This document shows positions 1 to 64,000 of a stretch of DNA of 64,000 nt, piece after piece. How positions within the stretch are numbered: position 1 is the stretch's first letter; every line of letters begins with the position of its first letter. The position numbers and the translations under genes are program-made. The notes beneath the pieces were generated by a model. The model did not search any database. It was given only the letters and a program-made list of their open reading frames with translations, and had not been told where the DNA came from. The DNA is from a virus, in IMG/VR virus record IMGVR_UViG_3300023179_000077, positions 1 to 64,000 of that record; one strand, 5' to 3'.

Positions 1-36
1 ATTACTTCCTGGTGTTGGAGGAGAAATTATAACTTA

Positions 37-63
37 GAAGGCAAAATATTTTTTATACTTTTA
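37..63 (+). promoter_or_regulatory. Putative early/middle promoter (GAAGGC-N13-TACTTTTA)
   Basis: Same layout as the element at 61938-61970; TAnnTTT resembles the Bacteroidota sigma-70 -7 box. Confidence 0.3.
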
Positions 64-67
64 AAGT

Positions 68-550
68 ATGAATATATTTTATATCAATCAAGACCCAATC
101 ATCGCAGCACAACAATTAGCCGATGATCACATTCGCAAAATGCAAATCGAATCAGCTCAAATGTGTTGTACAACACATTGGGCAGTAGGTTCACAAGCAC
201 CATATAAACGTGCTCATTTTAATCACCCATCAACAATTTGGACTCGCCAATCAATTCAACACTATCGTTGGCTTGTACAGCATGGTCTTGAAATTTGTAG
301 TGAATTTACAAAACGTTATGGTAAACACCATAAAACACAAAATGTACTTGAATGGTGTCGTGACAATGAACCTAATATACCTGATAATGGATTTACTCCT
401 CCACCGCAATGTATGCCTGATGAGTATAAGAATAGTGATACTATTATTGCTTATAAGCAGTTTTATATTAAAGATAAAATAGCTATTAAAGGATTGAGTT
501 GGAAAAAATTGGGAAACACACCATCTTGGATATTTATTGATATATCATAA
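68..550 (+). CDS. Pyrimidine-dimer DNA glycosylase / endonuclease V-like protein
   Basis: MNIFY..DP..AAQ..D.H..KM..ESAQM, H.NHPSTIW and final PQCMPDEYK..AY..FY motifs typical of this phage family. Confidence 0.7.
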   Translation: MNIFYINQDPIIAAQQLADDHIRKMQIESAQMCCTTHWAVGSQAPYKRAHFNHPSTIWTRQSIQHYRWLVQHGLEICSEFTKRYGKHHKTQNVLEWCRDNEPNIPDNGFTPPPQCMPDEYKNSDTIIAYKQFYIKDKIAIKGLSWKKLGNTPSWIFIDIS

Positions 551-558
551 TAAAAAAA

Positions 559-909
559 ATGAAAAAACAAATCAACGAAATAAAAAGAATGCAGCTTATC
601 GCTGGATTAATCACTGAAAGTGAATATCAAGAATCATTAATGAAAGAAGCAATTAAAGTTATACAAGATGGTGATCAAATAGAAATATCAGATGATAGTG
701 GTAATTATTCTGGATTTATAGAAGATGATGGTACTGTACGTTTTTCTGTAGTATATGAAGGTGAAGATTTTAATGACGAAAACTGGAGAGATATCTTAGG
801 ATCAAATCACGCTTTTGTTAAAATTATAGATAAAATTGGCGGTGATGTTGAAGCATTAGATGATTATGTTCAAATTACTGTTGATGCTAATAAATTAATT
901 AATATTTAA
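559..909 (+). CDS. Acidic hypothetical protein with MKKQINEIKRMQLIAGL leader (putative head internal protein)
   Basis: ORF with A-rich start context; leader shared with 974 and 16921. Confidence 0.75.
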   Translation: MKKQINEIKRMQLIAGLITESEYQESLMKEAIKVIQDGDQIEISDDSGNYSGFIEDDGTVRFSVVYEGEDFNDENWRDILGSNHAFVKIIDKIGGDVEALDDYVQITVDANKLINI

Positions 910-973
910 TATAATAAAATATACAGAACAGATTCATTCTTGGATATTTATTGATATATCATAACAAAAAAAA

Positions 974-1303
974 ATGAAAAAGCAACTTAATGAAATTAAA
1001 AGAATGCAGCTTATCGCTGGATTAATCACTGAAAGTGAATATCAAGAATCATTAATGAATGAAGAAAATGAAGCAATGTCTGAAGAAGAAGTTCTTAATA
1101 TTTTAAATCAAAATGGAGTAGATGATGATTATTTTGAATCAATGGGAGGTAAAGAAATAGAATCAGGAACTGAAGAGTGGATGGGTATTTTAACTGATTT
1201 AACTGGAAAAGATGCTTTTGAAGCTGACTTTGATGATGCAGATAATCAAAAAATTATGAATTTTATAAAAAAGTTAAAAGAAATGGGAATTGAATTAGTA
1301 TAA
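974..1303 (+). CDS. Acidic hypothetical protein with MKKQLNEIKRMQLIAGL leader (putative head internal protein)
   Basis: First 28 residues nearly identical to ORF 559; remainder unrelated. Confidence 0.75.
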   Translation: MKKQLNEIKRMQLIAGLITESEYQESLMNEENEAMSEEEVLNILNQNGVDDDYFESMGGKEIESGTEEWMGILTDLTGKDAFEADFDDADNQKIMNFIKKLKEMGIELV

Positions 1304-1319
1304 AATAATAAAATATACA

Positions 1320-1368
1320 GAACAGATTCATTGCCTGTTCGCCTCGCAAGAGGATTTATATATAAATC
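1320..1368 (+). ncRNA. Putative structured RNA element (three consecutive hairpins)
   Basis: GAACAG/CTGTTC stem, CCTC-GCAA-GAGG GNRA hairpin and GATTTATA/TATAAATC inverted repeat, directly before a terminator. Confidence 0.4.
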
Positions 1369-1408
1369 GGAGTAGTGGCCCTAAAACAGCCACTACTCCA
1401 TTTTTTTT
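1369..1408 (+). terminator. Rho-independent terminator
   Basis: GGAGTAGTGGC / GCCACTACTCC 11-bp stem followed by A and T8. Confidence 0.85.
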
Positions 1409-1432
1409 GTAATATTTATTATAAATAATATT

Positions 1433-1978
1433 ATGATAGGTATTTATAAAATAACTAACCCTGAAAAAGAAATATATATTGGTCAATCAACTAATATAGA
1501 AAAAAGATTTGAAACATATAAAAAGCATTATTGTAAAGAACAAACTAAATTATATGAATCTTTAAAAAAATATGGATGGTTTTATCATTCTTTTGAAATA
1601 ATAGAAGAATGTAAAGAAGAAGAATTAAATGAAAAAGAACAATACTGGATAAAACAGCACAACTGTGTTTTAAATGGTATGAATTGCATAGGAGGAGGTT
1701 ATCATAAACCTTATATATATCCTGAAGAAGCTAAACGTATTAAAAGTGAAAAAATGAAAAAACTTTGGATGGAAAATAAATTTAAAAGAAAACTAGGAAA
1801 ACGAATACAAAATATAAAAACCGGAGAGATATATGAATCTTGTTCTGAAGCAGCTAATAAATTAAATATAAGTCTTTCTACTATAGCGATATGGTGTAAA
1901 AAAGAAAAAAATATAAAATATATTGATAATTGGAATATTAGACCTTCAAAATTTGAAATGGCAAAAATAAATTATTAA
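1433..1978 (+). CDS. GIY-YIG homing endonuclease (Seg-like) with C-terminal NUMOD1-like HTH
   Basis: GIYKITN..IYIGQS.NI.KR, LNEKEQYWI, YESCSEAANKLNIS. Confidence 0.85.
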   Translation: MIGIYKITNPEKEIYIGQSTNIEKRFETYKKHYCKEQTKLYESLKKYGWFYHSFEIIEECKEEELNEKEQYWIKQHNCVLNGMNCIGGGYHKPYIYPEEAKRIKSEKMKKLWMENKFKRKLGKRIQNIKTGEIYESCSEAANKLNISLSTIAIWCKKEKNIKYIDNWNIRPSKFEMAKINY

Positions 1979-1998
1979 TTTTATAAAAACAATAAAAC

Positions 1999-2202
1999 AT
2001 GAAGCAACAACTTAAAGTAATAGATGGAAGAGAAATACTTGACCATGATGGGATTTATATTCCTGCTGACTCTTCCGGAGATGCTGGGTTGTTTATAACC
2101 ATAGATTCTACATTTGATGCTGGCGATTATGAAACAGCTGGAGACAGTGGAGAAATAAATATAAATGGAAAAATATTTAAATGGGCTATACTGTATTCTT
2201 AA
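1999..2202 (+). CDS. Small acidic hypothetical protein
   Basis: ORF; its start region is a 22-nt exact repeat of the next gene's start region. Confidence 0.6.
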   Translation: MKQQLKVIDGREILDHDGIYIPADSSGDAGLFITIDSTFDAGDYETAGDSGEININGKIFKWAILYS

Positions 2203-2224
2203 CATAATATAAAAACAATAAAAC

Positions 2225-2491
2225 ATGAATTATCAAAGATCAATTAGAGGATGGTTTAACATGGTTAACAATGCTATCTCTGCAGAAAATAAAGCTAAAA
2301 TCCCAGCAACACCCCCTCCACCCGCAGAACCAGAAACTCCTACAGTTATTGAAAAACTAGATTCAATAATTGAAAATTTAGAAGAAATTACTGAAATGGT
2401 AAAAGCAGATAAAGAAGTAAAAACAGAAGAACCTCAAGAAACAATTAAAGAATATAAAAGAAAAAATAAAGAAAAACAAGATGAAGAATAA
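2225..2491 (+). CDS. Hypothetical protein (Pro-rich linker, charged C-terminus)
   Basis: ORF with A-rich start context. Confidence 0.65.
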   Translation: MNYQRSIRGWFNMVNNAISAENKAKIPATPPPPAEPETPTVIEKLDSIIENLEEITEMVKADKEVKTEEPQETIKEYKRKNKEKQDEE

Positions 2492-2540
2492 TAGGATGTT
2501 GGTCTGATGGAACTTTATTATATTTATAATAAATAACATT

Positions 2541-3185
2541 ATGACTAAAATTTATATGTTAGAAAAAAATGGAGTTCCATTTTATGTGGGTAAAGCTAAT
2601 GATGTGATTAGACGAAAACATAAGCATTATCAAACATATGGTTTAGATATTAAAGCAGAAATAATTGATGAAGTTGAGGATAAACAATGGAAATTTTGGG
2701 AACAATATTGGATATGTCAATTTAAAGCTTGGGGTTTTATTTTGTTAAATAAAAATAATGGAGGAGGAGGACCAACAGAATGGACATTAAAACAAAAACA
2801 AAATATTAATCCTGAACGAATAAAAAAAATTATGAATCATCCTACTAGAGGAAAACATATAAGTAAAACATTAAAACAAAGAAATCATTCAAAATATTAT
2901 ACTGAAAGTGTAAGACAAAAAATATCCGAGGCAAATAAAAATATTCCTAGACCATTTTCAAATGAACATAAATTAAATATGGGTATAGCTAAACGTAAAC
3001 AAGCTAAACCTGTACTTATGTTTGATTTAGAAGATAATTTTATAAAAGAATGGGAAAGTAAAGGACAAGCTGCTGAATGGATAAGAGAACAAACAGGTAA
3101 AACAAGTAATATAACATCACAAATTAAAGATTGTTGTTTAGGAAGACAAAAAACAGCTTTTAAATTTAAATGGAAATACAAATAA
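2541..3185 (+). CDS. GIY-YIG-like homing endonuclease with NUMOD3/NUMOD1-type DNA-binding repeats
   Basis: IYMLEKNGVPFYVGK..R, WEQYWI, LLNKNNGGGG, RQKISEA, KPVLMFDL..FIKEWES, TAFKFKWKY. Confidence 0.75.
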   Translation: MTKIYMLEKNGVPFYVGKANDVIRRKHKHYQTYGLDIKAEIIDEVEDKQWKFWEQYWICQFKAWGFILLNKNNGGGGPTEWTLKQKQNINPERIKKIMNHPTRGKHISKTLKQRNHSKYYTESVRQKISEANKNIPRPFSNEHKLNMGIAKRKQAKPVLMFDLEDNFIKEWESKGQAAEWIREQTGKTSNITSQIKDCCLGRQKTAFKFKWKYK

Positions 3186-3187
3186 TT

Positions 3188-4504
3188 ATGAAACAAAAAA
3201 AGATTATAGTGATTGGAGCAGGAGTAGCTGGAATCAATTTTGCTACTAAAATGGTAGATAATGGATATCCAGGGAATCTTATAACAATTATAGATAAAGG
3301 AAATGATCCTTATAATCGCAAACCAGAGGAAGTTATGACAGGCATGCTAGGTAGTGGAGGGTGGAGCGATGGTAAACTCACCTACCACACAGCAATTGGT
3401 GGTCAACTATCAAAATATTGTGGTGAAGAAAAAGCAATGGAACTGATGAAGCAAGTAGTAGATAATTTTACCCGCTTCCATCCTAAACCAGATGAAATAT
3501 TCATGTCTGATCCACAAGAGGAACCTGAATTTATTAAACCATATTTTGGTTTGAGAATGTTTCCTGTGTGGCATATTGGATCTAACTTCTTGCACGAGAT
3601 CGCTAAGAATTGGTATCAATATTTAGTTGATAAAGGTGTTAAATTTATGTGGAATTATGAAGTAGTATCAATAGATTTTGAAACAAATAATTTTGAATAT
3701 ATTGAAACAAATGGAGATGATACTGATACTTTAATAGGCCAATATGACACACTCATATTCGCAGTAGGCAAATCAGGTATTGATTTCGCTCAACAATTAT
3801 CAAATGATTATAAATTACCAACTGAATCTAAAGCAGTACAAATTGGTGTTCGTTTTGAAGCACCACAAAAATATTTTCAAAAATTAATTGATATATCATA
3901 TGATTTCAAACTATATCAAAAATTCGATAAGGTATCTCTCCGTAGCTTTTGTACTAATAACAATGCGGCTTACGTTGCAGTGGAAGAAACTTATGGAGAC
4001 GTTAGCTACAACGGACACGCCAAAAAAGGTAAAGAATTCGAAAACCAAATGACTAATTTTGGTATTCTAATGGAAATCAAAGGTATTGAAGATCCATTTG
4101 CTTGGAGTAGAGATGTAGTAAATAGACTACAAATAGGTGAATATGGAGGTATATTTTATAGTCCCGATCCTAATCGTCAACCTTCACTTACTTCTGAAAA
4201 TGTATCTGTTAAATCATTTAAAGTAAATAATTTAGGATTATTTAAGTATTCTCTGGGTGAATATGCAACTTATATAATCAATTTTATTGAACAAATGAAT
4301 GAAATATTTCAATTTGATAATGATTATGGATTCTATGCTCCTGAAGTAAAATATCTTAGTCCTGAACCATTAGTTAACTATAATGATTTATCATTAACAA
4401 CACATCCAAATGTACACTTTGTAGGAGATGCACTTTCAGCTCGTGGTATTACAGTTAGTGGTGCGCATGGTATTTATGTTGCTGAAAGTATTTTGGCAAA
4501 ATAA
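3188..4504 (+). CDS. FAD/NAD(P)-dependent oxidoreductase (uncharacterised FAD-dependent dehydrogenase type)
   Basis: IIVIGAGVAG Rossmann motif, G.GGWSDGKL, GVRFE, FVGDA..RGI..SGAHG; start moved to MKQKK at 3188. Confidence 0.85.
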   Translation: MKQKKIIVIGAGVAGINFATKMVDNGYPGNLITIIDKGNDPYNRKPEEVMTGMLGSGGWSDGKLTYHTAIGGQLSKYCGEEKAMELMKQVVDNFTRFHPKPDEIFMSDPQEEPEFIKPYFGLRMFPVWHIGSNFLHEIAKNWYQYLVDKGVKFMWNYEVVSIDFETNNFEYIETNGDDTDTLIGQYDTLIFAVGKSGIDFAQQLSNDYKLPTESKAVQIGVRFEAPQKYFQKLIDISYDFKLYQKFDKVSLRSFCTNNNAAYVAVEETYGDVSYNGHAKKGKEFENQMTNFGILMEIKGIEDPFAWSRDVVNRLQIGEYGGIFYSPDPNRQPSLTSENVSVKSFKVNNLGLFKYSLGEYATYIINFIEQMNEIFQFDNDYGFYAPEVKYLSPEPLVNYNDLSLTTHPNVHFVGDALSARGITVSGAHGIYVAESILAK

Positions 4505-4528
4505 TTTTATTAATTTTAAAATAAAAAT

Positions 4529-4771
4529 ATGGTAAAAAAACTAGTAAAAGCAGATGGAACTATAGCATATGTTAATGAAGCTAATGGAGTATATAAACTT
4601 CATAATTTTGATGGACCTGCTCTTATTCCACAAGGCAATAAACGCTTAGCAGAGTATTATTTATTTGGTACTAAATACACTAAAGAAGCATGGGAACTAG
4701 CTAAAAAAGATGAAAATGGAGTTCCATTTCATAAGACAGCTGCTTCTAAAAAGATGGGTAACAGAAACTAA
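4529..4771 (+). CDS. Hypothetical protein with an LH..DGPA unit
   Basis: KLHNFDGPALI..EYYLFG..Y..EAW resembles a common phage repeat unit. Confidence 0.6.
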   Translation: MVKKLVKADGTIAYVNEANGVYKLHNFDGPALIPQGNKRLAEYYLFGTKYTKEAWELAKKDENGVPFHKTAASKKMGNRN

Positions 4772-4974
4772 TGAATCAATTTACTAGAACATACGAGGAC
4801 GATGAAACTATAGAAGTATGGACCTTCGATTTAGACAAATTTAGTGGAGGTCCTATTTCTGTAGACGTACAATATAAAGCAGGTGCTGAAAAGCAAATAA
4901 AAAATCGTGCTAAAGAAACAAAACAAATAAAGAAAACAGCACGACAAATGAAAAAAATAAATAACAAGTCATGA
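4771..4974 (+). CDS. Hypothetical protein
   Basis: Coupled to neighbours by overlapping stop/start codons. Confidence 0.6.
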   Translation: MNQFTRTYEDDETIEVWTFDLDKFSGGPISVDVQYKAGAEKQIKNRAKETKQIKKTARQMKKINNKS

Positions 4975-5489
4975 GAATAGGTTTAGCAGGAACAATGAGT
5001 GCAGGTAAAACAACGTTAGCAAAAGCATTAGGTGAATTAGATCAATTTAAAGACTATAAAATACAAACTGAACGCAGTAAGTATCTTAATAGTTTAGGTA
5101 TTCCACTTAATACTGATTCAACATTACCTGGTCAATTTGTATTCTTGGCTGAACGTGCTAGTGAGTTATTAGTAGACAATATTATTACTGATAGAACAAT
5201 TTGGGATGTGTGTGCTTTTACATTATCAGCTAAATCAATAAGCGATTGGGAAAAACGTACATTTGTTGAAGCAGCAATGTGTCTTAAAGATTATTATGAT
5301 GTAGTAATATATGTTTCATCACGTGGTGTACGAATGGAAGATAATGGTATTAGAGAAACTGATTTAGCTTATCGTATGAAAATAAATCAAACTATTGTAA
5401 TGGCATTAGATGAGTATAAACCCAAATGTGTGATTGAAGTTGAAGGTACAACTGAAGAAAGAATAAGCACTATATTAGCAAATATATAA
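4971..5489 (+). CDS. P-loop nucleotide kinase / NadR-type AAA_28 ATPase
   Basis: GTMSAGKTT Walker A, IITDRT, EDNGIRETD. Confidence 0.75.
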   Translation: MRIGLAGTMSAGKTTLAKALGELDQFKDYKIQTERSKYLNSLGIPLNTDSTLPGQFVFLAERASELLVDNIITDRTIWDVCAFTLSAKSISDWEKRTFVEAAMCLKDYYDVVIYVSSRGVRMEDNGIRETDLAYRMKINQTIVMALDEYKPKCVIEVEGTTEERISTILANI

Positions 5490-5499
5490 AATAAAAGTT

Positions 5500-6669
5500 A
5501 TGAGTATTATAAATGATGTAAGCAAAGTTGCAAAACAACTTATGCTAAAGGAACCGTTTTATGGAGTTTTTCTTTCAACATTAAATAAAAGAATAGGCAC
5601 AGATACTCCAACTGCGGGTGTTTGTTTAAATAATATTAATTATGAGTTGATTATTAATGAAGAATTTTGGAACTCATTAGATAATGACAATAAAAAAATT
5701 GGATTACTTAAACATGAATTACTTCATATATGTTTTAATCATTTAATTGATCGAGAAAATTATCCTGATCATATATTACATAATATTGCAGCTGATATTG
5801 AAATAAATCAATATATAGACCCACAATATTATTCAACAGATTCACTACTATTGCCATCATCTTTTTCAGAATTAACATTACCGGCAAAAGCCGGTACAAA
5901 ATATTATTATGATGCTTTACTTAAAGCTAAACAAAATAATACTAGCCCTACATTAAATAGTATGTTAGATGATAATTTTCATTTAACTTGGGGAGAATTT
6001 GAATCATTATCTGAAGCTGATAAGAAATTAATTAAAGCTCAAATCGATCATCAAATAAAAAGTATAGTAGAATCTCAAGCAGATAAAAGTAGAGGTTTTG
6101 TACCAAATGAATTAAAAGATTATATTGATAGTTTATTTGCAATTACTCCTCCATCATATGATTGGAAATCATATTTTAGAAGATTCTTTAGTTCATCATC
6201 CAAAATATACACTAAAAAAACACGCCGTAAACTAAATAAACGTTTCATAGAAAACCCAGCATTAAAAATTAAACCTAAAAAGAATGTATTAGTTGGAATT
6301 GATACTTCAGGTTCTGTTGGAAAAGAAGAGACAATAGAATTTTTTAATGAATTACATCATATGCATAAAACGGGAGTATCAATTACTATAGCTGAAGGTG
6401 ACGCCAAAGTACATAAAGTATATGAATATAAAGGCAAACCACCTGAAACTATTACTGGTAGAGGTGGTACTGAAATGAATGTTTTTATAGATTATTTTAA
6501 TAAAAATCCTCAATACAATAGTTTAATTATTTTCACTGATGGTTATATAGGTGAACGAACATTAAGTTCTTTTAAACCTATATTAACTGTTTTAACTTCA
6601 AACGGTGAAAAATTAGAAACAGTTATAGAAAATAAATGGGGAAATGTTATAAAAATGAATAAAAGATAA
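5500..6669 (+). CDS. Putative metallopeptidase fused to a vWA domain (DUF2201-like)
   Basis: HELLH zinc motif, NIAADIEINQ, DTSGS MIDAS motif, GRGGT, FTDG. Confidence 0.85.
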   Translation: MSIINDVSKVAKQLMLKEPFYGVFLSTLNKRIGTDTPTAGVCLNNINYELIINEEFWNSLDNDNKKIGLLKHELLHICFNHLIDRENYPDHILHNIAADIEINQYIDPQYYSTDSLLLPSSFSELTLPAKAGTKYYYDALLKAKQNNTSPTLNSMLDDNFHLTWGEFESLSEADKKLIKAQIDHQIKSIVESQADKSRGFVPNELKDYIDSLFAITPPSYDWKSYFRRFFSSSSKIYTKKTRRKLNKRFIENPALKIKPKKNVLVGIDTSGSVGKEETIEFFNELHHMHKTGVSITIAEGDAKVHKVYEYKGKPPETITGRGGTEMNVFIDYFNKNPQYNSLIIFTDGYIGERTLSSFKPILTVLTSNGEKLETVIENKWGNVIKMNKR

Positions 6670-6717
6670 GATGGTCGAGACTCTTATTATAAATTTATTT
6701 TGTAAAAAAATTAAAAT

Positions 6718-7902
6718 ATGTCAAGTAAAACTAAACAGGTTTCACTTAATGTTAATGAAGCAAAAATATTTCTTAAACACATCATTAACAATAATCGCTT
6801 TCTTCAATCTAATAACAAACTACCAGTAGCGGTTGAAGTAGTAGGAGATTCAGGTATTGGTAAAACATCAACTATTATTCAATTAGCCAACGAATTAGAT
6901 CTTAATTTTGTTAAATTAAATCTTGCTCAAATTGAAGAACTAGGTGATTTAGTTGGTTTTCCAATTCGTCAATTTGAAGTATGTAAAGATACAAATAATT
7001 GCACTTGGATTGATGAACATGCTGTAGATGAATATACAAAACAAGGATATAAATTTACAGGTCAAAATAGAATGAGTTATTGTCCACCTGAATGGATTAG
7101 TGGTAAAACAAATGGCGGTATATTGCTATTAGATGACTGGAATCGTGCTGATGTTAGATTTATTCAAGCTGTAATGGAGCTAATAGATAGACAGCAGTAT
7201 ATTAGTTGGTCTTTACCTAAAGATTGGCATATTATTCTCACAAGTAATCCTGATAATGGTGAATATCTAGTTAATAGTATAGATAACGCTCAAAAAACAC
7301 GATTTATATCTATTAATCTTAAATTTGATATTAACTGTTGGGGTGAATGGGCTGAAAATAATCAAATAGATAATAGATGTATTAATTTTCTTCTTAGACA
7401 TTCTGAATTAGTTAATACAAATACTAACTCTAGAAGTATTACAACGTTTTTTAATTCAATATCTTCATTATCTTCATTTGATGCTGAACTAGGTCTTATC
7501 CAAATGATTGGAGAAGGTAGTGTCGGTCCTGAATTTACTACTATGTTTACAATGTTTATTAATAATAAACTTGATAAAATTATATCTCCAGAAACTATTA
7601 TGACGCATGAAAGCTTTGATTATGTACTTAATACTTTAAAAGGAATTATAGGGAAAGATAAAGATTATCGTGCAGATTTAGCATCTATTATTTCAACTCG
7701 TATTATTAACTTTAGCTTGTTTTTCGCTAAAAATAATAAAGTTGAAAAAAGTTTTATAGATAGATTAGCATCACTTATAAACGAAGAATTATTTGCGGTT
7801 GATTTGAAATATAATATTGTTAAATCGATTTATAATGGTAATCAATCTTCATTCAAAAGTTTGACTTTGAATAAAACACTTCTTAATTTTATAATCAAAT
7901 AA
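6718..7902 (+). CDS. MoxR-like AAA+ ATPase
   Basis: GDSGIGKT Walker A, LLLDDWNRA Walker B, ILTSNP; adjacent to the vWA gene. Confidence 0.85.
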   Translation: MSSKTKQVSLNVNEAKIFLKHIINNNRFLQSNNKLPVAVEVVGDSGIGKTSTIIQLANELDLNFVKLNLAQIEELGDLVGFPIRQFEVCKDTNNCTWIDEHAVDEYTKQGYKFTGQNRMSYCPPEWISGKTNGGILLLDDWNRADVRFIQAVMELIDRQQYISWSLPKDWHIILTSNPDNGEYLVNSIDNAQKTRFISINLKFDINCWGEWAENNQIDNRCINFLLRHSELVNTNTNSRSITTFFNSISSLSSFDAELGLIQMIGEGSVGPEFTTMFTMFINNKLDKIISPETIMTHESFDYVLNTLKGIIGKDKDYRADLASIISTRIINFSLFFAKNNKVEKSFIDRLASLINEELFAVDLKYNIVKSIYNGNQSSFKSLTLNKTLLNFIIK

Positions 7903-7911
7903 TAAAAAGTT

Positions 7912-8904
7912 ATGTATAAGGAAATAGGAACAATAGTTGATAATAATAAAAGAATATCACCATTTATCCTGTGGGGGGCAGGATCAGATACTTTAAATTA
8001 TGTTAGTAAAAGTACAATGCAAAAGTATCAAAAAATATATGAAGAAAATAAAAATAATAAACTACAAAATAATTCTACAGTTTATTTTAGTTCATTATCT
8101 TCTTTACCCAGATACAAATATAATAATTACATTACTGAGAATAAATTAAATATTAAAAAAGTAAGAAATAAAGATAAAATAAATTCATTAATAATTAGTA
8201 ACTCATTAATTAATGAATATTATATAAAAACTAATAATATAAGTAAATATTATATAGTTCCACCATCAATGCTTAAACTTTCTAAGCAAACTATTCAAAA
8301 AATTACAGCATTTCTTGTCGAAGAAGAGTTAATAGAAGAAGTAAAACCAGTTTCACCATCATTATATGCTAATCTTATTACTTGTGATAGTTTTGAAGGA
8401 TATCTTATACGAGAAGTATGGGGCCAAACATCAGCTATAAACAATCTTACAATTTTTAAAGAACTAATTAATAATCACGACTCAGCTTCTTATAATATAG
8501 TTTTTGATGAATCTATTAATAATGATATTAATAAAGATTTAGTTTTAGATGATGATACTTTTCAAACATTATATAATATGTTGGATAGTACTAATAAAGA
8601 AAATTGGTCTTTAGCCCAAGAAATGATAGCTAATTGCGATATTGAATCTTCAGCACCTTATATATTGTTTTTAATATGGAAATTTAATTATTTAAAAAAA
8701 CATAATAATAATCTAAATTATAAATTTTTACTAAAATCACTAGCTAAATACGGTTTAATAACTCATGAATTAAGAATTGAAAAATTTATAGCAAAAACTA
8801 TAGAAATTCATCCAGAATATAAACAAGCTTTATTTAACTGTTTTAAAATGTATATTAATATAGTAAATAATAAAAATATTATACAAGAAATTAATGTTGT
8901 GTAA
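7912..8904 (+). CDS. Hypothetical protein
   Basis: 330-aa ORF following the ATPase. Confidence 0.7.
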   Translation: MYKEIGTIVDNNKRISPFILWGAGSDTLNYVSKSTMQKYQKIYEENKNNKLQNNSTVYFSSLSSLPRYKYNNYITENKLNIKKVRNKDKINSLIISNSLINEYYIKTNNISKYYIVPPSMLKLSKQTIQKITAFLVEEELIEEVKPVSPSLYANLITCDSFEGYLIREVWGQTSAINNLTIFKELINNHDSASYNIVFDESINNDINKDLVLDDDTFQTLYNMLDSTNKENWSLAQEMIANCDIESSAPYILFLIWKFNYLKKHNNNLNYKFLLKSLAKYGLITHELRIEKFIAKTIEIHPEYKQALFNCFKMYINIVNNKNIIQEINVV

Positions 8905-8915
8905 TATTTATTTAT

Positions 8916-9383
8916 ATGAATAAACATAAAACAATAGTCTTACTAAGCTGTGTAGCTACTAAATTACCAAAACCAGCACCAGCTCAAGAACTATATAATT
9001 CACCTTTATTTAAACGTTCTTTAGAATATGCTTTATCATTAGACCCAAATGATATAGTAATTTTATCAGCTAAACATTATGTTTTACCTTTGGATAAAGT
9101 AATTGCTCCTTATGATAAGACATTATTGAATATGCCTGATGAGGAGGTTAGAGAATGGGCAGTACAAGTATTAAAAATATTAGCTGATAAGTATGATTTA
9201 GATAATGATAAGTTTATTATACTAGCTGGTGAAAAATACAGAAAATATTTAGTGCCTCAAATAAAACACTGGAGTGCACCTTTAAAAGGATTAAGAATAG
9301 GACAACAACTAGCATGGTATGTTAAAAAATTAACTAAGAAAGTTAAAGAGGGCTTTATTAAGCTATTAAATTTATTAAGATGA
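8916..9383 (+). CDS. DUF6884-like protein
   Basis: SCVATK..PAPAQELY.SPLF, ILSAKH, I.PYDKTL, LAGEKY, PLKGLRIGQQL. Confidence 0.7.
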   Translation: MNKHKTIVLLSCVATKLPKPAPAQELYNSPLFKRSLEYALSLDPNDIVILSAKHYVLPLDKVIAPYDKTLLNMPDEEVREWAVQVLKILADKYDLDNDKFIILAGEKYRKYLVPQIKHWSAPLKGLRIGQQLAWYVKKLTKKVKEGFIKLLNLLR

Positions 9384-9619
9384 AAAAGATTTTTGGATTA
9401 ATAGAAATGTATAAAAGTGATGCTTATCATTTTGATGACTTTGATGATACTATTATCGCTGAAACTTTAGATAAATTGAAAGAATCATTATCAAACTTAA
9501 AAGAAAATGATAACGCAAGTTACGCTCGCGTTATAAAAGAATATAAAAGTTCACTTGAAGGTGAACGTAAAGATGTTATAGAAGACTTTATTAAATACTC
9601 TAAATACTACAATAAATGA
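9380..9619 (+). CDS. Hypothetical protein
   Basis: Overlap-coupled ORF. Confidence 0.6.
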   Translation: MKKIFGLIEMYKSDAYHFDDFDDTIIAETLDKLKESLSNLKENDNASYARVIKEYKSSLEGERKDVIEDFIKYSKYYNK

Positions 9620-10557
9620 AAAAATCAGAATTACAAGAACTCATACGTGAGGTTGTTGATGAAGTAATAAATGAACAAGCTACAATTGACGTTTCTAATC
9701 CTGGATCTTTAACTGGTCCTCAAAAACAAACTTTAATTCAACGAGCTCGCAATAATACTAAAAATCCTAAAATAGGAACTGCTGATGAACCAGTTGAATT
9801 TGTTGAAAAAAAACTAAAAGAAATGGCTCGTCAGCCTATTATCTATAAATTAACTGACGACTATGCTGATAAACTTTCTGAATTGTCTTATATTGGTTCA
9901 TCTAAACGAATGGCATGGGTTAATGGTATTATAGAGTATATAAAAGATAATGGTCCTTCCGATATTACTAAAATAGCTAGAGAAAAATTTAATGTTCCTC
10001 AACCACGCATATCTGACTATGCTCGTGATATGATTAGACTTGGTATTTTAGCACCAACAACAGCGGGTGTTGTTCCTCAATTTATGAAACCTAAACCAGA
10101 ACCTGGTGAAGAAGTAGAACCAGAAGAAGAAACAGGTATTGTTTCTGGTGATTTAAGTGATGAAGAAATTGAAGCTTCATTTGCTAAAGCTAAAGCAGCG
10201 GGTGAAGAAGAACCTACTGGAATAGAAAAAACATCAGCTCCCACATCAGCTTCAGAATTATCAGATGAAGATTACAGTGATTTTATGAAATACACTGATT
10301 TAATGGATCGTTTAAATAGTGTAAAAGGTGATCTAAATAGAATGAAACGTAGTAGATTTATGGCAGGCGGTGGTGATATTAAAGATAAACCATCTGATGA
10401 AGAAAAACGTTTAAGAGATTTAAAAGCTAGTTTGGAACAACGCGTAAATACCTTAGTAGCTGGATCTGAGTATCTACAAAAACGTCAAGCTAAAAAAGAC
10501 GAATTAAACGAGTGGAATAAAAAGAAAATGCAGTATTACGCTGGTATTATAAAATAA
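9616..10557 (+). CDS. Putative head-associated protein with a winged-HTH-like segment
   Basis: N-terminal MKKSELQELIRE leader, ITKIAREKFNVPQPRISDYARDMIRLGIL HTH-like segment, C-terminal KMQYYAGI. Confidence 0.6.
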   Translation: MKKSELQELIREVVDEVINEQATIDVSNPGSLTGPQKQTLIQRARNNTKNPKIGTADEPVEFVEKKLKEMARQPIIYKLTDDYADKLSELSYIGSSKRMAWVNGIIEYIKDNGPSDITKIAREKFNVPQPRISDYARDMIRLGILAPTTAGVVPQFMKPKPEPGEEVEPEEETGIVSGDLSDEEIEASFAKAKAAGEEEPTGIEKTSAPTSASELSDEDYSDFMKYTDLMDRLNSVKGDLNRMKRSRFMAGGGDIKDKPSDEEKRLRDLKASLEQRVNTLVAGSEYLQKRQAKKDELNEWNKKKMQYYAGIIK

Positions 10558-11229
10558 ATGAATAAGTTTTTTAATACGTTATTGTTTTTAACAGTTATTG
10601 GTTTAGCTGTTTGGATTATTCTTGATCGAATAAGAGATAAAGAAAAAGATGAATTATTCCTTCAAAAACAAATCCAATTTACTCGTACTATTGATTCTTT
10701 AAAAGGAGAAATACCTAAAAAAGATTCAGTAGTACTTGTTTTATTTGAAATAAACGATTCACTACAACATAAAATAGATACATTAAAAAGTAATGTTAAA
10801 GTTGTAGTTAAATACGTTGATTCATCTAAACTAGCTATTGATAACTTCACCGAAAGAGAATTAATTGCATTTTATAATGAACGCTACCCAAAAGATACTA
10901 CAAGCAATAAATTACCAGTAGCACAGCCTGTACTTACAAACGCTGCTAAAGAATTAGCTGAATTAGACGGTGCTAGAAAAATGTTAACGTTGAAAGATAG
11001 TATATTGGCTAATATAGGTAAGCAATTAGAAGTAAAAGATAGTATAATTAATGTTTATGTAAGTAAAGAAGGTGATTATAAAACTATTATAGTTAATCAA
11101 GATTCACTTATAAAGAATTGGGATAATAGGTACAAAGAATTAGATAAAAAATACCAAAAAGCAAAAATAATGAATAAAGTCATTAAAACTGCTAGTGGTA
11201 TTATAATAGCTGCTATTTTGGTTTTATAA
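10558..11229 (+). CDS. Membrane-anchored coiled-coil protein (spanin-like lysis candidate)
   Basis: N-terminal TM helix, coiled coil, hydrophobic C-terminus, eight D-(S/T)-(L/V/I/T) motifs. Confidence 0.5.
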   Translation: MNKFFNTLLFLTVIGLAVWIILDRIRDKEKDELFLQKQIQFTRTIDSLKGEIPKKDSVVLVLFEINDSLQHKIDTLKSNVKVVVKYVDSSKLAIDNFTERELIAFYNERYPKDTTSNKLPVAQPVLTNAAKELAELDGARKMLTLKDSILANIGKQLEVKDSIINVYVSKEGDYKTIIVNQDSLIKNWDNRYKELDKKYQKAKIMNKVIKTASGIIIAAILVL

Positions 11230-11249
11230 TCCTCTACTCTGTCAAATAC

Positions 11250-11276
11250 AAAGCTCCGCCAAAAGCGGAGCTTTTT
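11250..11276 (+). terminator. Rho-independent terminator
   Basis: AAAGCTCCGC / GCGGAGCTTT stem plus T-run, followed by ATATTTAT. Confidence 0.8.
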
Positions 11277-11278
11277 GT

Positions 11279-11286
11279 ATATTTAT
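11279..11286 (+). promoter_or_regulatory. ATATTTAT putative late-promoter element (representative; about 24 gene-proximal copies)
   Basis: Copies start at 530, 944, 1412, 2520, 8904, 11279, 12879, 13569, 15494, 17503, 19203, 22156, 23241, 23935, 28308, 34394, 44152, 46773, 48313, 49340, 51126, 51705, 52748, 55672. Confidence 0.7.
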
Positions 11287-11290
11287 ATAT

Positions 11291-12871
11291 ATGAGTCAAA
11301 CACAAATTAAAGAAATAATTAAACAGGAGTATATTAAATGTGCTTTAGATCCTGTACATTTCTTTCGTAAGTATTGTTACATTACTCATCCTGTTAAAGG
11401 ACGAGTATTATTTCATCTATACCCATTCCAAGAAGAAGTATTAAACGATTTTAGAAATAATCGTTTTTGTATTATAAATAAATCAAGACAATTAGGTATA
11501 TCTACACTAGTAGCTGGTTTTTCATTGTGGACTATGCTATTTAATAAAGATAAAACTGTATTATGTATAGCAACTAAACAAGAAACAGCAAAAGGAATGG
11601 TAGATAAAGTACAGTTCATGTACAATAACTTACCTAACTGGTTAAAAGGTAATCAAAAACCACTTTCAGATAATAAATTATCACTTAAACTAGCAAATAA
11701 CTCCCAAATAATAGCTACTTCAGCCGCATCCGATGCTGGTCGATCATACGCAGTATCGTTACTATTAGTGGATGAGGCGGCGTTTATTGAAGGTATTGAT
11801 CGTATTTATACATCAATTAAACCTACAATTGCAACTGGTGGTGGTATTATTGCTTTATCTTCACCAAACGGTGTGGGTAATTGGTTCCATAAAATATACA
11901 CCGAAGCTGAAATAGGCAAAAATGATTTTAAAGCAATTAAACTACCCTGGAATTTACACCCAGACCGAGATGATAAATGGGAATCTACAGAGCGAACTAA
12001 TATGTCACCTCGTGAATTTGCTCAAGAATATGACTGTGATTTCTTAGGTTCTGGTAATACTGTAGTAGAATCCGACTTATTATCTTTTTATGAAGAAACT
12101 TATATACAAGATCCTGTGGAGCGTCGCTTTATGGGTGGTGACTTTTGGATTTGGAGTTATCCTGATTACAATAAGCAGTATATTGTATGTGCTGATGTGG
12201 CTAGGGGTGATGGCAGTGACTACTCTGCATTCCATATCATCGATGCAACAACGTGTGAGCAAGTTGCTGAATATAAATCACAAGTAGACACTAGAACATA
12301 TGGTAATATGCTTGTATCTGTTGCTACTGAATATAACAATGCGTTGCTAGTAGTAGAAAACGCTAACGTAGGTTGGGATGTAGTTAATACTATAATTGAA
12401 AAAGGATATCAAAAACTATATTATTCGCCTCGTGCTTATGGTGAAATGCATATTGATAAATGGTTATCTAAAATGGAATCTGAGCAGACAGTTCCTGGTT
12501 TTACTACATCAGCTAAAACAAGGCCGCTTGTTATTTCAAAAATGGAGTCGTATATTAGAGAGAAAGCATTTATTTTTAGATCAAAACGCTTATTAGAAGA
12601 GTTACGTGTGTTTATTTGGCAACATGGTAAAGCACAAGCACAAAACGGTTATAATGACGATTTAGTTATGTCATTAGGAATTGGTTTATTTACTAGAGAC
12701 ACCGCAATGAAATTCTATGAGCAAGGATTAGATTTAAATCGTGCAATGATTTCAAGTATAGGACGAACAAGTTATAATGCCCAACCTATGTTACCTAATA
12801 TTAATCAACCAAACCCATTTATGATGAATGATGGACGAGGTGGATTTGAAGACATAACATGGATTTTTTAA
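11291..12871 (+). CDS. terL: Terminase large subunit (T4 gp17-like)
   Basis: LYPFQ, KSRQLGIST Walker A, LLLVDEAAF Walker B, SSPNG, FAQEYDCDF, DVARGDGSDYS, DDLVMS. Confidence 0.95.
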   Translation: MSQTQIKEIIKQEYIKCALDPVHFFRKYCYITHPVKGRVLFHLYPFQEEVLNDFRNNRFCIINKSRQLGISTLVAGFSLWTMLFNKDKTVLCIATKQETAKGMVDKVQFMYNNLPNWLKGNQKPLSDNKLSLKLANNSQIIATSAASDAGRSYAVSLLLVDEAAFIEGIDRIYTSIKPTIATGGGIIALSSPNGVGNWFHKIYTEAEIGKNDFKAIKLPWNLHPDRDDKWESTERTNMSPREFAQEYDCDFLGSGNTVVESDLLSFYEETYIQDPVERRFMGGDFWIWSYPDYNKQYIVCADVARGDGSDYSAFHIIDATTCEQVAEYKSQVDTRTYGNMLVSVATEYNNALLVVENANVGWDVVNTIIEKGYQKLYYSPRAYGEMHIDKWLSKMESEQTVPGFTTSAKTRPLVISKMESYIREKAFIFRSKRLLEELRVFIWQHGKAQAQNGYNDDLVMSLGIGLFTRDTAMKFYEQGLDLNRAMISSIGRTSYNAQPMLPNINQPNPFMMNDGRGGFEDITWIF

Positions 12872-12900
12872 TTCTGTTATATTTATTATAAATAACTAGT

Positions 12901-13578
12901 ATGAAAATTTGTATTAAATGTAACCAAGAAAAAGAATTAAATAATTTTTATAAAAATAATAGAAATAAATCAGGATATGAAGGTATTTGTAAATCTTGTA
13001 AAAATGAATATACTATTTTAAATAATAAAAAATTAGGAAATAAATACTTTCAATTAACTTCTAAAAAATGGTCAAATAAAAATAAAAATAAAATATCACA
13101 ATATAATAAAGAAAAATATAATAATAATAAAGAATACTGGTTAAGTGAAAATAGAAAATTATATAGTAAAGAATGGAGAAGTAATAATAAAGATAAATTA
13201 GCAAAATATTGGAAAATTAAATATGATACTGATATTAATTTTAAACTATCTTGTTTGTTAAGACTTAGGTTATATAATGCTTTAAAACTAAATTTAAAAA
13301 CTAAAAGTGCTATAAAATTAATAGGTTGTACAATAGATACTTTTAAACAATATCTTGAATCTAAATTTAAACCAGAAATGAATTGGAATAATCATGGTGA
13401 TATTTGGGAAATTGATCATATTAAGCCATGTGATTCCTTTAATCTAACAGATATAGAACAACAAAAACAATGCTTTCATTATACTAATATGCAGCCATTA
13501 TTTAAAACAACAAAAATTGCTGAGTCGTTTGGATATAATGAATTAGGCAATAGAAATAAGACTAATAAATATTTATAG
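12901..13578 (+). CDS. HNH homing endonuclease with N-terminal CxxC zinc finger
   Basis: CIKC..CKSC, MNWNNHG..WEIDHIKP, CFHYTNMQPL. Confidence 0.8.
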   Translation: MKICIKCNQEKELNNFYKNNRNKSGYEGICKSCKNEYTILNNKKLGNKYFQLTSKKWSNKNKNKISQYNKEKYNNNKEYWLSENRKLYSKEWRSNNKDKLAKYWKIKYDTDINFKLSCLLRLRLYNALKLNLKTKSAIKLIGCTIDTFKQYLESKFKPEMNWNNHGDIWEIDHIKPCDSFNLTDIEQQKQCFHYTNMQPLFKTTKIAESFGYNELGNRNKTNKYL

Positions 13579-13596
13579 ACATAATAAAGCAATATA

Positions 13597-15486
13597 ATGG
13601 CAGAAAATAACCAACAACAACCCGGTTTATTTAGTAGGCTTACACGATTATTCAGTACAGATGTTATTATTAGAAATGTTGGTGGAAATCAACTCAAAGT
13701 AGTAGATGTTGATAAAATTCAAGCTTATGGTAATGTAAAGACAAATGCATTAATAGATAGATATACAAAACTTCATCGTTATGGAGCTAATATGCCCTAT
13801 AACCCAACAATGAACTATCAAACACTTCGTATTCAGTTATATACTGACTATGAAGCTATGGATACAGAATCTATTATAGCATCTGCTCTTGATATTGTAG
13901 CTGATGAGGCTACATTAAAGAATGAAGCAGGTGAAGTATTACAAATCAGAAGTGCTGATGAAAATATTCAACGTATATTATATAATTTATTCTACGATAT
14001 ATTAAACATTGAATTTAATTTATGGTTGTGGATTAGAAATATGTGTAAGTATGGTGATTTTTATTTACACATGGAAGTCGCTGAAAAATTTGGTGTATAC
14101 AACGTAACACCTCTTTCAGTATATGATATGATTCGTGAAGAAGGACAAGATCCTGAAAATCCATCTTATGTTTGCTTCAGAATAGATCCAATGGTTATAG
14201 CTGCTGGTGGTATAAGCAATCGTGTTAAAGATAGAGATGGTAAAATTAAATTTGAAAACTACGAAATAGCTCACTTTAGGCTATTAACTGATGCAAACTA
14301 TCTTCCATACGGAAGATCATATATTGAACCTGCTCGTAAAACATATAAGCAATATGTGTTAATGAAAGATGCAATGCTATTGCATCGTATCACTCGTGCC
14401 CCAGAAAAACGTGTGTTTACTATTAATGTTGGTAACATTCCTCCTCATGAAGTAGATGCTTATATGCAGAAGGTAATGCAAAAAATGAAAAAAACACCTT
14501 ACATTGATCAACAAACAGGTGAATATAATTTAAGATATAATTTAATGAACTTAATGGAAGACTTTTATCTTCCAGTTCGCGGTAATGATACAGCAACTAA
14601 AATAGATACTGTAAAAGGTCTTGAGTATAATGCTATTGAAGACGTAGCATTCTTACGTGATGAAATGTTAGCTGCACTTAAGATACCTAAAGCATTTTTT
14701 GGTTTTGAAAAAGATCTTGAAGGTAAAGCTACATTAGCCGCTGAAGATATTCGTTTTGCTCGTACAGTAGAACGCGTACAGCGTATTGTTATTTCTGAAT
14801 TGTATAAAATGGCATTAGTGCATTTATATGTTCAAGGATATGATGGTGAAGCATTAACTAACTTTGAGTTATCATTAACTACTCCATCTATCATTTACGA
14901 ACAAGAGAAAGTAGCATTATGGAAAGAAAAAGTTGACTTAGCTAAATCAATCCAAGACACTAACTTATTACCTTCAGATTGGATATATGATAATGTATTC
15001 CAATTCAGTGAAGATCAATATGATGAATATCGTGATTTAATGCTTGAAGATAAAAAACGTGTGTTTAGATTAGCTCAAATTGAAAATGAAGGTAATGACC
15101 CCGCTAAATCAGGTAAATCATATGGTACACCACATGATTTAGCTTCACTATACGGCAAAGGCAGAACAGGAATGGATACTGATGGACCTATACCTCCTGG
15201 ATATGATGAAAAGCGTCCTGTTGGTCGTCCTAAAGAAAGAGCATCTATTATTGGTACTCAACAGGATCCATTAGGTAAAGATAGACTTGGTAGAAAAGCA
15301 AATAGTACTCTTTATACTGCTAATATTCCTTCTGAAGATGGTACTCCAAAAGGGGGTTCACCTGTTGCTTTAGCTGAATTAAAGAAAAATAAAAGCTTAT
15401 TAGAAAGTATCAACGTAGAACGCAAAAAGCTAATATACGATGAAGAAAATAATATGCTAAGTGAGAAAAATATCAAGGGTATATAA
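13597..15486 (+). CDS. Portal protein (T4 gp20-like)
   Basis: PYGRSYIE.ARK, RITRAPEKRVF.INVGNIP, EDFYLPVRG, ALKIPK, EDIRFARTV. Confidence 0.92.
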   Translation: MAENNQQQPGLFSRLTRLFSTDVIIRNVGGNQLKVVDVDKIQAYGNVKTNALIDRYTKLHRYGANMPYNPTMNYQTLRIQLYTDYEAMDTESIIASALDIVADEATLKNEAGEVLQIRSADENIQRILYNLFYDILNIEFNLWLWIRNMCKYGDFYLHMEVAEKFGVYNVTPLSVYDMIREEGQDPENPSYVCFRIDPMVIAAGGISNRVKDRDGKIKFENYEIAHFRLLTDANYLPYGRSYIEPARKTYKQYVLMKDAMLLHRITRAPEKRVFTINVGNIPPHEVDAYMQKVMQKMKKTPYIDQQTGEYNLRYNLMNLMEDFYLPVRGNDTATKIDTVKGLEYNAIEDVAFLRDEMLAALKIPKAFFGFEKDLEGKATLAAEDIRFARTVERVQRIVISELYKMALVHLYVQGYDGEALTNFELSLTTPSIIYEQEKVALWKEKVDLAKSIQDTNLLPSDWIYDNVFQFSEDQYDEYRDLMLEDKKRVFRLAQIENEGNDPAKSGKSYGTPHDLASLYGKGRTGMDTDGPIPPGYDEKRPVGRPKERASIIGTQQDPLGKDRLGRKANSTLYTANIPSEDGTPKGGSPVALAELKKNKSLLESINVERKKLIYDEENNMLSEKNIKGI

Positions 15487-15524
15487 TAGATAAATATTTA
15501 TAGATAGTGTACACTAACTAAATT

Positions 15525-16379
15525 ATGAAAATAAAACATTCTAAATTTCGAAACACTGGTATATTATTTGAATTATTGGTGCGTCAGATAGCATCTGACA
15601 CTTTATCTAATAAAGACTCTGCAGCTGTTAATTTAGTTAAAAAGTATTTTAACAAAACCGAATTAACTAAAGAATATAAAATATATCAGACTTTAATTAA
15701 TTCAAAACTTTTAAGCGAAGCTAAAGCTGAAACATTCATAAATACAGCATTAGATGCTTCTTTGCGTTTAAATAAAACTACTTTACGTAAAGAAAAATAT
15801 AATTTAATTAAAGAAATCAAAGAAAACTACGACTTAGAAGAATTCTTTAAAGCAAAAATCAATCATTATACTCAATACGCTGCTGTATTCAATTTAATTG
15901 AATCTCATAGCTCAACAGAATTTATTGATCCTAAACTTATTATTGATAATAAAATTACTCTATTAGAGCATATTACACGTAAAGAAGTTAATAAAGAAGA
16001 CGTTAAAGATCGTGTAATAGAAGAATACATGAAACTAGATAAAGGTTCTCGTATACTTGCTTATCGTATGTTATTAGAGAAATTCAACACAAAATACGCT
16101 GAGTTGAATGATAAGCAAAAAAATGTATTAAAAGAATATATCAATAATGTAACTAATACTGTTAAATTAAGAGAATTCGTTAATAATAATTTTAATGTTA
16201 TTATTAGCGAATTAAAGTTAATTATCCCCACAATAGAAGATAAAACAACTCAAATTAAATTAACAGAAATAACTAATTTCCTTCAACCATTGGATAAAAA
16301 TCAAAATGTAAAAGATGAAAATATAATTTCACTTTTGCAGTTTTATCAGTTATTAAATGAGTTAAAAGCCATTAAATAA
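15525..16379 (+). CDS. Conserved-looking helical protein in the head module
   Basis: Long ORF between portal and protease, preceded by ATATTTAT. Confidence 0.65.
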   Translation: MKIKHSKFRNTGILFELLVRQIASDTLSNKDSAAVNLVKKYFNKTELTKEYKIYQTLINSKLLSEAKAETFINTALDASLRLNKTTLRKEKYNLIKEIKENYDLEEFFKAKINHYTQYAAVFNLIESHSSTEFIDPKLIIDNKITLLEHITRKEVNKEDVKDRVIEEYMKLDKGSRILAYRMLLEKFNTKYAELNDKQKNVLKEYINNVTNTVKLREFVNNNFNVIISELKLIIPTIEDKTTQIKLTEITNFLQPLDKNQNVKDENIISLLQFYQLLNELKAIK

Positions 16380-16924
16380 TGGATCAATTAAGAGAAAAAT
16401 TAAAGCAATTAATACGTAAAGAACTAGAGGAGATGTCTGCTACTAGTGGTGGAGAAGCATATTCTACTCCTTTTGCTTTTGCTAAAAAAGGTCAAAAAAC
16501 AAACGCTGCTATTCAAACAGCTAAATCTCAAGGAATGAAATTAGCTCCTACAGGAATACCTAGTGACTCTAAAGTAAGAGATTATAAAGCAATTTGGAAA
16601 TCAGCTGAAAAATCTAAATATAAGATGTATAAAGAATCTTTAGAAAAAATTGTTAAAGAAGAGTTACTCAACGAAGTAACCTATTCTAAATTCAAAAACG
16701 AAGTTAAATTTAGAACTAAATCAGAACAACTTCATAAAGCAATTCGTGAAGTAAAACGTAAACTACAAGAAATTGATCGTATTGTTGAATATACTTCACG
16801 CATGAAACAAGAATTAAGTGAAGACGGCGGTATCAACTATTGGAAAGCCACTCAAAAGAATATAGGTACTATATCTGAAATGGTAAACCAATTAAATAAT
16901 AAGATTAAAAATTTACATCAATGA
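16379..16924 (+). CDS. Putative prohead core / internal protein
   Basis: LKQLIRKELEE and LEKIVKEELLNE helices; head-module position. Confidence 0.55.
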   Translation: MDQLREKLKQLIRKELEEMSATSGGEAYSTPFAFAKKGQKTNAAIQTAKSQGMKLAPTGIPSDSKVRDYKAIWKSAEKSKYKMYKESLEKIVKEELLNEVTYSKFKNEVKFRTKSEQLHKAIREVKRKLQEIDRIVEYTSRMKQELSEDGGINYWKATQKNIGTISEMVNQLNNKIKNLHQ

Positions 16925-17355
16925 AAAAGCAAATTAACGAAATCCGCAGAATGCAGCAATTAGCTGGGATTTTAAAAGAAAATAATATAAACGAAGCTCC
17001 TCAGCCTGATTGGGGTTCTATGGGACTTACATATAGTGATACAATAGGAGATGATAATGAAGGTGAATATAATGAGATTGTGGATATAACAAAAAAATTA
17101 TATCAAGACTTCATAGAACAATATGAGAAAATGCCAGATCAAGAAAAAATTGAATATAAAATATCACAAGATATAGATAACGATATTACGAATATGTTAG
17201 ATGCAATATATAGCTTTTCTTTTAGAAAGGATAATAATGTTAAACTTAGTGATGGAAGAACAGTTAGTATTAACTATCTTATGAACAAAATGCTTGAAAA
17301 GGGAGAATACAGTAAACTAGCTCAAGATATCTTGGAAATAATTATAGGCTTATAA
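16921..17355 (+). CDS. Hypothetical protein with MKKQINEIRRMQQLAGI leader (putative internal protein)
   Basis: Leader shared with 559 and 974 and with the scaffold C-terminus. Confidence 0.7.
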   Translation: MKKQINEIRRMQQLAGILKENNINEAPQPDWGSMGLTYSDTIGDDNEGEYNEIVDITKKLYQDFIEQYEKMPDQEKIEYKISQDIDNDITNMLDAIYSFSFRKDNNVKLSDGRTVSINYLMNKMLEKGEYSKLAQDILEIIIGL

Positions 17356-17374
17356 ATAAAAATTAATATCAATA

Positions 17375-17503
17375 ATGGCAAAAGGTAAAGGTGGTAGTGA
17401 AAGCCGTAAAATAACATTCGGCAAACGCAAATTAGGAAAAGCAAAAAAATCCTACAATAAGCACGATAGAACAGAAAAAAACTACCGTAGACAAGGACGA
17501 TAA
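17375..17503 (+). CDS. 42-aa highly basic peptide MAKGKGGSESRKITFGKRKLGKAKKSYNKHDRTEKNYRRQGR (not in the ORF track)
   Basis: Translated by hand; fills the gap, has A-rich start context, ends in YRRQGR like small basic peptides of T4-like phages. Confidence 0.75.
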   Translation: MAKGKGGSESRKITFGKRKLGKAKKSYNKHDRTEKNYRRQGR

Positions 17504-17537
17504 TATTTATACATAACAAACCATAAATTATAACACA

Positions 17538-17930
17538 ATGAAAAAAAGCGAATTACGTGAATTAATAAAAGAAATAATACTTCAAGAAATAACTAAAGTA
17601 GAGGAAAGTCAAGAAGAAAGAGGAATTACACCTAGTGGTCAAATTCAAACTCCCGCACAAGCTCTTGGCCGTGCTCGCCCTAGAACTTCCGCTGAGTTAG
17701 CTTGGGAAAATTATGGTTTGGACAGATATACTGCTGGAGTAGCATATAACGGAGGATATACTAAAAAAGATGGAACATTTGTTCCAGTAGATGAACAAGG
17801 ATTAGTTAATATAGTAATATCCATGTTAAAGAAAAAATTACCAAATGCTGATTCTGAAATTGTAGATTGGATGAAAAATAAAACTAGAGAGGTGTATAAA
17901 AGACAACAATCGTTTAAAAAAGGTAGTTAA
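17538..17930 (+). CDS. Hypothetical protein with MKKSELRELIKE leader
   Basis: Leader matches ORF 9616. Confidence 0.7.
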   Translation: MKKSELRELIKEIILQEITKVEESQEERGITPSGQIQTPAQALGRARPRTSAELAWENYGLDRYTAGVAYNGGYTKKDGTFVPVDEQGLVNIVISMLKKKLPNADSEIVDWMKNKTREVYKRQQSFKKGS

Positions 17931-17940
17931 AAATAATATA

Positions 17941-18570
17941 ATGAAAAGCATACAAAACCAATATCGCGATCTTAAAGAAGGAAAAATGTCACAAGCTAAC
18001 TTTATGCGTAATGTGCGTATGACTTTTCCTCATTTAGTTACTAATGTAACATCATTTGATGATACTGTCAGAATACTTAAAAATAAACAAATATTAAGCG
18101 AAGCTAAAACTAAACTACACCCAAATCAAATTCACCCACAAGAATTAAGAATGGGTATTAAAGTAGAAATGGAACACACAGATGATCCTAAAAAAGCAGA
18201 AAAAATTGCTTTAGATCATTTAGCAGAAAATCCATTTTACTACACAGCATTAAAATTATCAGGCATTGAATCACCTTCAGCTCCTAAAACTAAAACACCT
18301 GCTAAAGCTAAAGCTAAAAAAGAATCAGTTGAATTAGTTGATAAAGAAAATCAAATGAAAACACCAAAAGGTGTTGAAAAAGCAAAAGCATCAGCTAATA
18401 AAGCACATAAAGAAACAAACAAAGGTGTTAAAGGAGTAGAAGAACTCACTCACGCTGCTAAAAAAGCTAAAGGCATTAAACAAGTAATGTCTCCTACTGG
18501 TGGTAAAATGAAAACCATTAGAGAACAATTAGAAAAACTTGTGCGTGAAGCCATAAATGAATATTACTAA
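17941..18570 (+). CDS. DUF5661-like head-module protein
   Basis: LRMGIKVEMEHTDD..AEKIALDHL.E.P.YY motif; Lys-rich tail. Confidence 0.6.
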   Translation: MKSIQNQYRDLKEGKMSQANFMRNVRMTFPHLVTNVTSFDDTVRILKNKQILSEAKTKLHPNQIHPQELRMGIKVEMEHTDDPKKAEKIALDHLAENPFYYTALKLSGIESPSAPKTKTPAKAKAKKESVELVDKENQMKTPKGVEKAKASANKAHKETNKGVKGVEELTHAAKKAKGIKQVMSPTGGKMKTIREQLEKLVREAINEYY

Positions 18571-19175
18571 TGAAATCATTACTCATAGACCATACTCCTT
18601 TCCAACATGCTAAGCTTACTTTAGTTGAAGGTAAAGTAAACAATGGTACTGTCACTTTAGTTGGTAAATTACAAGAAGCTGAACAAAAAAACGGCAATGG
18701 TCGTGTATATCCTCGCGAAATACTTGAAAGAGAAGTAAAAAAATATGCTGAAGGACCAATAAAAACACGCACTGCTTTAGGAGAACTCGATCATCCTGAA
18801 GCCTCTGTTGTTAATCTAGCAAATACTTCCCATGTTATTACAGAAGTATGGTGGAAAGGAAATGACTTAATGGGTAGATTACAACTATTACCCACACCCG
18901 CGGGCAATATCGCTAAAGCACTTGTATTATCTGGTATTCCACTTGGTATTTCATCACGCGGTATGGGTAGTGTTAAACAACTTGGTGAAACAGTTGAAGT
19001 ACAAGACGATTTTGAATTGTTATGTTGGGATTTAGTATCAGTACCTAGTACTCCACAAGCATATATGAGAATAGCTGAAGCAAAGCAATATGCTTCTATT
19101 AAAGATTATAGCAAAGTAAATAGTTTAATTACAGAAATTATTTGTCAACATACTGGAGTTTGTCCTTTATGTTAA
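18570..19175 (+). CDS. Prohead core protease (T4 gp21-like)
   Basis: NGNGRVYP, ALGELDHP, GISSRGMGS, WDLVS.PS. Confidence 0.93.
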   Translation: MKSLLIDHTPFQHAKLTLVEGKVNNGTVTLVGKLQEAEQKNGNGRVYPREILEREVKKYAEGPIKTRTALGELDHPEASVVNLANTSHVITEVWWKGNDLMGRLQLLPTPAGNIAKALVLSGIPLGISSRGMGSVKQLGETVEVQDDFELLCWDLVSVPSTPQAYMRIAEAKQYASIKDYSKVNSLITEIICQHTGVCPLC

Positions 19176-19210
19176 ATAATTCACGTCTTTCCATATCTCC
19201 ATATATTTAT

Positions 19211-19323
19211 GAGCATCCTACAATAGGTTGCTCATTCTTATGCAACCTCGGGTATATTACAAACCCCTATTAAGATTTTCTAATAATCTTATTTCCGAAA
19301 AAAAATTTAAGGAGAAAAATTTT
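19211..19323 (+). promoter_or_regulatory. Structured 5' leader of the scaffold/capsid operon
   Basis: GAGCA.CCTA-CAA-TAGG.TGCTC and TAAGATT/AATCTTA hairpins between ATATTTAT (19203) and the ATG at 19324. Confidence 0.4.
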
Positions 19324-20406
19324 ATGACAAACCAAGATTTGTTCAAAGAAGCAATTGCTGACGCTAAAGCTATTCGTGAAACTGCTTTAGCTAATGCAAA
19401 AGTTGCTCTTGAAGAAGCTCTTGCTCCTAGACTTCAATCTATGCTTGCTGCTAAATTGCAAGAAATGGATAATATGGACGAGGCTGAAGAAGAGAAACTT
19501 GAAGAAAAATCACTCGGTCAAGACACTTATCGTACAGGCGATGTACAACATGTTGGTGCTAGAGAAAGACATGCTGCACTCGAAGAAAACGAAGAAGAAC
19601 TTGAAGAAGATTTTGATTTATCTGAAATTTTAGCTGAACTCGAAGAAGCTAAAGAAGAAGAAGAAAAAGAAAAAATGAAAGAAGCTAAAAAAGAAGAAGA
19701 GGAAGATGAAGAAGAAGGTGAAGAGCCTGCTGAATCTGAACCTGCTGAATCTGAAACAGTGGCTGATCTTTCAGTTGATGAATTAAAAATGATTATCAAA
19801 GACATTATTTCTAGCGAAATGGAAGACGGCGGCATGGAAGACATGGGCGGCGACGAAACAGAAGCTGGAGACGAAATGACGGTTGATGTATCATCTGATG
19901 AAGGTGAAGGAATGGAAGAAGATCTTAATTTAGAAGAATTATTAGCTGAACTTGACGCTTTAGACGAAGACTATTCTGAAGAAGAAACAGAATACGAAGA
20001 AGGTGGAATGTACGAAGCTAAGAAAAAAGCTAAAAAAGAAGATGATAAAATGAAAAAAGAGTTAGATGAAGCTATTGCTACTATCCATACTCTTCGTTCA
20101 GAACTTAACGAAGTTAATCTTCTTAACGCTAAATTACTCTATGTAAATAAGATTTTCAAAGCCAAGAACTTAACTGAATCACAAAAACTTAAAGTAATCG
20201 CTCAATTTGACAAAGCATCTACTGTTAAAGAAGCTAAGATGATTTATGAAACTATGGACGTTGCTATTGCAAAATCTGCTAAGTCTTCAATTAAAGAATC
20301 TATGGGTTTTGCTTCCAAAGCAGCAGGTGTTGCTAAAAAACCAATCGTCGAAGTGGACGAAACAATGTCAAGATGGCAAATGCTTGCTGGCATTAAAAAA
20401 CACTAA
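19324..20406 (+). CDS. Prohead scaffolding/core protein (T4 gp22-like)
   Basis: Very acidic coiled-coil protein between protease and major capsid; ATG at 19324 preferred over TTG at 19228. Confidence 0.85.
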   Translation: MTNQDLFKEAIADAKAIRETALANAKVALEEALAPRLQSMLAAKLQEMDNMDEAEEEKLEEKSLGQDTYRTGDVQHVGARERHAALEENEEELEEDFDLSEILAELEEAKEEEEKEKMKEAKKEEEEDEEEGEEPAESEPAESETVADLSVDELKMIIKDIISSEMEDGGMEDMGGDETEAGDEMTVDVSSDEGEGMEEDLNLEELLAELDALDEDYSEEETEYEEGGMYEAKKKAKKEDDKMKKELDEAIATIHTLRSELNEVNLLNAKLLYVNKIFKAKNLTESQKLKVIAQFDKASTVKEAKMIYETMDVAIAKSAKSSIKESMGFASKAAGVAKKPIVEVDETMSRWQMLAGIKKH

Positions 20407-20436
20407 AAATTAATTTAACAAAAAACTCTTTAAAAA

Positions 20437-22083
20437 ATGAACGTACAACAATTACTCGAGTCATCTAACCAGTATAAAGTTATAATGGAAGATGCACAAC
20501 GTTTGTCTGGTAAGTGGGCTAAATCCGGTCTTTTAGAAGGCATTAGCAACACTCAAGACAAAAACACAATGGCTATTCTCCTTGAGAACCAAGCCAAGCA
20601 ATTAATCACTGAAGCTTCTGCTACAGGTGGTACTACCTCAATGTCTGGTGCTGGATATAATGCAGAAAACTGGGCTGGTGTAGCTTTGCCATTAGTTCGC
20701 CGCGTATTCGGTGAAATCGCTGCTAAAGAATTCGTTAGCGTACAACCAATGAACTTACCTTCAGGTCTCGTATTCTATCTTGATTTCAAATACGGTACTG
20801 GTGTTAAGCCATTTACCAGCGGTGGTTCACTTTATGGTGCTAACGCTACTACAAACGTAACCGATATTGCTTCTCAATCACTTTATGGTGCTGGTAAGTT
20901 TGGTTACTCAATCAACCAATTCTCAGCTTCTATTGTTGCTGTAACCGGTTCAACCACATGGGCTGACTTTAACTTAGATTCTACCTATTCAGCTTCTGCT
21001 GCTACTGGTTGGAAAAAGATTTCAGTTCCTCTCCCAGCTGCTGCTGATACAAATGCTGTTAGATCATTTGTATTTACTTCTGGTTCTTCCGGAACATTCA
21101 TCAGCGCTAATGACATTTTACAGCAATTTACAACTGTAGCTAATAGCACAGCTTCATTCATTGTAACTGGTTCATTAGTATCTGTTTCTAGCTCAACTCC
21201 AACAGTAACCTTGTTCTTCTCTGTAGCTCCTACTCCAGCAGCTCGTGGTGATTTCGAAGATCAAACAACAGGTGGCGGTGCTGGTAACGGCGGTAATGGT
21301 GGTTATCCTGGTGCTAACACTACTTCTGCTGCAATTGCTATCCCAGAAATCAACGTTCAGTTGAAATCAGAAGCTATTGTTGCTAAAACTCGTAGGTTAA
21401 AAGCACAATGGACACCAGAATTCGCTCAGGATCTTAATGCTTATCATAGTGTTGATGCTGAAGCTGAATTAACTGGTATCTTATCACAGTATATTTCAAT
21501 GGAAATCGACCTCGAAATCCTTGATATGTTAATTCAAAACGCTTTCACTACTGAATACTGGTCAGCAGTTAACAACCAAGGCGTAGGTGCTTCTGGTGTT
21601 ACTAATGGTAACCTCGGTTACTACAACACCCAAGGTGGTTGGTTCCAAACCCTCGGCACTAAGCTCCAGAAAGTTTCTAACATAATCCATCAGTTAACTC
21701 TCCGCGGTGGCGCTAACTTCCTCGTAACTTCACCAACCGTAGCTACAATCCTCGAATCAATTCCTGGATTTGCTTCTGACGGTGATGGTGAAAAAATGGA
21801 ATTCAACTTCGGTATTCAGAAAGTTGGTTCACTTAACAGCCGTTACAAGGTTTACAAGAACCCATACATGACTGAGAACGTAATCCTCATGGGTTACAAA
21901 GGTGCTCAGTTCCTTGAGTGCGGTGCTGTATTTGCTCCATATGTGCCTTTAATCATGACTCCACTTCTCTACGATCCTAACACCTTCACTCCACGTAAAG
22001 GTTTGATGACTCGTTACGCTAAGAAGATGATTAGACCGGACTATTATGGTCGTGTATATGTTGCTGGTTTAAATACTCTTTAA
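20437..22083 (+). CDS. Major capsid protein (T4 gp23-like)
   Basis: LLENQ, PLVRR, VQPMNLPSGLVF, AKTRRLKAQWT.E.AQDL.A.H..DAEAEL, APYVPL, TPRKGLMTRY. Confidence 0.96.
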   Translation: MNVQQLLESSNQYKVIMEDAQRLSGKWAKSGLLEGISNTQDKNTMAILLENQAKQLITEASATGGTTSMSGAGYNAENWAGVALPLVRRVFGEIAAKEFVSVQPMNLPSGLVFYLDFKYGTGVKPFTSGGSLYGANATTNVTDIASQSLYGAGKFGYSINQFSASIVAVTGSTTWADFNLDSTYSASAATGWKKISVPLPAAADTNAVRSFVFTSGSSGTFISANDILQQFTTVANSTASFIVTGSLVSVSSSTPTVTLFFSVAPTPAARGDFEDQTTGGGAGNGGNGGYPGANTTSAAIAIPEINVQLKSEAIVAKTRRLKAQWTPEFAQDLNAYHSVDAEAELTGILSQYISMEIDLEILDMLIQNAFTTEYWSAVNNQGVGASGVTNGNLGYYNTQGGWFQTLGTKLQKVSNIIHQLTLRGGANFLVTSPTVATILESIPGFASDGDGEKMEFNFGIQKVGSLNSRYKVYKNPYMTENVILMGYKGAQFLECGAVFAPYVPLIMTPLLYDPNTFTPRKGLMTRYAKKMIRPDYYGRVYVAGLNTL

Positions 22084-22122
22084 TCTAGTATAACATAATA
22101 GCCCTGTAAGGCTTAAAAAAAC

Positions 22123-22153
22123 AAAAGGCTCGAGGTAATACTCGGGCCTTTTT
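22123..22153 (+). terminator. Terminator after major capsid gene
   Basis: AAAAGGCTCGAG / CTCGGGCCTTTT stem. Confidence 0.8.
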
Positions 22154-22169
22154 GTATATTTATACACGT

Positions 22170-22718
22170 ATGAAAACATGTAAAAAATGTGGTATTGAAA
22201 AACCACTAAATGAATATTGTAAACGTAAAGAAGAAAAAGATGGATTACATCGTTATTGTAAACCATGTATGAGACAACGTCTTAAAAATGAGTACAATAG
22301 GGATAAAGAAAAACATCTTAAACGTACTCGAAAATATCAAGAGGAAAATAGGGAATATTTTAGAAATAAATCTAATAATCACTACCACACCAAAAAAGAC
22401 TACTATCGCGAATGGAATCGAACTAAATATTCTACTGATTTACTATTTCGTCTCCGCCATACTCTCAATTCTATCATAAACCATCACCTTAAAGAAGGTA
22501 AATCACAAAGCAGCATTGACTATCTAGGCTGCACAATACAAGAATACAAAGAGTATCTTGAACCACTATTCACACCAGAAATGAATTGGGAAAATTATGG
22601 AACTTATTGGGAAATAGACCACATTCATCCATTAGCTAAAGGTGGATCATTTCATTATACCAACACTCAGCCACTTACTGTAGTTGAAAATAGAATAAAA
22701 TCAGACATAATATTATGA
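22170..22718 (+). CDS. HNH homing endonuclease with CxxC zinc finger (paralogue of 12901)
   Basis: MKTCKKC..CKPC, MNWENYG.YWEIDHIHP, FHYTNTQPL...N; start moved to ATG 22170. Confidence 0.82.
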   Translation: MKTCKKCGIEKPLNEYCKRKEEKDGLHRYCKPCMRQRLKNEYNRDKEKHLKRTRKYQEENREYFRNKSNNHYHTKKDYYREWNRTKYSTDLLFRLRHTLNSIINHHLKEGKSQSSIDYLGCTIQEYKEYLEPLFTPEMNWENYGTYWEIDHIHPLAKGGSFHYTNTQPLTVVENRIKSDIIL

Positions 22719-23188
22719 AACTTAAAAATATTATACAACAATTAATTCAAGAAAATAAAGATTTTCCATGGGTAGAACAACGAGAATATGAATTATTAAT
22801 TGAATTTAATTATAATTTAGACGATACATATTTTATAACAAATGAATTACCTTTCAATATTGAATTTAAAGATGATCAAAATAGATTAAACATTACTAAA
22901 GGTAAATTAAATAAAGATTTTATTGAAATAAAATTATATTGGGTTGATGATAAAGGAAAAGTTAGAATGGATACTCCTGAAGGTATACTGCCTAAAACAA
23001 TGAATACTCATTTAAATAATATTATAAATAAATTTTTACCTAATTATGATAAGTTTTTAATTAGACCTAATGATGATATAAGGTATAGATTATTCCAATT
23101 ATTGTTAAACAAATATATAGATAAAAATCAATGGAATATTACATTTAATTCTAATGATAGATCTATATTTTTAATTAAAAAAAATTAA
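22715..23188 (+). CDS. Hypothetical protein with MKLKNIIQQLIQE leader
   Basis: Overlap-coupled ORF. Confidence 0.65.
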   Translation: MKLKNIIQQLIQENKDFPWVEQREYELLIEFNYNLDDTYFITNELPFNIEFKDDQNRLNITKGKLNKDFIEIKLYWVDDKGKVRMDTPEGILPKTMNTHLNNIINKFLPNYDKFLIRPNDDIRYRLFQLLLNKYIDKNQWNITFNSNDRSIFLIKKN

Positions 23189-23207
23189 TCCCGTAAGGCT
23201 AAAAAAT

Positions 23208-23240
23208 AAGAGATCCGAGCTTAGCTCGGGTCTTCTTTTT
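23208..23240 (+). terminator. Terminator (diverged copy of the 22123 unit)
   Basis: GATCCGAGC / GCTCGGGTC stem plus T-run. Confidence 0.75.
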
Positions 23241-23263
23241 ATATTTATAATAAATAATGTTAT

Positions 23264-23932
23264 ATGCGTGAATCTAATCGTGAAAGAAAAAATGATATTA
23301 AATCCATTAGTGCGGTACAGTTAAATGAAGAACAAAAAGAAGCAAAACGATTAATAGTAGAAAATCAAATAGTAATTATAACAGGTAGAGCAGGCTCGGG
23401 TAAATCATTAGTATGTGCTCAAGCCGCATTAGATTTTCTTAAGAAAAAACAAATCAATTGTATTTACAATACGCGTGCTGCAATTGAAGTAGGAAAAAGT
23501 TTAGGATTTTTACCTGGAGATATTAATGGTAAGTTTGATCCATATATGGAAGCACTTGTTGAAAATCTTAATAAATGCTGTTCCAATAAAAACGAAGTAC
23601 CTAATCTTGTGTCTGAAGAAAAAATAAAAGCATTACCAGTACAATTTATACGTGGTAAAACAATCGATGATATATTGATTGTAGAAGAGGCACAAAACTT
23701 AACTAAAGGTGAAATGCTAGCTATATTAACACGTTTAGGTAAAACAGGTAAAATAGTAATTAACGGTGACAATGAACAAACCGATATAAAAACGCATACA
23801 GGCGAAATAAACGGATTAAGTTACGTAATCGAACTATCTAAAAAAATAGAAGAAATTAAGTGGATTAAATTGAAAGAAAATCATCGTTCTGATCTAGTTG
23901 GGAAAATACTTGAATACGAATATGGGAAATAG
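23264..23932 (+). CDS. phoH: PhoH-like ATPase
   Basis: GRAGSGKS, LGFLPGD, FIRGKT, EEAQN, TRLG..GD..Q.D, HRSDLV. Confidence 0.93.
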   Translation: MRESNRERKNDIKSISAVQLNEEQKEAKRLIVENQIVIITGRAGSGKSLVCAQAALDFLKKKQINCIYNTRAAIEVGKSLGFLPGDINGKFDPYMEALVENLNKCCSNKNEVPNLVSEEKIKALPVQFIRGKTIDDILIVEEAQNLTKGEMLAILTRLGKTGKIVINGDNEQTDIKTHTGEINGLSYVIELSKKIEEIKWIKLKENHRSDLVGKILEYEYGK

Positions 23933-23965
23933 CTATATTTATACGTGTTAAATACTACTTAAATA

Positions 23966-25537
23966 ATGGCTATAAATCTTAAAGACTTATATGATAAATA
24001 CTATGGGGATACTTCATACTTAACACCAGTTAAATGTAATACTCCATTTGAATATTATGATAACGATCCTGAATTTGTAAGAGATGCTAAAAGTGTTGCA
24101 CGATTTGTAGCTCAACGCTTAGGTACTGGTTTAGGTCTTACTCAACTCAACATTAGTGATTTAACCGTGTATGCTGCTTTTGAAGAAGCAGTTACTACAT
24201 ACGGTAATATGGTCTATCAATATAAAATTAGAGACCAATACTTAAGTATGGAAGGAGCAGAATCGTCTCCTTTTAATAACGCTACTGTTACTTATGTAAA
24301 TAGTATAGATGTAAGTTCACCTGTTACTTGGTCTGGTGCTAGATTAGCTACTTTAACTGATATAGATAATAATCCAACTTACACTCAAGCAGTAAATGAT
24401 GGAAGCATATATGTTATATCTGCTTCATTATCTAATTTTATATTACCTAATTTAGATTATGTTAAATCATTCACTTTAGCTACAGAATATGTAAGTGGAT
24501 CTATTACTTATGATTTAAGTCAATACGTTTATAATAAATTAAATAAAGTAAGTGGTAGTTATCTTTATTTCTTTACTACTAGTCCTCAAATATCAAGTGG
24601 ATCTGCTTTATTTGGAACCGGATCTATACCTACAGTTTATATTCAAGATGTATTAGATCCTGAATTTAATAATAAATTAATTAGTGATACTTTAGCTACT
24701 TTAACTACTACTATAGCTGAAAACTATGCTAGTGAAGCAGGTATAGGTGGAAACTATACAGTATATAGTGGTACTCTTCCAATGACAGCGGGCGTTCAAG
24801 ATTATGATTTAAATACTTGGGCTGCTAACTCAGCATCATTAAATCCAGGTGACAGAATAGAAATTAGAAGAGTATTCTATGAAGAACCCCCTGCTATTGT
24901 TCGTTACTTTGATCCATATGCCGGTACAGGTACTGGTATCCAATCATTACTTGAAACATTTGGATTTGGTCAGTTTTCTCCGGGTATTAACTTCTTATTA
25001 ATGCCTATCTACTTTGATATACAAAAAATACAAGCGATTGAATTTAACGATCAAATAAGAAAAGCAGCTTATTCATTTAATTTAGTAAATAATAAATTAA
25101 AAATATTTCCTATACCTACTGAAAATAAAAATTTATTTTTTGAGTATGTAAAAGTAAGTGAAAAGTTCAATCCTATCAAAGACAACAGAAATAATGTTGT
25201 TACTGATGTAATGAATGTTCCTTATAGAAATCCAATATATTCTAGAATAAACACTGTAGGTAGAACTTGGATATTTAAATATGCCTTAGCATTATGCCGT
25301 GAAATTGAAGCACATATTCGCTTAGAATATTCTACAGTTAACGTTCAAGGTGTAGGAGCATTACAAGGATCCGATTTAATTCAAGATGCTAGAACAGAAA
25401 AAGAACAATTGTTGACTGAATTAAAAGAAATGTTAAATGAAGTATCGCGTAAAGCACAATTAGAGCGTCAACAACAAGAAGCCCAATTTGCTCGTGATAC
25501 TTTAACTCAAATACCATTACCAATTTATATATTCTAA
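23966..25537 (+). CDS. Neck / head-tail adaptor protein (T4 gp13-like)
   Basis: Position; QRLG near the N-terminus, WIFKYALAL and L.G.DL..DA..EKEQL C-terminal pattern; Ser/Thr-rich insertion. Confidence 0.6.
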   Translation: MAINLKDLYDKYYGDTSYLTPVKCNTPFEYYDNDPEFVRDAKSVARFVAQRLGTGLGLTQLNISDLTVYAAFEEAVTTYGNMVYQYKIRDQYLSMEGAESSPFNNATVTYVNSIDVSSPVTWSGARLATLTDIDNNPTYTQAVNDGSIYVISASLSNFILPNLDYVKSFTLATEYVSGSITYDLSQYVYNKLNKVSGSYLYFFTTSPQISSGSALFGTGSIPTVYIQDVLDPEFNNKLISDTLATLTTTIAENYASEAGIGGNYTVYSGTLPMTAGVQDYDLNTWAANSASLNPGDRIEIRRVFYEEPPAIVRYFDPYAGTGTGIQSLLETFGFGQFSPGINFLLMPIYFDIQKIQAIEFNDQIRKAAYSFNLVNNKLKIFPIPTENKNLFFEYVKVSEKFNPIKDNRNNVVTDVMNVPYRNPIYSRINTVGRTWIFKYALALCREIEAHIRLEYSTVNVQGVGALQGSDLIQDARTEKEQLLTELKEMLNEVSRKAQLERQQQEAQFARDTLTQIPLPIYIF

Positions 25538-26130
25538 TGCCCAGAGGAATAGTAAAATATGTACCTGTAGATAATTGTCCTGATCCAAATTATCCCGCTG
25601 CAGCGCCTTCAGCACCTGTAACAAAAGCAGGTACACCTACTGCTCCTGAATTACCTCCAACTGGTGCTGATTTTATAAATACATTTATAGATCAAGCAGC
25701 TAAATCATCTATTCGTTTTAGTAATATGACTGTAGGTTATTTTAAATTAGATTTAACCAATACTAAATCAAATATGTATGGTGAATCAATAGAAAAATGG
25801 TATTATCCACCAGTGGAAGTAAGATGTTTAATTGAAAGAGGTGATTTTGCTTATACCGATACTGAATATGGACCTGATATTAATCAAACATTAACATTAA
25901 CAATACCAAAAATAACTTTAGTTGAGCTTGACTTTTTACCTGAAGTAGGAGATATAGTTACTGATCAAGAAAGATATTATGAAGTACATGATTCAAACAG
26001 ATCATTCATAACTATACCAGGTACAGGTAGATCTGAATCAACTGTTGGCACTCCGGGTCAAATAGTAGTATATAAAGTAACAGCTCACTTAACAAGAACA
26101 ACAAAACTTAACCTAATACAGTATAGCTAA
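25537..26130 (+). CDS. Neck / head-closure protein (T4 gp14-like)
   Basis: NMYGES, PEVGDIV..YYEV; follows the gp13-like gene. Confidence 0.55.
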   Translation: MPRGIVKYVPVDNCPDPNYPAAAPSAPVTKAGTPTAPELPPTGADFINTFIDQAAKSSIRFSNMTVGYFKLDLTNTKSNMYGESIEKWYYPPVEVRCLIERGDFAYTDTEYGPDINQTLTLTIPKITLVELDFLPEVGDIVTDQERYYEVHDSNRSFITIPGTGRSESTVGTPGQIVVYKVTAHLTRTTKLNLIQYS

Positions 26131-26471
26131 TGGGACTTTTAGAAAAAATATTATTAAATGAAGGTATTACTATTTTTAGATGTGATATTCTAATTAAAAC
26201 AGAAGCTGAGCAAAATAAAGTAGAAATATACAATGAAATTAGAGCATTAGAAGGTGTAGTTGTTGTAACTGTAGTACAAAGTGATTTCTTAAATAGAAAA
26301 AGAACACCACGATATGAATATTCTTTAATTAAAATAAAATATATTGGAAGAGGTGATGCTAAAACATCAATCAAACAAATTGGTATAAATGCAGTAACTA
26401 AAAATAAAGTTCCTGGTTTATTACAGTTTATTCCAAGATACGATACAATTACTAAAGTAGGATCATACTAA
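26130..26471 (+). CDS. Hypothetical protein (MGLLEKILLNE leader)
   Basis: Coupled ORF. Confidence 0.65.
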   Translation: MGLLEKILLNEGITIFRCDILIKTEAEQNKVEIYNEIRALEGVVVVTVVQSDFLNRKRTPRYEYSLIKIKYIGRGDAKTSIKQIGINAVTKNKVPGLLQFIPRYDTITKVGSY

Positions 26472-26481
26472 AACATATAAA

Positions 26482-26835
26482 ATGAAATTATTAGATATAT
26501 TAAGAGAAGCAAATGAAAATATTACTGATATCATTGCTAATCTAACGCCAGAGCAACGTAAAGAATTATTTCAAAGAGGATCACTATTAATTCCTCAATC
26601 TCAAGATCCATCTCGTCCATCAACTATATCTTCAAAAGTAGTTCGTTTACCTAAAGCAGAAGAAATACAAAGAAAATTAATTAATGATAAAAAAGAATTT
26701 GAAGCATATCAATACCATCCTGATGAAGATATTAAAAAAATAGCTAAAGAAATAAATAAACTATATAATCAATTATATGGTACTATAAAAGCTCTAGATA
26801 AAACATTAGAATTAAAAAAACTAGGTAAATTATAA
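26482..26835 (+). CDS. Hypothetical protein (MKLLDILRE leader)
   Basis: Coupled ORF. Confidence 0.65.
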   Translation: MKLLDILREANENITDIIANLTPEQRKELFQRGSLLIPQSQDPSRPSTISSKVVRLPKAEEIQRKLINDKKEFEAYQYHPDEDIKKIAKEINKLYNQLYGTIKALDKTLELKKLGKL

Positions 26836-28082
26836 TGCAACAATTCCGTAAACCAACACCAAAAAATCAAGCAGAAATAGTACAAGATACTATTAATCCT
26901 TACTATCAGGGTAAACCAGTTAGTCAAAATGTATTTACTCATCGTGATAATAGAGCATTAAATACTACTCGTAAAACGGATAATGTAAAGGATATTACTG
27001 TTGGTTTAGAAGATATTGATTATGCTATTAAATATTATTTTGAAACTGCTATTTTACCTACTGTAGTACAAGATGGTAATGTAATTAATGTTCCTGTGAT
27101 GTATGGTTCTCCTGAGCGTTGGAAATCAGTACAACAAGATGGTTATTATAGAGATACTAATGGTAAATTAGTAATTCCTCTTATAATGTTTAAACGTAAT
27201 GGGATTGAAAAAAATAGAAATTTAGGTAATAAAATAGATGGTAACTTAGCATCTTTATTTCAAGTATTTGAAAGTAGATATAATCAAAGAAACCAATATG
27301 ATAAGTTTTCTATATTAACAAATAGAATACCATCAAAACAATATTATGTTTCTGTAGTACCTGATTATGTTACTATAACATATGAGTGTGTTATATTTAC
27401 AAATTTTGTAGAACAAAATAATAATATAATTGAAGCAATTGAATTTGCAGCTGATTCATATTGGGGAGATAAAAATAGATGGCAATTTAGAACTATGATT
27501 GATAATTTTGCTACAACAAATATTATTAACACTGGTGAAGATAGAGTAGCAACTACTAATATTACTTTAAAAGTAAATGGATACTTAATTGCTAATAGCA
27601 TTAATCAACACCTATCAGATACTAATATGCATTATTCTCCATCTAGAATAACATTTACATTTGAAACATCAGAAACTGCTGAAACATTTTCACCCACTGG
27701 TAAAGCTACTCCTGTACCTAAAACAGCAATGGGAGCTATATCCGCTGTTGATTCTTATAATGTGAACGTAACAAATGCAACTGTAGCTTTAAATACTGAT
27801 TTAGCTTCATACTTAGGAACAAGCATAACAAAATACGCTGTTACTATTACATCAAATACAGCTGTATTTAATGGATCTTTCTTAACAGCACCATCACCAT
27901 TACCCGCAACGTCAGCTGCTAACTTTAATTTCTTTGTTAATGGCCAGTATGTAGATGCAAATGCTATAACATCATTTGTTGATAATGGAAACGGAACTTG
28001 TACTTTAACTGTAAATACTACTAACTTAGAATATTCACTTGAATCAACAGATCAAATAATAGCCGTAGGTAAATTCGCTTAA
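26835..28082 (+). CDS. Tail terminator / sheath stabiliser (T4 gp15-like) with C-terminal beta-rich extension
   Basis: VPVMYGSPERW, PLIMFKR, PDYVTITYE, EQNN.IIE. Confidence 0.6.
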   Translation: MQQFRKPTPKNQAEIVQDTINPYYQGKPVSQNVFTHRDNRALNTTRKTDNVKDITVGLEDIDYAIKYYFETAILPTVVQDGNVINVPVMYGSPERWKSVQQDGYYRDTNGKLVIPLIMFKRNGIEKNRNLGNKIDGNLASLFQVFESRYNQRNQYDKFSILTNRIPSKQYYVSVVPDYVTITYECVIFTNFVEQNNNIIEAIEFAADSYWGDKNRWQFRTMIDNFATTNIINTGEDRVATTNITLKVNGYLIANSINQHLSDTNMHYSPSRITFTFETSETAETFSPTGKATPVPKTAMGAISAVDSYNVNVTNATVALNTDLASYLGTSITKYAVTITSNTAVFNGSFLTAPSPLPATSAANFNFFVNGQYVDANAITSFVDNGNGTCTLTVNTTNLEYSLESTDQIIAVGKFA

Positions 28083-28083
28083 A

Positions 28084-28308
28084 ATGGCACGATTAAAATT
28101 AAAACAAGTATTATCTAATTTATCATATAATGCTACTACTAATCAATTAACTCTTAGTGGTAGTTCAGACCCATCATTTATAATCTCAGGCTCAGTTTAT
28201 GTAGCATCAACACCAACAATAACAGGTTCTGTTACAATTCAAAACGTAGATACATTCGGTGATAGTGGCAGCTTCTATACGTTAGACCTAGGAAATAATT
28301 CATTTTAA
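28084..28308 (+). CDS. Small virion protein
   Basis: Four (S/T)GS motifs in 74 aa; structural context. Confidence 0.6.
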   Translation: MARLKLKQVLSNLSYNATTNQLTLSGSSDPSFIISGSVYVASTPTITGSVTIQNVDTFGDSGSFYTLDLGNNSF

Positions 28309-28346
28309 TATTTATATTCAACACTGTTGACGTTGTAATATAAAAT

Positions 28347-31300
28347 ATGCCAAAGATTATTCCAAATTATACAACAATTCCTGGACAGGGATTTACTATT
28401 TTAGATTTAGATTTAGGAGAAATAGCACTTAACGTTAGTGATGGTAATCTATATCTTAAAAAAGAAACAGCAGGAGTACCAAGTGTTGTTATACTAGCAG
28501 GTCCTGGAAATGTTGCTGTTAGTTCATCATATGCTTTAACATCATCATATGCTAATTATGCTGCTGTAGCATTAAATGCTACTAATTCTCTTAATACTTT
28601 ATTTGGTATATTTTCACTTCATTCGTATTACTCTCAATTAGCAAGAACAGCATCGTTTGCATATAAAGCAGATTATTCTGATTTTGCATTAAAGGCTTTA
28701 ACAGCTACTAATGCTTCAACAGCATCTTTACCTATACGAGGTATAATAACAGCATCAGCTGCTGGTTCTACAATTACATTTACTAAAGGCGATAGCAGTA
28801 CTTTTAACGTTAGCGTAACAACAGCAACTGCTCAAACAGCATCATATGTTACTTCATCTAACGTTGATGGTCCTTATGGTAAAAATAGTATACTAACAGC
28901 ATCATACGCTCTAACAGCATCATTACCGCTTCGAGGTTTAATAACAGCATCCGCTGTCGGCTCTACAATCACGTTTACTAAAGGTGATAGTAGTACTTTT
29001 AATGTTACTATAACAACAGCAACTGCCGAGACTGCATCATATGTATCTTCTTCTAATGTTGATGGTCCTTATGGAAAAAATAGTATATTAAGTGCGTCGT
29101 ATGCTGTAACAGCATCTTATGTTTTAAATGCAATAAGCGCCTCGTATGCTCTTAGTGCCTCACAAGCATTTAGTTCATCATATGCGTTTAGTGCATCACA
29201 AGCAGTTAGCTCATCATACGCACTTAGTGCATCGTTTACTTCAACAGCAAGCTATTCCCTATCATCATTATCAGCATCATATGCTAGTACTGCTTCTAAT
29301 ATAGAAGGAGGTGCTACAAATTATATTACACTATGGAGAACCAATACTGCTTTAACAAGCAGTGTAATGTATCAAAGTAGTAGTAATATTACTATAGGTG
29401 GTGGAGCTATTTTACCTTCAGCTAGGTTAGAAGTAAAAGGAGCAGGCTCTACATCAGCTACTGCTGCTTTAAACGTTATAAATGCTTCATCAACAGATTT
29501 ATTATACTTAAGAAATGATGGTTTTGTAGGTATAGGAACAGCATCTGCTGCTTCTACTGAAAATATGTTCATTAAAAAACAGTGGACTATATTTGATCAA
29601 GGAGTTGATCTTACAAATTATACTATAGTTGATATATCAAATACAACTAGTGTTTTAAGATTAGGAGTTGAAACTAATTCTGGAGGAGGTATAGCAACAA
29701 ATTCTACAGCTTATGCTGGTATAATTGGTACTACAAAAAATATTCCATTACAGTTTATTACTAGCGGCAGTGTAAAAACTACTATAACATCAACAGGTAA
29801 TTTTGGAATAGGTATTACATCACCGTTATATACTTTAGATGTATCAGGCAGTGCTCGTATTACTAGCTCAGTATTCTTACCAGGATTAATTAATACTAGT
29901 CAATCTCATCTTATAAGCTATAATTCAAGTTCAGGACAACTTTATTATTTAGGAACCGGTTCGTTTACAGCTAGTTGGGCTAATAATACTATTAGTGCTT
30001 CTAATGCACAAACAGCAAGTTATATTCTTAACGCTGTATCTGCATCGTTTGCTTCTACAGCTTCATACGTGTTAAATGCAGTCAGCGCATCATTTGCATC
30101 AACTGCTTCGTTATCTCAGAATGCATTAACAGCGTCATTTATAACAGCTTCTAATGTTTGGGGCCCGTTTGGCTCAAACAGTATTATCAGTTCATCGTTT
30201 GCATCAACGGCTTCATATGTTCTTAACGCTGTGTCTGCATCATTTGCAGCAACAGCATCATCCGCAGATAATTTTCTAGTTAGAGGCACACTTACTGCAC
30301 AAACTATTATAGCACAAGTAATAACTTCATCAACTGACTTTGTTACTGGTTCAACTCGTTTCGGTACTCAACTCACTAATACACATCAATTTACCGGCAG
30401 CGTAAGTATAACTGGTAGTTTAACTGTTACTGGAGCTGGAATTACAGGATCGCTGTTTGGAACAGCAAGTTGGGCAGTGAGCGCATCACAAGCACTTACA
30501 GCTTCATATGTGTTAAATGCTGTATCATCATCCTATGCACTAAGTGCATCACAAGCTCAAAATGCAACTACAGCATCATACGTGTTAAATGCTGTTTCAG
30601 CATCATTCGCTAGTACAGCATCGTTTGTTCAAAATGCTATATCTGCTTCGTTTGCTTCTACTGCTTCATATGTGTTAAATGCAGTTAGTGCATCATTTGC
30701 ATCTACTGCTTCATTCGTTCAAAATGCAGTTAGTGCATCATTCGCATCAACAGCATCCTTAGCTCAAAATGCTTTAACAGCATCATTTGTAACAGCGTCT
30801 AATGTTTGGGGCCCATTCGGATCAAATAGTATTATTAGCTCATCGTTTGCTAGTACAGCATCCTTAGCTCAAAATGCAGTTAGTACTTCATTCGCCGCAA
30901 CAGCATCATCCGCAGATAACTTTACAGTACGTGGTACACTTACTGCTCAAACAATAGTAACTCAAGTTATAACTTCAAGTACTGATTTTGTAACTGGTTC
31001 ATCTCGATTCGGTACATTATTAACAAATACACATCAATTTACAGGTAGTGTAAGTATAACAGGAAGTTTAAATGTAGTAGGAGCTGGAATTACAGGTTCA
31101 TTGTTTGGAACATCATCGTGGGCTAACAATGCAATAAGTTCATCTTATGCATTATCAGCATCACAAGCACAAAACGCAGTTAGTGCATCTTATGTATTAA
31201 ACGCTGTAAGTGCTTCATTTGCTAGTACAGCATCCTATGTACTTAATGCAGTTAGTGCTTCATTTGCTAGTACAGCATCGTTCGTTCAGAATGCCGTTTC

Positions 31301-33845
31301 AGCATCGTTTGCTTCTACGGCTTCATTAGCTATAAATGCTCTAACAGCATCTTTTGTTACTGCTTCTAATATATTTGGCCCATTTGGTTCAAATAGTGTT
31401 ATTAGTTCATCATTTGCTTCAACTGCTTCATTCGTCCAAAATGCCATTTCAGCATCATTTGCTGCAACAGCATCTTCAGCTGATAATTTTACAGTACGTG
31501 GTACTCTTACTGCACAAACTATTGTGACACAAGTAATAACATCTTCAACGGATTTTGTAACAGGTTCATCACGTTTTGGAACATTACTTAGTAATACACA
31601 TCAATTCACGGGCAGTGTTTCAATTACAGGTTCGTTAAATGTTACTGGAGCCGGTATAACAGGATCATTATTTGGAACATCATCATGGGCGGTTAGTGCA
31701 TCACAAGCAGTAACAGCTAGTTATGTACTCAATGCCGTATCTGCATCATTTGCTAGTACAGCATCGTTTGTTCAAAACGCAGTTAGTGCTTCGTTTGCAT
31801 CAACTGCTTCATTCGTTCAAAACGCAGTTAGTGCATCATTTGCTAGTACAGCATCATATATAACAGCATCTGGTGTATTCGGCCCATTCGGATCAAACAG
31901 TGTAATAAGCGCCTCACACGCAGTAACAGCAGCGTTTGCTGCTAATTCTAGCGGCGTGAGTGGCGGTGCTGCAAACTATATCACGATGTGGACTAGTGCT
32001 ACAGCATTAAGCAGCAGCACAATATATCAAAGTACTGGTAATATTGGTATTGGTACTATAACACCTAATGCTAAACTTGATGTTAATGGCAATGCAATTA
32101 TCACCGGTTCATTAACAGTAGCGCCAAACAGTAATATAGAATTTCAAGTTCAAACTGCAGGTGTTAAAATAGGTAACGTAATTACTGATGCTCATACAAT
32201 AACAGGTAGTGTAAATGTAAGTGGCAGTGTAACTGCAACTAACTTTACTGGTTCTTTATTTGGTACATCATCGTGGGCAGTAAATGCATTACAAGCATCA
32301 ACAGCCAGTTATATACTTAATGCTATTTCAGCATCGTTTGCATCAACAGCCTCATTTGTTCAGAACGCTGTTTCAGCATCATTTGCTAGTACAGCCTCAT
32401 TCGTTCAAAACGCAGTTAGTGCTTCATTCGCTGCTATAGCATCATCTGCAGATAACTTTGCTGTAAGAAATACATTAACTGCTACTACTATAGTAGTACA
32501 AACTATAACATCATCAATTGATTTCGTAACAGGTTCTAGTCGTTTTGGAACATTACTTAGTAATACACACCAGTTTACTGGTTCAGTAAGTATGACGGGT
32601 AGTTTAACTGTTACTGGAGCTGGAATTACAGGATCATTGTTTGGTACATCATCGTGGGCAGTAAGTGCATCACAAGCATTAACAGCTAGTTATGTACTTA
32701 ATGCTATTAGTGCTTCGTTTGTAGCAACCGCGTCATATATAACAGCATCAGGAGTATTTGGTCCATTTGGTTCAAACAGTGTTATTAGTGCTTCACACGC
32801 AGTAACAGCAGCGTTTGCTGCTAATTCTAGTGGTATAAGCGGTGGGGCTGCAAACTATATTACAATGTGGACTGGGGCTACTACATTAAGCAGTAGTGTA
32901 ATATATCAAAGTGCTGGTAATATAGGAATTAATACTATTTCTCCTAATGCTAAACTTGACATTAATGGTAGTACTATTATTACAGGATCTTTAATTGTTA
33001 GTTCTTCTGCTGTAAGACTTACTGTTAGTGGTTCTCAAGCTTTATTTAATCTTACTGGTACTACTCCTTCAATAGTAATATCAGGAAGTGGTTATACATT
33101 TGCTGCAAGAATTGGTTCAACATCTAATAATCAATATTCTTGGCTTACTAATATATACTATGATGGAGCTAATTTCCAAAAAGATGATACTTCTCGTAGT
33201 GGTTGGAGAATGAATCAAGTAGCAGAAACTACTGATACTACTAGTTCAATGGAGTTTAATTATTTCCCTATTGGAACTACTATTTCTGTTCAACCTTTAG
33301 TAATAAAAAGAAATAGTTTATTAATAAATAACCAAATTACACCTGTTAATACGGGTTCTGTATCTTTTGTAAATTATGCTTTTGCAAACCAAACTGGATC
33401 TGGTTTTTATGGTAGTGGTTCTAATTTAGATAGTGTTAAACTAGCATTCAATAGATCTGATGAATTTGAATTCTCTTCAAGCGGCATGTTTAGAGCAGCC
33501 GATGATATAGTTGGTTTCTACTCATTCTCAGACCGCAATCTAAAATACGATGTAAGACAAGTATGTGGTAGTGTAGCGCTTGATCAAGTACAACAATTAC
33601 AAGGTGTATATTATAAATGGGTAGGAGATCAAGGTAGTAGAGCAAATAGAGAAGAAATAGGTTTAATAGCACAAGATGTAGAAAAAATAATACCTCAACT
33701 TGTACGTGAACAAGAACGTTTAGGTCAAGGTACATTTAAAACAGTCGATTATGATCATTTAACTGCGTTATTAATTGAAGCAATTAAAGAACAACAAAAA
33801 CAAATCGACGAATTAAAATCTAGACTAGATGCCTTTACCAAGTAA
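28347..33845 (+). CDS. Long tail fibre with C-terminal intramolecular chaperone (peptidase S74)
   Basis: N-terminal GEIALN..DG motif; SASFASTASYVLNAV repeats; C-terminal SDRNLK..GLIAQDVE..VDY..L..LLIEAIKEQQ. Confidence 0.88.
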   Translation: MPKIIPNYTTIPGQGFTILDLDLGEIALNVSDGNLYLKKETAGVPSVVILAGPGNVAVSSSYALTSSYANYAAVALNATNSLNTLFGIFSLHSYYSQLARTASFAYKADYSDFALKALTATNASTASLPIRGIITASAAGSTITFTKGDSSTFNVSVTTATAQTASYVTSSNVDGPYGKNSILTASYALTASLPLRGLITASAVGSTITFTKGDSSTFNVTITTATAETASYVSSSNVDGPYGKNSILSASYAVTASYVLNAISASYALSASQAFSSSYAFSASQAVSSSYALSASFTSTASYSLSSLSASYASTASNIEGGATNYITLWRTNTALTSSVMYQSSSNITIGGGAILPSARLEVKGAGSTSATAALNVINASSTDLLYLRNDGFVGIGTASAASTENMFIKKQWTIFDQGVDLTNYTIVDISNTTSVLRLGVETNSGGGIATNSTAYAGIIGTTKNIPLQFITSGSVKTTITSTGNFGIGITSPLYTLDVSGSARITSSVFLPGLINTSQSHLISYNSSSGQLYYLGTGSFTASWANNTISASNAQTASYILNAVSASFASTASYVLNAVSASFASTASLSQNALTASFITASNVWGPFGSNSIISSSFASTASYVLNAVSASFAATASSADNFLVRGTLTAQTIIAQVITSSTDFVTGSTRFGTQLTNTHQFTGSVSITGSLTVTGAGITGSLFGTASWAVSASQALTASYVLNAVSSSYALSASQAQNATTASYVLNAVSASFASTASFVQNAISASFASTASYVLNAVSASFASTASFVQNAVSASFASTASLAQNALTASFVTASNVWGPFGSNSIISSSFASTASLAQNAVSTSFAATASSADNFTVRGTLTAQTIVTQVITSSTDFVTGSSRFGTLLTNTHQFTGSVSITGSLNVVGAGITGSLFGTSSWANNAISSSYALSASQAQNAVSASYVLNAVSASFASTASYVLNAVSASFASTASFVQNAVSASFASTASLAINALTASFVTASNIFGPFGSNSVISSSFASTASFVQNAISASFAATASSADNFTVRGTLTAQTIVTQVITSSTDFVTGSSRFGTLLSNTHQFTGSVSITGSLNVTGAGITGSLFGTSSWAVSASQAVTASYVLNAVSASFASTASFVQNAVSASFASTASFVQNAVSASFASTASYITASGVFGPFGSNSVISASHAVTAAFAANSSGVSGGAANYITMWTSATALSSSTIYQSTGNIGIGTITPNAKLDVNGNAIITGSLTVAPNSNIEFQVQTAGVKIGNVITDAHTITGSVNVSGSVTATNFTGSLFGTSSWAVNALQASTASYILNAISASFASTASFVQNAVSASFASTASFVQNAVSASFAAIASSADNFAVRNTLTATTIVVQTITSSIDFVTGSSRFGTLLSNTHQFTGSVSMTGSLTVTGAGITGSLFGTSSWAVSASQALTASYVLNAISASFVATASYITASGVFGPFGSNSVISASHAVTAAFAANSSGISGGAANYITMWTGATTLSSSVIYQSAGNIGINTISPNAKLDINGSTIITGSLIVSSSAVRLTVSGSQALFNLTGTTPSIVISGSGYTFAARIGSTSNNQYSWLTNIYYDGANFQKDDTSRSGWRMNQVAETTDTTSSMEFNYFPIGTTISVQPLVIKRNSLLINNQITPVNTGSVSFVNYAFANQTGSGFYGSGSNLDSVKLAFNRSDEFEFSSSGMFRAADDIVGFYSFSDRNLKYDVRQVCGSVALDQVQQLQGVYYKWVGDQGSRANREEIGLIAQDVEKIIPQLVREQERLGQGTFKTVDYDHLTALLIEAIKEQQKQIDELKSRLDAFTK

Positions 33846-34392
33846 TGGACCAATATCGTTTGGAGATATAAATGAAGAAGCTCATCTAACAAGAAATACA
33901 GCTAATACTATATTAGCAGGTGGAAGTACTCCCCAAGTCGGTTCATTAGTAAAGTTATATGAAGCTACTGTTAATCAAAGTGCACCTCACGCGTTATCTG
34001 AGTTTAGAGGAGTATATTATGATGCTGTTAGTACTACTTTAGAAGTTAAGTATGAAACAAACTATTTTTACGCTAATATATATGATTATATAAATTCAAC
34101 AACAATAACAATATCTGCTGCTTCGCTAAATGTAATTGGTTATGATGATGGCTCCTGCTCATCTCTTTCAGGAGAATCAGATACAAGTTCAAATGCTTTA
34201 GTAATAAATGGTGGTTCATTAAATGCTAATCAACCTGGTAATTATGGAATGACTTGTAATACAACTTATTATAAATTTTCTGGTAATTTAGTAATAAACG
34301 GGACTAGTAGATATGATGGAGAACAATTCTATATAGGATCAACCTATGTTACTCTATCATTTCCGCAGTCTTGTACTCCCTATTTCTGTTAA
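33829..34392 (+). CDS. Tail-fibre tip / adhesin accessory protein
   Basis: MPLPSNGPISFGDIN..LSEFRG N-terminus typical of genes following S74 fibres. Confidence 0.55.
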   Translation: MPLPSNGPISFGDINEEAHLTRNTANTILAGGSTPQVGSLVKLYEATVNQSAPHALSEFRGVYYDAVSTTLEVKYETNYFYANIYDYINSTTITISAASLNVIGYDDGSCSSLSGESDTSSNALVINGGSLNANQPGNYGMTCNTTYYKFSGNLVINGTSRYDGEQFYIGSTYVTLSFPQSCTPYFC

Positions 34393-34434
34393 TATATTTA
34401 TTGCTGCCTATATAGGCCTTAGAACACCATAGAT

Positions 34435-37400
34435 ATGGCTCAACAAATACTTAAGCTACGTCGCAGTAGCATACCCGGGAAAGTTCCTAGTACTTCTTCT
34501 TTAGATTATGGAGAAATAGCGCTTAACACGTATGACGGTATAGCATACATGAAGCGATCTGGCTCTAATGGAGATGAAATAATTGCTATAGGCGTTGGAA
34601 CATCAGGTAGCTTTACTGGTTCGTTTTTTGGTACTTCAAGTTGGGCCTACAATGCAATATCTGCTGCTTACGCAGCAACCGCATCATCAGCTGATAATTT
34701 TACTGTTAGAGGTACACTTACCGCACAAACAATAGTAGTACAAGTTATTACTTCATCACAAGAATTAATAACTGGTTCTCTTATTGTTAATGGTCCTTTA
34801 ACTGTTAATGGTGGAATAACAGGTTCATTACAAGGTACATCAAGTTGGGCTAATAATGCTGTACAAGCAATAAATGCTGCTACTGCCTCTAATATATTAG
34901 GTGGTACTGCAACATATATACCTTTCTTTAAAACTAATACTACATTAGGCAATAGCACAATGTATCAGATTAGTAATAGTTTTAGCACAACAAGCATTGC
35001 TATTAATGAAACTAATATCACTTCAGCTAATCCTGAAGCATTATATGTGTTTCAGACACATCCAACATCAATAAATGTATTAACAGGTAAAGGTAACTTA
35101 AATAACTATTTACAAAATAATATACAAAACACCAATCAAGGAGTTAGTGCTTCATCTGATGTAGTTGCCACTGCAAATAACGGTAATGAAGATACCAACT
35201 ACATTGATATGGGTATTAATAGCCAAAACTATAGTGCTGGTTTTATTGGTGAAGCTAATGATGCTTATTTATATTCAATAGCAAATAATTTACATATTGG
35301 TAATGCTAATGATAATGGTACTCATGTTGGTTTCTTTGTTGGAGGAACTGATGTAGAAGCATATAATAAATTACAATTAAGTCCCAACAACCAGCATAAA
35401 ATGTCTGGTTCATTAGATATAAGCGGTAGTTTAACTATTAATAATGGTATTACTGGATCTTTATTTGGAACTGCGAGTTGGGCTATAAATGCTTTAACAG
35501 CTTCCTATGCTGCAAACGTACCTGCAACAGCATCATATGCATTACAAGCATTAAGTGCATCATTTGCATCAACAGCTTCCTATGCTGCAAACGTACCTGC
35601 AACAGCATCATATGCATTACAAGCATTAAGTGCATCAAACGCATTAACAGCATCTTATGCTTTAAATGCTCAAGGATCAGGATTCCCATATACTGGATCT
35701 GCAATAATAACTGGTAGTTTAATAGTAACTGGTTCTGTAAATGCAAGTTTAGGCTTTACTGGATCGTTATTTGGCACTGCATCATGGGCTGTTAGTGCAT
35801 CACAAGCATTAACTGCTAGTTATGTGTTAAATGCAGTATCTGCTTCGTTTGCTACATCAGCATCTAGAGCAGTAACAGCATCACTTGCTACAACAGCATC
35901 ATATGTACTAAATGCTGTTAGTGCATCGTTTGCTACCACTGCTAGCTATGTACTTAACGCTGTTAGTGCATCGTTCGCTACTACATCTTCATATGTACTA
36001 AATGCTATTAGTGCATCGTTTGCTTCTACTGCTTCATCTGTCAACCAGCTTAACCAAGCAGTAGTAATATCAGGATCATTAACAGTAACTGGAAGTTCAG
36101 GTACAACACTACTTGTTTCAAACGCTGACACTTTAACGTTTACTGGCTCTATATTCACAAGCGGTTCTATTGTATCAACAGGTAGTTTAAGTATAACTAG
36201 TATAACTAGTTCATTATTTGGAACAGCATCATGGGCAAATAATGCTATATCAGCATCATATGCATTATCTGCTTCGCAAGCACAAAATGCTGTAACTGCC
36301 TCTTATATACTCAATGCTGTTAGTGCCTCATTCGCTGCTACAGCATCATCAGCAGACAACTTTACAGTTAGAAATACACTTACTGCTCAAACTATAGTAG
36401 TACAAACCATCACTTCATCAGTTGATTTTGTTACTGGTTCTACTCGTTTTGGTACTTTACTATCAAATACACATCAATTTACTGGATCAGTAAGTATAAC
36501 AGGTAGTTTAAATGTAGTTGGAGCTGGAATAACAAGTTCATTATTTGGAACTGCTAGTTGGGCTAATAATGCTATAAGTTCATCATATGCTGTAAGTGCA
36601 TCACAAGCTCAAAATGCTGTAACAGCATCTTACGCATTAACAGCTTCTTATGCTTCTAACGTACCTGCTACTTCATCATATGCTTTACAAGCATTAAGTG
36701 CATCGTATGCCAATAATGCAGTAACAGCATCTTATGTATTAAATACAGTTAGTGCTTCGTATGCTTCAACTTCATCTTTACCTTTAGAAGGTATAGTAAC
36801 CGCTTCGGTTGCCGGTTCAACAATAACATTCACTAAAGGTAATAGCAGTACTTTTAATGTTACTATAGCAACAGCTACTGCTGAAACGGCATCATATGTT
36901 ACTTCATCTAATGTTGATGGTCCTTATGGAAAAAATAGCATATTAAGCGCTTCGTATGCTGTCACGGCATCATATACTGTATCTGCTTCATATGCTACTA
37001 GTGCATCACAAGCATATAATGCTACTACAGCATCATATGTACTAAATGCAATAAGTGCATCTTATGCTACTAGTGCTTCTTACGCTGTATCTGCATCACA
37101 AGCTCAAAATGCAACAACTGCAAGCTATACATTAAACGCAGTTAGTGCATCATATGCTCAAACAGCATCTTATGCTACAAACATTACAATATCAGGATCA
37201 ATCACTGGAGTTGATTATATTAATTTTGATACTACAGCTTCATTTGCTGCTGCTGTTGGTAGATTAGGATATGACAATGGTGAAGGTACTTTAACTTTAG
37301 GACTACAAGGCGGAAATGTTACTTTAAAAATTGGAAATGATTTATACCAATACGTCTATAATAATACAACATCATCATTAACATTAGGTCAAGTAGTTTA

Positions 37401-40400
37401 CATTTCAGGATCGCAAGGTAATAGAATAGCAGTTAAACTAGCTTCTGCAACTGCAGAACAAGGTTCAGCAAATACATTAGGATTTGTAGCTGAAACTATT
37501 GCTGCTGGTGCTGAAGGTTGGGTAATGACTGAAGGTACTTTAAGAAAATTAAATACTACTGGATTAATAGGAGGACAATTAATATACTTAGATGTTATAC
37601 CTGGTGCTTATACTCAAACACCTCCTGTAGCTCCTGCTCACGGAGTAAGATTAGGATACGCTGAAAGAATAAGTGCTACTGTAGGATCTATCTATGTAAA
37701 AATAGATAATGGATATGAATTAGGAGAATTACATAATGTAGTTGATTCTACTACAACGTCTTCATTTGGGGATTTACTTGTTATAAGTGGTAGTGTTTGG
37801 ATAAATTCAAAACAACTAACTGGATCTTACGGATTAACAGGTTCGTTAAGTGCTACATCATTTACTGGTAGTTTATTTGGAACATCAAGCTGGGCGAACA
37901 ATGTAATTAGTGCTTCTTATGTTTCAAATGCTGGTTTATTAAATGGAACTTCATCTGCTGTTTTTGCTACTACTGGTTCAAATAATTTTATAGGAATTGA
38001 AAATATAACAGGTAGTTTAAACGTATCAGGTTCTCAATCGTTTATAGGAACTTCTATTAGTGTAGGAAACCAAATAGTTACTGGTAGTTTAATTACTAGT
38101 GGCTCTAACACATTAATAGGAAATACTAGTCTTACTGGATCTGTAAATATATCTGGTTCTACAACACAAGTTGGAAATAATAATTTACTTGGTAGTACTA
38201 CTTTATCAGGTAGTGTTGTTGTGTCTGGATCTCTTAATGCTTCTGCTAATCTTACATTACAAGGTCATTTAAGATTAGATCCAGGACAAGATCCAGGCAA
38301 TAATAACTTCACAGCATCTTACTTGTTTACGTCTGCTTCTAATACAAATACTGGCTATGATTTATATTATCGTCAAGATGGTAACTTAATCAAGTTCAAA
38401 TGGTTAGAAGGTGGGTTAAGTTCAGGTATATTATATGGAGGAACAATTTCTTATAGCGGCAGTGTAATATATGTTAAAAAAGGTACAGGCATCATTAATA
38501 ACATGAATGCTACTACCAGTTCAGAAATTAACCCAATTCTTACATATGTTAGTTGGAATGATTATACCTCGTCTGCTCAATATATTACATCATCTCAAAT
38601 TACTTATCTATATGTTAATCCATCAGGAAGTATAGTTCAACAAACTTCTTACTTTGATCAAACACAGTATGAACAAGCTCTGCCTTTAGGATTAGTTGTT
38701 CATCCAAACTATACTACTATTACTTCACAAGAAAGTAGCGTTCAAACTACATATGATAGTGATACTCAACAAAATGATTTTATTAGAGCATTTGGTCCTA
38801 TAAAAGTAAATGGATTTACTCCTTCTGGTCAAACTGGTTCTTTAAGAATTAATATTGGAAGCGGTACTGCATTTACTTTAGGAGGATTTTACAGTCAAAA
38901 TCAAAACAGTCCTTCACACTATACAGCGACTGCTGCAACTACTGCTTCTCTAGCTAGAGCTTACAGAACAGGCTCAGGAGTATACTTAGACAGTAATAAT
39001 AATGCTTATTATACTGTTATTGATCCTTCAAAGTATGATAATGGAAATGGATTATCAAACGTAGCTGGAACTAATGCTACTATACAACGTATATTCTATA
39101 ATCCTGTAGATAAACGAGCAGTAGTTTATTATGGTCAGAACACATATAGCTCATTAGCAAACGCATTAACTGCTTTACCATCAGATAGTTTCACAGAAGG
39201 AGAATTTACAGCTAAAGCATTACTTTTTGTTGGTTATATAATAGTACAAGGTAATGCTAGTGATCTATCCAATACCGGTCAAGCACTTTTCATTCAAGCA
39301 GGTGTATTCCGAAATACAGCTGGTGGTTCTTCTGGTGGAGGAGCTATAGCCCAATCATTAGACGATTTATCAGATGTAACTATTACTACCCCAACAAATG
39401 GACAAGCACTAATATATCAAGGTGGTGTATGGGTAAATGGTACACCTCTAAATGCAACTTCTGCTTCATTTGCTACATCTGCTTCTCAAGCACAAAATGC
39501 TGTGACAGCATCATATATAATAAACGCGGTTAGTGCATCATATACTTTATCCGCTTCAAATGCTCAAACAGCATCTTATGTTTTAAACGCTATCAGTTCT
39601 TCATTCGCTACTAGCGCATCGTATGCATTATCAGCTTCACAAGCCCAAAATGCGGTATCTGCTAGCTATGTACTAAATGCTATTAGTGCATCATTCGCTA
39701 CTAGTGCATCATACGCATTATCAGCATCACAAGCACAAAACACAGTAACAGCTAGCTATATATTAAACGCTGTTAGTGCATCATATGCCGCTACCGCTTC
39801 ATCAGCAGACAATTTCTTAGTAAGAAGTACATTAACTGCTCAAACATTAATAGTTCAAACTATTACTTCAAGCACTGACTTTGTAACTGGTTCATCTCGT
39901 TTTGGTACACTGTTTAGTAATACTCATCAGTTCACAGGCAGTGTAAGTATAACTGGATCATTAAACGTTGCTGGAGCCGGAATAACAGGATCATTGTTTG
40001 GAACGGCATCGTGGGCAAGTAATGCAACCACTGCAAGTTATATATTAAACGCAGTTAGTGCTTCGTTTGCTAGCACGGCTTCTAATGTGTTAGGAGGAGC
40101 TACTAATTATATTCCACTATGGAACGGAGCTACTACGTTGAGTAGCAGTGTAATATATCAGAGCAGTGGAAACGTTCTTATTGGTACTACAACAGATAAT
40201 GGATACAAATTGAGTGTCCAAGGAGGAGATGTTACTATACAATCTGGTCGTACATTGGATTGGGGTTTTGGAAACATGCGTATAATAAATAGTACGTACG
40301 ACATGGTGTTCCAAACCTACAATGGCGCATCTACTGCTGAAGCGATGCGTATAAAGGGATCTGGAAATGTAGGTATTGGTACTTCTGCTCCATCAGCAAA

Positions 40401-43400
40401 ACTTCACGTATCTGGTTCTAATACTGACTCACTATTACTGTTAGCATCTCCCGGCGCTACGAGTGCTTTGTTTGTAAGTGGTAGTGGTAATGTAGGTATA
40501 GGTACTACGAGTCCTGCAGCTTTTGCTAATTATACAACTACAACGATTGATGGAACTTTAGGTTCTGTCATCCAGTTTCGACGTGCTACTGTTGACGGTT
40601 TGCAAATTGCAATAGACGCAAATAAGACTCAATTTCTTGAGCAACGCGCATTAAGAATGGCCTTCGGTACTAACAACACCGAAAGGATGAATATTTTAGC
40701 TAACGGTAATGTCCGTATTGCAGCAAATGCTACAGATTCAGGAGAGCTTTTTCAAGTTGATGGAACAGCAAGAGTAACGCAGGATGCTTATTTTGCAACG
40801 ACATCAGGTGGCATATCCATTGGTTCAACCTCTACTGGTGGGGCAAAACTCAATATAGTAAATGGTGACTTTCAAATGTCGCCTACATATAAACTAACAT
40901 TAGCATCAACTACCGGGCAAATATATTTAAGGGCAACTTCAGGTACAGGTGACTTGCAAATGTTCACCAACTTCACTGAACGTATGCGCATCACATCCGC
41001 TGGTGATGTCGGCATCGGCACCACATCCCCTAACGCAAGACTCGACGTAAGCGGCAGCACAATAATATCAGGTTCCTTCACAGTAGCTCCAAGCAATGCC
41101 ATAGAACTACAGGTGACTAGCACAGGAACAAAAATAGGCAACGTTATAACAGATACTCACACCGTAACAGGTAGTTTAGGAGTGAGTGGTAGTGTAACTG
41201 CAACTAGCTTTACAGGTTCTCTATTCGGAACCTCATCTTGGGCAAGTAACGCCGTAAGTGCTTCGTTTGCTAGCACGGCTTCTAATGTATTAGGAGGAGC
41301 TACTAGTTATATTCCGTTATGGAACGAAGCTACTACGTTGAGTAGTAGTGTAATATATCAGAGTGGTAGTAACATAGGAATTGGAACTACAACTCCAGCA
41401 GAAAAATTAAGAGTTAATGGAACATTTTCAAGCAACGCTTTATGGACAGATAATACAACAATATCATATTGGGGAAATTATCCAACACCATACGGAGGTT
41501 TTACTTGGGATACTGGATATGCTACAATATACGCTATTGCAGGAAATATATTAAGATTGGGTTCTAACGGAGCTAGTCCTGATATGACTATAGATTTATC
41601 AGGAAATGTAGGAATAAATACTACTTTACCAACAGCTAGACTACACGTTTCTGGTTCAAGTGCAGACTCTTTATTGCTATTATCATCTCCTGGAGTTACA
41701 AACGCATTGTTTGTGAGTGGTAGTGGAAACGTTGGTATTGGAACAACTACTCCTGGAGATGCTTTGCAAATAACTAAATCAAATCCGTACATAATAATGA
41801 CGGGCGATGATGCAAGTTATACGAATGCTGGTATACAAATGATTGCCAACGGTGCATCTAACCAAAGAGCTTTGGGAATATTTATGTTCCAATCTGTTGC
41901 AGGACATGAGTGGTTTATGGGTCAACCTTATGCAGGAGCAGATAGTTTTGTTATCAATCGAAGAGTAACAAGTACGCCATCATCGCAATCAAATCCGAAA
42001 GGTATTGGCGCGTCTACAGGAACAGTATTTATCGTAACCTCATCAGGTAGTGTTGGTATCGGCACTACGAATCCGCAAGGAAAATTACATGTTAATGGAG
42101 GAGATGTCTTTTTTGGAGATGAAACCAATGTAGCAACAAATATAAGATTAAGAAGAAATGGAGCTACTGTTGGCTCAATCGGTACATACAATTCACAACT
42201 TGAATTATGTGGTGGTAGTTCGATTGGAGCATCTCATATGGTTATTACCTCTACTGGTAATGTTGGTATTGGAATAAATGCTCCTACAGCAAAACTTCAT
42301 GTTTCAGGCAGTACAACAACTAATTTATTAGTTGGGACTAATGACTTGTTTGTAAGTGCGAGTGGGAATATAGGAATAGGAGAAACAAACCCAACAAGTA
42401 AATTAGTAATAAAAGATCTTTCAACATCAGTATTTCAGGCTATAAATGCAGGAGTAGGTAGTACAGCAGGAATATCATTTCAAAACAACAGCGTTGAACA
42501 ACTAATAGTTCGTTCAAGAGGTGATATAAGCCGCAGTACAATATATTCGCAAGTATGGGATTTTGAATTAGGAACTAATGCTGATAAAAATTTACTTTTA
42601 TATACTAATGGTCAAGAGCGCGTAAGAATAAATAATGGAGGAAATGTCGGCATCGGCACCACCACCCCCAACGCCAAACTCGACGTTAACGGCAACGCAA
42701 TAGTGACCGGTTCTCTTACCGTCACCGGTACAATCACTGCTCAAACGCTAGTAGTACAAACTATTACTTCATCAATAGACTTCGTAACAGGTTCGTCTCG
42801 CTTCGGTACTCTACAAAGCAACACACATCAATTTACAGGTAGCGTAAGCATAACTGGATCATTAAATGTAACTGGAGCTGGAATTACCGGATCGTTGTTT
42901 GGAACTGCATCGTGGGCAAGTAATGCAATAACTGCATCTAATGCATTAACTGCATCGTTTGTACAGAATGCAGTCAGTTCTTCTTTTGCTACTAGCACTG
43001 CTGCTGTAGCAGGTACAACAAACTATATAAGCAAGTTTACTAGTAACACTGCAATTGGCAATTCACAGATATTTGACGATGGAAATAGTGTTGGCATAGG
43101 CACAGCAAGTCCTACAGCCAAGCTTGAAATTTCTAATACGTCTGCTAATATATTATATTTATATTCTACTTCTACTACTGGTACAACAAATAATTCAAGT
43201 TTTAGAATTGGCTCGTACGATGGCACGCAAGTATCCGTTGGTACGTATCTTACTGAACTAGCTAGTAGTTGGAATAGCTCTAATTTTGCTGGTGGGAATT
43301 TTCCTAATTCAAGTGTTTTACTTGGATCAAAAGCTAATGGTTTAGGAATTGGTGCAAGTTCAGCAACAGGAAATATACGTTTCTTCACGGGCGGTGAAAC

Positions 43401-43956
43401 AGGAGGTAATGAACGTATGCGCATCACTTCTGGTGGTAATATCGGCATCGGTACTACTACCCCCAACGCTAAACTCGACGTAAGTGGGAGCGCAATCATC
43501 ACCGGCTCACTCACCGTCACCCAAGGCATCACCGGCTCACTCTTCGGCACCGCATCATGGGCAAACAATACAACAAGCGCATCATACGCCGCCACAGCAT
43601 CATACTCAAATAACTTCACAGTTGCAAACCAACTCATAATAGATTCTACACTCACTGATTATACTACAGTAGCATCATCAATAGTAGGATCGAATAACTT
43701 ATTCACTCAAGCAACTGGCTCATACACATCAGCATTCTTCAAATACACTGCTACTACAGGTAGCAACAGCAGAGCTGGTGAAGTAGTAGCAGTATGGAAC
43801 GGCACAACAGTACAATACTACGATAATTCAACTGTAGATATAGGTAATACAACAGCAGTAACATCATCTGTTTCTATTGTAGGCGGTGATGTACAGTTTA
43901 ATATGCAAACCAATACTTCAGGATGGAGAATAAAATCATTAGCAACGTTCATGTAA
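34435..43956 (+). CDS. Giant (3173 aa) modular fibre / virion surface protein
   Basis: LRRS..GKVP..L.YGEIALNTYDG N-terminus; SAS repeats, THQFTGS modules, many GNVGIGTTxP repeats. Confidence 0.8.
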   Translation: MAQQILKLRRSSIPGKVPSTSSLDYGEIALNTYDGIAYMKRSGSNGDEIIAIGVGTSGSFTGSFFGTSSWAYNAISAAYAATASSADNFTVRGTLTAQTIVVQVITSSQELITGSLIVNGPLTVNGGITGSLQGTSSWANNAVQAINAATASNILGGTATYIPFFKTNTTLGNSTMYQISNSFSTTSIAINETNITSANPEALYVFQTHPTSINVLTGKGNLNNYLQNNIQNTNQGVSASSDVVATANNGNEDTNYIDMGINSQNYSAGFIGEANDAYLYSIANNLHIGNANDNGTHVGFFVGGTDVEAYNKLQLSPNNQHKMSGSLDISGSLTINNGITGSLFGTASWAINALTASYAANVPATASYALQALSASFASTASYAANVPATASYALQALSASNALTASYALNAQGSGFPYTGSAIITGSLIVTGSVNASLGFTGSLFGTASWAVSASQALTASYVLNAVSASFATSASRAVTASLATTASYVLNAVSASFATTASYVLNAVSASFATTSSYVLNAISASFASTASSVNQLNQAVVISGSLTVTGSSGTTLLVSNADTLTFTGSIFTSGSIVSTGSLSITSITSSLFGTASWANNAISASYALSASQAQNAVTASYILNAVSASFAATASSADNFTVRNTLTAQTIVVQTITSSVDFVTGSTRFGTLLSNTHQFTGSVSITGSLNVVGAGITSSLFGTASWANNAISSSYAVSASQAQNAVTASYALTASYASNVPATSSYALQALSASYANNAVTASYVLNTVSASYASTSSLPLEGIVTASVAGSTITFTKGNSSTFNVTIATATAETASYVTSSNVDGPYGKNSILSASYAVTASYTVSASYATSASQAYNATTASYVLNAISASYATSASYAVSASQAQNATTASYTLNAVSASYAQTASYATNITISGSITGVDYINFDTTASFAAAVGRLGYDNGEGTLTLGLQGGNVTLKIGNDLYQYVYNNTTSSLTLGQVVYISGSQGNRIAVKLASATAEQGSANTLGFVAETIAAGAEGWVMTEGTLRKLNTTGLIGGQLIYLDVIPGAYTQTPPVAPAHGVRLGYAERISATVGSIYVKIDNGYELGELHNVVDSTTTSSFGDLLVISGSVWINSKQLTGSYGLTGSLSATSFTGSLFGTSSWANNVISASYVSNAGLLNGTSSAVFATTGSNNFIGIENITGSLNVSGSQSFIGTSISVGNQIVTGSLITSGSNTLIGNTSLTGSVNISGSTTQVGNNNLLGSTTLSGSVVVSGSLNASANLTLQGHLRLDPGQDPGNNNFTASYLFTSASNTNTGYDLYYRQDGNLIKFKWLEGGLSSGILYGGTISYSGSVIYVKKGTGIINNMNATTSSEINPILTYVSWNDYTSSAQYITSSQITYLYVNPSGSIVQQTSYFDQTQYEQALPLGLVVHPNYTTITSQESSVQTTYDSDTQQNDFIRAFGPIKVNGFTPSGQTGSLRINIGSGTAFTLGGFYSQNQNSPSHYTATAATTASLARAYRTGSGVYLDSNNNAYYTVIDPSKYDNGNGLSNVAGTNATIQRIFYNPVDKRAVVYYGQNTYSSLANALTALPSDSFTEGEFTAKALLFVGYIIVQGNASDLSNTGQALFIQAGVFRNTAGGSSGGGAIAQSLDDLSDVTITTPTNGQALIYQGGVWVNGTPLNATSASFATSASQAQNAVTASYIINAVSASYTLSASNAQTASYVLNAISSSFATSASYALSASQAQNAVSASYVLNAISASFATSASYALSASQAQNTVTASYILNAVSASYAATASSADNFLVRSTLTAQTLIVQTITSSTDFVTGSSRFGTLFSNTHQFTGSVSITGSLNVAGAGITGSLFGTASWASNATTASYILNAVSASFASTASNVLGGATNYIPLWNGATTLSSSVIYQSSGNVLIGTTTDNGYKLSVQGGDVTIQSGRTLDWGFGNMRIINSTYDMVFQTYNGASTAEAMRIKGSGNVGIGTSAPSAKLHVSGSNTDSLLLLASPGATSALFVSGSGNVGIGTTSPAAFANYTTTTIDGTLGSVIQFRRATVDGLQIAIDANKTQFLEQRALRMAFGTNNTERMNILANGNVRIAANATDSGELFQVDGTARVTQDAYFATTSGGISIGSTSTGGAKLNIVNGDFQMSPTYKLTLASTTGQIYLRATSGTGDLQMFTNFTERMRITSAGDVGIGTTSPNARLDVSGSTIISGSFTVAPSNAIELQVTSTGTKIGNVITDTHTVTGSLGVSGSVTATSFTGSLFGTSSWASNAVSASFASTASNVLGGATSYIPLWNEATTLSSSVIYQSGSNIGIGTTTPAEKLRVNGTFSSNALWTDNTTISYWGNYPTPYGGFTWDTGYATIYAIAGNILRLGSNGASPDMTIDLSGNVGINTTLPTARLHVSGSSADSLLLLSSPGVTNALFVSGSGNVGIGTTTPGDALQITKSNPYIIMTGDDASYTNAGIQMIANGASNQRALGIFMFQSVAGHEWFMGQPYAGADSFVINRRVTSTPSSQSNPKGIGASTGTVFIVTSSGSVGIGTTNPQGKLHVNGGDVFFGDETNVATNIRLRRNGATVGSIGTYNSQLELCGGSSIGASHMVITSTGNVGIGINAPTAKLHVSGSTTTNLLVGTNDLFVSASGNIGIGETNPTSKLVIKDLSTSVFQAINAGVGSTAGISFQNNSVEQLIVRSRGDISRSTIYSQVWDFELGTNADKNLLLYTNGQERVRINNGGNVGIGTTTPNAKLDVNGNAIVTGSLTVTGTITAQTLVVQTITSSIDFVTGSSRFGTLQSNTHQFTGSVSITGSLNVTGAGITGSLFGTASWASNAITASNALTASFVQNAVSSSFATSTAAVAGTTNYISKFTSNTAIGNSQIFDDGNSVGIGTASPTAKLEISNTSANILYLYSTSTTGTTNNSSFRIGSYDGTQVSVGTYLTELASSWNSSNFAGGNFPNSSVLLGSKANGLGIGASSATGNIRFFTGGETGGNERMRITSGGNIGIGTTTPNAKLDVSGSAIITGSLTVTQGITGSLFGTASWANNTTSASYAATASYSNNFTVANQLIIDSTLTDYTTVASSIVGSNNLFTQATGSYTSAFFKYTATTGSNSRAGEVVAVWNGTTVQYYDNSTVDIGNTTAVTSSVSIVGGDVQFNMQTNTSGWRIKSLATFM
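35496..35637 (+). repeat. Exact 67-nt direct repeat with 75-nt period inside the fibre gene
   Basis: aacagcttcctatgctgcaaacgtacctgc...gcattaagtgcatca at 35496 and 35571. Confidence 0.9.
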
Positions 43957-43969
43957 AAAATAAAATAAT

Positions 43970-44152
43970 ATGTTTAAAGTAGAAATGCAATTTATTCCAG
44001 GAAACAGTCAGATGTGGGTCCTCAAACTAAATCCAGACGATCCCATTTACGAATACGACAACGAAGCTGAAGCACAAGCTAAAGCAGAAGAACTTCAAGC
44101 AGCAGACTCAACAGGCAGGTTGTATCGTGTATCGACTGTTATGGCTGTTTAA
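43970..44152 (+). CDS. Small hypothetical protein
   Basis: ORF with A-rich start context. Confidence 0.6.
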   Translation: MFKVEMQFIPGNSQMWVLKLNPDDPIYEYDNEAEAQAKAEELQAADSTGRLYRVSTVMAV

Positions 44153-44170
44153 TATTTATTGTAAACCCCC

Positions 44171-44194
44171 TTCCTAGGGAGAGTGAACTAGGAA
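44171..44194 (+). promoter_or_regulatory. 5'-UTR hairpin TTCCTAG-ggagagtgaa-CTAGGAA
   Basis: Perfect 7-bp stem between ATATTTAT (44152) and ATG 44204. Confidence 0.45.
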
Positions 44195-44203
44195 ACAAGT
44201 ATA

Positions 44204-46771
44204 ATGCCAAATGAATTTGTCGCAAGGAACGGCATAATTGCCCTCAATAACTCAATAATTACCGGTTCACTTACTGTCACTCAAGGTGTAACAGCATCGC
44301 TGTTCGGTACATCATCGTGGGCAACTAACGCATTAACTTCATCTTATATATTAAGCGCTGTAAGCGCTTCGTTCGCTAGTACTGCTTCTAATGTATTAGG
44401 AGGAGCTAGTAGTTATGTTCCACTTTGGAATACTGCTACTAGTTTGAGTAGTAGTGTGATATATCAGAGTAGTGGAAATGTTGGTATTGGTACTACGAGT
44501 CCAAGCTCAAAATTGCACGTCTATAATTTATCCGCTGCTAATGATGTCAGCACTACTATATTAGTAATTGAAGCAGGGACAGACGCGACGTTGGGCCCTC
44601 TTTCTTTTATTACAAATTTAAGGCCAAGCACAACAGCATCAAATCGAAGAGTCGAAATATATGCAGGGGATAATGGAAACTACCGAAATGTTACATTCCC
44701 TTATGCAAATATTGGCATCGGCACCACTACCCCTAACGCCAAACTCGACGTCAACGGCAACGCAATTGTTACAGGATCTCTTACTGTTACTGGCACTATT
44801 ACTGCGCAGACGCTAGTAGTACAGACAGTAACTTCTTCTGTTAGTTTCGTAACAGGATCTAGCAGATTTGGTAGTTCGTTAAGCAATACTCACGATTTCA
44901 CGGGATCTGTTGGTGTGACTGGTAGTTTGACAGTAACTGGTGATATATCTTCGACAGGAAATTTTAAATCTCCAACTACTACTTACTATTTCAATCCAAA
45001 TACTGGATTATTTAACATTACTAACGGATATATATCGGGATTATACAGCCCAGGAAGTGTTTTAAGAGCATCTTTCTCTGATACCGCCACTGTTTTTAGC
45101 GGAAATGTAAATTTCGCCGGATCAGGTATATGGAATTCTTCAGGAAATGTTGGTATAGGTACCACTTCCCCTACAGCTAGACTTCACGTTTCTGGTTCAA
45201 ACAGCGATTCACTGTTACTAGTAGCATCACCTGGTGCTACGAGTGCTCTGTTTGTGAGCGGAAGTGGAAACGTAGGGATTGGCACTGTAAGTCCCACAGC
45301 ACCGCTTACGTTTGGTAAATCTGTTTACGCTGCCCCAACAAGCGAAGACTTTTTCAGAATTAAATTTGAGGATGTAGGTGGAATTGCTAATGATGTAGGC
45401 ATAGGAATGCCAGCGACTGGCGCAATCGGTTTTAATATTACTGACGTTTCCGGATATTACGCATTCTATAAAGGTCCAACGGCAACGGAATTAGTAAGAA
45501 TTACAAATGCCGGGAATGTTGGTATTGGTACCACTTCCCCATCCGCCCGCCTTCACGTCTCAGGAAGTACTACAGCTAATCTATTAGTTGGTACTAGCGA
45601 TTTATTTGTGAGTGCGAGTGGAAATGTAGGTATTGGAACTACAAGTCCAACTGAAAAACTAACAATCAGAGGGAATGGAGCTAAGATGTTAATAGAAGCA
45701 GCATCCGATCCATCCGGGTATTATACTTACTTACAATCTAATTACGATGCTGTAAATCCATTTGTATTAGTTAGTCAAGGATTCGATATACTCGGATCAA
45801 GAACAGCTACATCTCCTGTAGGAACTAGAGCTACTTATCTAAACAGTTACTATGATATTTCTTTAAATACAGGAGGAGCCACAGCTTCTTTAGCCACTTC
45901 TAAATTGTATATTTCAGCTAGTGGTAACGTAGGTATAGGAACCACTTCTCCCAACGCTAAACTAGATGTAAGCGGTAGCGCTATAGTATCAGGATCATTC
46001 ACTGTAGCTCCTAGCAACGCTGTAGAACTGCAAGTAACGAGTACAGGTACTAAAATAGGAAATATAATAATAGACGCTCACACTGTTACTGGTAGTTTAA
46101 GTGTAAGTGGTAGTACAGTAGTAGTAGGATCTTTAACAATAGGTACATCATCACTAGGATCTACTGAAAATACTTTAGTTGTAGGACCATCCCCTGCAGG
46201 AGGAACTGGAGAAGGTGGACAAATACTACTTCAAGCAACAGGAGGTACGTATACCTCAGCATCAATGCTTGATAATTATCAAAATAGATTCAGAATACTA
46301 AGAGGTACAAATGCTGTTAGTGATGCAGAATATTTTAATGTTAGTTTACATTCTGGTCAGCTTGGATTTAGCAGATATACCGGATCAGGAGCATTTCCTG
46401 GAACAGCTGTGGCAAACTTGGCTGTAGATAGCGGTGGTAATGTAATTACAGTAGCTACTGGAGGTGGTGGAGGTAGTGTAACTATAAACAACAACACAGA
46501 CAACTATCTTATATCAGCAACAGGTACGGCTAATACTTTAAACGGAGAAGCCAATTTACAATTTAATGGTACTGCATTATCAGTAACAGGATCATTTACT
46601 GTTATCACAGGCAGTTCAATAGAATTCCAAGTTACTAATACTGGTGTTATAATAGGTAATACAACAACAGATACTCACACTATTATAGGAGACGTGACAA
46701 TAACAGGAAGTATAATAGGAGCCGAACCAATACCTGCTGGAGCTAAATTATATTTATTTTATAATTACTAA
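44204..46771 (+). CDS. Modular fibre protein (855 aa)
   Basis: Shares GNVGIGTTSP, TAQTLVVQT..SS and THDFTGS modules with the upstream fibres. Confidence 0.8.
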   Translation: MPNEFVARNGIIALNNSIITGSLTVTQGVTASLFGTSSWATNALTSSYILSAVSASFASTASNVLGGASSYVPLWNTATSLSSSVIYQSSGNVGIGTTSPSSKLHVYNLSAANDVSTTILVIEAGTDATLGPLSFITNLRPSTTASNRRVEIYAGDNGNYRNVTFPYANIGIGTTTPNAKLDVNGNAIVTGSLTVTGTITAQTLVVQTVTSSVSFVTGSSRFGSSLSNTHDFTGSVGVTGSLTVTGDISSTGNFKSPTTTYYFNPNTGLFNITNGYISGLYSPGSVLRASFSDTATVFSGNVNFAGSGIWNSSGNVGIGTTSPTARLHVSGSNSDSLLLVASPGATSALFVSGSGNVGIGTVSPTAPLTFGKSVYAAPTSEDFFRIKFEDVGGIANDVGIGMPATGAIGFNITDVSGYYAFYKGPTATELVRITNAGNVGIGTTSPSARLHVSGSTTANLLVGTSDLFVSASGNVGIGTTSPTEKLTIRGNGAKMLIEAASDPSGYYTYLQSNYDAVNPFVLVSQGFDILGSRTATSPVGTRATYLNSYYDISLNTGGATASLATSKLYISASGNVGIGTTSPNAKLDVSGSAIVSGSFTVAPSNAVELQVTSTGTKIGNIIIDAHTVTGSLSVSGSTVVVGSLTIGTSSLGSTENTLVVGPSPAGGTGEGGQILLQATGGTYTSASMLDNYQNRFRILRGTNAVSDAEYFNVSLHSGQLGFSRYTGSGAFPGTAVANLAVDSGGNVITVATGGGGGSVTINNNTDNYLISATGTANTLNGEANLQFNGTALSVTGSFTVITGSSIEFQVTNTGVIIGNTTTDTHTIIGDVTITGSIIGAEPIPAGAKLYLFYNY

Positions 46772-46798
46772 TATATTTATATATAAATACAAAATAAT

Positions 46799-47203
46799 AT
46801 GCCACAAAACACATCTCCTATTTTTGCACAAACTCCTATTCTAGCACAAACGTATATTACTGGTTCATATACAGATAGAACAGGAGCAACTTCGGGATTG
46901 TACACTCTTGTAACTGCTGGTTCTAGCGGTTCTAAAGTAACTCAAATTGGAGTTAAATTTACAGGAAATACAGTTACAGGCTCTTTATTAGTATTTGTTA
47001 CTAATACGGCAGGAGCAAGTCCTAGGTTATACGATGAAGTCCCTGTTACTGCTTTAACTGTTAGTACAACTAGCGGCTCCTACAGAAACGTAAACACATA
47101 TACCGATTTTCAAATAAACGCAGGACAACTAATACAAGTTGGACTAACTGCTATTTCTTCAAGTGTGTCATGCAGTGTGTTTGCTTCACAAGGTAATTTT
47201 TAA
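46799..47203 (+). CDS. Small virion protein
   Basis: Ser/Thr/Gly-rich beta protein with four (S/T)GS motifs. Confidence 0.6.
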   Translation: MPQNTSPIFAQTPILAQTYITGSYTDRTGATSGLYTLVTAGSSGSKVTQIGVKFTGNTVTGSLLVFVTNTAGASPRLYDEVPVTALTVSTTSGSYRNVNTYTDFQINAGQLIQVGLTAISSSVSCSVFASQGNF

Positions 47204-47208
47204 TTTAT

Positions 47209-47973
47209 ATGTTTTTACCTTTTCAACGGAATAGTAGCAGTTTTTCAGACAGGTTATATCCTAGAACTGATACAAGTAAGGTTGGCATTATATATACAGT
47301 TGAACCATCCGAATACATTAGAACAGGACTACAAGTATATTTAGATGCCGCAAATTATCCTGGGACTGGGACTACTTGGTCGGATCTTAGTGGTAACGGT
47401 AGAAATTACACATTAGTGAATAGCCCAACGTACAATTCTGCTAATGGCGGTTCTTTGTTGTTTCAGACTAATCAATATTCTGACGGTCCTGCATCGAATA
47501 GTTTTAATATAGATCAAAATGTGACTATTGAATTAGTTTATAAATTAAATACATCTTCAGGTACACAATGGGGATTTTTTTTCGACACTTCGGCAGCAGA
47601 TAGAGGAATTAGTACTCACTTAAATGAAGGAGGATCGACCATTTTTGATACTATGGGATACAATACTGGAAATGGAGATAGAATAAGCGTCGGAGCAGTA
47701 TCTAATGGAACTATAACCCATTTGACATGTAGATATAGAAATAATACTACACCGCGTAAAAACATATTTAGAAATGGATCTTCAGTTGCGGACTCGGGGG
47801 CTAATACCCCTACAGCACTATCTCTTTCAAGTGGTGTAGCTCAAGTACCTGGTAACAAATATGGTATATATATTGATGCAAACATTTATTTATTTAGAGT
47901 ATACAACATTGCGCTCACAGACGAACAAATACTATTTAATTTTAATGTTACAAAAACCAGATTTGGTTTATAA
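47209..47973 (+). CDS. LamG / concanavalin A-like lectin-domain protein
   Basis: GLQVYLDAA.YPGTGTTWSDLSGNG..TLVN.PTY and RVYN.ALT.EQI..NFN..K.RFGL. Confidence 0.8.
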   Translation: MFLPFQRNSSSFSDRLYPRTDTSKVGIIYTVEPSEYIRTGLQVYLDAANYPGTGTTWSDLSGNGRNYTLVNSPTYNSANGGSLLFQTNQYSDGPASNSFNIDQNVTIELVYKLNTSSGTQWGFFFDTSAADRGISTHLNEGGSTIFDTMGYNTGNGDRISVGAVSNGTITHLTCRYRNNTTPRKNIFRNGSSVADSGANTPTALSLSSGVAQVPGNKYGIYIDANIYLFRVYNIALTDEQILFNFNVTKTRFGL

Positions 47974-47990
47974 TACAAATATATTATAGT

Positions 47991-48293
47991 ATGGAAATAA
48001 ATGAACATATTAATAAAAACTACATAATTTTTAGAGTAGAAGAGTTACAAAAAGTTGACTTTAGCGTTGTAAAAGAAACATCACAATACACAGTAAGAAA
48101 ATCAGTCGATAAGTCAAAAACATTCATTAATTGGGATTCAGAAAAAGAACCTTGGTTTTTATACTTGTTGGAAACTAAAGAAGGGCCGTATACTCACGAA
48201 GAAATGCTTGATATACTGGCTACTGAGGAATGGACTAGTTCTTACATTAAGTCTCATTATATAAATAATGAGAACAATTTTAATGAATTTTGA
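47991..48293 (+). CDS. Hypothetical phage protein
   Basis: VDFS.V.ETS..TVRKSVD..KTF..W..GPYTHEE pattern; follows the lectin gene. Confidence 0.6.
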   Translation: MEINEHINKNYIIFRVEELQKVDFSVVKETSQYTVRKSVDKSKTFINWDSEKEPWFLYLLETKEGPYTHEEMLDILATEEWTSSYIKSHYINNENNFNEF

Positions 48294-48341
48294 TTTTTTC
48301 TACATTCTTTATATATTTATATACACAAATAATAAAACAAT

Positions 48342-48809
48342 ATGGCAAAAACAATTTTAAAATTACAAGAATTCTTTCAACTCGACGTTGAAATAAACGG
48401 TTTTACTAACCCCGAAACCGGCGAAGTATTAGTTAAAGGATTACTCGCCGAAAAAATATCAGTACCAACTAAATATTGGTTATACGATTTAGCTAAAAAA
48501 GTAACTGCTGAAAAAGAAGCAGTAAATTCATTAAGAGAAGAACTTATTAAAAAGTATGGTACTACTGATGAGCAAGGCAACATTAGTATTCCTATTTATA
48601 TCAACGAAGTAGTTGATGATGATACTAAAGAAGTTGTTTCTCGCGAAATAAATCTTGCGTATGTTGGTTTTCAAAATGATTTTAATTCATTGTTAAATGA
48701 AGAACGTGAATTAGAACATCATGCTTTTCAATTAGAAGACTTTGAAAATGTATCAACAGAAGTTAATTATGCTGTTTTATTTAAATTAATTCAAGCACCT
48801 AATGCTTAA
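48342..48809 (+). CDS. Hypothetical protein
   Basis: ORF preceded by ATATTTAT. Confidence 0.65.
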   Translation: MAKTILKLQEFFQLDVEINGFTNPETGEVLVKGLLAEKISVPTKYWLYDLAKKVTAEKEAVNSLREELIKKYGTTDEQGNISIPIYINEVVDDDTKEVVSREINLAYVGFQNDFNSLLNEERELEHHAFQLEDFENVSTEVNYAVLFKLIQAPNA

Positions 48810-49035
48810 AATAGTTGAAATAGCAAAAGCATGGATTGCTGCTGCTGACCCAACGCCTGAACAAAAATTAATAGCTGAGTATAGGGCAAGTGTATGTGAT
48901 GGGTGTGATAAAAAATCTCACAATTCAACTATAGACTTATACTATTGTGGTGAATGTGGATGTCCTCTCTCTAAAAAATTGTTCAGTCCTAAACCAGGAA
49001 ATGAAGCCTGCCCATTAGCTAAATGGAAAAAATAA
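48802..49035 (+). CDS. Small Cys-rich putative zinc-binding protein
   Basis: CDGC..CGECGC..CPLAKW. Confidence 0.65.
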   Translation: MLKIVEIAKAWIAAADPTPEQKLIAEYRASVCDGCDKKSHNSTIDLYYCGECGCPLSKKLFSPKPGNEACPLAKWKK

Positions 49036-49045
49036 AATAAAGTAT

Positions 49046-49309
49046 ATGGCACAATTAGCACAAGAAGAATTACAATCAATTAAAGATCTTCAAACACGTT
49101 ATAATCAAACTGCATTTGAAATAGGCAGTCTTGAAATTCAATTATCAACATATAAAAAGTATGTTGTTTCTTTAGAAGAAGAAAAAGTAAATCTTCTTAA
49201 GGACATAACGTCTATTGAAGAAAAAGAAAAAGAATTAACGGACAAATTAGTAGAGAAATACGGAAATGTAACAATAGATCCTAATACAGGAGAAATTACA
49301 TCCGTTTAA
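49046..49309 (+). CDS. Small coiled-coil protein
   Basis: Heptad pattern; ends KYG...IDP.TGEI. Confidence 0.6.
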   Translation: MAQLAQEELQSIKDLQTRYNQTAFEIGSLEIQLSTYKKYVVSLEEEKVNLLKDITSIEEKEKELTDKLVEKYGNVTIDPNTGEITSV

Positions 49310-49390
49310 TATTGTTTTGCGTTTTATGATTAGTTTTAAATATTTATTAGTAGGTCAATCCTATTAAATTTATTAAAAAACAATTATAAA

Positions 49391-51109
49391 ATGGCAGAAA
49401 AAATCATTTCGCCTGGTGTGTTTCAAAACGAAACTGACCAGTCTCTAGTGCAGCGGGGTATTCAAGGAACAGCAACTGCACTTGTTGGCCCTACAGTATT
49501 AGGCCAGCCCTTTGTTCCTACTTATGTTACTTCATATAGTGAATATGTAGCTAAATTTGGTGAATCATTTAAAAGCGGTAGCTACTACTATGAATATTTT
49601 ACATCATTAGCTGCTAAAGATTTCTTTCAAAACGGCGGTCAAACATTACTTGTAACTAGAATTGTTAGTGGTTCTGCTGGTCTTGGTACTTATTCACAAG
49701 CTACAGTTCCTGGAGTAGTTGATGCTTCTTCATTTGTAATTGAAACATTAGCTTGGGGTGATATCATGAATAATACTTCTAGTATATCAAGTGGTGCTTT
49801 AGCAAGCGGCAGTAACACTAACGTTCGCTGGGAAGTAACAAATGTAAGTACCGGTAGTGGTATATTTACTTTAGCTGTTCGCGCTGGTAATGATAATACA
49901 GCTCAACCTAATTATTTAGAAACATGGGCTAACTTATCATTAGACCCAGCATTACCTAACTTTATTTCTCGCGTTATAGGTGATATTAAGCCTGTATTCA
50001 CAATTGATAGTGATGGTAATTATATAGTTGATACTACAGGTTCATATAGCAATGCTTCAAGATACATACGTGTTAAATCAGTAACTACACCTCAAGTAGA
50101 TTCTATTGATAATAACGGTAACTATAAAGCAACTCAATATAGTGGTTCATTACCTGCATTAGGAAGTGGTTCTTATGGTGGTTCATTTGCAGGAGGTGTA
50201 GCTGCAACTACTACTGCTCAATTAATGAATGAAACTATTACAACAAGTAACATTCAAGGATTTTCAGCTAACGACTATATTACAGCATTCCGTATCTTAA
50301 ATAACTCAGATGCTTATCAATTCAATGTATTGTTAGCTCCTGGTGTTGGTTTAAGTAATAGTGCGGTTTCAACTATGATTTCAACTGTTGAAGGTCGTGG
50401 TGATTCTATTGCTGTTGTAGATGCTGGTGTTTATGGTACTTCAATTGCATCCGCAAACGCAGCTGCTGCTGGCCAATCAAGTAATTATGCTGCTGCTTAC
50501 TATCCTTGGGTTCAATTATACAGTTCAGCTTTAGGTAAATCTGTATGGACTCCTCCATCAACAATAGTAGGTGGTGTTTATGCCTTTAATGATCAAGTTG
50601 CTGCTAGTTGGTTTGCTCCTGCAGGTTTAAACCGCGGTGGTGTTCCTTCAGTATTACGTGCTGAAAAGAGATTATCTCAAGCAGATCGCGATTCATTATA
50701 CTCAGCTAATGTTAACCCACTTGCTACATTCCCTGGTGAAGGTGTTGTAGTATATGGTCAGAAAACATTACAGAAAAAACAAACCGCCCTCGATCGTGTA
50801 AATGTTCGTCGTTTATTAATTGCATTAAAAGATTATATTGGTCAAGTATCAAACGGCTTAGTATTCGAACAAAATACTAATGTTACTCGTAACCGTTTCT
50901 TAGCTCAAGTAAATCCATATCTCGAATCAGTAGTACAACGTCAAGGTTTATATGCTTATAAGGTAGTAATGGATGATTCCAACAATACACCTGATGTAAT
51001 AGACCGCAACCAATTAGTAGGTCAGATCTATATCCAACCAACTAAGACCGCTGAATTTATTATATTGAATTTCAATATTCAACCAACTGGCGCTACATTC
51101 CCTGCATAA
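49391..51109 (+). CDS. Tail sheath protein (T4 gp18-like)
   Basis: ISPGVF..E.D, WFAPAGLNRG, VNPLATFPG.G.VVYGQKTL, DRVNVRRLL, FEQN, IQPTKTAEFI.LNF. Confidence 0.95.
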   Translation: MAEKIISPGVFQNETDQSLVQRGIQGTATALVGPTVLGQPFVPTYVTSYSEYVAKFGESFKSGSYYYEYFTSLAAKDFFQNGGQTLLVTRIVSGSAGLGTYSQATVPGVVDASSFVIETLAWGDIMNNTSSISSGALASGSNTNVRWEVTNVSTGSGIFTLAVRAGNDNTAQPNYLETWANLSLDPALPNFISRVIGDIKPVFTIDSDGNYIVDTTGSYSNASRYIRVKSVTTPQVDSIDNNGNYKATQYSGSLPALGSGSYGGSFAGGVAATTTAQLMNETITTSNIQGFSANDYITAFRILNNSDAYQFNVLLAPGVGLSNSAVSTMISTVEGRGDSIAVVDAGVYGTSIASANAAAAGQSSNYAAAYYPWVQLYSSALGKSVWTPPSTIVGGVYAFNDQVAASWFAPAGLNRGGVPSVLRAEKRLSQADRDSLYSANVNPLATFPGEGVVVYGQKTLQKKQTALDRVNVRRLLIALKDYIGQVSNGLVFEQNTNVTRNRFLAQVNPYLESVVQRQGLYAYKVVMDDSNNTPDVIDRNQLVGQIYIQPTKTAEFIILNFNIQPTGATFPA

Positions 51110-51120
51110 GGGAATGTAGT
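51092..51120 (+). other. Hairpin spanning the sheath stop codon
   Basis: GCTACATTCCC / GGGAATGTAGT stem, no strong T-tail. Confidence 0.5.
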
Positions 51121-51157
51121 TGCTAATATTTATTAACAGCAATTAAAATTAAATAAC

Positions 51158-51643
51158 ATGCCTGTACTAGACGCAAATGAAATTATGTTTACAGCGTTTG
51201 AACCTAAAGTTCAGAATCGCTTTATCATGTATATTGACGGTATTCCCGCATACTTGATTAAAGCTGCTTCTGCTCCTGGATTTGAAGCTGGTGAAATTAT
51301 ATTAGATCACATCAACGTTTACCGTAAAGTAAAAGGTAAAGTACGTTGGAATGATATGACTTTAAGTTTATATGATCCTGTAACTCCCTCTGGTGCTCAA
51401 GCTGTAATGGAATGGGCTCGTTTAGCACACGAATCAGTAACTGGTCGTGATGGCTATTCTGACTTCTATAAGAAAGACTTAACATTAGATATTTTAGGTC
51501 CTGTAGGTGATGTAGTAGGTGAGTGGATTGTTAAAGGTGCTTATTGTAAAACAGCAACTTTTGGTGAGTATGATTGGGCTAACGATGCTGCAATTAACTT
51601 ATCCGTTACAATCGCTATGGATTACTGCGTATTGAACTTCTAG
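51158..51643 (+). CDS. Tail tube protein (T4 gp19-like)
   Basis: EPK..NRF, W..MTL.LYDP, YKKDLTL..LGPVGD.V.EW; follows the sheath. Confidence 0.88.
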   Translation: MPVLDANEIMFTAFEPKVQNRFIMYIDGIPAYLIKAASAPGFEAGEIILDHINVYRKVKGKVRWNDMTLSLYDPVTPSGAQAVMEWARLAHESVTGRDGYSDFYKKDLTLDILGPVGDVVGEWIVKGAYCKTATFGEYDWANDAAINLSVTIAMDYCVLNF

Positions 51644-51670
51644 TTTCTCTATACTTCTTTCTTTTATAAA

Positions 51671-51695
51671 GGCGTCTGCTTTTGCAGACGCTTTT
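51671..51695 (+). terminator. Rho-independent terminator
   Basis: GGCGTCTGC-TTTT-GCAGACGCT plus T-run. Confidence 0.8.
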
Positions 51696-51738
51696 ACTTT
51701 TCATATATTTATATATATCAAACAACAAAAAACGTTAT

Positions 51739-52482
51739 ATGGCTGAATTAAAAATTCCAACAGAAACAGTTACATTACCCTCTAAAGGTTTACTTTATCC
51801 CGCTACATCACCATTAGCAAAAGGTGAAATTGAAATGAAGTATATGACAGCTAAAGAAGAAGATATTCTTACTAATGCTAACTATATTAAAAATGGCACA
51901 GTAATAGACAAATTATTACAAGCACTTATTATAACACCAATCGACTATAATGAATTATTAGTCGGTGATAAAAATGCTATTTTAATTGCTGCTCGTATTT
52001 TAGGTTATGGTAAAGACTATTCATTTGAATATAACGGAAGGCAATATACAGTAGATTTGTCTACATTACCTGATAAGCAAATAGATGAATTTTCATTTAA
52101 AGCAGGTGTAAATGAATTTACATTTACTTTACCTCACTCAAGTAATACAATAACTTTTAAACTTTTAACACACGGCGATGAACAAAAAATAGAAGCCGAA
52201 ATTAAAGGTATGCAAAAAATAAATCCAAATATTACTACAGACGTTACAACACGTTTAAAATATATTATTACTTCAGTTGAAGGTAAACGTGACCAAAAAG
52301 ATATTCGCGATTTCGTAGATAACTACTTAATTGCAAAAGATGCAAGAGCACTCCGTGAATACTACAATAAAGTATCTCCAGATATCGATTTAAAATACAA
52401 ACCAGATGATGAAGATTATGTTGGGGAGGGCATAAATATTCCTATTTCAATTAACTTTTTTTGGCCTGACGCCGGAATATAG
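51739..52482 (+). CDS. Tail/baseplate-hub assembly chaperone (T4 gp26-like)
   Basis: LPSKG..Y, MTAKEEDIL, GDKNAILIAARI..YG, ends NFFWP; start moved to ATG 51739. Confidence 0.75.
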   Translation: MAELKIPTETVTLPSKGLLYPATSPLAKGEIEMKYMTAKEEDILTNANYIKNGTVIDKLLQALIITPIDYNELLVGDKNAILIAARILGYGKDYSFEYNGRQYTVDLSTLPDKQIDEFSFKAGVNEFTFTLPHSSNTITFKLLTHGDEQKIEAEIKGMQKINPNITTDVTTRLKYIITSVEGKRDQKDIRDFVDNYLIAKDARALREYYNKVSPDIDLKYKPDDEDYVGEGINIPISINFFWPDAGI

Positions 52483-52738
52483 ATTATATGTTTTTTCTCA
52501 AATACATGAAATAGTATTTCATGGTAAAGGTGGGTATGATTGGAATACACTATATAATATGCCTATTTGGCTTCGTCGATTTACATTTGAAAAAATTAAA
52601 GAATTTTACGAAAAAGAACGTGAAGAAGCTGAAAAACAGCAAAACCTATTAAAGAATACATCAAGTAAAGAAATATCAAGACCAAACGTTACTCCTCCAA
52701 AACAACCAACATATATAACTAAAGCGCCCAAAAAGTAG
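52463..52738 (+). CDS. gp51-like chaperone extension, probably expressed by frameshift from the upstream gene (not in the ORF track)
   Basis: Frame reads GLTPEYRLYVFSQIHEIVFHGKGGYDWNTLYNMPIWLRRFTF..; no ATG until 52559; begins at a T7 run. Confidence 0.7.
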   Translation, partial: GLTPEYRLYVFSQIHEIVFHGKGGYDWNTLYNMPIWLRRFTFEKIKEFYEKEREEAEKQQNLLKNTSSKEISRPNVTPPKQPTYITKAPKK

Positions 52739-52746
52739 GGCGCTTT
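52721..52746 (+). terminator. Hairpin/terminator before tape measure gene
   Basis: AAAGCGCCC / GGGCGCTTT stem followed by ATATTTAT. Confidence 0.65.
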
Positions 52747-52773
52747 AATATTTATACGAAGTAACATTAAATT

Positions 52774-55656
52774 ATGGCAGTAACTCCAGATCCACAAGAC
52801 CAGGCAGAATTAAATAAGCTATATCAAGAATATATTAGACTATTAGAAATAGTTGATGGGAAAACTGCTGCTCAAGCTAAAATACAAGCAGATGCTGCTA
52901 AAGTAGCAGGAAATTTAACTAAAGAAGTAAATAGATTAAATAAAGAATTAGATAATACTTTATTTAAATCAGATTATTTATATCAATCTTTTAAAGAAAC
53001 AACAGCTGAATTAAAAAATCAAAATACTTTATTACAAGCCGGCAGATCTACATTTAAAGGGCTTACTGATATTGCATCTAATTTAAAATATTTTCAACAA
53101 GGAATTACAGATTTAAGTGATAAACAATTAAGAAAACAAAAACAAAAACTAGAATATAGTAAGGAAGAGTTAAAAAGTATAGTAGATAGATTATCTAATT
53201 CTAAAGGAGAATATAATAAAACAAATCAAATATTAAATTTAGAAAGAGTATTAACAACTTTAACTGGTGAAAGAAAAAAACGAGCTGAATTAATATTAGC
53301 TAGTTTAAAAAAAGAAGAACAAGTTTATCATACTTCTAAGAATGCTTTAGAAGAAATGCTTCCTGTATTAGAAAAAGAATTACAATTTTCTAAAGATATA
53401 TCTAAAGCTAGAGAATCTTTAGGAGGAATTACAACAGCGGCTGCAAAAACTATAAGTAAATATGGTGGTTCTTTATCTGAATTTTTAGATATAAATGAGT
53501 CAATAGAAGCTGTTGAAGAATATAATAGAAAAATTATAAACAATGCTCTAACAAGAGAAGATGTTTTAAAAAGTTTACATGAAAATGAATTAAAAAGAAT
53601 TAAATTAGAAGCAAAATTAGAAACAGCAACAGGAAGTGATAGAAAGAAAATACTTGAAGAAATAAATGCTTTAGAAGAAAAAAATCTAGCAATTAAACAA
53701 AACGCTGTTAAATCTACTGATACCTTATTAAATAAAATAAAAACATTAGGAGTATTCATACAAGGATTAGGACCTGGTCTTAAAAAAGCATTAACAGATC
53801 CAATAACATTAATTACTTTTTTTGTAACTAAAGCATTAGAAGCAAATACTCAAGCAGTAAATCTAGGAAAATCACTTGGAATTAGTGCTGAAGCTGCAAC
53901 AAAGTTAAGAGAAGAATCGGTAAAGTATGTTAATAATTCTAAAGATACATTTTTAACTGTAAAACGATTAGAACAAGCTCAATCTGATTTATCTGAAGAA
54001 TTAGGTATTGCTGTTCGCTTTGGTCAGAAAGAATTAGAAACTCAAGCTCGTTTAACAGAATTAACAGGTTTATCTGGTCAAGAAGCAGCTAAATTAAATA
54101 GAATTGCATCTGCTACAGGTACAACAACTGAAAAGTATGTAGGTAATTTGCGTAAAGCTGTATTTTTTGCTCAACAAGAAACTAAAACTCATTTTAATAG
54201 TCAAAAAATATTACAAGAAATATCTAAATTAAGTGCAGGTATATTAGTTAAGTTCCAAGGTAATCCTAAAGCATTAGCACAAGCTGTTGTTGAAGCTAAA
54301 AAATTAGGTACTAATTTAGATACAATAGATAAAATTGGTGATTCATTATTAGATTGGGAATCATCAATTCAAAATGAATTAGAAGCTGAATTACTAACTG
54401 GTAGAGAAATAAATTTAGAAAGAGCACGCGCCGCTGCTTTATCAGGAGATCAACTAGCATTAACTAGAGAAATATCAGATCAAGTTGGAACATTAGCTGA
54501 TTTTCAAAATTTAAATGTAATTGCTCAGACATCATTAGCAAAATCATTTGGATTAAGTAGAGAAGAAATGTCTGAAATGTTAATGCAACAAGAAGCTATT
54601 AATAAGTATGGAGATAAAGCTGCTAAATTAAATAAAGATCAGTTAGCAGATATGAAAAGACAAGGACTATCTGTTGATGAATATCTTACAAAACAAGAAC
54701 AACAACAAACTACTCAACAAAAAATTAATGATACTATAGCCCAATTACAAGAAAGTATAGGTAATTTAGTTGCTGGTCCTTTAGGTTCACTTATTAATTC
54801 ATTAGCTAAAGGTTTAGATATTATTAGTCAAATATGGAAATTTTTTGGAAAAATAGGTAGTGTAATTAAAGGATTTTTTGGAGATAAAATTGGAGGTATT
54901 TTAGGTGATGTTGCTTCTGTAGCTACAATAGGTGCTTTAATAGCATTAGTTACTAAGTCAATGTTAAAAGGCACTATCTTTAATCCAATGATTGTTGAGG
55001 ATGTTAGTTCTATTGGTGGAGGTGGTGGCAATAGTGGTGGAGGTGGTGGATTTAAAGGTGGTATAGGTAGAATTGGAAAAGCATTTAGCAAAGGCGGAAT
55101 GAAAGGTGGTGGTAAAGCAATAGGCAGAATACTTAGTAAAACATTAAAAGGAAATGCTCTTACAGCTTTAGTAATGGGTGGTATAGATGCTGTTACAAAT
55201 TTAAGTGAAGGAAAAGGTACAGGTGAATCTATAGGAAGAGCATTAATTACAGGATTAACATCACTTGGTGGGGGTGCTTTAGGGTCACTTATAGCACCAG
55301 GAGCTGGAACTATAGGTGGCGGCATTGCTGGTGGGATGTTAGGTGATAAAATTAGTGATTGGATTTTTGGTGATTCACAACCAGTACAAGATGGTATAGC
55401 GCCTTCAAATCAAGGACCATTTATTATTAGAAACAAATATGGTAAAACTGCAATAACAACTAAAGGTGATAGCTTAGCAGTATCACCTAATATCAATAAT
55501 GCTTCATTAAATCTTACACCAATGATTAATGCAATTAATGAAGTTAAAAATGCTATACTTAATCCACCTTCTTCTCAATTACAACCAATAAAACTTTATC
55601 TTGATAGTAAAGAAATAACAACAGCACAACAAAAATCATCACGAGGACCTATATAA
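52774..55656 (+). CDS. Tape measure protein
   Basis: Long helical Ala/Leu-rich protein after tube and chaperone; Gly-rich hydrophobic C-terminal part. Confidence 0.8.
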   Translation: MAVTPDPQDQAELNKLYQEYIRLLEIVDGKTAAQAKIQADAAKVAGNLTKEVNRLNKELDNTLFKSDYLYQSFKETTAELKNQNTLLQAGRSTFKGLTDIASNLKYFQQGITDLSDKQLRKQKQKLEYSKEELKSIVDRLSNSKGEYNKTNQILNLERVLTTLTGERKKRAELILASLKKEEQVYHTSKNALEEMLPVLEKELQFSKDISKARESLGGITTAAAKTISKYGGSLSEFLDINESIEAVEEYNRKIINNALTREDVLKSLHENELKRIKLEAKLETATGSDRKKILEEINALEEKNLAIKQNAVKSTDTLLNKIKTLGVFIQGLGPGLKKALTDPITLITFFVTKALEANTQAVNLGKSLGISAEAATKLREESVKYVNNSKDTFLTVKRLEQAQSDLSEELGIAVRFGQKELETQARLTELTGLSGQEAAKLNRIASATGTTTEKYVGNLRKAVFFAQQETKTHFNSQKILQEISKLSAGILVKFQGNPKALAQAVVEAKKLGTNLDTIDKIGDSLLDWESSIQNELEAELLTGREINLERARAAALSGDQLALTREISDQVGTLADFQNLNVIAQTSLAKSFGLSREEMSEMLMQQEAINKYGDKAAKLNKDQLADMKRQGLSVDEYLTKQEQQQTTQQKINDTIAQLQESIGNLVAGPLGSLINSLAKGLDIISQIWKFFGKIGSVIKGFFGDKIGGILGDVASVATIGALIALVTKSMLKGTIFNPMIVEDVSSIGGGGGNSGGGGGFKGGIGRIGKAFSKGGMKGGGKAIGRILSKTLKGNALTALVMGGIDAVTNLSEGKGTGESIGRALITGLTSLGGGALGSLIAPGAGTIGGGIAGGMLGDKISDWIFGDSQPVQDGIAPSNQGPFIIRNKYGKTAITTKGDSLAVSPNINNASLNLTPMINAINEVKNAILNPPSSQLQPIKLYLDSKEITTAQQKSSRGPI

Positions 55657-55695
55657 AACCAATATAATTAAATATTTATACTAAATATTAAAACT

Positions 55696-55998
55696 ATGCC
55701 ACTATTAGACAAATTACCAACTAGCACTTTAGGATTAGGAGGAAATAAACCACTATCCTTTGGAGTTAATCCTATTCCTCCTGGTTCATTGCATGATACT
55801 TATTCTGTAGATAGTAATCCAAATGTAACTTGGAGATTAATTAAGAGAAATTTACCAATGAAACCACAGCCATCTGTATTAGACGAGACTGATATTAATG
55901 CTCCTAATTTAAGACCTGTAGGTGTTGTATCACAAATATATAAATCTTCCACTGGTCGTAGATACAAAGATTTAGGTCCAAAAGAAGGACGTTATTAA
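55696..55998 (+). CDS. Hypothetical virion protein
   Basis: ORF preceded by ATATTTAT. Confidence 0.6.
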   Translation: MPLLDKLPTSTLGLGGNKPLSFGVNPIPPGSLHDTYSVDSNPNVTWRLIKRNLPMKPQPSVLDETDINAPNLRPVGVVSQIYKSSTGRRYKDLGPKEGRY

Positions 55999-56007
55999 TA
56001 TACATAA

Positions 56008-58188
56008 ATGCCACTTCTTGATTTAAAAACCGATTTAAAATCTCTTAAATACGGAAACGATCAACCAGGAGGAGGTAGTAGTGGCCAACCATATGTAACA
56101 ACTGATATTAATACAGTTGATACAGGATTTAACCGTTTTCGAATGACTAAATTCGATGATGGTCTAGTTCGAGGGGGTGTAGTTGGTGCCGCTAATGCTT
56201 CAATTGTTGATACTATTCGTGTAGGAAAATTTCTTAAGGACTTTCCAAAAGGTCCTTTATTTATTGTTAAACAAATAGGTTTACAATTATCTAATCCTAG
56301 ATTAGAAATAAAAAAATTAAAGACAGATAATCCTACCTCTGGCGGTGGATTATTAAGAAATGTAGGTAATTTTATTCTTAATACAGCAAATAAAATTCAA
56401 AATGCTGTAGGTCCTACTCGTATTTATAATTTAGGTATCAATACGCTTGCTCAAGTACCAATTAATGCTTTTGGTCAACATATAGTAAGACATGGTTTTA
56501 CTCCTAAACGCAATGATGATAATTTATATTTTAAAGTTGCTCAATATAATAATAATGAAGATAGTAATAGATTAACTCAATTAAGATCTATATTAGGTAA
56601 TACTAATGATATTGCTAATTATATTAGTGGTCCTTCATCTGTTTATGGTATTGGTAAAACAATTATTAGAAGAAGAGGTGATTTTCTTATAGTAAATCAA
56701 GATATAACTGAAAATGAATGGGCTATTAAAGGGGCTAAAGAAGCAGGAATATCATATAGATTAATAGGACATGAAGGGGGAACAAGAGATGGTTATATAG
56801 ATGCTAGTAGAAGAATAACAGATTTTACAGGAGTATCAAACCAAACAGGTTCAATTTTAGCTTCTAATTCTTTATTTTTTAAAGATAAAAAATCTATTCA
56901 ATCTGTATTTAACAGTAGAAGATATAATACTCCATTAGGATTAAACGAATACGATAAATTATCACAATATAGTGGAAGTAATACTTGGTTTCCCCAAAAT
57001 GGAGAACCAAGACGAGCTAGTTTACGAACTGATTTAGGAGTATCAAAACAATATTTTTCAGGATCAAATATTGGTTTACCTAATTTAGATATTACTACTT
57101 ATTCTCAAATAGTAACAACTAATCTTCCTATACAAGTAAATGGAAATAAAGTTACTTCTCTTCCTGTTGGAAATAAAGGAAAAATTTCTATTAAAAATGC
57201 TTCTTATCAAAAGTATAAAGATATAATTGATTCTAAAAAATTACGAGAAACAACTTATACTCTTGATGAAAATCAAATAAATGCTTTTGGAATATATGGT
57301 AATAGATTTCCTATAAAGGAAACTTTAGGAAATATTCTTCCAGACTCAACTCAACTTCCTGTTTATACTAATAAAGATAAAGTAGTAAAAATAAATATTC
57401 CATGGAATAAAGTTACTCGCGAAGAAAGAGTAGGTAGTGGACTACAAGATCAAATTAATTTAACACCTATATTTAATGCTACAGCAGGTACTCATATAGA
57501 TACTGTAAATATTTCTGGAATAGGAGAAAAAAATATAAATGATTTAGTTAAATTTAGAATTCAAGCATTAAATGGAGATAATCCTACACAGGCTAATTGG
57601 ATAATATTTAGAGCATATTTAACTCAATTTTCAGATAATACAGATGCTACTTGGAATCCAGTTAAATATGTTGGTAGAGGTGAAGATTTTTATATATACA
57701 ATGGATTTAGTAGAAAAATACAAATTGGTTTTAAAGTAGCAGCATTATCAGTTGAAGAAATGGAACCAATGTATCAAAAATTAAATTATTTAATGGGTAA
57801 TTTAATGCCTGATTATAAAGATAATTTATTAATGAGAGGTCCTTTAGTAAAAATGACTGTAGGTAATTGGCTTGATGGACAAGATGGTATATTAACTTCT
57901 CTTAATTATACAGTACCAAACGATTCACCTTGGGAAGTATCACTAAATACATTAAATGGTAATGAACTTTTAGAATTACCTCATATTATAGAAGTAAGTT
58001 TAGGGTTTACACCTATCGGTTCTCAAACTAAAGGTGTTAATAAAATATCTCAAAAATCTCAAACTACATCTCATATTGCTCAAAATTATAATGACTACCA
58101 ATACATAAAAACACGAGCAAGATCACAAGTAATAGTACCTTCTCCTGATAGAATTTCTGAAGAACAGTTTAATAATCCTTCATTTTAA
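56008..58188 (+). CDS. Baseplate / tube-initiator-like protein
   Basis: C-terminal FRAYL..FSD...W....YVGRGE.FY.Y.GFSR.I..FKV domain; position. Confidence 0.55.
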   Translation: MPLLDLKTDLKSLKYGNDQPGGGSSGQPYVTTDINTVDTGFNRFRMTKFDDGLVRGGVVGAANASIVDTIRVGKFLKDFPKGPLFIVKQIGLQLSNPRLEIKKLKTDNPTSGGGLLRNVGNFILNTANKIQNAVGPTRIYNLGINTLAQVPINAFGQHIVRHGFTPKRNDDNLYFKVAQYNNNEDSNRLTQLRSILGNTNDIANYISGPSSVYGIGKTIIRRRGDFLIVNQDITENEWAIKGAKEAGISYRLIGHEGGTRDGYIDASRRITDFTGVSNQTGSILASNSLFFKDKKSIQSVFNSRRYNTPLGLNEYDKLSQYSGSNTWFPQNGEPRRASLRTDLGVSKQYFSGSNIGLPNLDITTYSQIVTTNLPIQVNGNKVTSLPVGNKGKISIKNASYQKYKDIIDSKKLRETTYTLDENQINAFGIYGNRFPIKETLGNILPDSTQLPVYTNKDKVVKINIPWNKVTREERVGSGLQDQINLTPIFNATAGTHIDTVNISGIGEKNINDLVKFRIQALNGDNPTQANWIIFRAYLTQFSDNTDATWNPVKYVGRGEDFYIYNGFSRKIQIGFKVAALSVEEMEPMYQKLNYLMGNLMPDYKDNLLMRGPLVKMTVGNWLDGQDGILTSLNYTVPNDSPWEVSLNTLNGNELLELPHIIEVSLGFTPIGSQTKGVNKISQKSQTTSHIAQNYNDYQYIKTRARSQVIVPSPDRISEEQFNNPSF

Positions 58189-58194
58189 ATTATT

Positions 58195-58503
58195 ATGAAT
58201 CGCTACGATAACTCAACTATATTAACAATCCAATATACTAATCGTCCATATTATAAAGGAAAATTTTATCCTAATATTCCTTTATCAGAAAACGATGTGT
58301 ATGTTATTACTACAGTTGGTGATAGACTAGATTCATTAGCATATAGTTATTATCAAGATGTTAATTTATGGTGGATTATTGCCGCTGCTAATAATAATAT
58401 TACTAAAGGAGCATTATATCCAGCACCGGGTACTCAATTAAGAATACCAACAGATATTAATAATGTTCTTAAACAATTTAACCAATTTAATCAAGTAAGA
58501 TAA
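58195..58503 (+). CDS. LysM-like baseplate wedge protein (gp53 / tail X-like)
   Basis: GDRLDSLAY.YY.D..LWWIIA.AN..G..LRIP. Confidence 0.8.
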   Translation: MNRYDNSTILTIQYTNRPYYKGKFYPNIPLSENDVYVITTVGDRLDSLAYSYYQDVNLWWIIAAANNNITKGALYPAPGTQLRIPTDINNVLKQFNQFNQVR

Positions 58504-58507
58504 TGTT

Positions 58508-61393
58508 ATGTCTATATTTAAAGATACATTTAAATTTGGAGTTAAAACTCAAATAGAAAAAAGACAAGAAGCTATATTTGAACGCACTCCTACAGCTGTT
58601 CAATATTATAATGCTCGCAACGCTTGGATTAGAATGACCTCTTCTGTTAATGTTAAAGGTTCTGATAGTCTAGCTAAACAATATGTTTTAATAGGAGGAG
58701 TAATAAATAATAATGGTACTTTAAAATCAGGAATAGGAAATACAAATAATAATGCTTATAGCACAGTAACTCCTGGAGGTGGAACTAATAGACTAGGTAT
58801 TCGTCCTATGCCCGGTATTACTGGAATAGATGTACAATCATTAGGTGCCTATGGATCATTAAGAAATGTAGTTGTTAATTTTGTATGCTGGGATATACGT
58901 CAATTAGAAGATTTAGAATTACTTTATATGCGCCCTGGTTATACAGTGTTAATAGAATGGGGGTGGGCTCCTTATTTAACTAATAATAAAACATTAGGAA
59001 ATATTGTTAAATTTAATGATAGTGTTTTAAATGGAGGTAAATCAAAAGAAGATATTTGGAAAGAAATATTTACTCAAGCTTCAGCAGATGGTAACTATGA
59101 TGCAATGTATGGTAAAATACAAAATTATAGTTGGAAAGCCAGAAATGATGGAGGATATGATTGTACTGTAACAGTTATTTCTATTGGAGAAATAATAGAT
59201 TCTTTAAAAGTAAATTACGTACCTGCTGACCAACCAGATATTGAAAAAAAAGGAATCATTACTAATAGAATTACATCATTACAAGATTTAAATTTACAAA
59301 GTGAAATATCAGGATCGTATTCTAAAAATATAGTAGCCGGAGTATGTCATGAATTATATGCTATAGCAAGTGCAAGAATAACATCACCTGAAGGATCTTA
59401 TAGGATAGTAGATACTATAGGATCAAATTCTTATAATTATGATTTTTATAAATTATCTATACCTTTTACAAATGTAGATGTATCTAAAACATCTATTATT
59501 AAAAATGATGTTCAAATTTATATTACTTTAGGTTCATTTATTGAAATTTTGAATAAATACGTTTTAATAGAAGATAGTAAGCAAGGTACATCTTATGTTA
59601 AATTATCAGTTAAAGAATCTGATATAACGTCTGATGGAAAAAAAGATTTGTTATGTTTAGGAAATAAATATCAACTATCAACTGATTTATCTGTTTGTTT
59701 AATAGCAAATGAAGCATGGTTAAACCCAGAAGGAGAACTGGGTATTAAAGGATCATTTAATACTTTACAAACATTTACTAAAAATGCAACTAAAAAATAT
59801 TTTTATAGTGATTCAAACATAAATAATAAATATCAATTTGGTATTATAGGAAATATATATGTTAATTTAAATTATTTATACTCTTTAATTACTGATGATA
59901 ATGTTGCTTCTCAAGATCAAAATGAAAAAAATGATATTCCTGTATATAGATTTGTAAAAGATATTTTATTTGGAGTATCTAAAGCAATAGGAAACGTTGC
60001 TAATTTTGATATACATGTTGATCCTATAGATAATAATGTAGCTAAAATAATAGATGTAAACTATATAGACACAATAAGTAGAAAAGAAGCATATGATAAT
60101 GCTTTTAAATTTGAAATGCATAATACAAAATCTATAGTTAGAAACTATAGTTTAGAATCTTCAATATTTCCTAGTCAAGGAGCTATAGTAGCTATAGGTG
60201 CTCAAGTACAAGGTGGAGTTATAGGAGCAGATACAAATACATTAGTTGATTTTAATCAAAACTTAACAGATCGTATTATACCTAAAGTAAATGCTCCTGT
60301 AAAAAATAAATCATTAGAGGATGATATTAAAGCTAAAATAGATAATTTAACTAAAAACGTAAACGTAATAATAACTTTTATAACAGGTCTTGATACTAAT
60401 ACTTCTGAAGGAGGAGGATTTGATGTTTCTAAAACATCTGAATATTATTCTGCTTTACGAGATATAATTAATTTTTATAAAGGATTTGTTAATGTTAATA
60501 ATAAAAATAGAGCTATAATACCAACTAAATTATCTCTTGAAATAGATGGTATTGGAGGAATGATAATAGGAAATATATTTAGAATTCCTGATGAAATATT
60601 ACCTAAAGGATATAAAGGTGATGATGGGATAGGAGCTAAAATTGGATTTGTAGTAACTAAATTAGGTCATTCTATTCAAAATAATGACTGGATTACTAAA
60701 ATAGATTCACAATTTATCATTTTAGATAATCCCAAATCGGGTATTGATGAAGCTGCTTTTCAAGAACTACAAAAACAAATAATAACATCTATACAATCAG
60801 GTAATGTTGAAGAAGCAAAAAAAATTACATCATCTGCTATATCAACTATAAATCCACCAGAAAAAGGAAATTGGAATACTTTAAATAATACTCTTTTAAC
60901 TATAGCAAATCAAGGCTCAAAAACTTGGAAAGAGCAAAGATCTAATCCTCTTATTCTTAACACATATAAAGAAATAGGAATTCCTCAAAGTTCAGATGCT
61001 GCTGCTTGGTGTGCTGCTTTTGTAGGATATGTTTTAAAAACATCTAAATTACCTTATTTAAAAACTTTAAGTAGTTTAGCATATGCTAAATATGGTCAAG
61101 AAGTATCTCTTAATGATCCGTCAAAATGGAGAAAATGGGATATAGCAGTATGGAAACATACTACTAAACCAGGAACAGGTCATGTATCTTTTATAACAGG
61201 AGTAACAGGAACTGGAACTACACCACAAGAACCAATAAGCGCTTTTGGAGGTAATCAATCAGATACTGTGCAAGTTTCAAAATATCCTTATAGAGGAAGT
61301 GATATGGTTTTAATTGCTGTTAGAAGAGCCTGGATTCCTCCTAATAATATATTACCACCAGCTTCAGGAAATACTGGAGGTAATACAATATAA
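58508..61393 (+). CDS. Baseplate hub protein with C-terminal TIGR02594-like (CHAP/NlpC-type) peptidoglycan hydrolase
   Basis: RPMPGITG, LYMRPGYTVLIEWGW; C-terminal AWCAAFV, GHVSF, GGNQSD. Confidence 0.75.
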   Translation: MSIFKDTFKFGVKTQIEKRQEAIFERTPTAVQYYNARNAWIRMTSSVNVKGSDSLAKQYVLIGGVINNNGTLKSGIGNTNNNAYSTVTPGGGTNRLGIRPMPGITGIDVQSLGAYGSLRNVVVNFVCWDIRQLEDLELLYMRPGYTVLIEWGWAPYLTNNKTLGNIVKFNDSVLNGGKSKEDIWKEIFTQASADGNYDAMYGKIQNYSWKARNDGGYDCTVTVISIGEIIDSLKVNYVPADQPDIEKKGIITNRITSLQDLNLQSEISGSYSKNIVAGVCHELYAIASARITSPEGSYRIVDTIGSNSYNYDFYKLSIPFTNVDVSKTSIIKNDVQIYITLGSFIEILNKYVLIEDSKQGTSYVKLSVKESDITSDGKKDLLCLGNKYQLSTDLSVCLIANEAWLNPEGELGIKGSFNTLQTFTKNATKKYFYSDSNINNKYQFGIIGNIYVNLNYLYSLITDDNVASQDQNEKNDIPVYRFVKDILFGVSKAIGNVANFDIHVDPIDNNVAKIIDVNYIDTISRKEAYDNAFKFEMHNTKSIVRNYSLESSIFPSQGAIVAIGAQVQGGVIGADTNTLVDFNQNLTDRIIPKVNAPVKNKSLEDDIKAKIDNLTKNVNVIITFITGLDTNTSEGGGFDVSKTSEYYSALRDIINFYKGFVNVNNKNRAIIPTKLSLEIDGIGGMIIGNIFRIPDEILPKGYKGDDGIGAKIGFVVTKLGHSIQNNDWITKIDSQFIILDNPKSGIDEAAFQELQKQIITSIQSGNVEEAKKITSSAISTINPPEKGNWNTLNNTLLTIANQGSKTWKEQRSNPLILNTYKEIGIPQSSDAAAWCAAFVGYVLKTSKLPYLKTLSSLAYAKYGQEVSLNDPSKWRKWDIAVWKHTTKPGTGHVSFITGVTGTGTTPQEPISAFGGNQSDTVQVSKYPYRGSDMVLIAVRRAWIPPNNILPPASGNTGGNTI

Positions 61394-61417
61394 TATAAAA
61401 TAATATTTTATATAACT

Positions 61418-61951
61418 ATGAAAATACCAGCAAATATAATTAAAAAAAATCAATATACAATTGGAAATGAATTTATATATAAAAATTCATATAAAGAATA
61501 TCAAGGATATTATTATGAATTAAATAATAAATTTTTTGCAGGCAAAGAATTTAATGTTAATGCTCCTATTTTAATAAAAAAAAATTCTAATGAAATAAAT
61601 AAATTACTATTAAATCCAAAAACATCAGAGTACGCAAGATTATCAAATAATAAAATTAAAAATTATAAATCTTTTTCTTTTTATTTTATTCCTACTGAAC
61701 AAGATATTAAAGAAGGACAAACGATTAGATATTTTTGCCAACAAGTTAATACTAAATTAATAAAAGAAATAAATAAAAAAGATTATCAAGATATTTTTTC
61801 TAATCCATTATTTGTTGTTGTTGAAATTAAATGTTATATAATTGCAGATATTTTAAATCCTGTAGGAAATAATAATTATACATTTGATGAGATTAGTTTA
61901 GAAAATGCCCAAAAAACTATACCAGAAATTAGAGCTTTTTTGGAAGGCTAA
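61418..61951 (+). CDS. Hypothetical protein (baseplate region)
   Basis: YT.G.EF..Y.GYY, PTEQD...G...RYF. Confidence 0.6.
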   Translation: MKIPANIIKKNQYTIGNEFIYKNSYKEYQGYYYELNNKFFAGKEFNVNAPILIKKNSNEINKLLLNPKTSEYARLSNNKIKNYKSFSFYFIPTEQDIKEGQTIRYFCQQVNTKLIKEINKKDYQDIFSNPLFVVVEIKCYIIADILNPVGNNNYTFDEISLENAQKTIPEIRAFLEG

Positions 61952-61970
61952 AAAATTTTCGTTAACTTTA
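61938..61970 (+). promoter_or_regulatory. Bacteroidota-type sigma-70-like promoter (TTTG-N20-TAACTTTA)
   Basis: Matches TTTG-N19-21-TAnnTTTG except the last base; upstream of the polymerase gene. Confidence 0.45.
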
Positions 61971-61990
61971 AACTATAAAGGTTATGATAT

Positions 61991-63286
61991 ATGTTTTATA
62001 TTATAGAGCGCTCAGATCAATTGTTTTCTCAATCGTTTAACGATTGTTTCGTTAGATTTATTTCTAAAAACGATAATTATCATCCGTCACTCACGTCACT
62101 AAGTCTAATATACGTTAGACCGCTTGATGGAAAGAAAGGATACATTTTGTGTTTAGATCACAATGAATCGTTTAGTATACCTCAAACTGAAATTATTAAT
62201 TGGCTACTTAATAATACAGGTAAACTGTGGGTATTGAACAAAAAAGAAGCACTACATTGGGTATATCCACTAGCTGATAAATTATACGATGCTCATCTAC
62301 TCGAATTTATTGACTTAACTGAAATATTAGGAAATAATTGTATTAATCATTATTATAGAAATAATATTAATTTACCTAATATTAATTGCTTAATACCAAT
62401 CAGTAAACACTATGAAGAATGTGAAAAAATATTTCAAGCAACACTACCTATAATACAAAAATACACACCCAGTAATACACAATTCCAATTTCAAAATTTT
62501 AATACAGTAAACGTATTCTATAATATAGAAAAAAACGGCATAAAAGTAGATAAAAACTGCTTTATTGACTGTTATGGCGATGATTTAAAATATCCCGAGT
62601 TTAGTTTATTTAAGGGAAGAATATATTCTTCTTATAATTTAAATACTACTACGTCTCGTCCGTCAAACACATATAACACTATTAATTTCGCAGCACTGAA
62701 TAAAACAAACGGAGAACGTTTATGTTATAAACCAAATAACGATTCATTTATAGAGATAGACATTCAGGGCTATCATCCACGCTTAATAGGTGAATTAGTT
62801 GGTTTTGAATTTCCTAAAGATAAAAACACATATGATTACTTAGGTGAATTACTTAATGTATCACAGCAGGAAGCTAAAGAATTAACGTTTAAGCAGTTAT
62901 ATGGTGGTGTTTGGAGTGAATATCGTGATAAACCATTCTTTAAAGACGTAATAAAATACATTGATAATTTATGGAATACATACCAATATAATGGTTACTA
63001 CGAAACTAAAAATAAAATATTTATACGTGACAAAACAATGACAATTAATAAATTATTTAATTATGTAATTCAAAGTTATGAAACATCAACTAATGTTCAG
63101 TTACTTGAATTAATTTTAAATCATTTAAAAGATAAAAAAACAAAACTAGTACTATACACGTATGATGCTTTCTTATTTGATTATAACAAAGAAGATATTA
63201 ATTTAATTCAAGAAATAATAAATATACTAAAATACCCAGTAAATATCAAACAAGGCAAAACATATCACAGTTTAACCAAAATCTAA
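61991..63286 (+). CDS. Short divergent family-A (PolA-like) polymerase
   Basis: TTTSRPSN, DIQGYHPR (motif A), AKELTFKQLYG (motif B), NYVIQ, YTYDAFLFD (motif C). Confidence 0.8.
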   Translation: MFYIIERSDQLFSQSFNDCFVRFISKNDNYHPSLTSLSLIYVRPLDGKKGYILCLDHNESFSIPQTEIINWLLNNTGKLWVLNKKEALHWVYPLADKLYDAHLLEFIDLTEILGNNCINHYYRNNINLPNINCLIPISKHYEECEKIFQATLPIIQKYTPSNTQFQFQNFNTVNVFYNIEKNGIKVDKNCFIDCYGDDLKYPEFSLFKGRIYSSYNLNTTTSRPSNTYNTINFAALNKTNGERLCYKPNNDSFIEIDIQGYHPRLIGELVGFEFPKDKNTYDYLGELLNVSQQEAKELTFKQLYGGVWSEYRDKPFFKDVIKYIDNLWNTYQYNGYYETKNKIFIRDKTMTINKLFNYVIQSYETSTNVQLLELILNHLKDKKTKLVLYTYDAFLFDYNKEDINLIQEIINILKYPVNIKQGKTYHSLTKI

Positions 63287-63292
63287 ATATTT

Positions 63293-63715
63293 ATGACAGA
63301 ACATTATAATTTATTTGATCAATTGAATAAACTTTTCTGTACATTCACTTTACCGGACGAACTAGAATCTACTATTAATAATATTAACCGCCGCTATGTT
63401 ATATTATATAATAAAATATTCATACTCGAATCGCCTCAAAGTAACGAGTTAATATGCACTTATAACATAGACACCGGCAACGTTGCCGACAGCCCATTAC
63501 CAAATACTATTCTAGTACATCGTAAAAAAGAATCAAACACACTCTACACTATCAATGCTTTAAATGCATTGATTAGACAACTTAATGAAGGAAGGCTAGA
63601 TAAAAATTATATGGTTAATTGGTTAGACTATAGAAACTGTATATTATTGAATAATGGCCCTGAATTACGTCGTTTAGATACAGCTATTTATAAAATTATA
63701 GACTTAGGTAAATAA
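63293..63715 (+). CDS. Hypothetical protein
   Basis: ORF: NKLFCTF..CTYNID..HRKKESNTLYTINALN. Confidence 0.7.
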   Translation: MTEHYNLFDQLNKLFCTFTLPDELESTINNINRRYVILYNKIFILESPQSNELICTYNIDTGNVADSPLPNTILVHRKKESNTLYTINALNALIRQLNEGRLDKNYMVNWLDYRNCILLNNGPELRRLDTAIYKIIDLGK

Positions 63716-63716
63716 A

Positions 63717-64000
63717 ATGGCTACATACACATCAAATCAATTATACGGCTCTGGTTCAATCGGAGAAAATTTATCAGGATTAAAAACATTTACGTTTTAT
63801 AATGCTGATGCTTCAACTGGTTATTTTACTTTAGAGACTATAAGAAATGCTGATGGATTTTACAATAGTGGTTCTAAAACTAACGCAGTAGGAACATGGG
63901 TTGTATCATCATCTATGGGATTTGTTTCATCATCTCATGTAGCTTCAGCTGTTATTTCTCCAGGCACATCATCGCTTACATTTACACCAACAGTAGCTGT
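63717..64000 (+). CDS. Partial Ser/Thr-rich (probably virion) protein, runs off the window
   Basis: ATG at 63717, MATYTSNQLYGSGSIGENLSG.. open to the window end. Confidence 0.65.
   Translation, partial: MATYTSNQLYGSGSIGENLSGLKTFTFYNADASTGYFTLETIRNADGFYNSGSKTNAVGTWVVSSSMGFVSSSHVASAVISPGTSSLTFTPTVA

Follow-up and report, generated by a model that had tools for sequence, protein, structure and literature searches.

The C-terminal peptide of the scaffold protein of a T4-type phage recurs at the ends of other, unrelated proteins. We consider it probable that this peptide is a tag that loads proteins into the prohead by copying the docking peptide of the scaffold and is then clipped off; its binding partner, cleavage, packaging and injection, and the function of the cargo, are inferred.

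A six-frame scan of the window (the whole 64,000-nucleotide stretch of DNA that was analysed) and of the 77,053-base contig placed the motif [RK][MW]Qx[LIY]AG[IL] at five sites only, all on the plus strand, in genuine open reading frames (ORFs) and at protein termini: the C termini of the scaffold and ORF 9616, and the N termini of ORFs 559, 974 and 16921. Shuffling the 81 predicted proteins of the 77,053-base contig gave an expectation of 0.011 copies, with at most two matches in any of 5,000 shuffles. The motif is real and far beyond chance. The terminal strings quoted for all five ORFs in the initial annotation match our translations exactly: MKKQINEIKRMQLIAGLITE (ORF 559), MKKQLNEIKRMQLIAGLITE (ORF 974) and MKKQINEIRRMQQLAGILKE (ORF 16921) at the N terminus, and LNEWNKKKMQYYAGIIK (ORF 9616) and IVEVDETMSRWQMLAGIKKH (scaffold) at the C terminus, each of the latter two followed by the stop codon. 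BLASTP likewise agreed that the protein bodies are otherwise unrelated.

ORF 559 (559..909, plus strand) encodes a small acidic protein of 116 amino acids with a leader spanning residues 1-20. Its docking core, KRMQLIAG (586-609), lies between INE (residues 5-7) and ITE (residues 18-20); there are no [LI]xE sites beyond these two, and the body has a pI of 4.05. ORF 974 (974..1303, plus strand), which encodes a second small acidic protein (109 amino acids), has the same leader (28 amino acids) on a body unrelated by BLASTP. Since about 28 N-terminal residues are identical between the two, they are leader paralogues. The third tagged protein, of 144 amino acids, is encoded within the head module by ORF 16921 (16921..17355, plus strand); its leader sites are INE7, LKE20 and INE25, and a homologue bearing the same leader occurs in one relative (L006). 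The bodies are mostly acidic orphans without family or fold match: neither Pfam nor PHROGs returned a match above threshold for any of these three proteins, for ORF 9616 or for the scaffold, and a protein atlas search with the bodies of ORFs 559 and 16921 gave no usable feature match. Their acidity, unlike the basic character of T4 internal proteins, is awkward for proteins kept beside packaged DNA. An ATATTTAT element lies 29 nt upstream of ORF 559 (530..537, plus strand) and a second copy 30 nt upstream of ORF 974 (944-951). The element is also found ahead of structural genes, among them those for the portal, sheath and tube (37 matches versus 21 expected). Our data support the view that tagged genes are located within or next to the head module, or else share the upstream motif of structural genes. 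The stretch occurs mainly in lake and freshwater DNA sequencing runs; a single RNA run matched it, with 5% of its sequence words.

The head module starts with a gp20-like portal protein (13597..15486, plus strand), which has 59% identity to the gp20-like protein of the Flavobacterium phage immuto. Downstream of ORF 16921, a head-module protein (17538..17930, plus strand) carries a second type of leader, MKKSELRELIKE, which resembles the T4 capsid targeting sequence (CTS) and is shared with ORF 9616. The assignment of ORF 18570 (18570..19175, plus strand) as a prohead maturation protease of the T4 gp21 type held up, with a match to phrog_207 (E 5e-53), alignment to T4 gp21 and support from relatives; the protein retains the His and Ser motifs GELDHP and GISSRGMGS. 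The protease bears no tag here or in any relative. We ruled out a tag on the protease itself, as the tagged ORF upstream of the scaffold in two relatives (L008 and L018) is an extra gene. The gp22-like scaffold (19324..20406, plus strand) is acidic and contains many [LI]xE sites; its most likely start codon is the ATG at 19324 (MTNQDLFKEAI...) and not the TTG at 19228. Near its end, an IVE site (20344-20352) precedes the tag core SRWQMLAG(I) (20371-20394) and a terminal hook, GIKKH. In an AF2 model of this tail, a low-pLDDT flexible linker containing the IVE site leads into a helix (106-114) and then the hook; a phmmer comparison of the tail with PDB sequences found nothing relevant. The gp23-like major capsid protein (MCP; 20437..22083, plus strand) matches phrog_138 (E 7e-72) and aligns with T4 gp23, and its predicted maturation site, QLITE59/ASAT, aligns with the T4 gp23 site, LTE/AEIG.

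ORF 9616 (9616..10557, plus strand) encodes a conserved protein of 313 amino acids that ends in LNE/WNKKKMQYYAGIIK and stop, with the tag core at 10525-10548. Its N-terminal leader begins MKKSELQELIRE and belongs to the second leader family. Behind this leader, an AF2 model shows a winged-helix-like domain, followed by an acidic linker and a helical hairpin, with the C-terminal tag modeled as a helix (299-308) and then AGIIK. The protein has 795 homologues at E≤0.001, and A309, G310 and I311 were invariant in a 63-sequence alignment of the family. Searches with the model returned weak winged-helix and HK97 TerS rows in Foldseek (E about 1) and only generic helical hairpins in VIA-align. A tblastn search did not detect the family in immuto, which has no tagged equivalent upstream of TerL. 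As the gene is two genes upstream of the large terminase and encodes a winged-helix-like domain, the product might be a packaging protein. Instead of cargo, ORF 9616 may be a conserved component of the core or one that binds DNA, or even a candidate small terminase.

A motif search of the genome and its relatives, suggested in the initial annotation, found the motif nearly always at termini. All 64 matches to the strict motif in 79 IMG/VR loci of relatives were terminal, as were 95 of 99 matches to a looser pattern (36 N-terminal and 59 C-terminal; the other 4 were internal) in 564,006 ORF residues from the contig, immuto and 92 IMG/VR loci. The immuto scaffold ends in VSRWQKLAGIIK, followed by the stop codon, and this phage has two tagged genes (immuto26A_41 and _188). 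Conservation of the scaffold tail is extreme, extending to phages whose MCP identity is about 55%, and the tail is nearly conserved in Mel-JY01. ORF 16921 and many tagged genes of relatives sit between the portal and capsid genes, and in one relative (L099) a C-terminally tagged ParB-like protein, with ParBc_2 matches below threshold (E about 0.004), is encoded between the protease and the scaffold. Complete genomes contain one to three N-terminally tagged genes, and the sets differ among close relatives. Leaders are also swapped: in L008 and L018 one body has the tag; that body is tagged internally in P0013 and P0086 and, in L101, begins with a T4-CTS-like leader. This comparative and statistical evidence backs the proposal that the scaffold C-terminal peptide is a portable module usable at either terminus, and extends it to positions between domains.

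The leader is widespread on otherwise unrelated proteins. A leader profile compared with 1.84 billion proteins matched 1,417 protein clusters at E≤1e-3, with the leader at residue 1 in nearly all of them and with mostly acidic orphan bodies; in 146 of the best 150 matches the leader lay within the first 7 residues. The 137 bodies taken from top matches fell into 86 BLAST families, and a Pfam search of the best 150 leader-bearing proteins gave a single match, NT5C/HAD in a fused protein. A tblastn search of 50,697 phage records with the leader found only immuto phages, and full-text literature searches for the motif strings and a search for work on immuto virion proteins found no paper. E7, Q12, A15 and G16 are invariant in 16 N-terminal leaders (alignment A1), with R10 nearly so, and R110, Q112, A115 and G116 are invariant in 29 scaffolds. 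Since the invariant leader residues are encoded by differing synonymous codons, including AGT versus TCN for serine, selection acts on the peptide and not on the DNA. The same codon evidence ruled out an RNA- or DNA-level cause for the constant leader.

As first noted, the N-terminal tags lie between [LI]xE sites, and we found that the C-terminal tags are likewise preceded by such a site. In the consensus of the leaders, [LI]xE falls at residues 7, 20 and 25; C-terminal tags follow LNE, IVE or PLDE; and scaffolds have P-I-[VI]-E eight residues ahead of the tag arginine. As the two C-terminal tags of the window also follow an [LI]xE site, each copy of the tag is bracketed or could be cut off by such sites. 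The bracketing sites appear to fit the rule of T4 gp21-type proteases, a specificity suggested by homology and one aligned site. Cargo bodies are poor in [LI]xE (119 observed versus 186 expected, z -5.7), while scaffolds are rich (672 versus 400, z +17.5); the observed-to-expected ratio was 1.34 for untagged small ORFs and 1.12 for untagged acidic ORFs, a control set that includes site-rich head proteins. Thus, the bodies appear to be selected to survive the protease.

In the model we favor, the scaffold of this Bacteroidota T4-type phage would dock by its end, R-[MW]-Q-x-L-A-G-I, which is predicted to form a short helix and a hydrophobic and basic hook. This peptide has come to sit at the N termini of many unrelated small, mostly acidic proteins, between the modules of certain polyproteins and at the C termini of a small number of larger proteins: the ORF 9616 family and, in relatives, a ParB-like protein. 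During prohead assembly the tag would fill the site normally used by the scaffold tail, most probably on the inner face or the N-terminal arm of the MCP, so that tagged proteins would be built into the prohead. Since the scaffold tag has a free C terminus and the N-terminal and internal copies continue into the chain, the binding mode must tolerate both. Once activated, the gp21-type protease would cleave after the [LI]-x-E sites flanking the tag, freeing the site-poor body and releasing the tag as a small peptide of 13-17 residues, and would degrade the site-rich scaffold. The freed proteins would remain in the head and probably be delivered along with the DNA.

A related but distinctly less likely arrangement is that loading proceeds in the same way but the docking site of the tag belongs to the scaffold or core lattice or to the portal. 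The scaffold tail would then bind scaffold proteins to one another or to the portal, and tagged proteins would co-polymerize into the core, as is said of the T4 CTS. T4 internal proteins are described as joining the core through their CTS (PMC5694885; PMC9026906), other conserved scaffold regions could serve as the receptor, and the CTS of IPII and IPIII, MKTYQEFIAE, resembles the N terminus of gp22, MLKEQLIAE, a hint of core-type mimicry. Against this, the predicted helix and hook after a flexible linker have the shape of the one solved scaffold-to-capsid contact, that of phage 80alpha, and the extreme conservation of the tail to about 55% MCP identity and its near-conservation in Mel-JY01 fit a highly conserved partner, for instance the MCP, though neither argument settles the matter.

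We think it unlikely that the small acidic proteins are instead auxiliary core or scaffold parts, like T4 gp67 and gp68, that are expelled before DNA packaging and not injected. They are acidic like the scaffold and gp67, a poor fit beside packaged DNA, and some of their genes lie at the head-module position that genes 67 and 68 occupy in T4. However, the bodies are site-poor where scaffolds are strongly site-rich, and the 86 unrelated families in the top 137 matches (with 1,417 clusters overall) and the few, relative-specific tagged genes of each genome suggest accessory arms-race genes and not structural ones. It is highly improbable that the motif is unconnected with the capsid, a general leader for interactions, chaperones, degradation or enhanced translation that the scaffold shares by chance: although A-rich starts of the MKKQ type could favor translation and immuto has genes for GroEL and GroES, the peptide and not the RNA is under selection, the same motif occurs at C termini and internal joints, protease-type sites flank it while bodies avoid them, and tagged genes cluster in the head module.

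If the tag loads proteins as we propose, a label that visibly copies the scaffold's own tail provides a concrete, testable docking hypothesis for how proteins are addressed to T4-type proheads. It would also mark a very large and almost wholly uncharacterized set of small proteins, probably carried in the heads of aquatic Bacteroidota phages, as candidates for early-acting, possibly anti-defense, factors, and a short tag with built-in release sites could load foreign proteins into such capsids. More tentatively, and in our view with the odds against it, T4-type capsid-targeting leaders in general may mimic a terminus of the scaffold, with cargo competing for the scaffold's docking site on the capsid protein and, in Bacteroidota phages, a single 8-residue hook flanked by clip sites addressing more than 1,400 clusters of injected effectors. 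Were this so, the tag would be a ready-made, transferable loading device and the effectors an open-ended, environment-wide pool.

Scaffold-derived tails are known from nested genes. In herpesviruses, lambda (C/Nu3) and P2 (gpO), protease and scaffold genes are nested and the protease enters the procapsid by a scaffold-type C-terminal tail, which in herpesviruses is cut off at maturation; the HK97 protease also has a C-terminal targeting tail. In the nested systems sharing arises from in-frame nesting and concerns one protein, whereas the tag described here stands alone as a module, is carried by hundreds of unrelated genes and is absent from the protease itself. The tag and encapsulin peptides may also share a hydrophobic-G-hydrophobic-basic pattern. 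Encapsulin cargo-loading peptides are portable, about 10 residues long, C- or N-terminal, and direct unrelated cargo to the lumen of an HK97-fold shell (PMC7355545). Our tag is likewise portable, with N-terminal, C-terminal and internal copies on unrelated bodies and one tag for many types of cargo. However, encapsulin tags stay on and function without scaffold or protease, while this one belongs to a tailed-phage head module that has both, not to an encapsulin shell operon, and is flanked by cut sites.

In staphylococcal phage 80alpha, the scaffold and the SaPI1 protein CpmB have a common C-terminal RIIK "helix-and-hook" that binds the N-arm of the capsid protein, so that the otherwise unrelated CpmB occupies the capsid site of the scaffold (PMC5644958). 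As in that pair, a scaffold C-terminal helix with a hydrophobic and basic hook is copied onto unrelated proteins, although here the shape is a prediction and the likeness of the tail to that of the 80alpha scaffold is confined to the ..IIK ending. The 80alpha copy belongs to a capsid-resizing parasite, is only C-terminal and is not clipped off; in our phage the copies are its own, on many proteins, mostly N-terminal and flanked by protease sites.

The proposed loading tag is best read as a novel version of the T4 CTS. Work by Mullaney and Black in 1996 is said to have described the CTS on internal proteins IPI-III and Alt and its removal by gp21. Like T4, the phage encodes a gp22-type scaffold together with a gp21-type (S77) protease and a gp23-type capsid protein, the latter two recognized from PHROG matches and alignments. 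In T4, gp21 clips off the CTS, which directs proteins unrelated to one another to the core, and the internal protein genes are hypervariable (PMC9026906; PMC9958956); the tag described here is likewise a short, putatively removable leader on unrelated hypervariable proteins, ends at a Glu suited to a gp21-type protease and belongs to genes that are scattered or in the head module. T4 Alt carries a propeptide at each end, which would also be true of ORF 9616. Unlike the CTS, the RMQxLAGI tag has no sequence likeness to MKTYQEFIAE, its cargo is acidic where that of T4 is basic, and it equals the C-terminal peptide of the scaffold itself, standing at either terminus or between modules; the second leader family (MKKSELQELIRE), which looks T4-CTS-like by eye, coexists with it in the same phage. 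How T4 proteins localize to the core has been termed "mysterious" (PMC9958956). Here, the identity of the tag with the scaffold's own C-terminal peptide suggests how it docks.

Translation confirmed the core of the initial annotation: a peptide of the form [RK][MW]Qx[LIY]AG[IL] closes both the scaffold (19324-20406) and ORF 9616 and stands at the starts of ORFs 559, 974 and 16921 (named by window start positions). A six-frame search of the whole contig for Qx[LIYMFV]AG[ILV] returned these five places only, against a mean of 0.011 matches in shuffled proteomes. By BLASTP, the bodies of the tagged proteins proved as unrelated as had been claimed, while the leaders of ORFs 559 and 974, comprising the N-terminal tag and its surroundings, are identical over ~28 residues. 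The [LI]xE sites said to flank the three N-terminal tags are present in the leaders, and such sites, the predicted targets of a T4 gp21-type prohead protease, also precede both C-terminal tags (LNE in ORF 9616 and IVE in the scaffold).

The window lies on a viral contig of 77,053 bases. Judged from its proteins, the contig phage is a T4-type myovirus and a relative of Flavobacterium phage vB_FspM_immuto (MW353175), with identities of 53% for the large terminase (TerL), 59% for portal, and 58% for the major capsid protein (MCP), and a common gene order. Near-identical DNA occurs mainly in metagenome runs from lake and freshwater. The head module starts with portal (13597-15486), which is separated by several small ORFs from a gp21-type protease (18570-19175; phrog_207, E 5e-53), and includes the acidic scaffold and a gp23-type MCP (20437-22083; phrog_138, E 7e-72). 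A very basic 42-residue ORF (MAKGKGGSESRKITFGKRKLGKAKK...) also lies within the module (17375-17503); at a comparable position, the related Microcystis phage Mel-JY01 carries a ribosomal protein bS21 gene (L088 3597-3824). ORFs of endonuclease type, either GIY-YIG or Cys-rich (HNH-like by eye), are numerous (window 1433-1978, 2541-3185, 12901-13578, and 22170-22718; contig 64978-75053), including some between TerL and portal and directly after the MCP gene. Two immuto annotations, "DNA polymerase phi-like protein" for the scaffold immuto26A_204 (L001 12001-13242) and "cob(I)alamin adenosyltransferase" for immuto26A_194, look like spurious assignments arising from acidic or coiled-coil composition.

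The motif recurs in immuto and in IMG/VR loci, almost always at protein termini. The immuto scaffold ends in VSRWQKLAGIIK, and immuto26A_41 and _188 begin MKKQILSEQF[KR]RMQxLAGIITES. Across 79 IMG/VR loci around MCP relatives (55-90% identity), the 64 strict matches fell at the scaffold C-terminus or started at ORF residues 11-12, plus one other C-terminal case. With a far looser pattern, matches among 564,006 ORF residues of contig, immuto, and 92 IMG/VR loci numbered 36 at N-termini, 59 at C-termini, and 4 at internal positions. Complete IMG/VR genomes hold between one and three N-tagged genes apiece; a search of 50,697 deposited phage genomes found the leader in immuto phages only. Our literature search found no paper that mentions the motif.

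A 34-position profile built from 16 leaders and run against 1.84 billion representative proteins matched 1,417 clusters at E ≤ 1e-3, of which 128 passed E ≤ 1e-10. The leader, with consensus MK[QKT]Q[IL]NE[IA]KRMQxLAG[IL][IL][TNK]E[SN][QE][LY][NQ]E, lay inside the first seven residues in 146 of the 150 best matches and was internal in the other 4, which are fused or polyprotein forms. The bodies, with a median length of 105 aa, are short and in most cases acidic (median pI 4.8 versus 6.5 for the contig's proteins), and 137 of them fell into 86 BLAST families with essentially no Pfam match. Selection acts on the peptide that the leaders have in common, since codons at invariant residues vary freely (N as AAC or AAT, Q as CAG or CAA, A as GCT or GCA, G as all four, S as AGT or TCN). 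We found no DNA identity between scaffold tail and leaders. Leaders, scaffolds, and the ORF 9616 family agree in the residues held constant in their alignments: E7, Q12, A15, and G16 (with R10 nearly invariant) in 16 leaders; R110, Q112, A115, and G116 in 29 scaffolds; and, for the ORF 9616 family, A309, G310, and I311.

Variants of the scaffold tail are kept in more distant phages. The Mel-JY01 scaffold ends in ILNESNNVVERMKKLAGIVK and that of an uncultured 484-kb phage in SRMQKLADIS. Other T4-type scaffolds show a looser ending, with an aromatic, two residues, a small or hydrophobic stretch, and then basic residues (T4, VYAKVASRF; Apostate, SYVAAAKRF; ValKK3, AYLKAARTNR; S-RIM2, KYVDAIARWSK). 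The tail is probably ancient among gp22-type scaffolds.

Several features link the tagged proteins to the protease. T4 gp21 and its relatives cleave after the Glu of hydrophobic-x-Glu (PMC5694885; PMC9026906), and alignment revealed that the gp21 active-site motifs are kept in the contig's protease. The predicted MCP site, QLITE59/ASAT, aligns with the T4 gp23 maturation site LTE/AEIG, and the same LITE closes the tags of ORFs 559 and 974, where S follows. As leaders hold three [LI]xE sites, cutting after them would release the 13-residue docking peptide whole. In scaffolds, P-I-[VI]-E sits a constant eight residues ahead of the tag R, and PLDE or LNE precedes the tag in the ORF 9616 family. 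Compared with composition-matched shuffles, [LI]xE was rarer in bodies of leader-bearing proteins (119 versus 186 ± 12 expected; z −5.7; ratio 0.64), far commoner in scaffolds (672 versus 400 expected; z +17.5), and mildly enriched in untagged small ORFs (ratio 1.34) and untagged acidic ORFs (ratio 1.12) of the same loci. ORF 559 has no such site beyond its leader. Depletion in bodies together with enrichment in scaffolds is expected if bodies must survive a scaffold-destroying protease, and is the main new indirect evidence suggesting that tagged proteins meet this enzyme. The protease itself (window 19130-19175 and relatives) has a conserved ITE/IIC..TG[VI]CP[LI]C tail past an [LI]xE site, possibly a Cys-rich C-terminal propeptide that the enzyme removes itself, much as gp21-type proteases are known to process their own C-termini.

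The tag had been proposed to work at either terminus; we found N-terminal and C-terminal copies and also copies at internal joints. The ORF 9616 family (795 matches at E ≤ 0.001) has an almost invariant C-terminus, Q[YF]YAGI[IK]K, and a second type of leader at its N-terminus (MK.SEL..LIRE..EVL.E), so that ORF 9616 combines both signals. Leaders of this second type read MKKSEL[QR]ELI[RK]E.. and terminate in [LI]xE sites; they occur at window 9616-9675 and on the head-module ORF 17538 (17538-17600), and also at 16379, 22715, and 26482. This type resembles the T4 capsid targeting sequence (CTS) more closely than the RMQ tag does, and in relatives a given cargo body can have it in place of the RMQ leader (L101 5001-5588). 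A domain with weak likeness to ParB nucleases (ParBc_2, E about 0.004, below threshold; census proteins P0013 and P0086, loci L097-L099) is a recurrent tagged cargo. In L099, a weakly ParB-like protein between protease and scaffold ends in EIKRMQKLAGLI; in P0013 and P0086, the tag and then a hydrophobic glycine-rich module come after the domain. Elsewhere, this module stands alone behind an RMQ leader (L008, L018) or a T4-CTS-like leader (L101). The fusions of domain, tag, and module could be capsid-borne nuclease and membrane-active proteins. Because of these arrangements, the tag is modular, usable at joints, and exchangeable for another leader type. A third leader, M(A)(D/E)NF(N/D)L(R/K)(S/K)FL.ENKL....LKE, on immuto26A_194, _195, and _202 near TerL and protease (L001 4006-5306, 11616-11843), may also be a signal for targeting or processing.

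ORF 9616 lies two genes upstream of TerL, as do its counterparts in L012 and L025; in immuto we found neither a homologue nor a tagged equivalent upstream of TerL. In its model, a disordered acidic linker lies between a winged-helix-like domain and a helical hairpin; fold searches with this model gave no decisive match. ORF 9616 may encode a core component or an internal protein that binds DNA, and a packaging role is possible.

ORF 16921 and many tagged genes in relatives lie between portal and MCP. ORFs 559 and 974 are outside the head module, adjoining a DenV-like gene and a GIY-YIG endonuclease; tagged genes are thus scattered, as are the T4 ip genes. A ATATTTAT element at −29/−30 of ORFs 559 and 974 also precedes portal, sheath, tube, hub, and fibre genes (37 copies versus 21 expected). 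As ATATTTAT(A), its 37 sites (window 530-63294) lie 12-52 nt upstream of most structural genes, several homing-endonuclease genes, and the two stand-alone tagged genes. It is likely a late-promoter element, related but not identical to T4 TATAAATA.

From these data we infer binding, packaging, cutting, and function: the best-supported model, which we consider probable, is that the tag copies the docking tail of the scaffold to load proteins into the prohead and is then clipped off. AlphaFold2 on the last 120 scaffold residues (29-sequence alignment) predicted a three-helix domain, a low-confidence linker with the IVE site, a short helix (TMSRWQMLA), and a non-helical end (GIKKH); the ORF 9616 model ends likewise. 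These predicted geometries resemble the "helix-and-hook" seen by cryo-EM in the scaffold tail of staphylococcal phage 80alpha and in CpmB, a protein of its parasite island SaPI1 that reproduces the tail with its RIIK motif and docks at the same capsid-protein site (PMC5644958). By this analogy, the docking partner would most likely be MCP. A serious, if less probable, alternative is docking to scaffold, core, or portal, as the T4 CTS has been described as core-binding. The T4 gp22 N-terminus, MLKEQLIAE/ (L085 6118-6927), resembles the IPII/IPIII CTS, MKTYQEFIAE/ (L086/L087), over a short match, so the T4 CTS may mimic the other end of its scaffold. It is doubtful that tagged proteins are core fillers that are expelled instead of injected, as both their diversity and the [LI]xE depletion in bodies speak against this. 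A role unrelated to the capsid is very unlikely.

A loading tag copied from the scaffold would join systems of the same kind that are already known: the T4 CTS, nested protease/scaffold tails, 80alpha/CpmB, and encapsulin loading peptides, which are usable at either end (PMC7355545). What would be new here is that the tag is the scaffold's own tail, that release sites bracket it, that it serves at either terminus as well as at internal joints, and that it addresses a very large pool of orphan proteins.

Follow-up and report, generated by a model that had tools for sequence, protein, structure and literature searches.

The tripeptide [ST]-G-S (Ser/Thr-Gly-Ser) occurs at four to five times its chance frequency in the outward-facing particle proteins of an uncultured aquatic phage of the T4-like type, and relatives of this phage possess an operon coding for sugar transferases, which together suggest that the tripeptide may mark the sites at which a sugar coat is attached. 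The DNA analysed, referred to as the window, comprises the first 64,000 nucleotides of a 77 kb contig that is 46% complete. We show that hydrophobic-[ST]-G-S-hydrophobic is a surface motif that is under selection and specific to this lineage; among the outward-facing virion proteins, it is carried by the capsid insertion domain, the neck insertion, the outer sheath domains, the fibres and some small ORFs (Table 1). The likeliest reading, to which we give just short of an even chance, is that [ST]GS serves as a sequon, the site at which virion proteins would be O-glycosylated in the cytoplasm; a structural role of the motif is about equally likely.

Enrichment of [ST]GS in the virion proteins

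Virion proteins other than the fibres contain 29 [ST]GS sites versus 7.8 expected (3.7-fold), and the fibres contain 110 versus 23.8 expected (4.6-fold). The non-virion genes are at chance level (1 versus 2.2 expected), the 28 upstream genes combined contribute a single site, and the tripeptide is neutral rather than avoided in non-virion proteins. All per-protein counts of [ST]GS and SAS/TAS given in a preliminary description of this DNA were reproduced exactly on recounting, and the near-absence of the motif that it had reported for the terminase, portal, oxidoreductase and ATPases was also found, as none of these proteins, nor the protease, has an [ST]GS site. The G001 homologue of the 74-aa ORF, G001 being one of the related phages, is 69% identical and likewise has four [ST]GS sites.

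Table 1. Genes of the window whose products carry the motif, with observed and expected site numbers.
Product	Position	Strand	Assignment or features	Motif sites
Major capsid protein (T4 gp23 type, 548 aa)	20437..22083	+	PHROG major head protein, E 7e-72	3 [ST]GS and 3 SAS/TAS, all in the insertion domain, residues 163-246; combined 6 vs 1.6 expected, p=0.002
Neck / head-tail adaptor protein with inserted domain (523 aa)	23966..25537	+	C-terminus matches PHROG head-tail adaptor Ad2	4 [ST]GS and 2 SAS, residues 152-291; [ST]GS 4 vs 0.33 expected, p<0.002
74-aa ORF, directly ahead of the fibre genes	28084..28308	+	No family match	4 [ST]GS vs 0.31 expected
Tail fibre (1832 aa)	28347..33845	+	C-terminal Peptidase_S74 chaperone domain, E 2.5e-14; TGS hexad-like strands and 15-residue Ala/Ser repeat (read from the sequence)	[ST]GS 29 vs 7.2 expected; [ST][GA]S 111 vs 21
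Tail fibre (3173 aa)	34435..43956	+	Both repeat types of the 1832-aa fibre, plus GNVGIGT modules	[ST]GS 65 vs 13.2 expected
Tail fibre (855 aa)	44204..46771	+	PHROG tail fibre	[ST]GS 16 vs 4.0 expected, mainly hydrophobic-[ST]-G-S-hydrophobic
134-aa ORF, inside the fibre cluster	46799..47203	+	No family match	4 [ST]GS vs 0.49 expected
Tail sheath (572 aa)	49391..51109	+	PHROG tail sheath, E 2e-73	7 [ST]GS vs 0.97 expected, residues 62, 93, 139, 154, 216, 251, 259; all in the N-terminal half, 0 in the conserved C-terminal core
Virion (baseplate-region) protein (726 aa)	56008..58188	+		3 [ST]GS vs 0.61 expected, p=0.03; marginal
113-aa ORF, runs past the window edge to 64058	63717..64000	+		2 SGS vs 0.56 expected; alone not significant

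The content of serine, threonine and glycine does not explain the excess. When shuffling was confined to blocks of 12 residues, 19 SGS were observed in the non-fibre virion proteins versus 4-5 expected, and 10 TGS versus 4.5 expected, and among all tripeptides, scanned without prior selection, SGS was the top high-count outlier. The permuted words SSG, GSS, SGT, STG and TGT were at expectation in the same proteins, [ST]GT was at or below chance and [ST]GN, [ST]GD and NGS were not enriched, indicating that serine alone is accepted after the glycine. Turn dipeptides were not enriched either (NG 38 observed/46 expected, DG 27/29, G[ND] 89/75), and a plain turn propensity would not be expected to yield such a pattern. 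The codons used at the motif are like those of the background and show no signature of their own. The excess is order-specific, confined to the virion and a property of the protein sequence. The residue preceding the motif is hydrophobic at 84% of the sites in fibres and at 48% elsewhere, and the residue following it at 65% and 59%, respectively.

The preliminary description had proposed (S/T)-G-S and (S/T)-A-S as a pair of sequons, of which only the former is borne out. Outside the fibres, S-A-S (4 versus 3.5 expected) and T-A-S (1 versus 3.5 expected) are not enriched, and their excess inside the fibres is due to a tandem 15-residue Ala/Ser repeat and thus reflects duplication, not convergence. 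Shared ancestry had been dismissed as an explanation for the recurrence of the motif in unrelated proteins; in agreement with this, the motif-bearing segments have no detectable homology to each other, their similarity being no higher than that of shuffled controls. A further observation on the fibres is that a GNVGIGTTSPxAKLxV module in the 855-aa protein matches Bdellovibrio Bd2133 (PDB 8OND).

Placement and turnover of the motif sites

The predicted model of the sheath protein (pLDDT 87.9) has a fold that matches T4 gp18, with the motif sites in hairpin loops and at the ends of strands of the outer N-terminal domains. Together with the location of the capsid sites in the insertion domain, this agrees with the earlier expectation that the sites lie on the outer surface. 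S62-G63-S64 links strands 59-62 and 65-68 of the sheath model, T154-G155-S156 links strands 145-153 and 158-165, and T216 closes strand 211-216. In the models of both the sheath and the capsid insertion, a beta-strand terminates at the serine or threonine and the G-S starts a loop. The loops that follow the motif in the sheath model are 2, 4 and 9 residues long, and the motif is therefore not tied to a single turn type. The fibres repeat the motif at a hexad-like spacing, for example in FTGSVSITGSLNVTGAGITGSLFGT.

Among 120 homologues of the capsid protein, the motif sites are conserved above their flanks, while the middle residue swaps among G, A and S. Similarly, the motif serines of close sheath homologues have a conservation of 0.98 versus 0.68 for other serines in the same domains (p=0.003), and changes at the motif exchange G, A and S in the middle with both hydroxyl residues being retained. 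These patterns place the sites under purifying selection. Over larger distances the positions turn over. In 71 diverse sheaths with 36-62% identity, 338 sites fall into 64 site clusters, none of which is present in half or more of the sequences, but a fourfold density is maintained, and the enrichment is the same in lineage-specific insertions (161 observed/40.1 expected) and in shared columns (177/39.8). A related clade that had swapped to a different tripeptide, as the preliminary description had envisaged, could not be shown. The virion proteins of T4 contain 8 [ST]GS versus 13.9 expected, with none in gp18, gp23 or gp12, and those of cyanophage S-SSM4 contain 7 versus 6.8 expected, indicating that the excess is not generic to these folds. 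One narrower candidate, the canonical two-residue beta-hairpin turn motif, was rejected, as NG, DG, G-N and G-D are not co-enriched and the glycine is not strictly needed.

The motif might have a purely structural role and not be modified at all. It could be the way in which this lineage typically terminates a beta-strand and begins a turn in its beta-rich decoration domains and fibre shafts, or it could place a small inward-facing residue between two outward hydroxyls; in either case, the glycosyltransferases would act elsewhere. Jointly, we rate these two possibilities as somewhat short of an even chance. The hydrophobic flanks of the motif, the strand-to-loop placement in the models, the hexad-like spacing in the fibres and the conserved site positions among close homologues are all in line with such a role, as are two distantly related phages, LR756508 and RM378, which carry a transferase homologue without a corresponding excess. 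On the other hand, a structural role does not readily account for the lack of enrichment of NG, DG, G[ND], [ST]GN and [ST]GD, or for [ST]GT being no more frequent than chance although threonine suits beta-strands at least equally well. The replacement of glycine by alanine or serine argues against a glycine-requiring turn, the loops after the motif are of unequal length, the homologous folds of T4 and S-SSM4 manage without the motif, and the same fourfold density is found in non-homologous, lineage-specific insertions.

Glycosyltransferases of related phages and the possible function of the motif

An enzyme encoded outside the window had been postulated in the preliminary description. The source contig codes for no glycosyltransferase; a conserved cassette with three glycosyltransferases is, however, present in all five relatives examined. 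In the collinear genome of G001, it lies ~30 kb beyond the point that matches the end of the source contig, and this synteny suggests that the source phage probably carries the cassette in the unsequenced half of its genome. The cassette consists of a small RHH-like ORF, a GT-B protein of ~486 aa, a second GT-B protein of ~435 aa, a ~130-aa protein and a GT2 protein of ~210 aa, and is followed by variable nucleotide-sugar enzymes. Its first gene was found in exactly 7 of 50,697 phage records, namely those with the same capsid type, and the clusters of cassette proteins are ~100% viral. The best solved relative of the ~486-aa transferase is the chlorovirus glycosyltransferase B736L (PDB 3OY2, E 2.9e-9), with a similarity that covers only ~130 residues of the nucleotide-binding domain, and the cassette transferases do not match any known protein-O-glycosyltransferase family. 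In G001, G002 and Flavobacterium phage immuto, the operon is preceded by the same ATATTTAT element as is found ahead of the virion genes, a putative late promoter, which we take it to be by analogy with T4. G001 has a second, late-type transferase cluster inside the tail-fibre region.

All products of the operon are soluble, and Pfam assigns soluble sugar enzymes only. No flippase, polymerase or polytopic membrane protein was found in the complete genomes of G001 and G002, and ORFs with at least four TM-like segments are missing from G002 and the source contig and are represented in G001 by one ORF of 112 aa. A lipid-carrier pathway (Wzx/Wzy or oligosaccharyltransferase) was therefore rejected, as it requires a polytopic flippase, polymerase or initiating transferase. 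With regard to DNA as a target, LC-MS analysis of immuto DNA detected canonical dA, dC and dT and a replacement of dG by formyl-dPreQ1, and no glycosylated base was reported (bioRxiv 10.1101/2023.04.13.536721). A role of the transferases in T4-type DNA hypermodification was rejected on the basis of this one relative.

We propose that the soluble glycosyltransferases would be produced late in infection and that newly made virion proteins would be O-glycosylated in the cytoplasm, with the transferases acting at [ST]GS. More specifically, and with less than even confidence, we suggest that the phage-specific GT-B pair might read [ST]GS, and that phages of this clade would then coat head, neck, sheath and fibres in a strain-variable, phage-made glycan. 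A strict link between transferase and motif does not hold. LR756508 has a transferase homologue that is 31% identical, while its two sheath paralogues contain 0 [ST]GS versus 0.6 expected and 0 versus 0.4, respectively, and its capsid region 10 versus 8.5; the sheath of RM378, which also has a transferase homologue, contains 1 versus 0.6 expected. The co-occurrence of cassette and motif is thus equivalent to roughly a single evolutionary event, with phylogeny as a confounder.

It is improbable that the motif is recognized by something other than a glycosyltransferase, such as an enzyme for a different serine modification (phosphorylation or acylation) or an assembly or chaperone factor. The selective, virion-restricted conservation of the motif serine would fit this idea, and immuto carries GroES and GroEL genes. 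However, nothing connects chaperonins to such a motif, the source contig contains no kinase or acyltransferase candidate, and, of the modifying enzymes observed in the clade, only glycosyltransferases are conserved, late and soluble. An artefact of composition, low-complexity patches, a DNA-level signal or common ancestry of the segments is very improbable and was rejected for [ST]GS. The high S, T and G content of the virion proteins and the tandem repeats of the fibres would speak for it, but the excess outlasts the block shuffles, is not matched by the permuted words, the codon use or the similarity between segments, and recurs in 150 mutually divergent sheaths. Such an artefact accounts for nothing but the S-A-S/T-A-S excess of the fibres.

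To our knowledge, few glycosylated phage virions have been described, none of them with a defined short acceptor motif. If [ST]GS indeed serves as a sequon, it would be the first one defined for phage virion glycosylation, and glycosylation sites could be predicted from sequence alone for many uncultured phages, the clade being very abundant in public metagenomes, where relatives of the capsid and sheath number more than 8,000. Such a function would also account for the conserved, large glycan-biosynthesis islands without export genes in these phages, and the way in which sites turn over while their density stays constant would be reminiscent of glycan shields on animal viruses. We speculate that a strain-variable sugar coat might shape adsorption, stability and recognition by grazers or host defences. 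As immuto is a cultured member of the clade, the idea is directly testable. If the role of the motif is structural instead, it would provide a clean case of homologous virion folds having a structural 'dialect' that is specific to one lineage.

Comparison with known glycosylation systems

The general O-glycosylation system of Bacteroidetes, the phylum of the likely host, uses the sequon D-[ST]-[AILVMT] and acts in the periplasm on exported proteins. It shares with the proposed phage system a short three-residue O-glycosylation sequon and a subsequent hydrophobic residue, but the phage system would be cytoplasmic, and D-[ST]-[AILVMT] is not enriched in the non-fibre virion proteins (27 versus 23.2 expected) or in the fibres (10 versus 19.4 expected). 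GtfA and GtfB form the cytoplasmic O-GlcNAc transferase pair of the serine-rich repeat adhesins of Gram-positive bacteria. This is likewise a GT-B pair of similar sizes, and it modifies serines in S-A-S-type repeats before export or assembly. The two systems are alike in working principle only, as searches of the phage transferases against NCBIfam and Pfam returned weak, generic Glycos_transf_1 matches and none to the GtfA or GtfB families.

Among viruses, chlorovirus PBCV-1 glycosylates its capsid protein Vp54 autonomously and at atypical sites (PMC4691112, PMC5408694). As proposed for the phages studied here, chloroviruses encode soluble glycosyltransferases and nucleotide-sugar enzymes for the glycans of their own capsid protein; their glycans are N-linked, however, their host is eukaryotic and the acceptor of B736L is putative. 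Virion O-glycosylation has been described for mycobacteriophages, including Che8 (Freeman et al., 2023, Cell Host Microbe, as cited in PMC13445384 and PMC11256854). According to the citing articles, glycosyltransferases encoded by these phages are proposed to attach O-linked glycans to capsid and tail proteins within the cytoplasm of the host, resulting in a sugar-coated virion, which is the same principle as suggested here; unlike our phage, these are siphoviruses of actinobacteria, and their transferases are unrelated. Transferase genes that adjoin the structural genes or are presumably expressed together with them, as expected for the mycobacteriophage type, are also found in relatives of our phage, as seen from the shared upstream element in G001, G002 and immuto and from the fibre-region cluster in G001. 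We know of no short internal sequon that has been defined for the mycobacteriophage system, whereas the candidate target in the phage analysed here is a defined tripeptide that extends across many virion proteins and is known from sequence alone.

The tripeptide excess in virion proteins

The tripeptide [ST]GS (Ser/Thr-Gly-Ser), proposed in the preliminary description as a virion-wide modification sequon, is over-represented in virion proteins only. With composition controlled by shuffling, 29 sites vs 7.8 expected were found in the pooled non-fibre virion proteins and 110 vs 23.8 in the fibres, as opposed to 1 vs 2.2 in non-virion genes. All earlier counts were exact on recount, and the near-absence from other proteins that had been noted by eye is borne out by a single site across 28 upstream non-virion genes.

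Coordinates of the features discussed. Positions refer to the window unless stated otherwise; counts are observed vs expected after shuffles of the own protein.
Feature	Position	[ST]GS
Capsid	20437 (start)	3 vs 0.8
Neck	23966 (start)	4 vs 0.3
ORF 28084		4 vs 0.3
ORF 46799		4 vs 0.5
Sheath	49391 (start)	7 vs 1.0
Three fibres (1832, 3173 and 855 aa)	28347, 34435 and 44204 (starts)	29 vs 7.2, 65 vs 13.2 and 16 vs 4.0
Ala/Ser-rich repeat of type NAVSASFASTASYVL, three fibre genes	28347-46771	
GNVGIGTTSPxAKLxV module	44204-46771 (residues 80-123, 404-464, 562-629); also in 3173-aa fibre	
Peptidase_S74 domain	33529-33708 (residues 1728-1787, 1832-aa fibre)	
254-aa Laminin_G_3 protein	47209-47973	none
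60-aa ORF	43970-44152	
ATATTTAT example sites, coding strand	11279, 23241, 28308, 34394, 44152, 49340, 51126, 52748, 55672	
DUF2201 metallopeptidase/VWA-like protein	5500-7902 (together with the adjoining MoxR-like AAA ATPase gene)	
Three GIY-YIG/NUMOD homing-endonuclease genes	1433-1978; genome 64978-65724 and 75615-76229	
NUMOD-like ORF	genome 74388-75053	
QueD homologue	genome 73955-74425	
Giant Gly/Ser/Thr repeat proteins of G001	G001 45144-60078 and 108103-109818	

SGS ranked first of the high-count words in an unbiased scan of all tripeptides. GSL and GSY were likewise enriched, which extends the motif to [ST]-G-S-hydrophobic, and in position tables S/T stands ahead of Gly, only Ser follows it (29 vs 8.2), and Y, I, L or V come next. 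Composition and local low complexity are ruled out as the cause, as SGS stayed at 19 vs 4-5 when shuffling was confined to blocks of 40, 20 or 12 residues and the same-composition words SSG, GSS, SGT, STG and TGT remained at expectation in the block shuffles. A DNA-level signal is also ruled out: the motif codons approximate background and no 9-mer dominates, and the signal thus lies at the protein level. The capsid, neck, sheath, small-ORF and fibre segments that carry the motif resemble each other no more than shuffled controls in BLAST comparisons, which speaks against common ancestry and agrees with the earlier claim that they are unrelated. The known sequons D[ST][AILVMT], N-x-S/T and D/E-x-N-x-S/T are not enriched in the virion proteins.

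The inclusion of S-A-S/T-A-S in the proposed sequon is not supported by the counts outside the fibres, where these words are at chance (4 vs 3.5 and 1 vs 3.5). Their excess in the fibres comes entirely from tandem copies of an Ala/Ser-rich unit of 15 residues (NAVSASFASTASYVL type) and is due to duplication, not convergence; judging from its pentadecad period, the repeat may form a trimeric shaft similar to a coiled coil. Ala and Ser are nonetheless tolerated in place of the central Gly of the motif when homologues are compared. The 855-aa and 3173-aa fibres also contain a recurrent module that matches Bdellovibrio Bd2133 (PDB 8OND, E 3.6e-8) and is common to phage fibres and a fibre protein of a predatory bacterium. 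The 1832-aa fibre ends in a Peptidase_S74 intramolecular chaperone domain (E 2.5e-14) and, judging from this domain, probably cleaves off its own C-terminus once trimerised. The gene for a 254-aa protein is situated between the fibre genes and the sheath; with its concanavalin-A-like lectin/glucanase (Laminin_G_3) domain, this protein may be a virion component that binds carbohydrate.

Conservation and placement of the sites

In 119 sheath and 120 capsid homologues of 77-98% identity, motif residues are conserved above their flanks, as at sheath site 93 (1.0/0.99/1.0; flanks 0.65) and capsid site 215 (approximately 0.9; flanks 0.46), and motif serines in the sheath domains are more conserved than other serines (0.98 vs 0.68, p=0.003). 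Where sites change, the middle residue is hit (SGS to SSS or SAS; TGS to TSS or TAS) and both hydroxyl residues are retained. Among 150 mutually divergent sheaths (36-76% identity to the query), [ST]GS reaches 3.6-4.9 times and [ST]AS about twice the expectation, with [ST]GT, G[ST]S, [ST]GN and NGS at approximately expectation. When 71 of these sheaths were aligned, 338 sites grouped into 64 site clusters, none of which was present in half of the sequences, and the enrichment in shared columns (177 vs 39.8) was matched by that in lineage-specific insertions (161 vs 40.1). Together, these comparisons indicate that positions are kept over short distances, and that over long distances the positions turn over while the density is kept.

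In the sheath model (mean pLDDT 87.9), which matches T4 gp18, all seven [ST]GS sites fall in the N-terminal half and none within the conserved C-terminal core. In T4 gp18, the N-terminal half is established to form the outward domains, and on this basis the model agrees with the outer location that had been expected. The model places the S/T of five of these seven sites at or directly past the C-terminal end of a beta-strand, with G-S beginning the loop. The same strand-end placement is seen in the capsid insertion domain (pLDDT 60-83), the only part of the capsid model that can be interpreted, cautiously, given a mean pLDDT of 42.5 overall from a shallow alignment. The modelled placement and the hexad-like use of the motif in the fibres fit a purely structural role of [ST]GS, which we regard as quite possible, if somewhat short of an even chance. 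A single turn type is argued against by the loops that follow, which vary between 2, 4 and 9 residues and indicate more than one type, and none of the canonical turn dipeptides (NG, DG and G[ND]) shows enrichment.

The phage, its relatives and the spread of the motif

The window covers 64 kb of a linear viral contig of 77 kb (46% complete, CheckV) with a single coding strand for all genes and a G+C content of 27-40%. The phage is a distant T4-like myovirus: its terminase, portal and prohead protease are of the T4 type and its capsid protein is of the gp23 type, and it has a tail sheath. The Flavobacterium phage vB_FspM_immuto (immuto) is its closest cultured relative, with a capsid protein identity of 58%, followed by LR756508 (uncultured, 484 kb), Microcystis phage Mel-JY01 and Rhodothermus phage RM378. 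Capsid and sheath searches each gave at least 8,000 candidates, many of them matching at 77-95% identity; the clade is uncultured and very abundant. An exact 44-nt word of the sheath gene had zero matches among the metagenome contigs searched. The same sheath protein is, however, on record for a contig of 133 kb.

Homing-endonuclease genes are dispersed over the contig, and each of two beyond the window is preceded by a late-type element. A homologue of QueD (6-pyruvoyl-tetrahydropterin synthase), also beyond the window, fits the 7-deazaguanine DNA modification of immuto. A DUF2201 metallopeptidase/VWA-like protein adjoins a MoxR-like AAA ATPase, and neither has a BLAST homologue in the complete uncultured relative genomes G001 and G002.

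The [ST]GS excess is specific to the lineage. In T4, the virion proteins carry 8 vs 13.9, with zero sites in gp18, gp23 and gp12; no weight is put on the seeming depletion, which was 2 vs 9.4 before the long tail fibres were included. Cyanophage S-SSM4 has 7 vs 6.8 (sheath 0 vs 1.0). In immuto, the sheath (7 vs 1.3) and two further virion proteins are enriched, and the capsid is not. Motif-rich proteins of immuto include ones of 139 and 373 aa. LR756508 is not enriched in its two sheath paralogues (0 vs 0.6 and 0 vs 0.4) or its capsid region (10 vs 8.5), and RM378 has 1 vs 0.6 in the sheath, though 10 vs 4.1 in virion proteins overall. The idea that related clades swap to a different tripeptide found no support, as the non-fibre proteins of LR756508 and RM378 showed no replacement motif. 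The virion regions of G002 (148 vs 31.5) and G001 (497 vs 227) are above and their non-virion ORFs (11 vs 13.0 and 11 vs 10.8, respectively) at expectation, and the motif is thus neutral in the rest of the proteome, with positive enrichment in the particle. The G001 count is inflated by giant repeat proteins, a separate, low-complexity pattern where the over-representation of [ST]GT and G[ST]S is as strong as that of [ST]GS (e.g. 192 vs 49).

Late-type element and glycosyltransferases

The octamer ATATTTAT occurs on the contig at 35 coding-strand sites vs 11 on the other strand (11.7 expected); 27 of the 35 lie at most 80 nt upstream of an ORF, and about 20 late transcription units have the octamer 20-50 nt ahead of them. 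It precedes virion and homing-endonuclease genes, not replication genes, and by analogy is probably the late promoter of the clade.

An enzyme encoded outside the window had been suggested; several glycosyltransferases are indeed present in all five relatives, but none on the phage's own incomplete contig. All five share a cassette of fixed order: a small RHH-like ORF and GT-B proteins of about 486 and 435 aa, followed by a protein of about 130-150 aa and a GT2 of about 210 aa. ATATTTAT lies approximately 24 nt ahead of the small head ORF in G001, G002 and immuto. The contig is collinear with G001 64.7-138.5 kb and the G001 cassette is located at 31-35 kb, which would place the cassette of the present phage about 30 kb beyond the end of the contig. 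Genes downstream of the cassette differ from genome to genome. Those of immuto encode PseC/LegC-type aminotransferases, a NeuD/PglB/PglD-type acetyltransferase, a dehydratase/epimerase, a methyltransferase and further transferases, and those of G002 encode RmlC, two SDR enzymes, an NDP-hexose C-methyltransferase and a PfkB-like kinase. A second transferase cluster, with an upstream ATATTTAT-type element, lies within the tail-fibre region of G001. A 60-aa ORF lies behind a late element and ahead of the 855-aa fibre gene in the window; its G001 homologue (58% identical) heads a five-gene cluster with three members that match glycosyltransferase families, one of them a 1109-aa GT2+GT1 fusion. Different cargo thus follows one and the same leader gene.

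The products of the cassette operon are all soluble, and no flippase, polymerase or long polytopic membrane protein was found in G001 and G002. In immuto DNA, dA, dC and dT are canonical and formyl-dPreQ1 replaces dG (bioRxiv 10.1101/2023.04.13.536721), which makes DNA an improbable acceptor. The transferases require a soluble acceptor that is available late, in hosts of different phyla, and virion proteins are the obvious candidate; [ST]GS, the single most enriched, conserved and Ser-specific motif on these proteins, would be the obvious site. We therefore propose, tentatively and at close to an even chance, that [ST]GS is a sequon at which phage transferases would glycosylate virion proteins. 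Against a sequon, LR756508 has a 31%-identical transferase homologue yet lacks the enrichment, as does the RM378 sheath; co-occurrence of transferase and motif then amounts to about one evolutionary event and may be a weak association. That [ST]GS serves some other modification or a recognition function is improbable, and that it is an artefact, against which the block shuffles speak, more improbable still.

The cassette transferases match no known protein-glycosylating family, which likewise weighs against a sequon, and an identity of the two GT-B proteins with GtfA/GtfB received no support from family models. Among 50,697 phage records, homologues of the first transferase occur in exactly seven, and these are also the ones with full-length capsid matches. 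Its nearest protein clusters are approximately 100% viral, with chlorovirus B736L, whose own acceptor is unproven, as its best solved relative.
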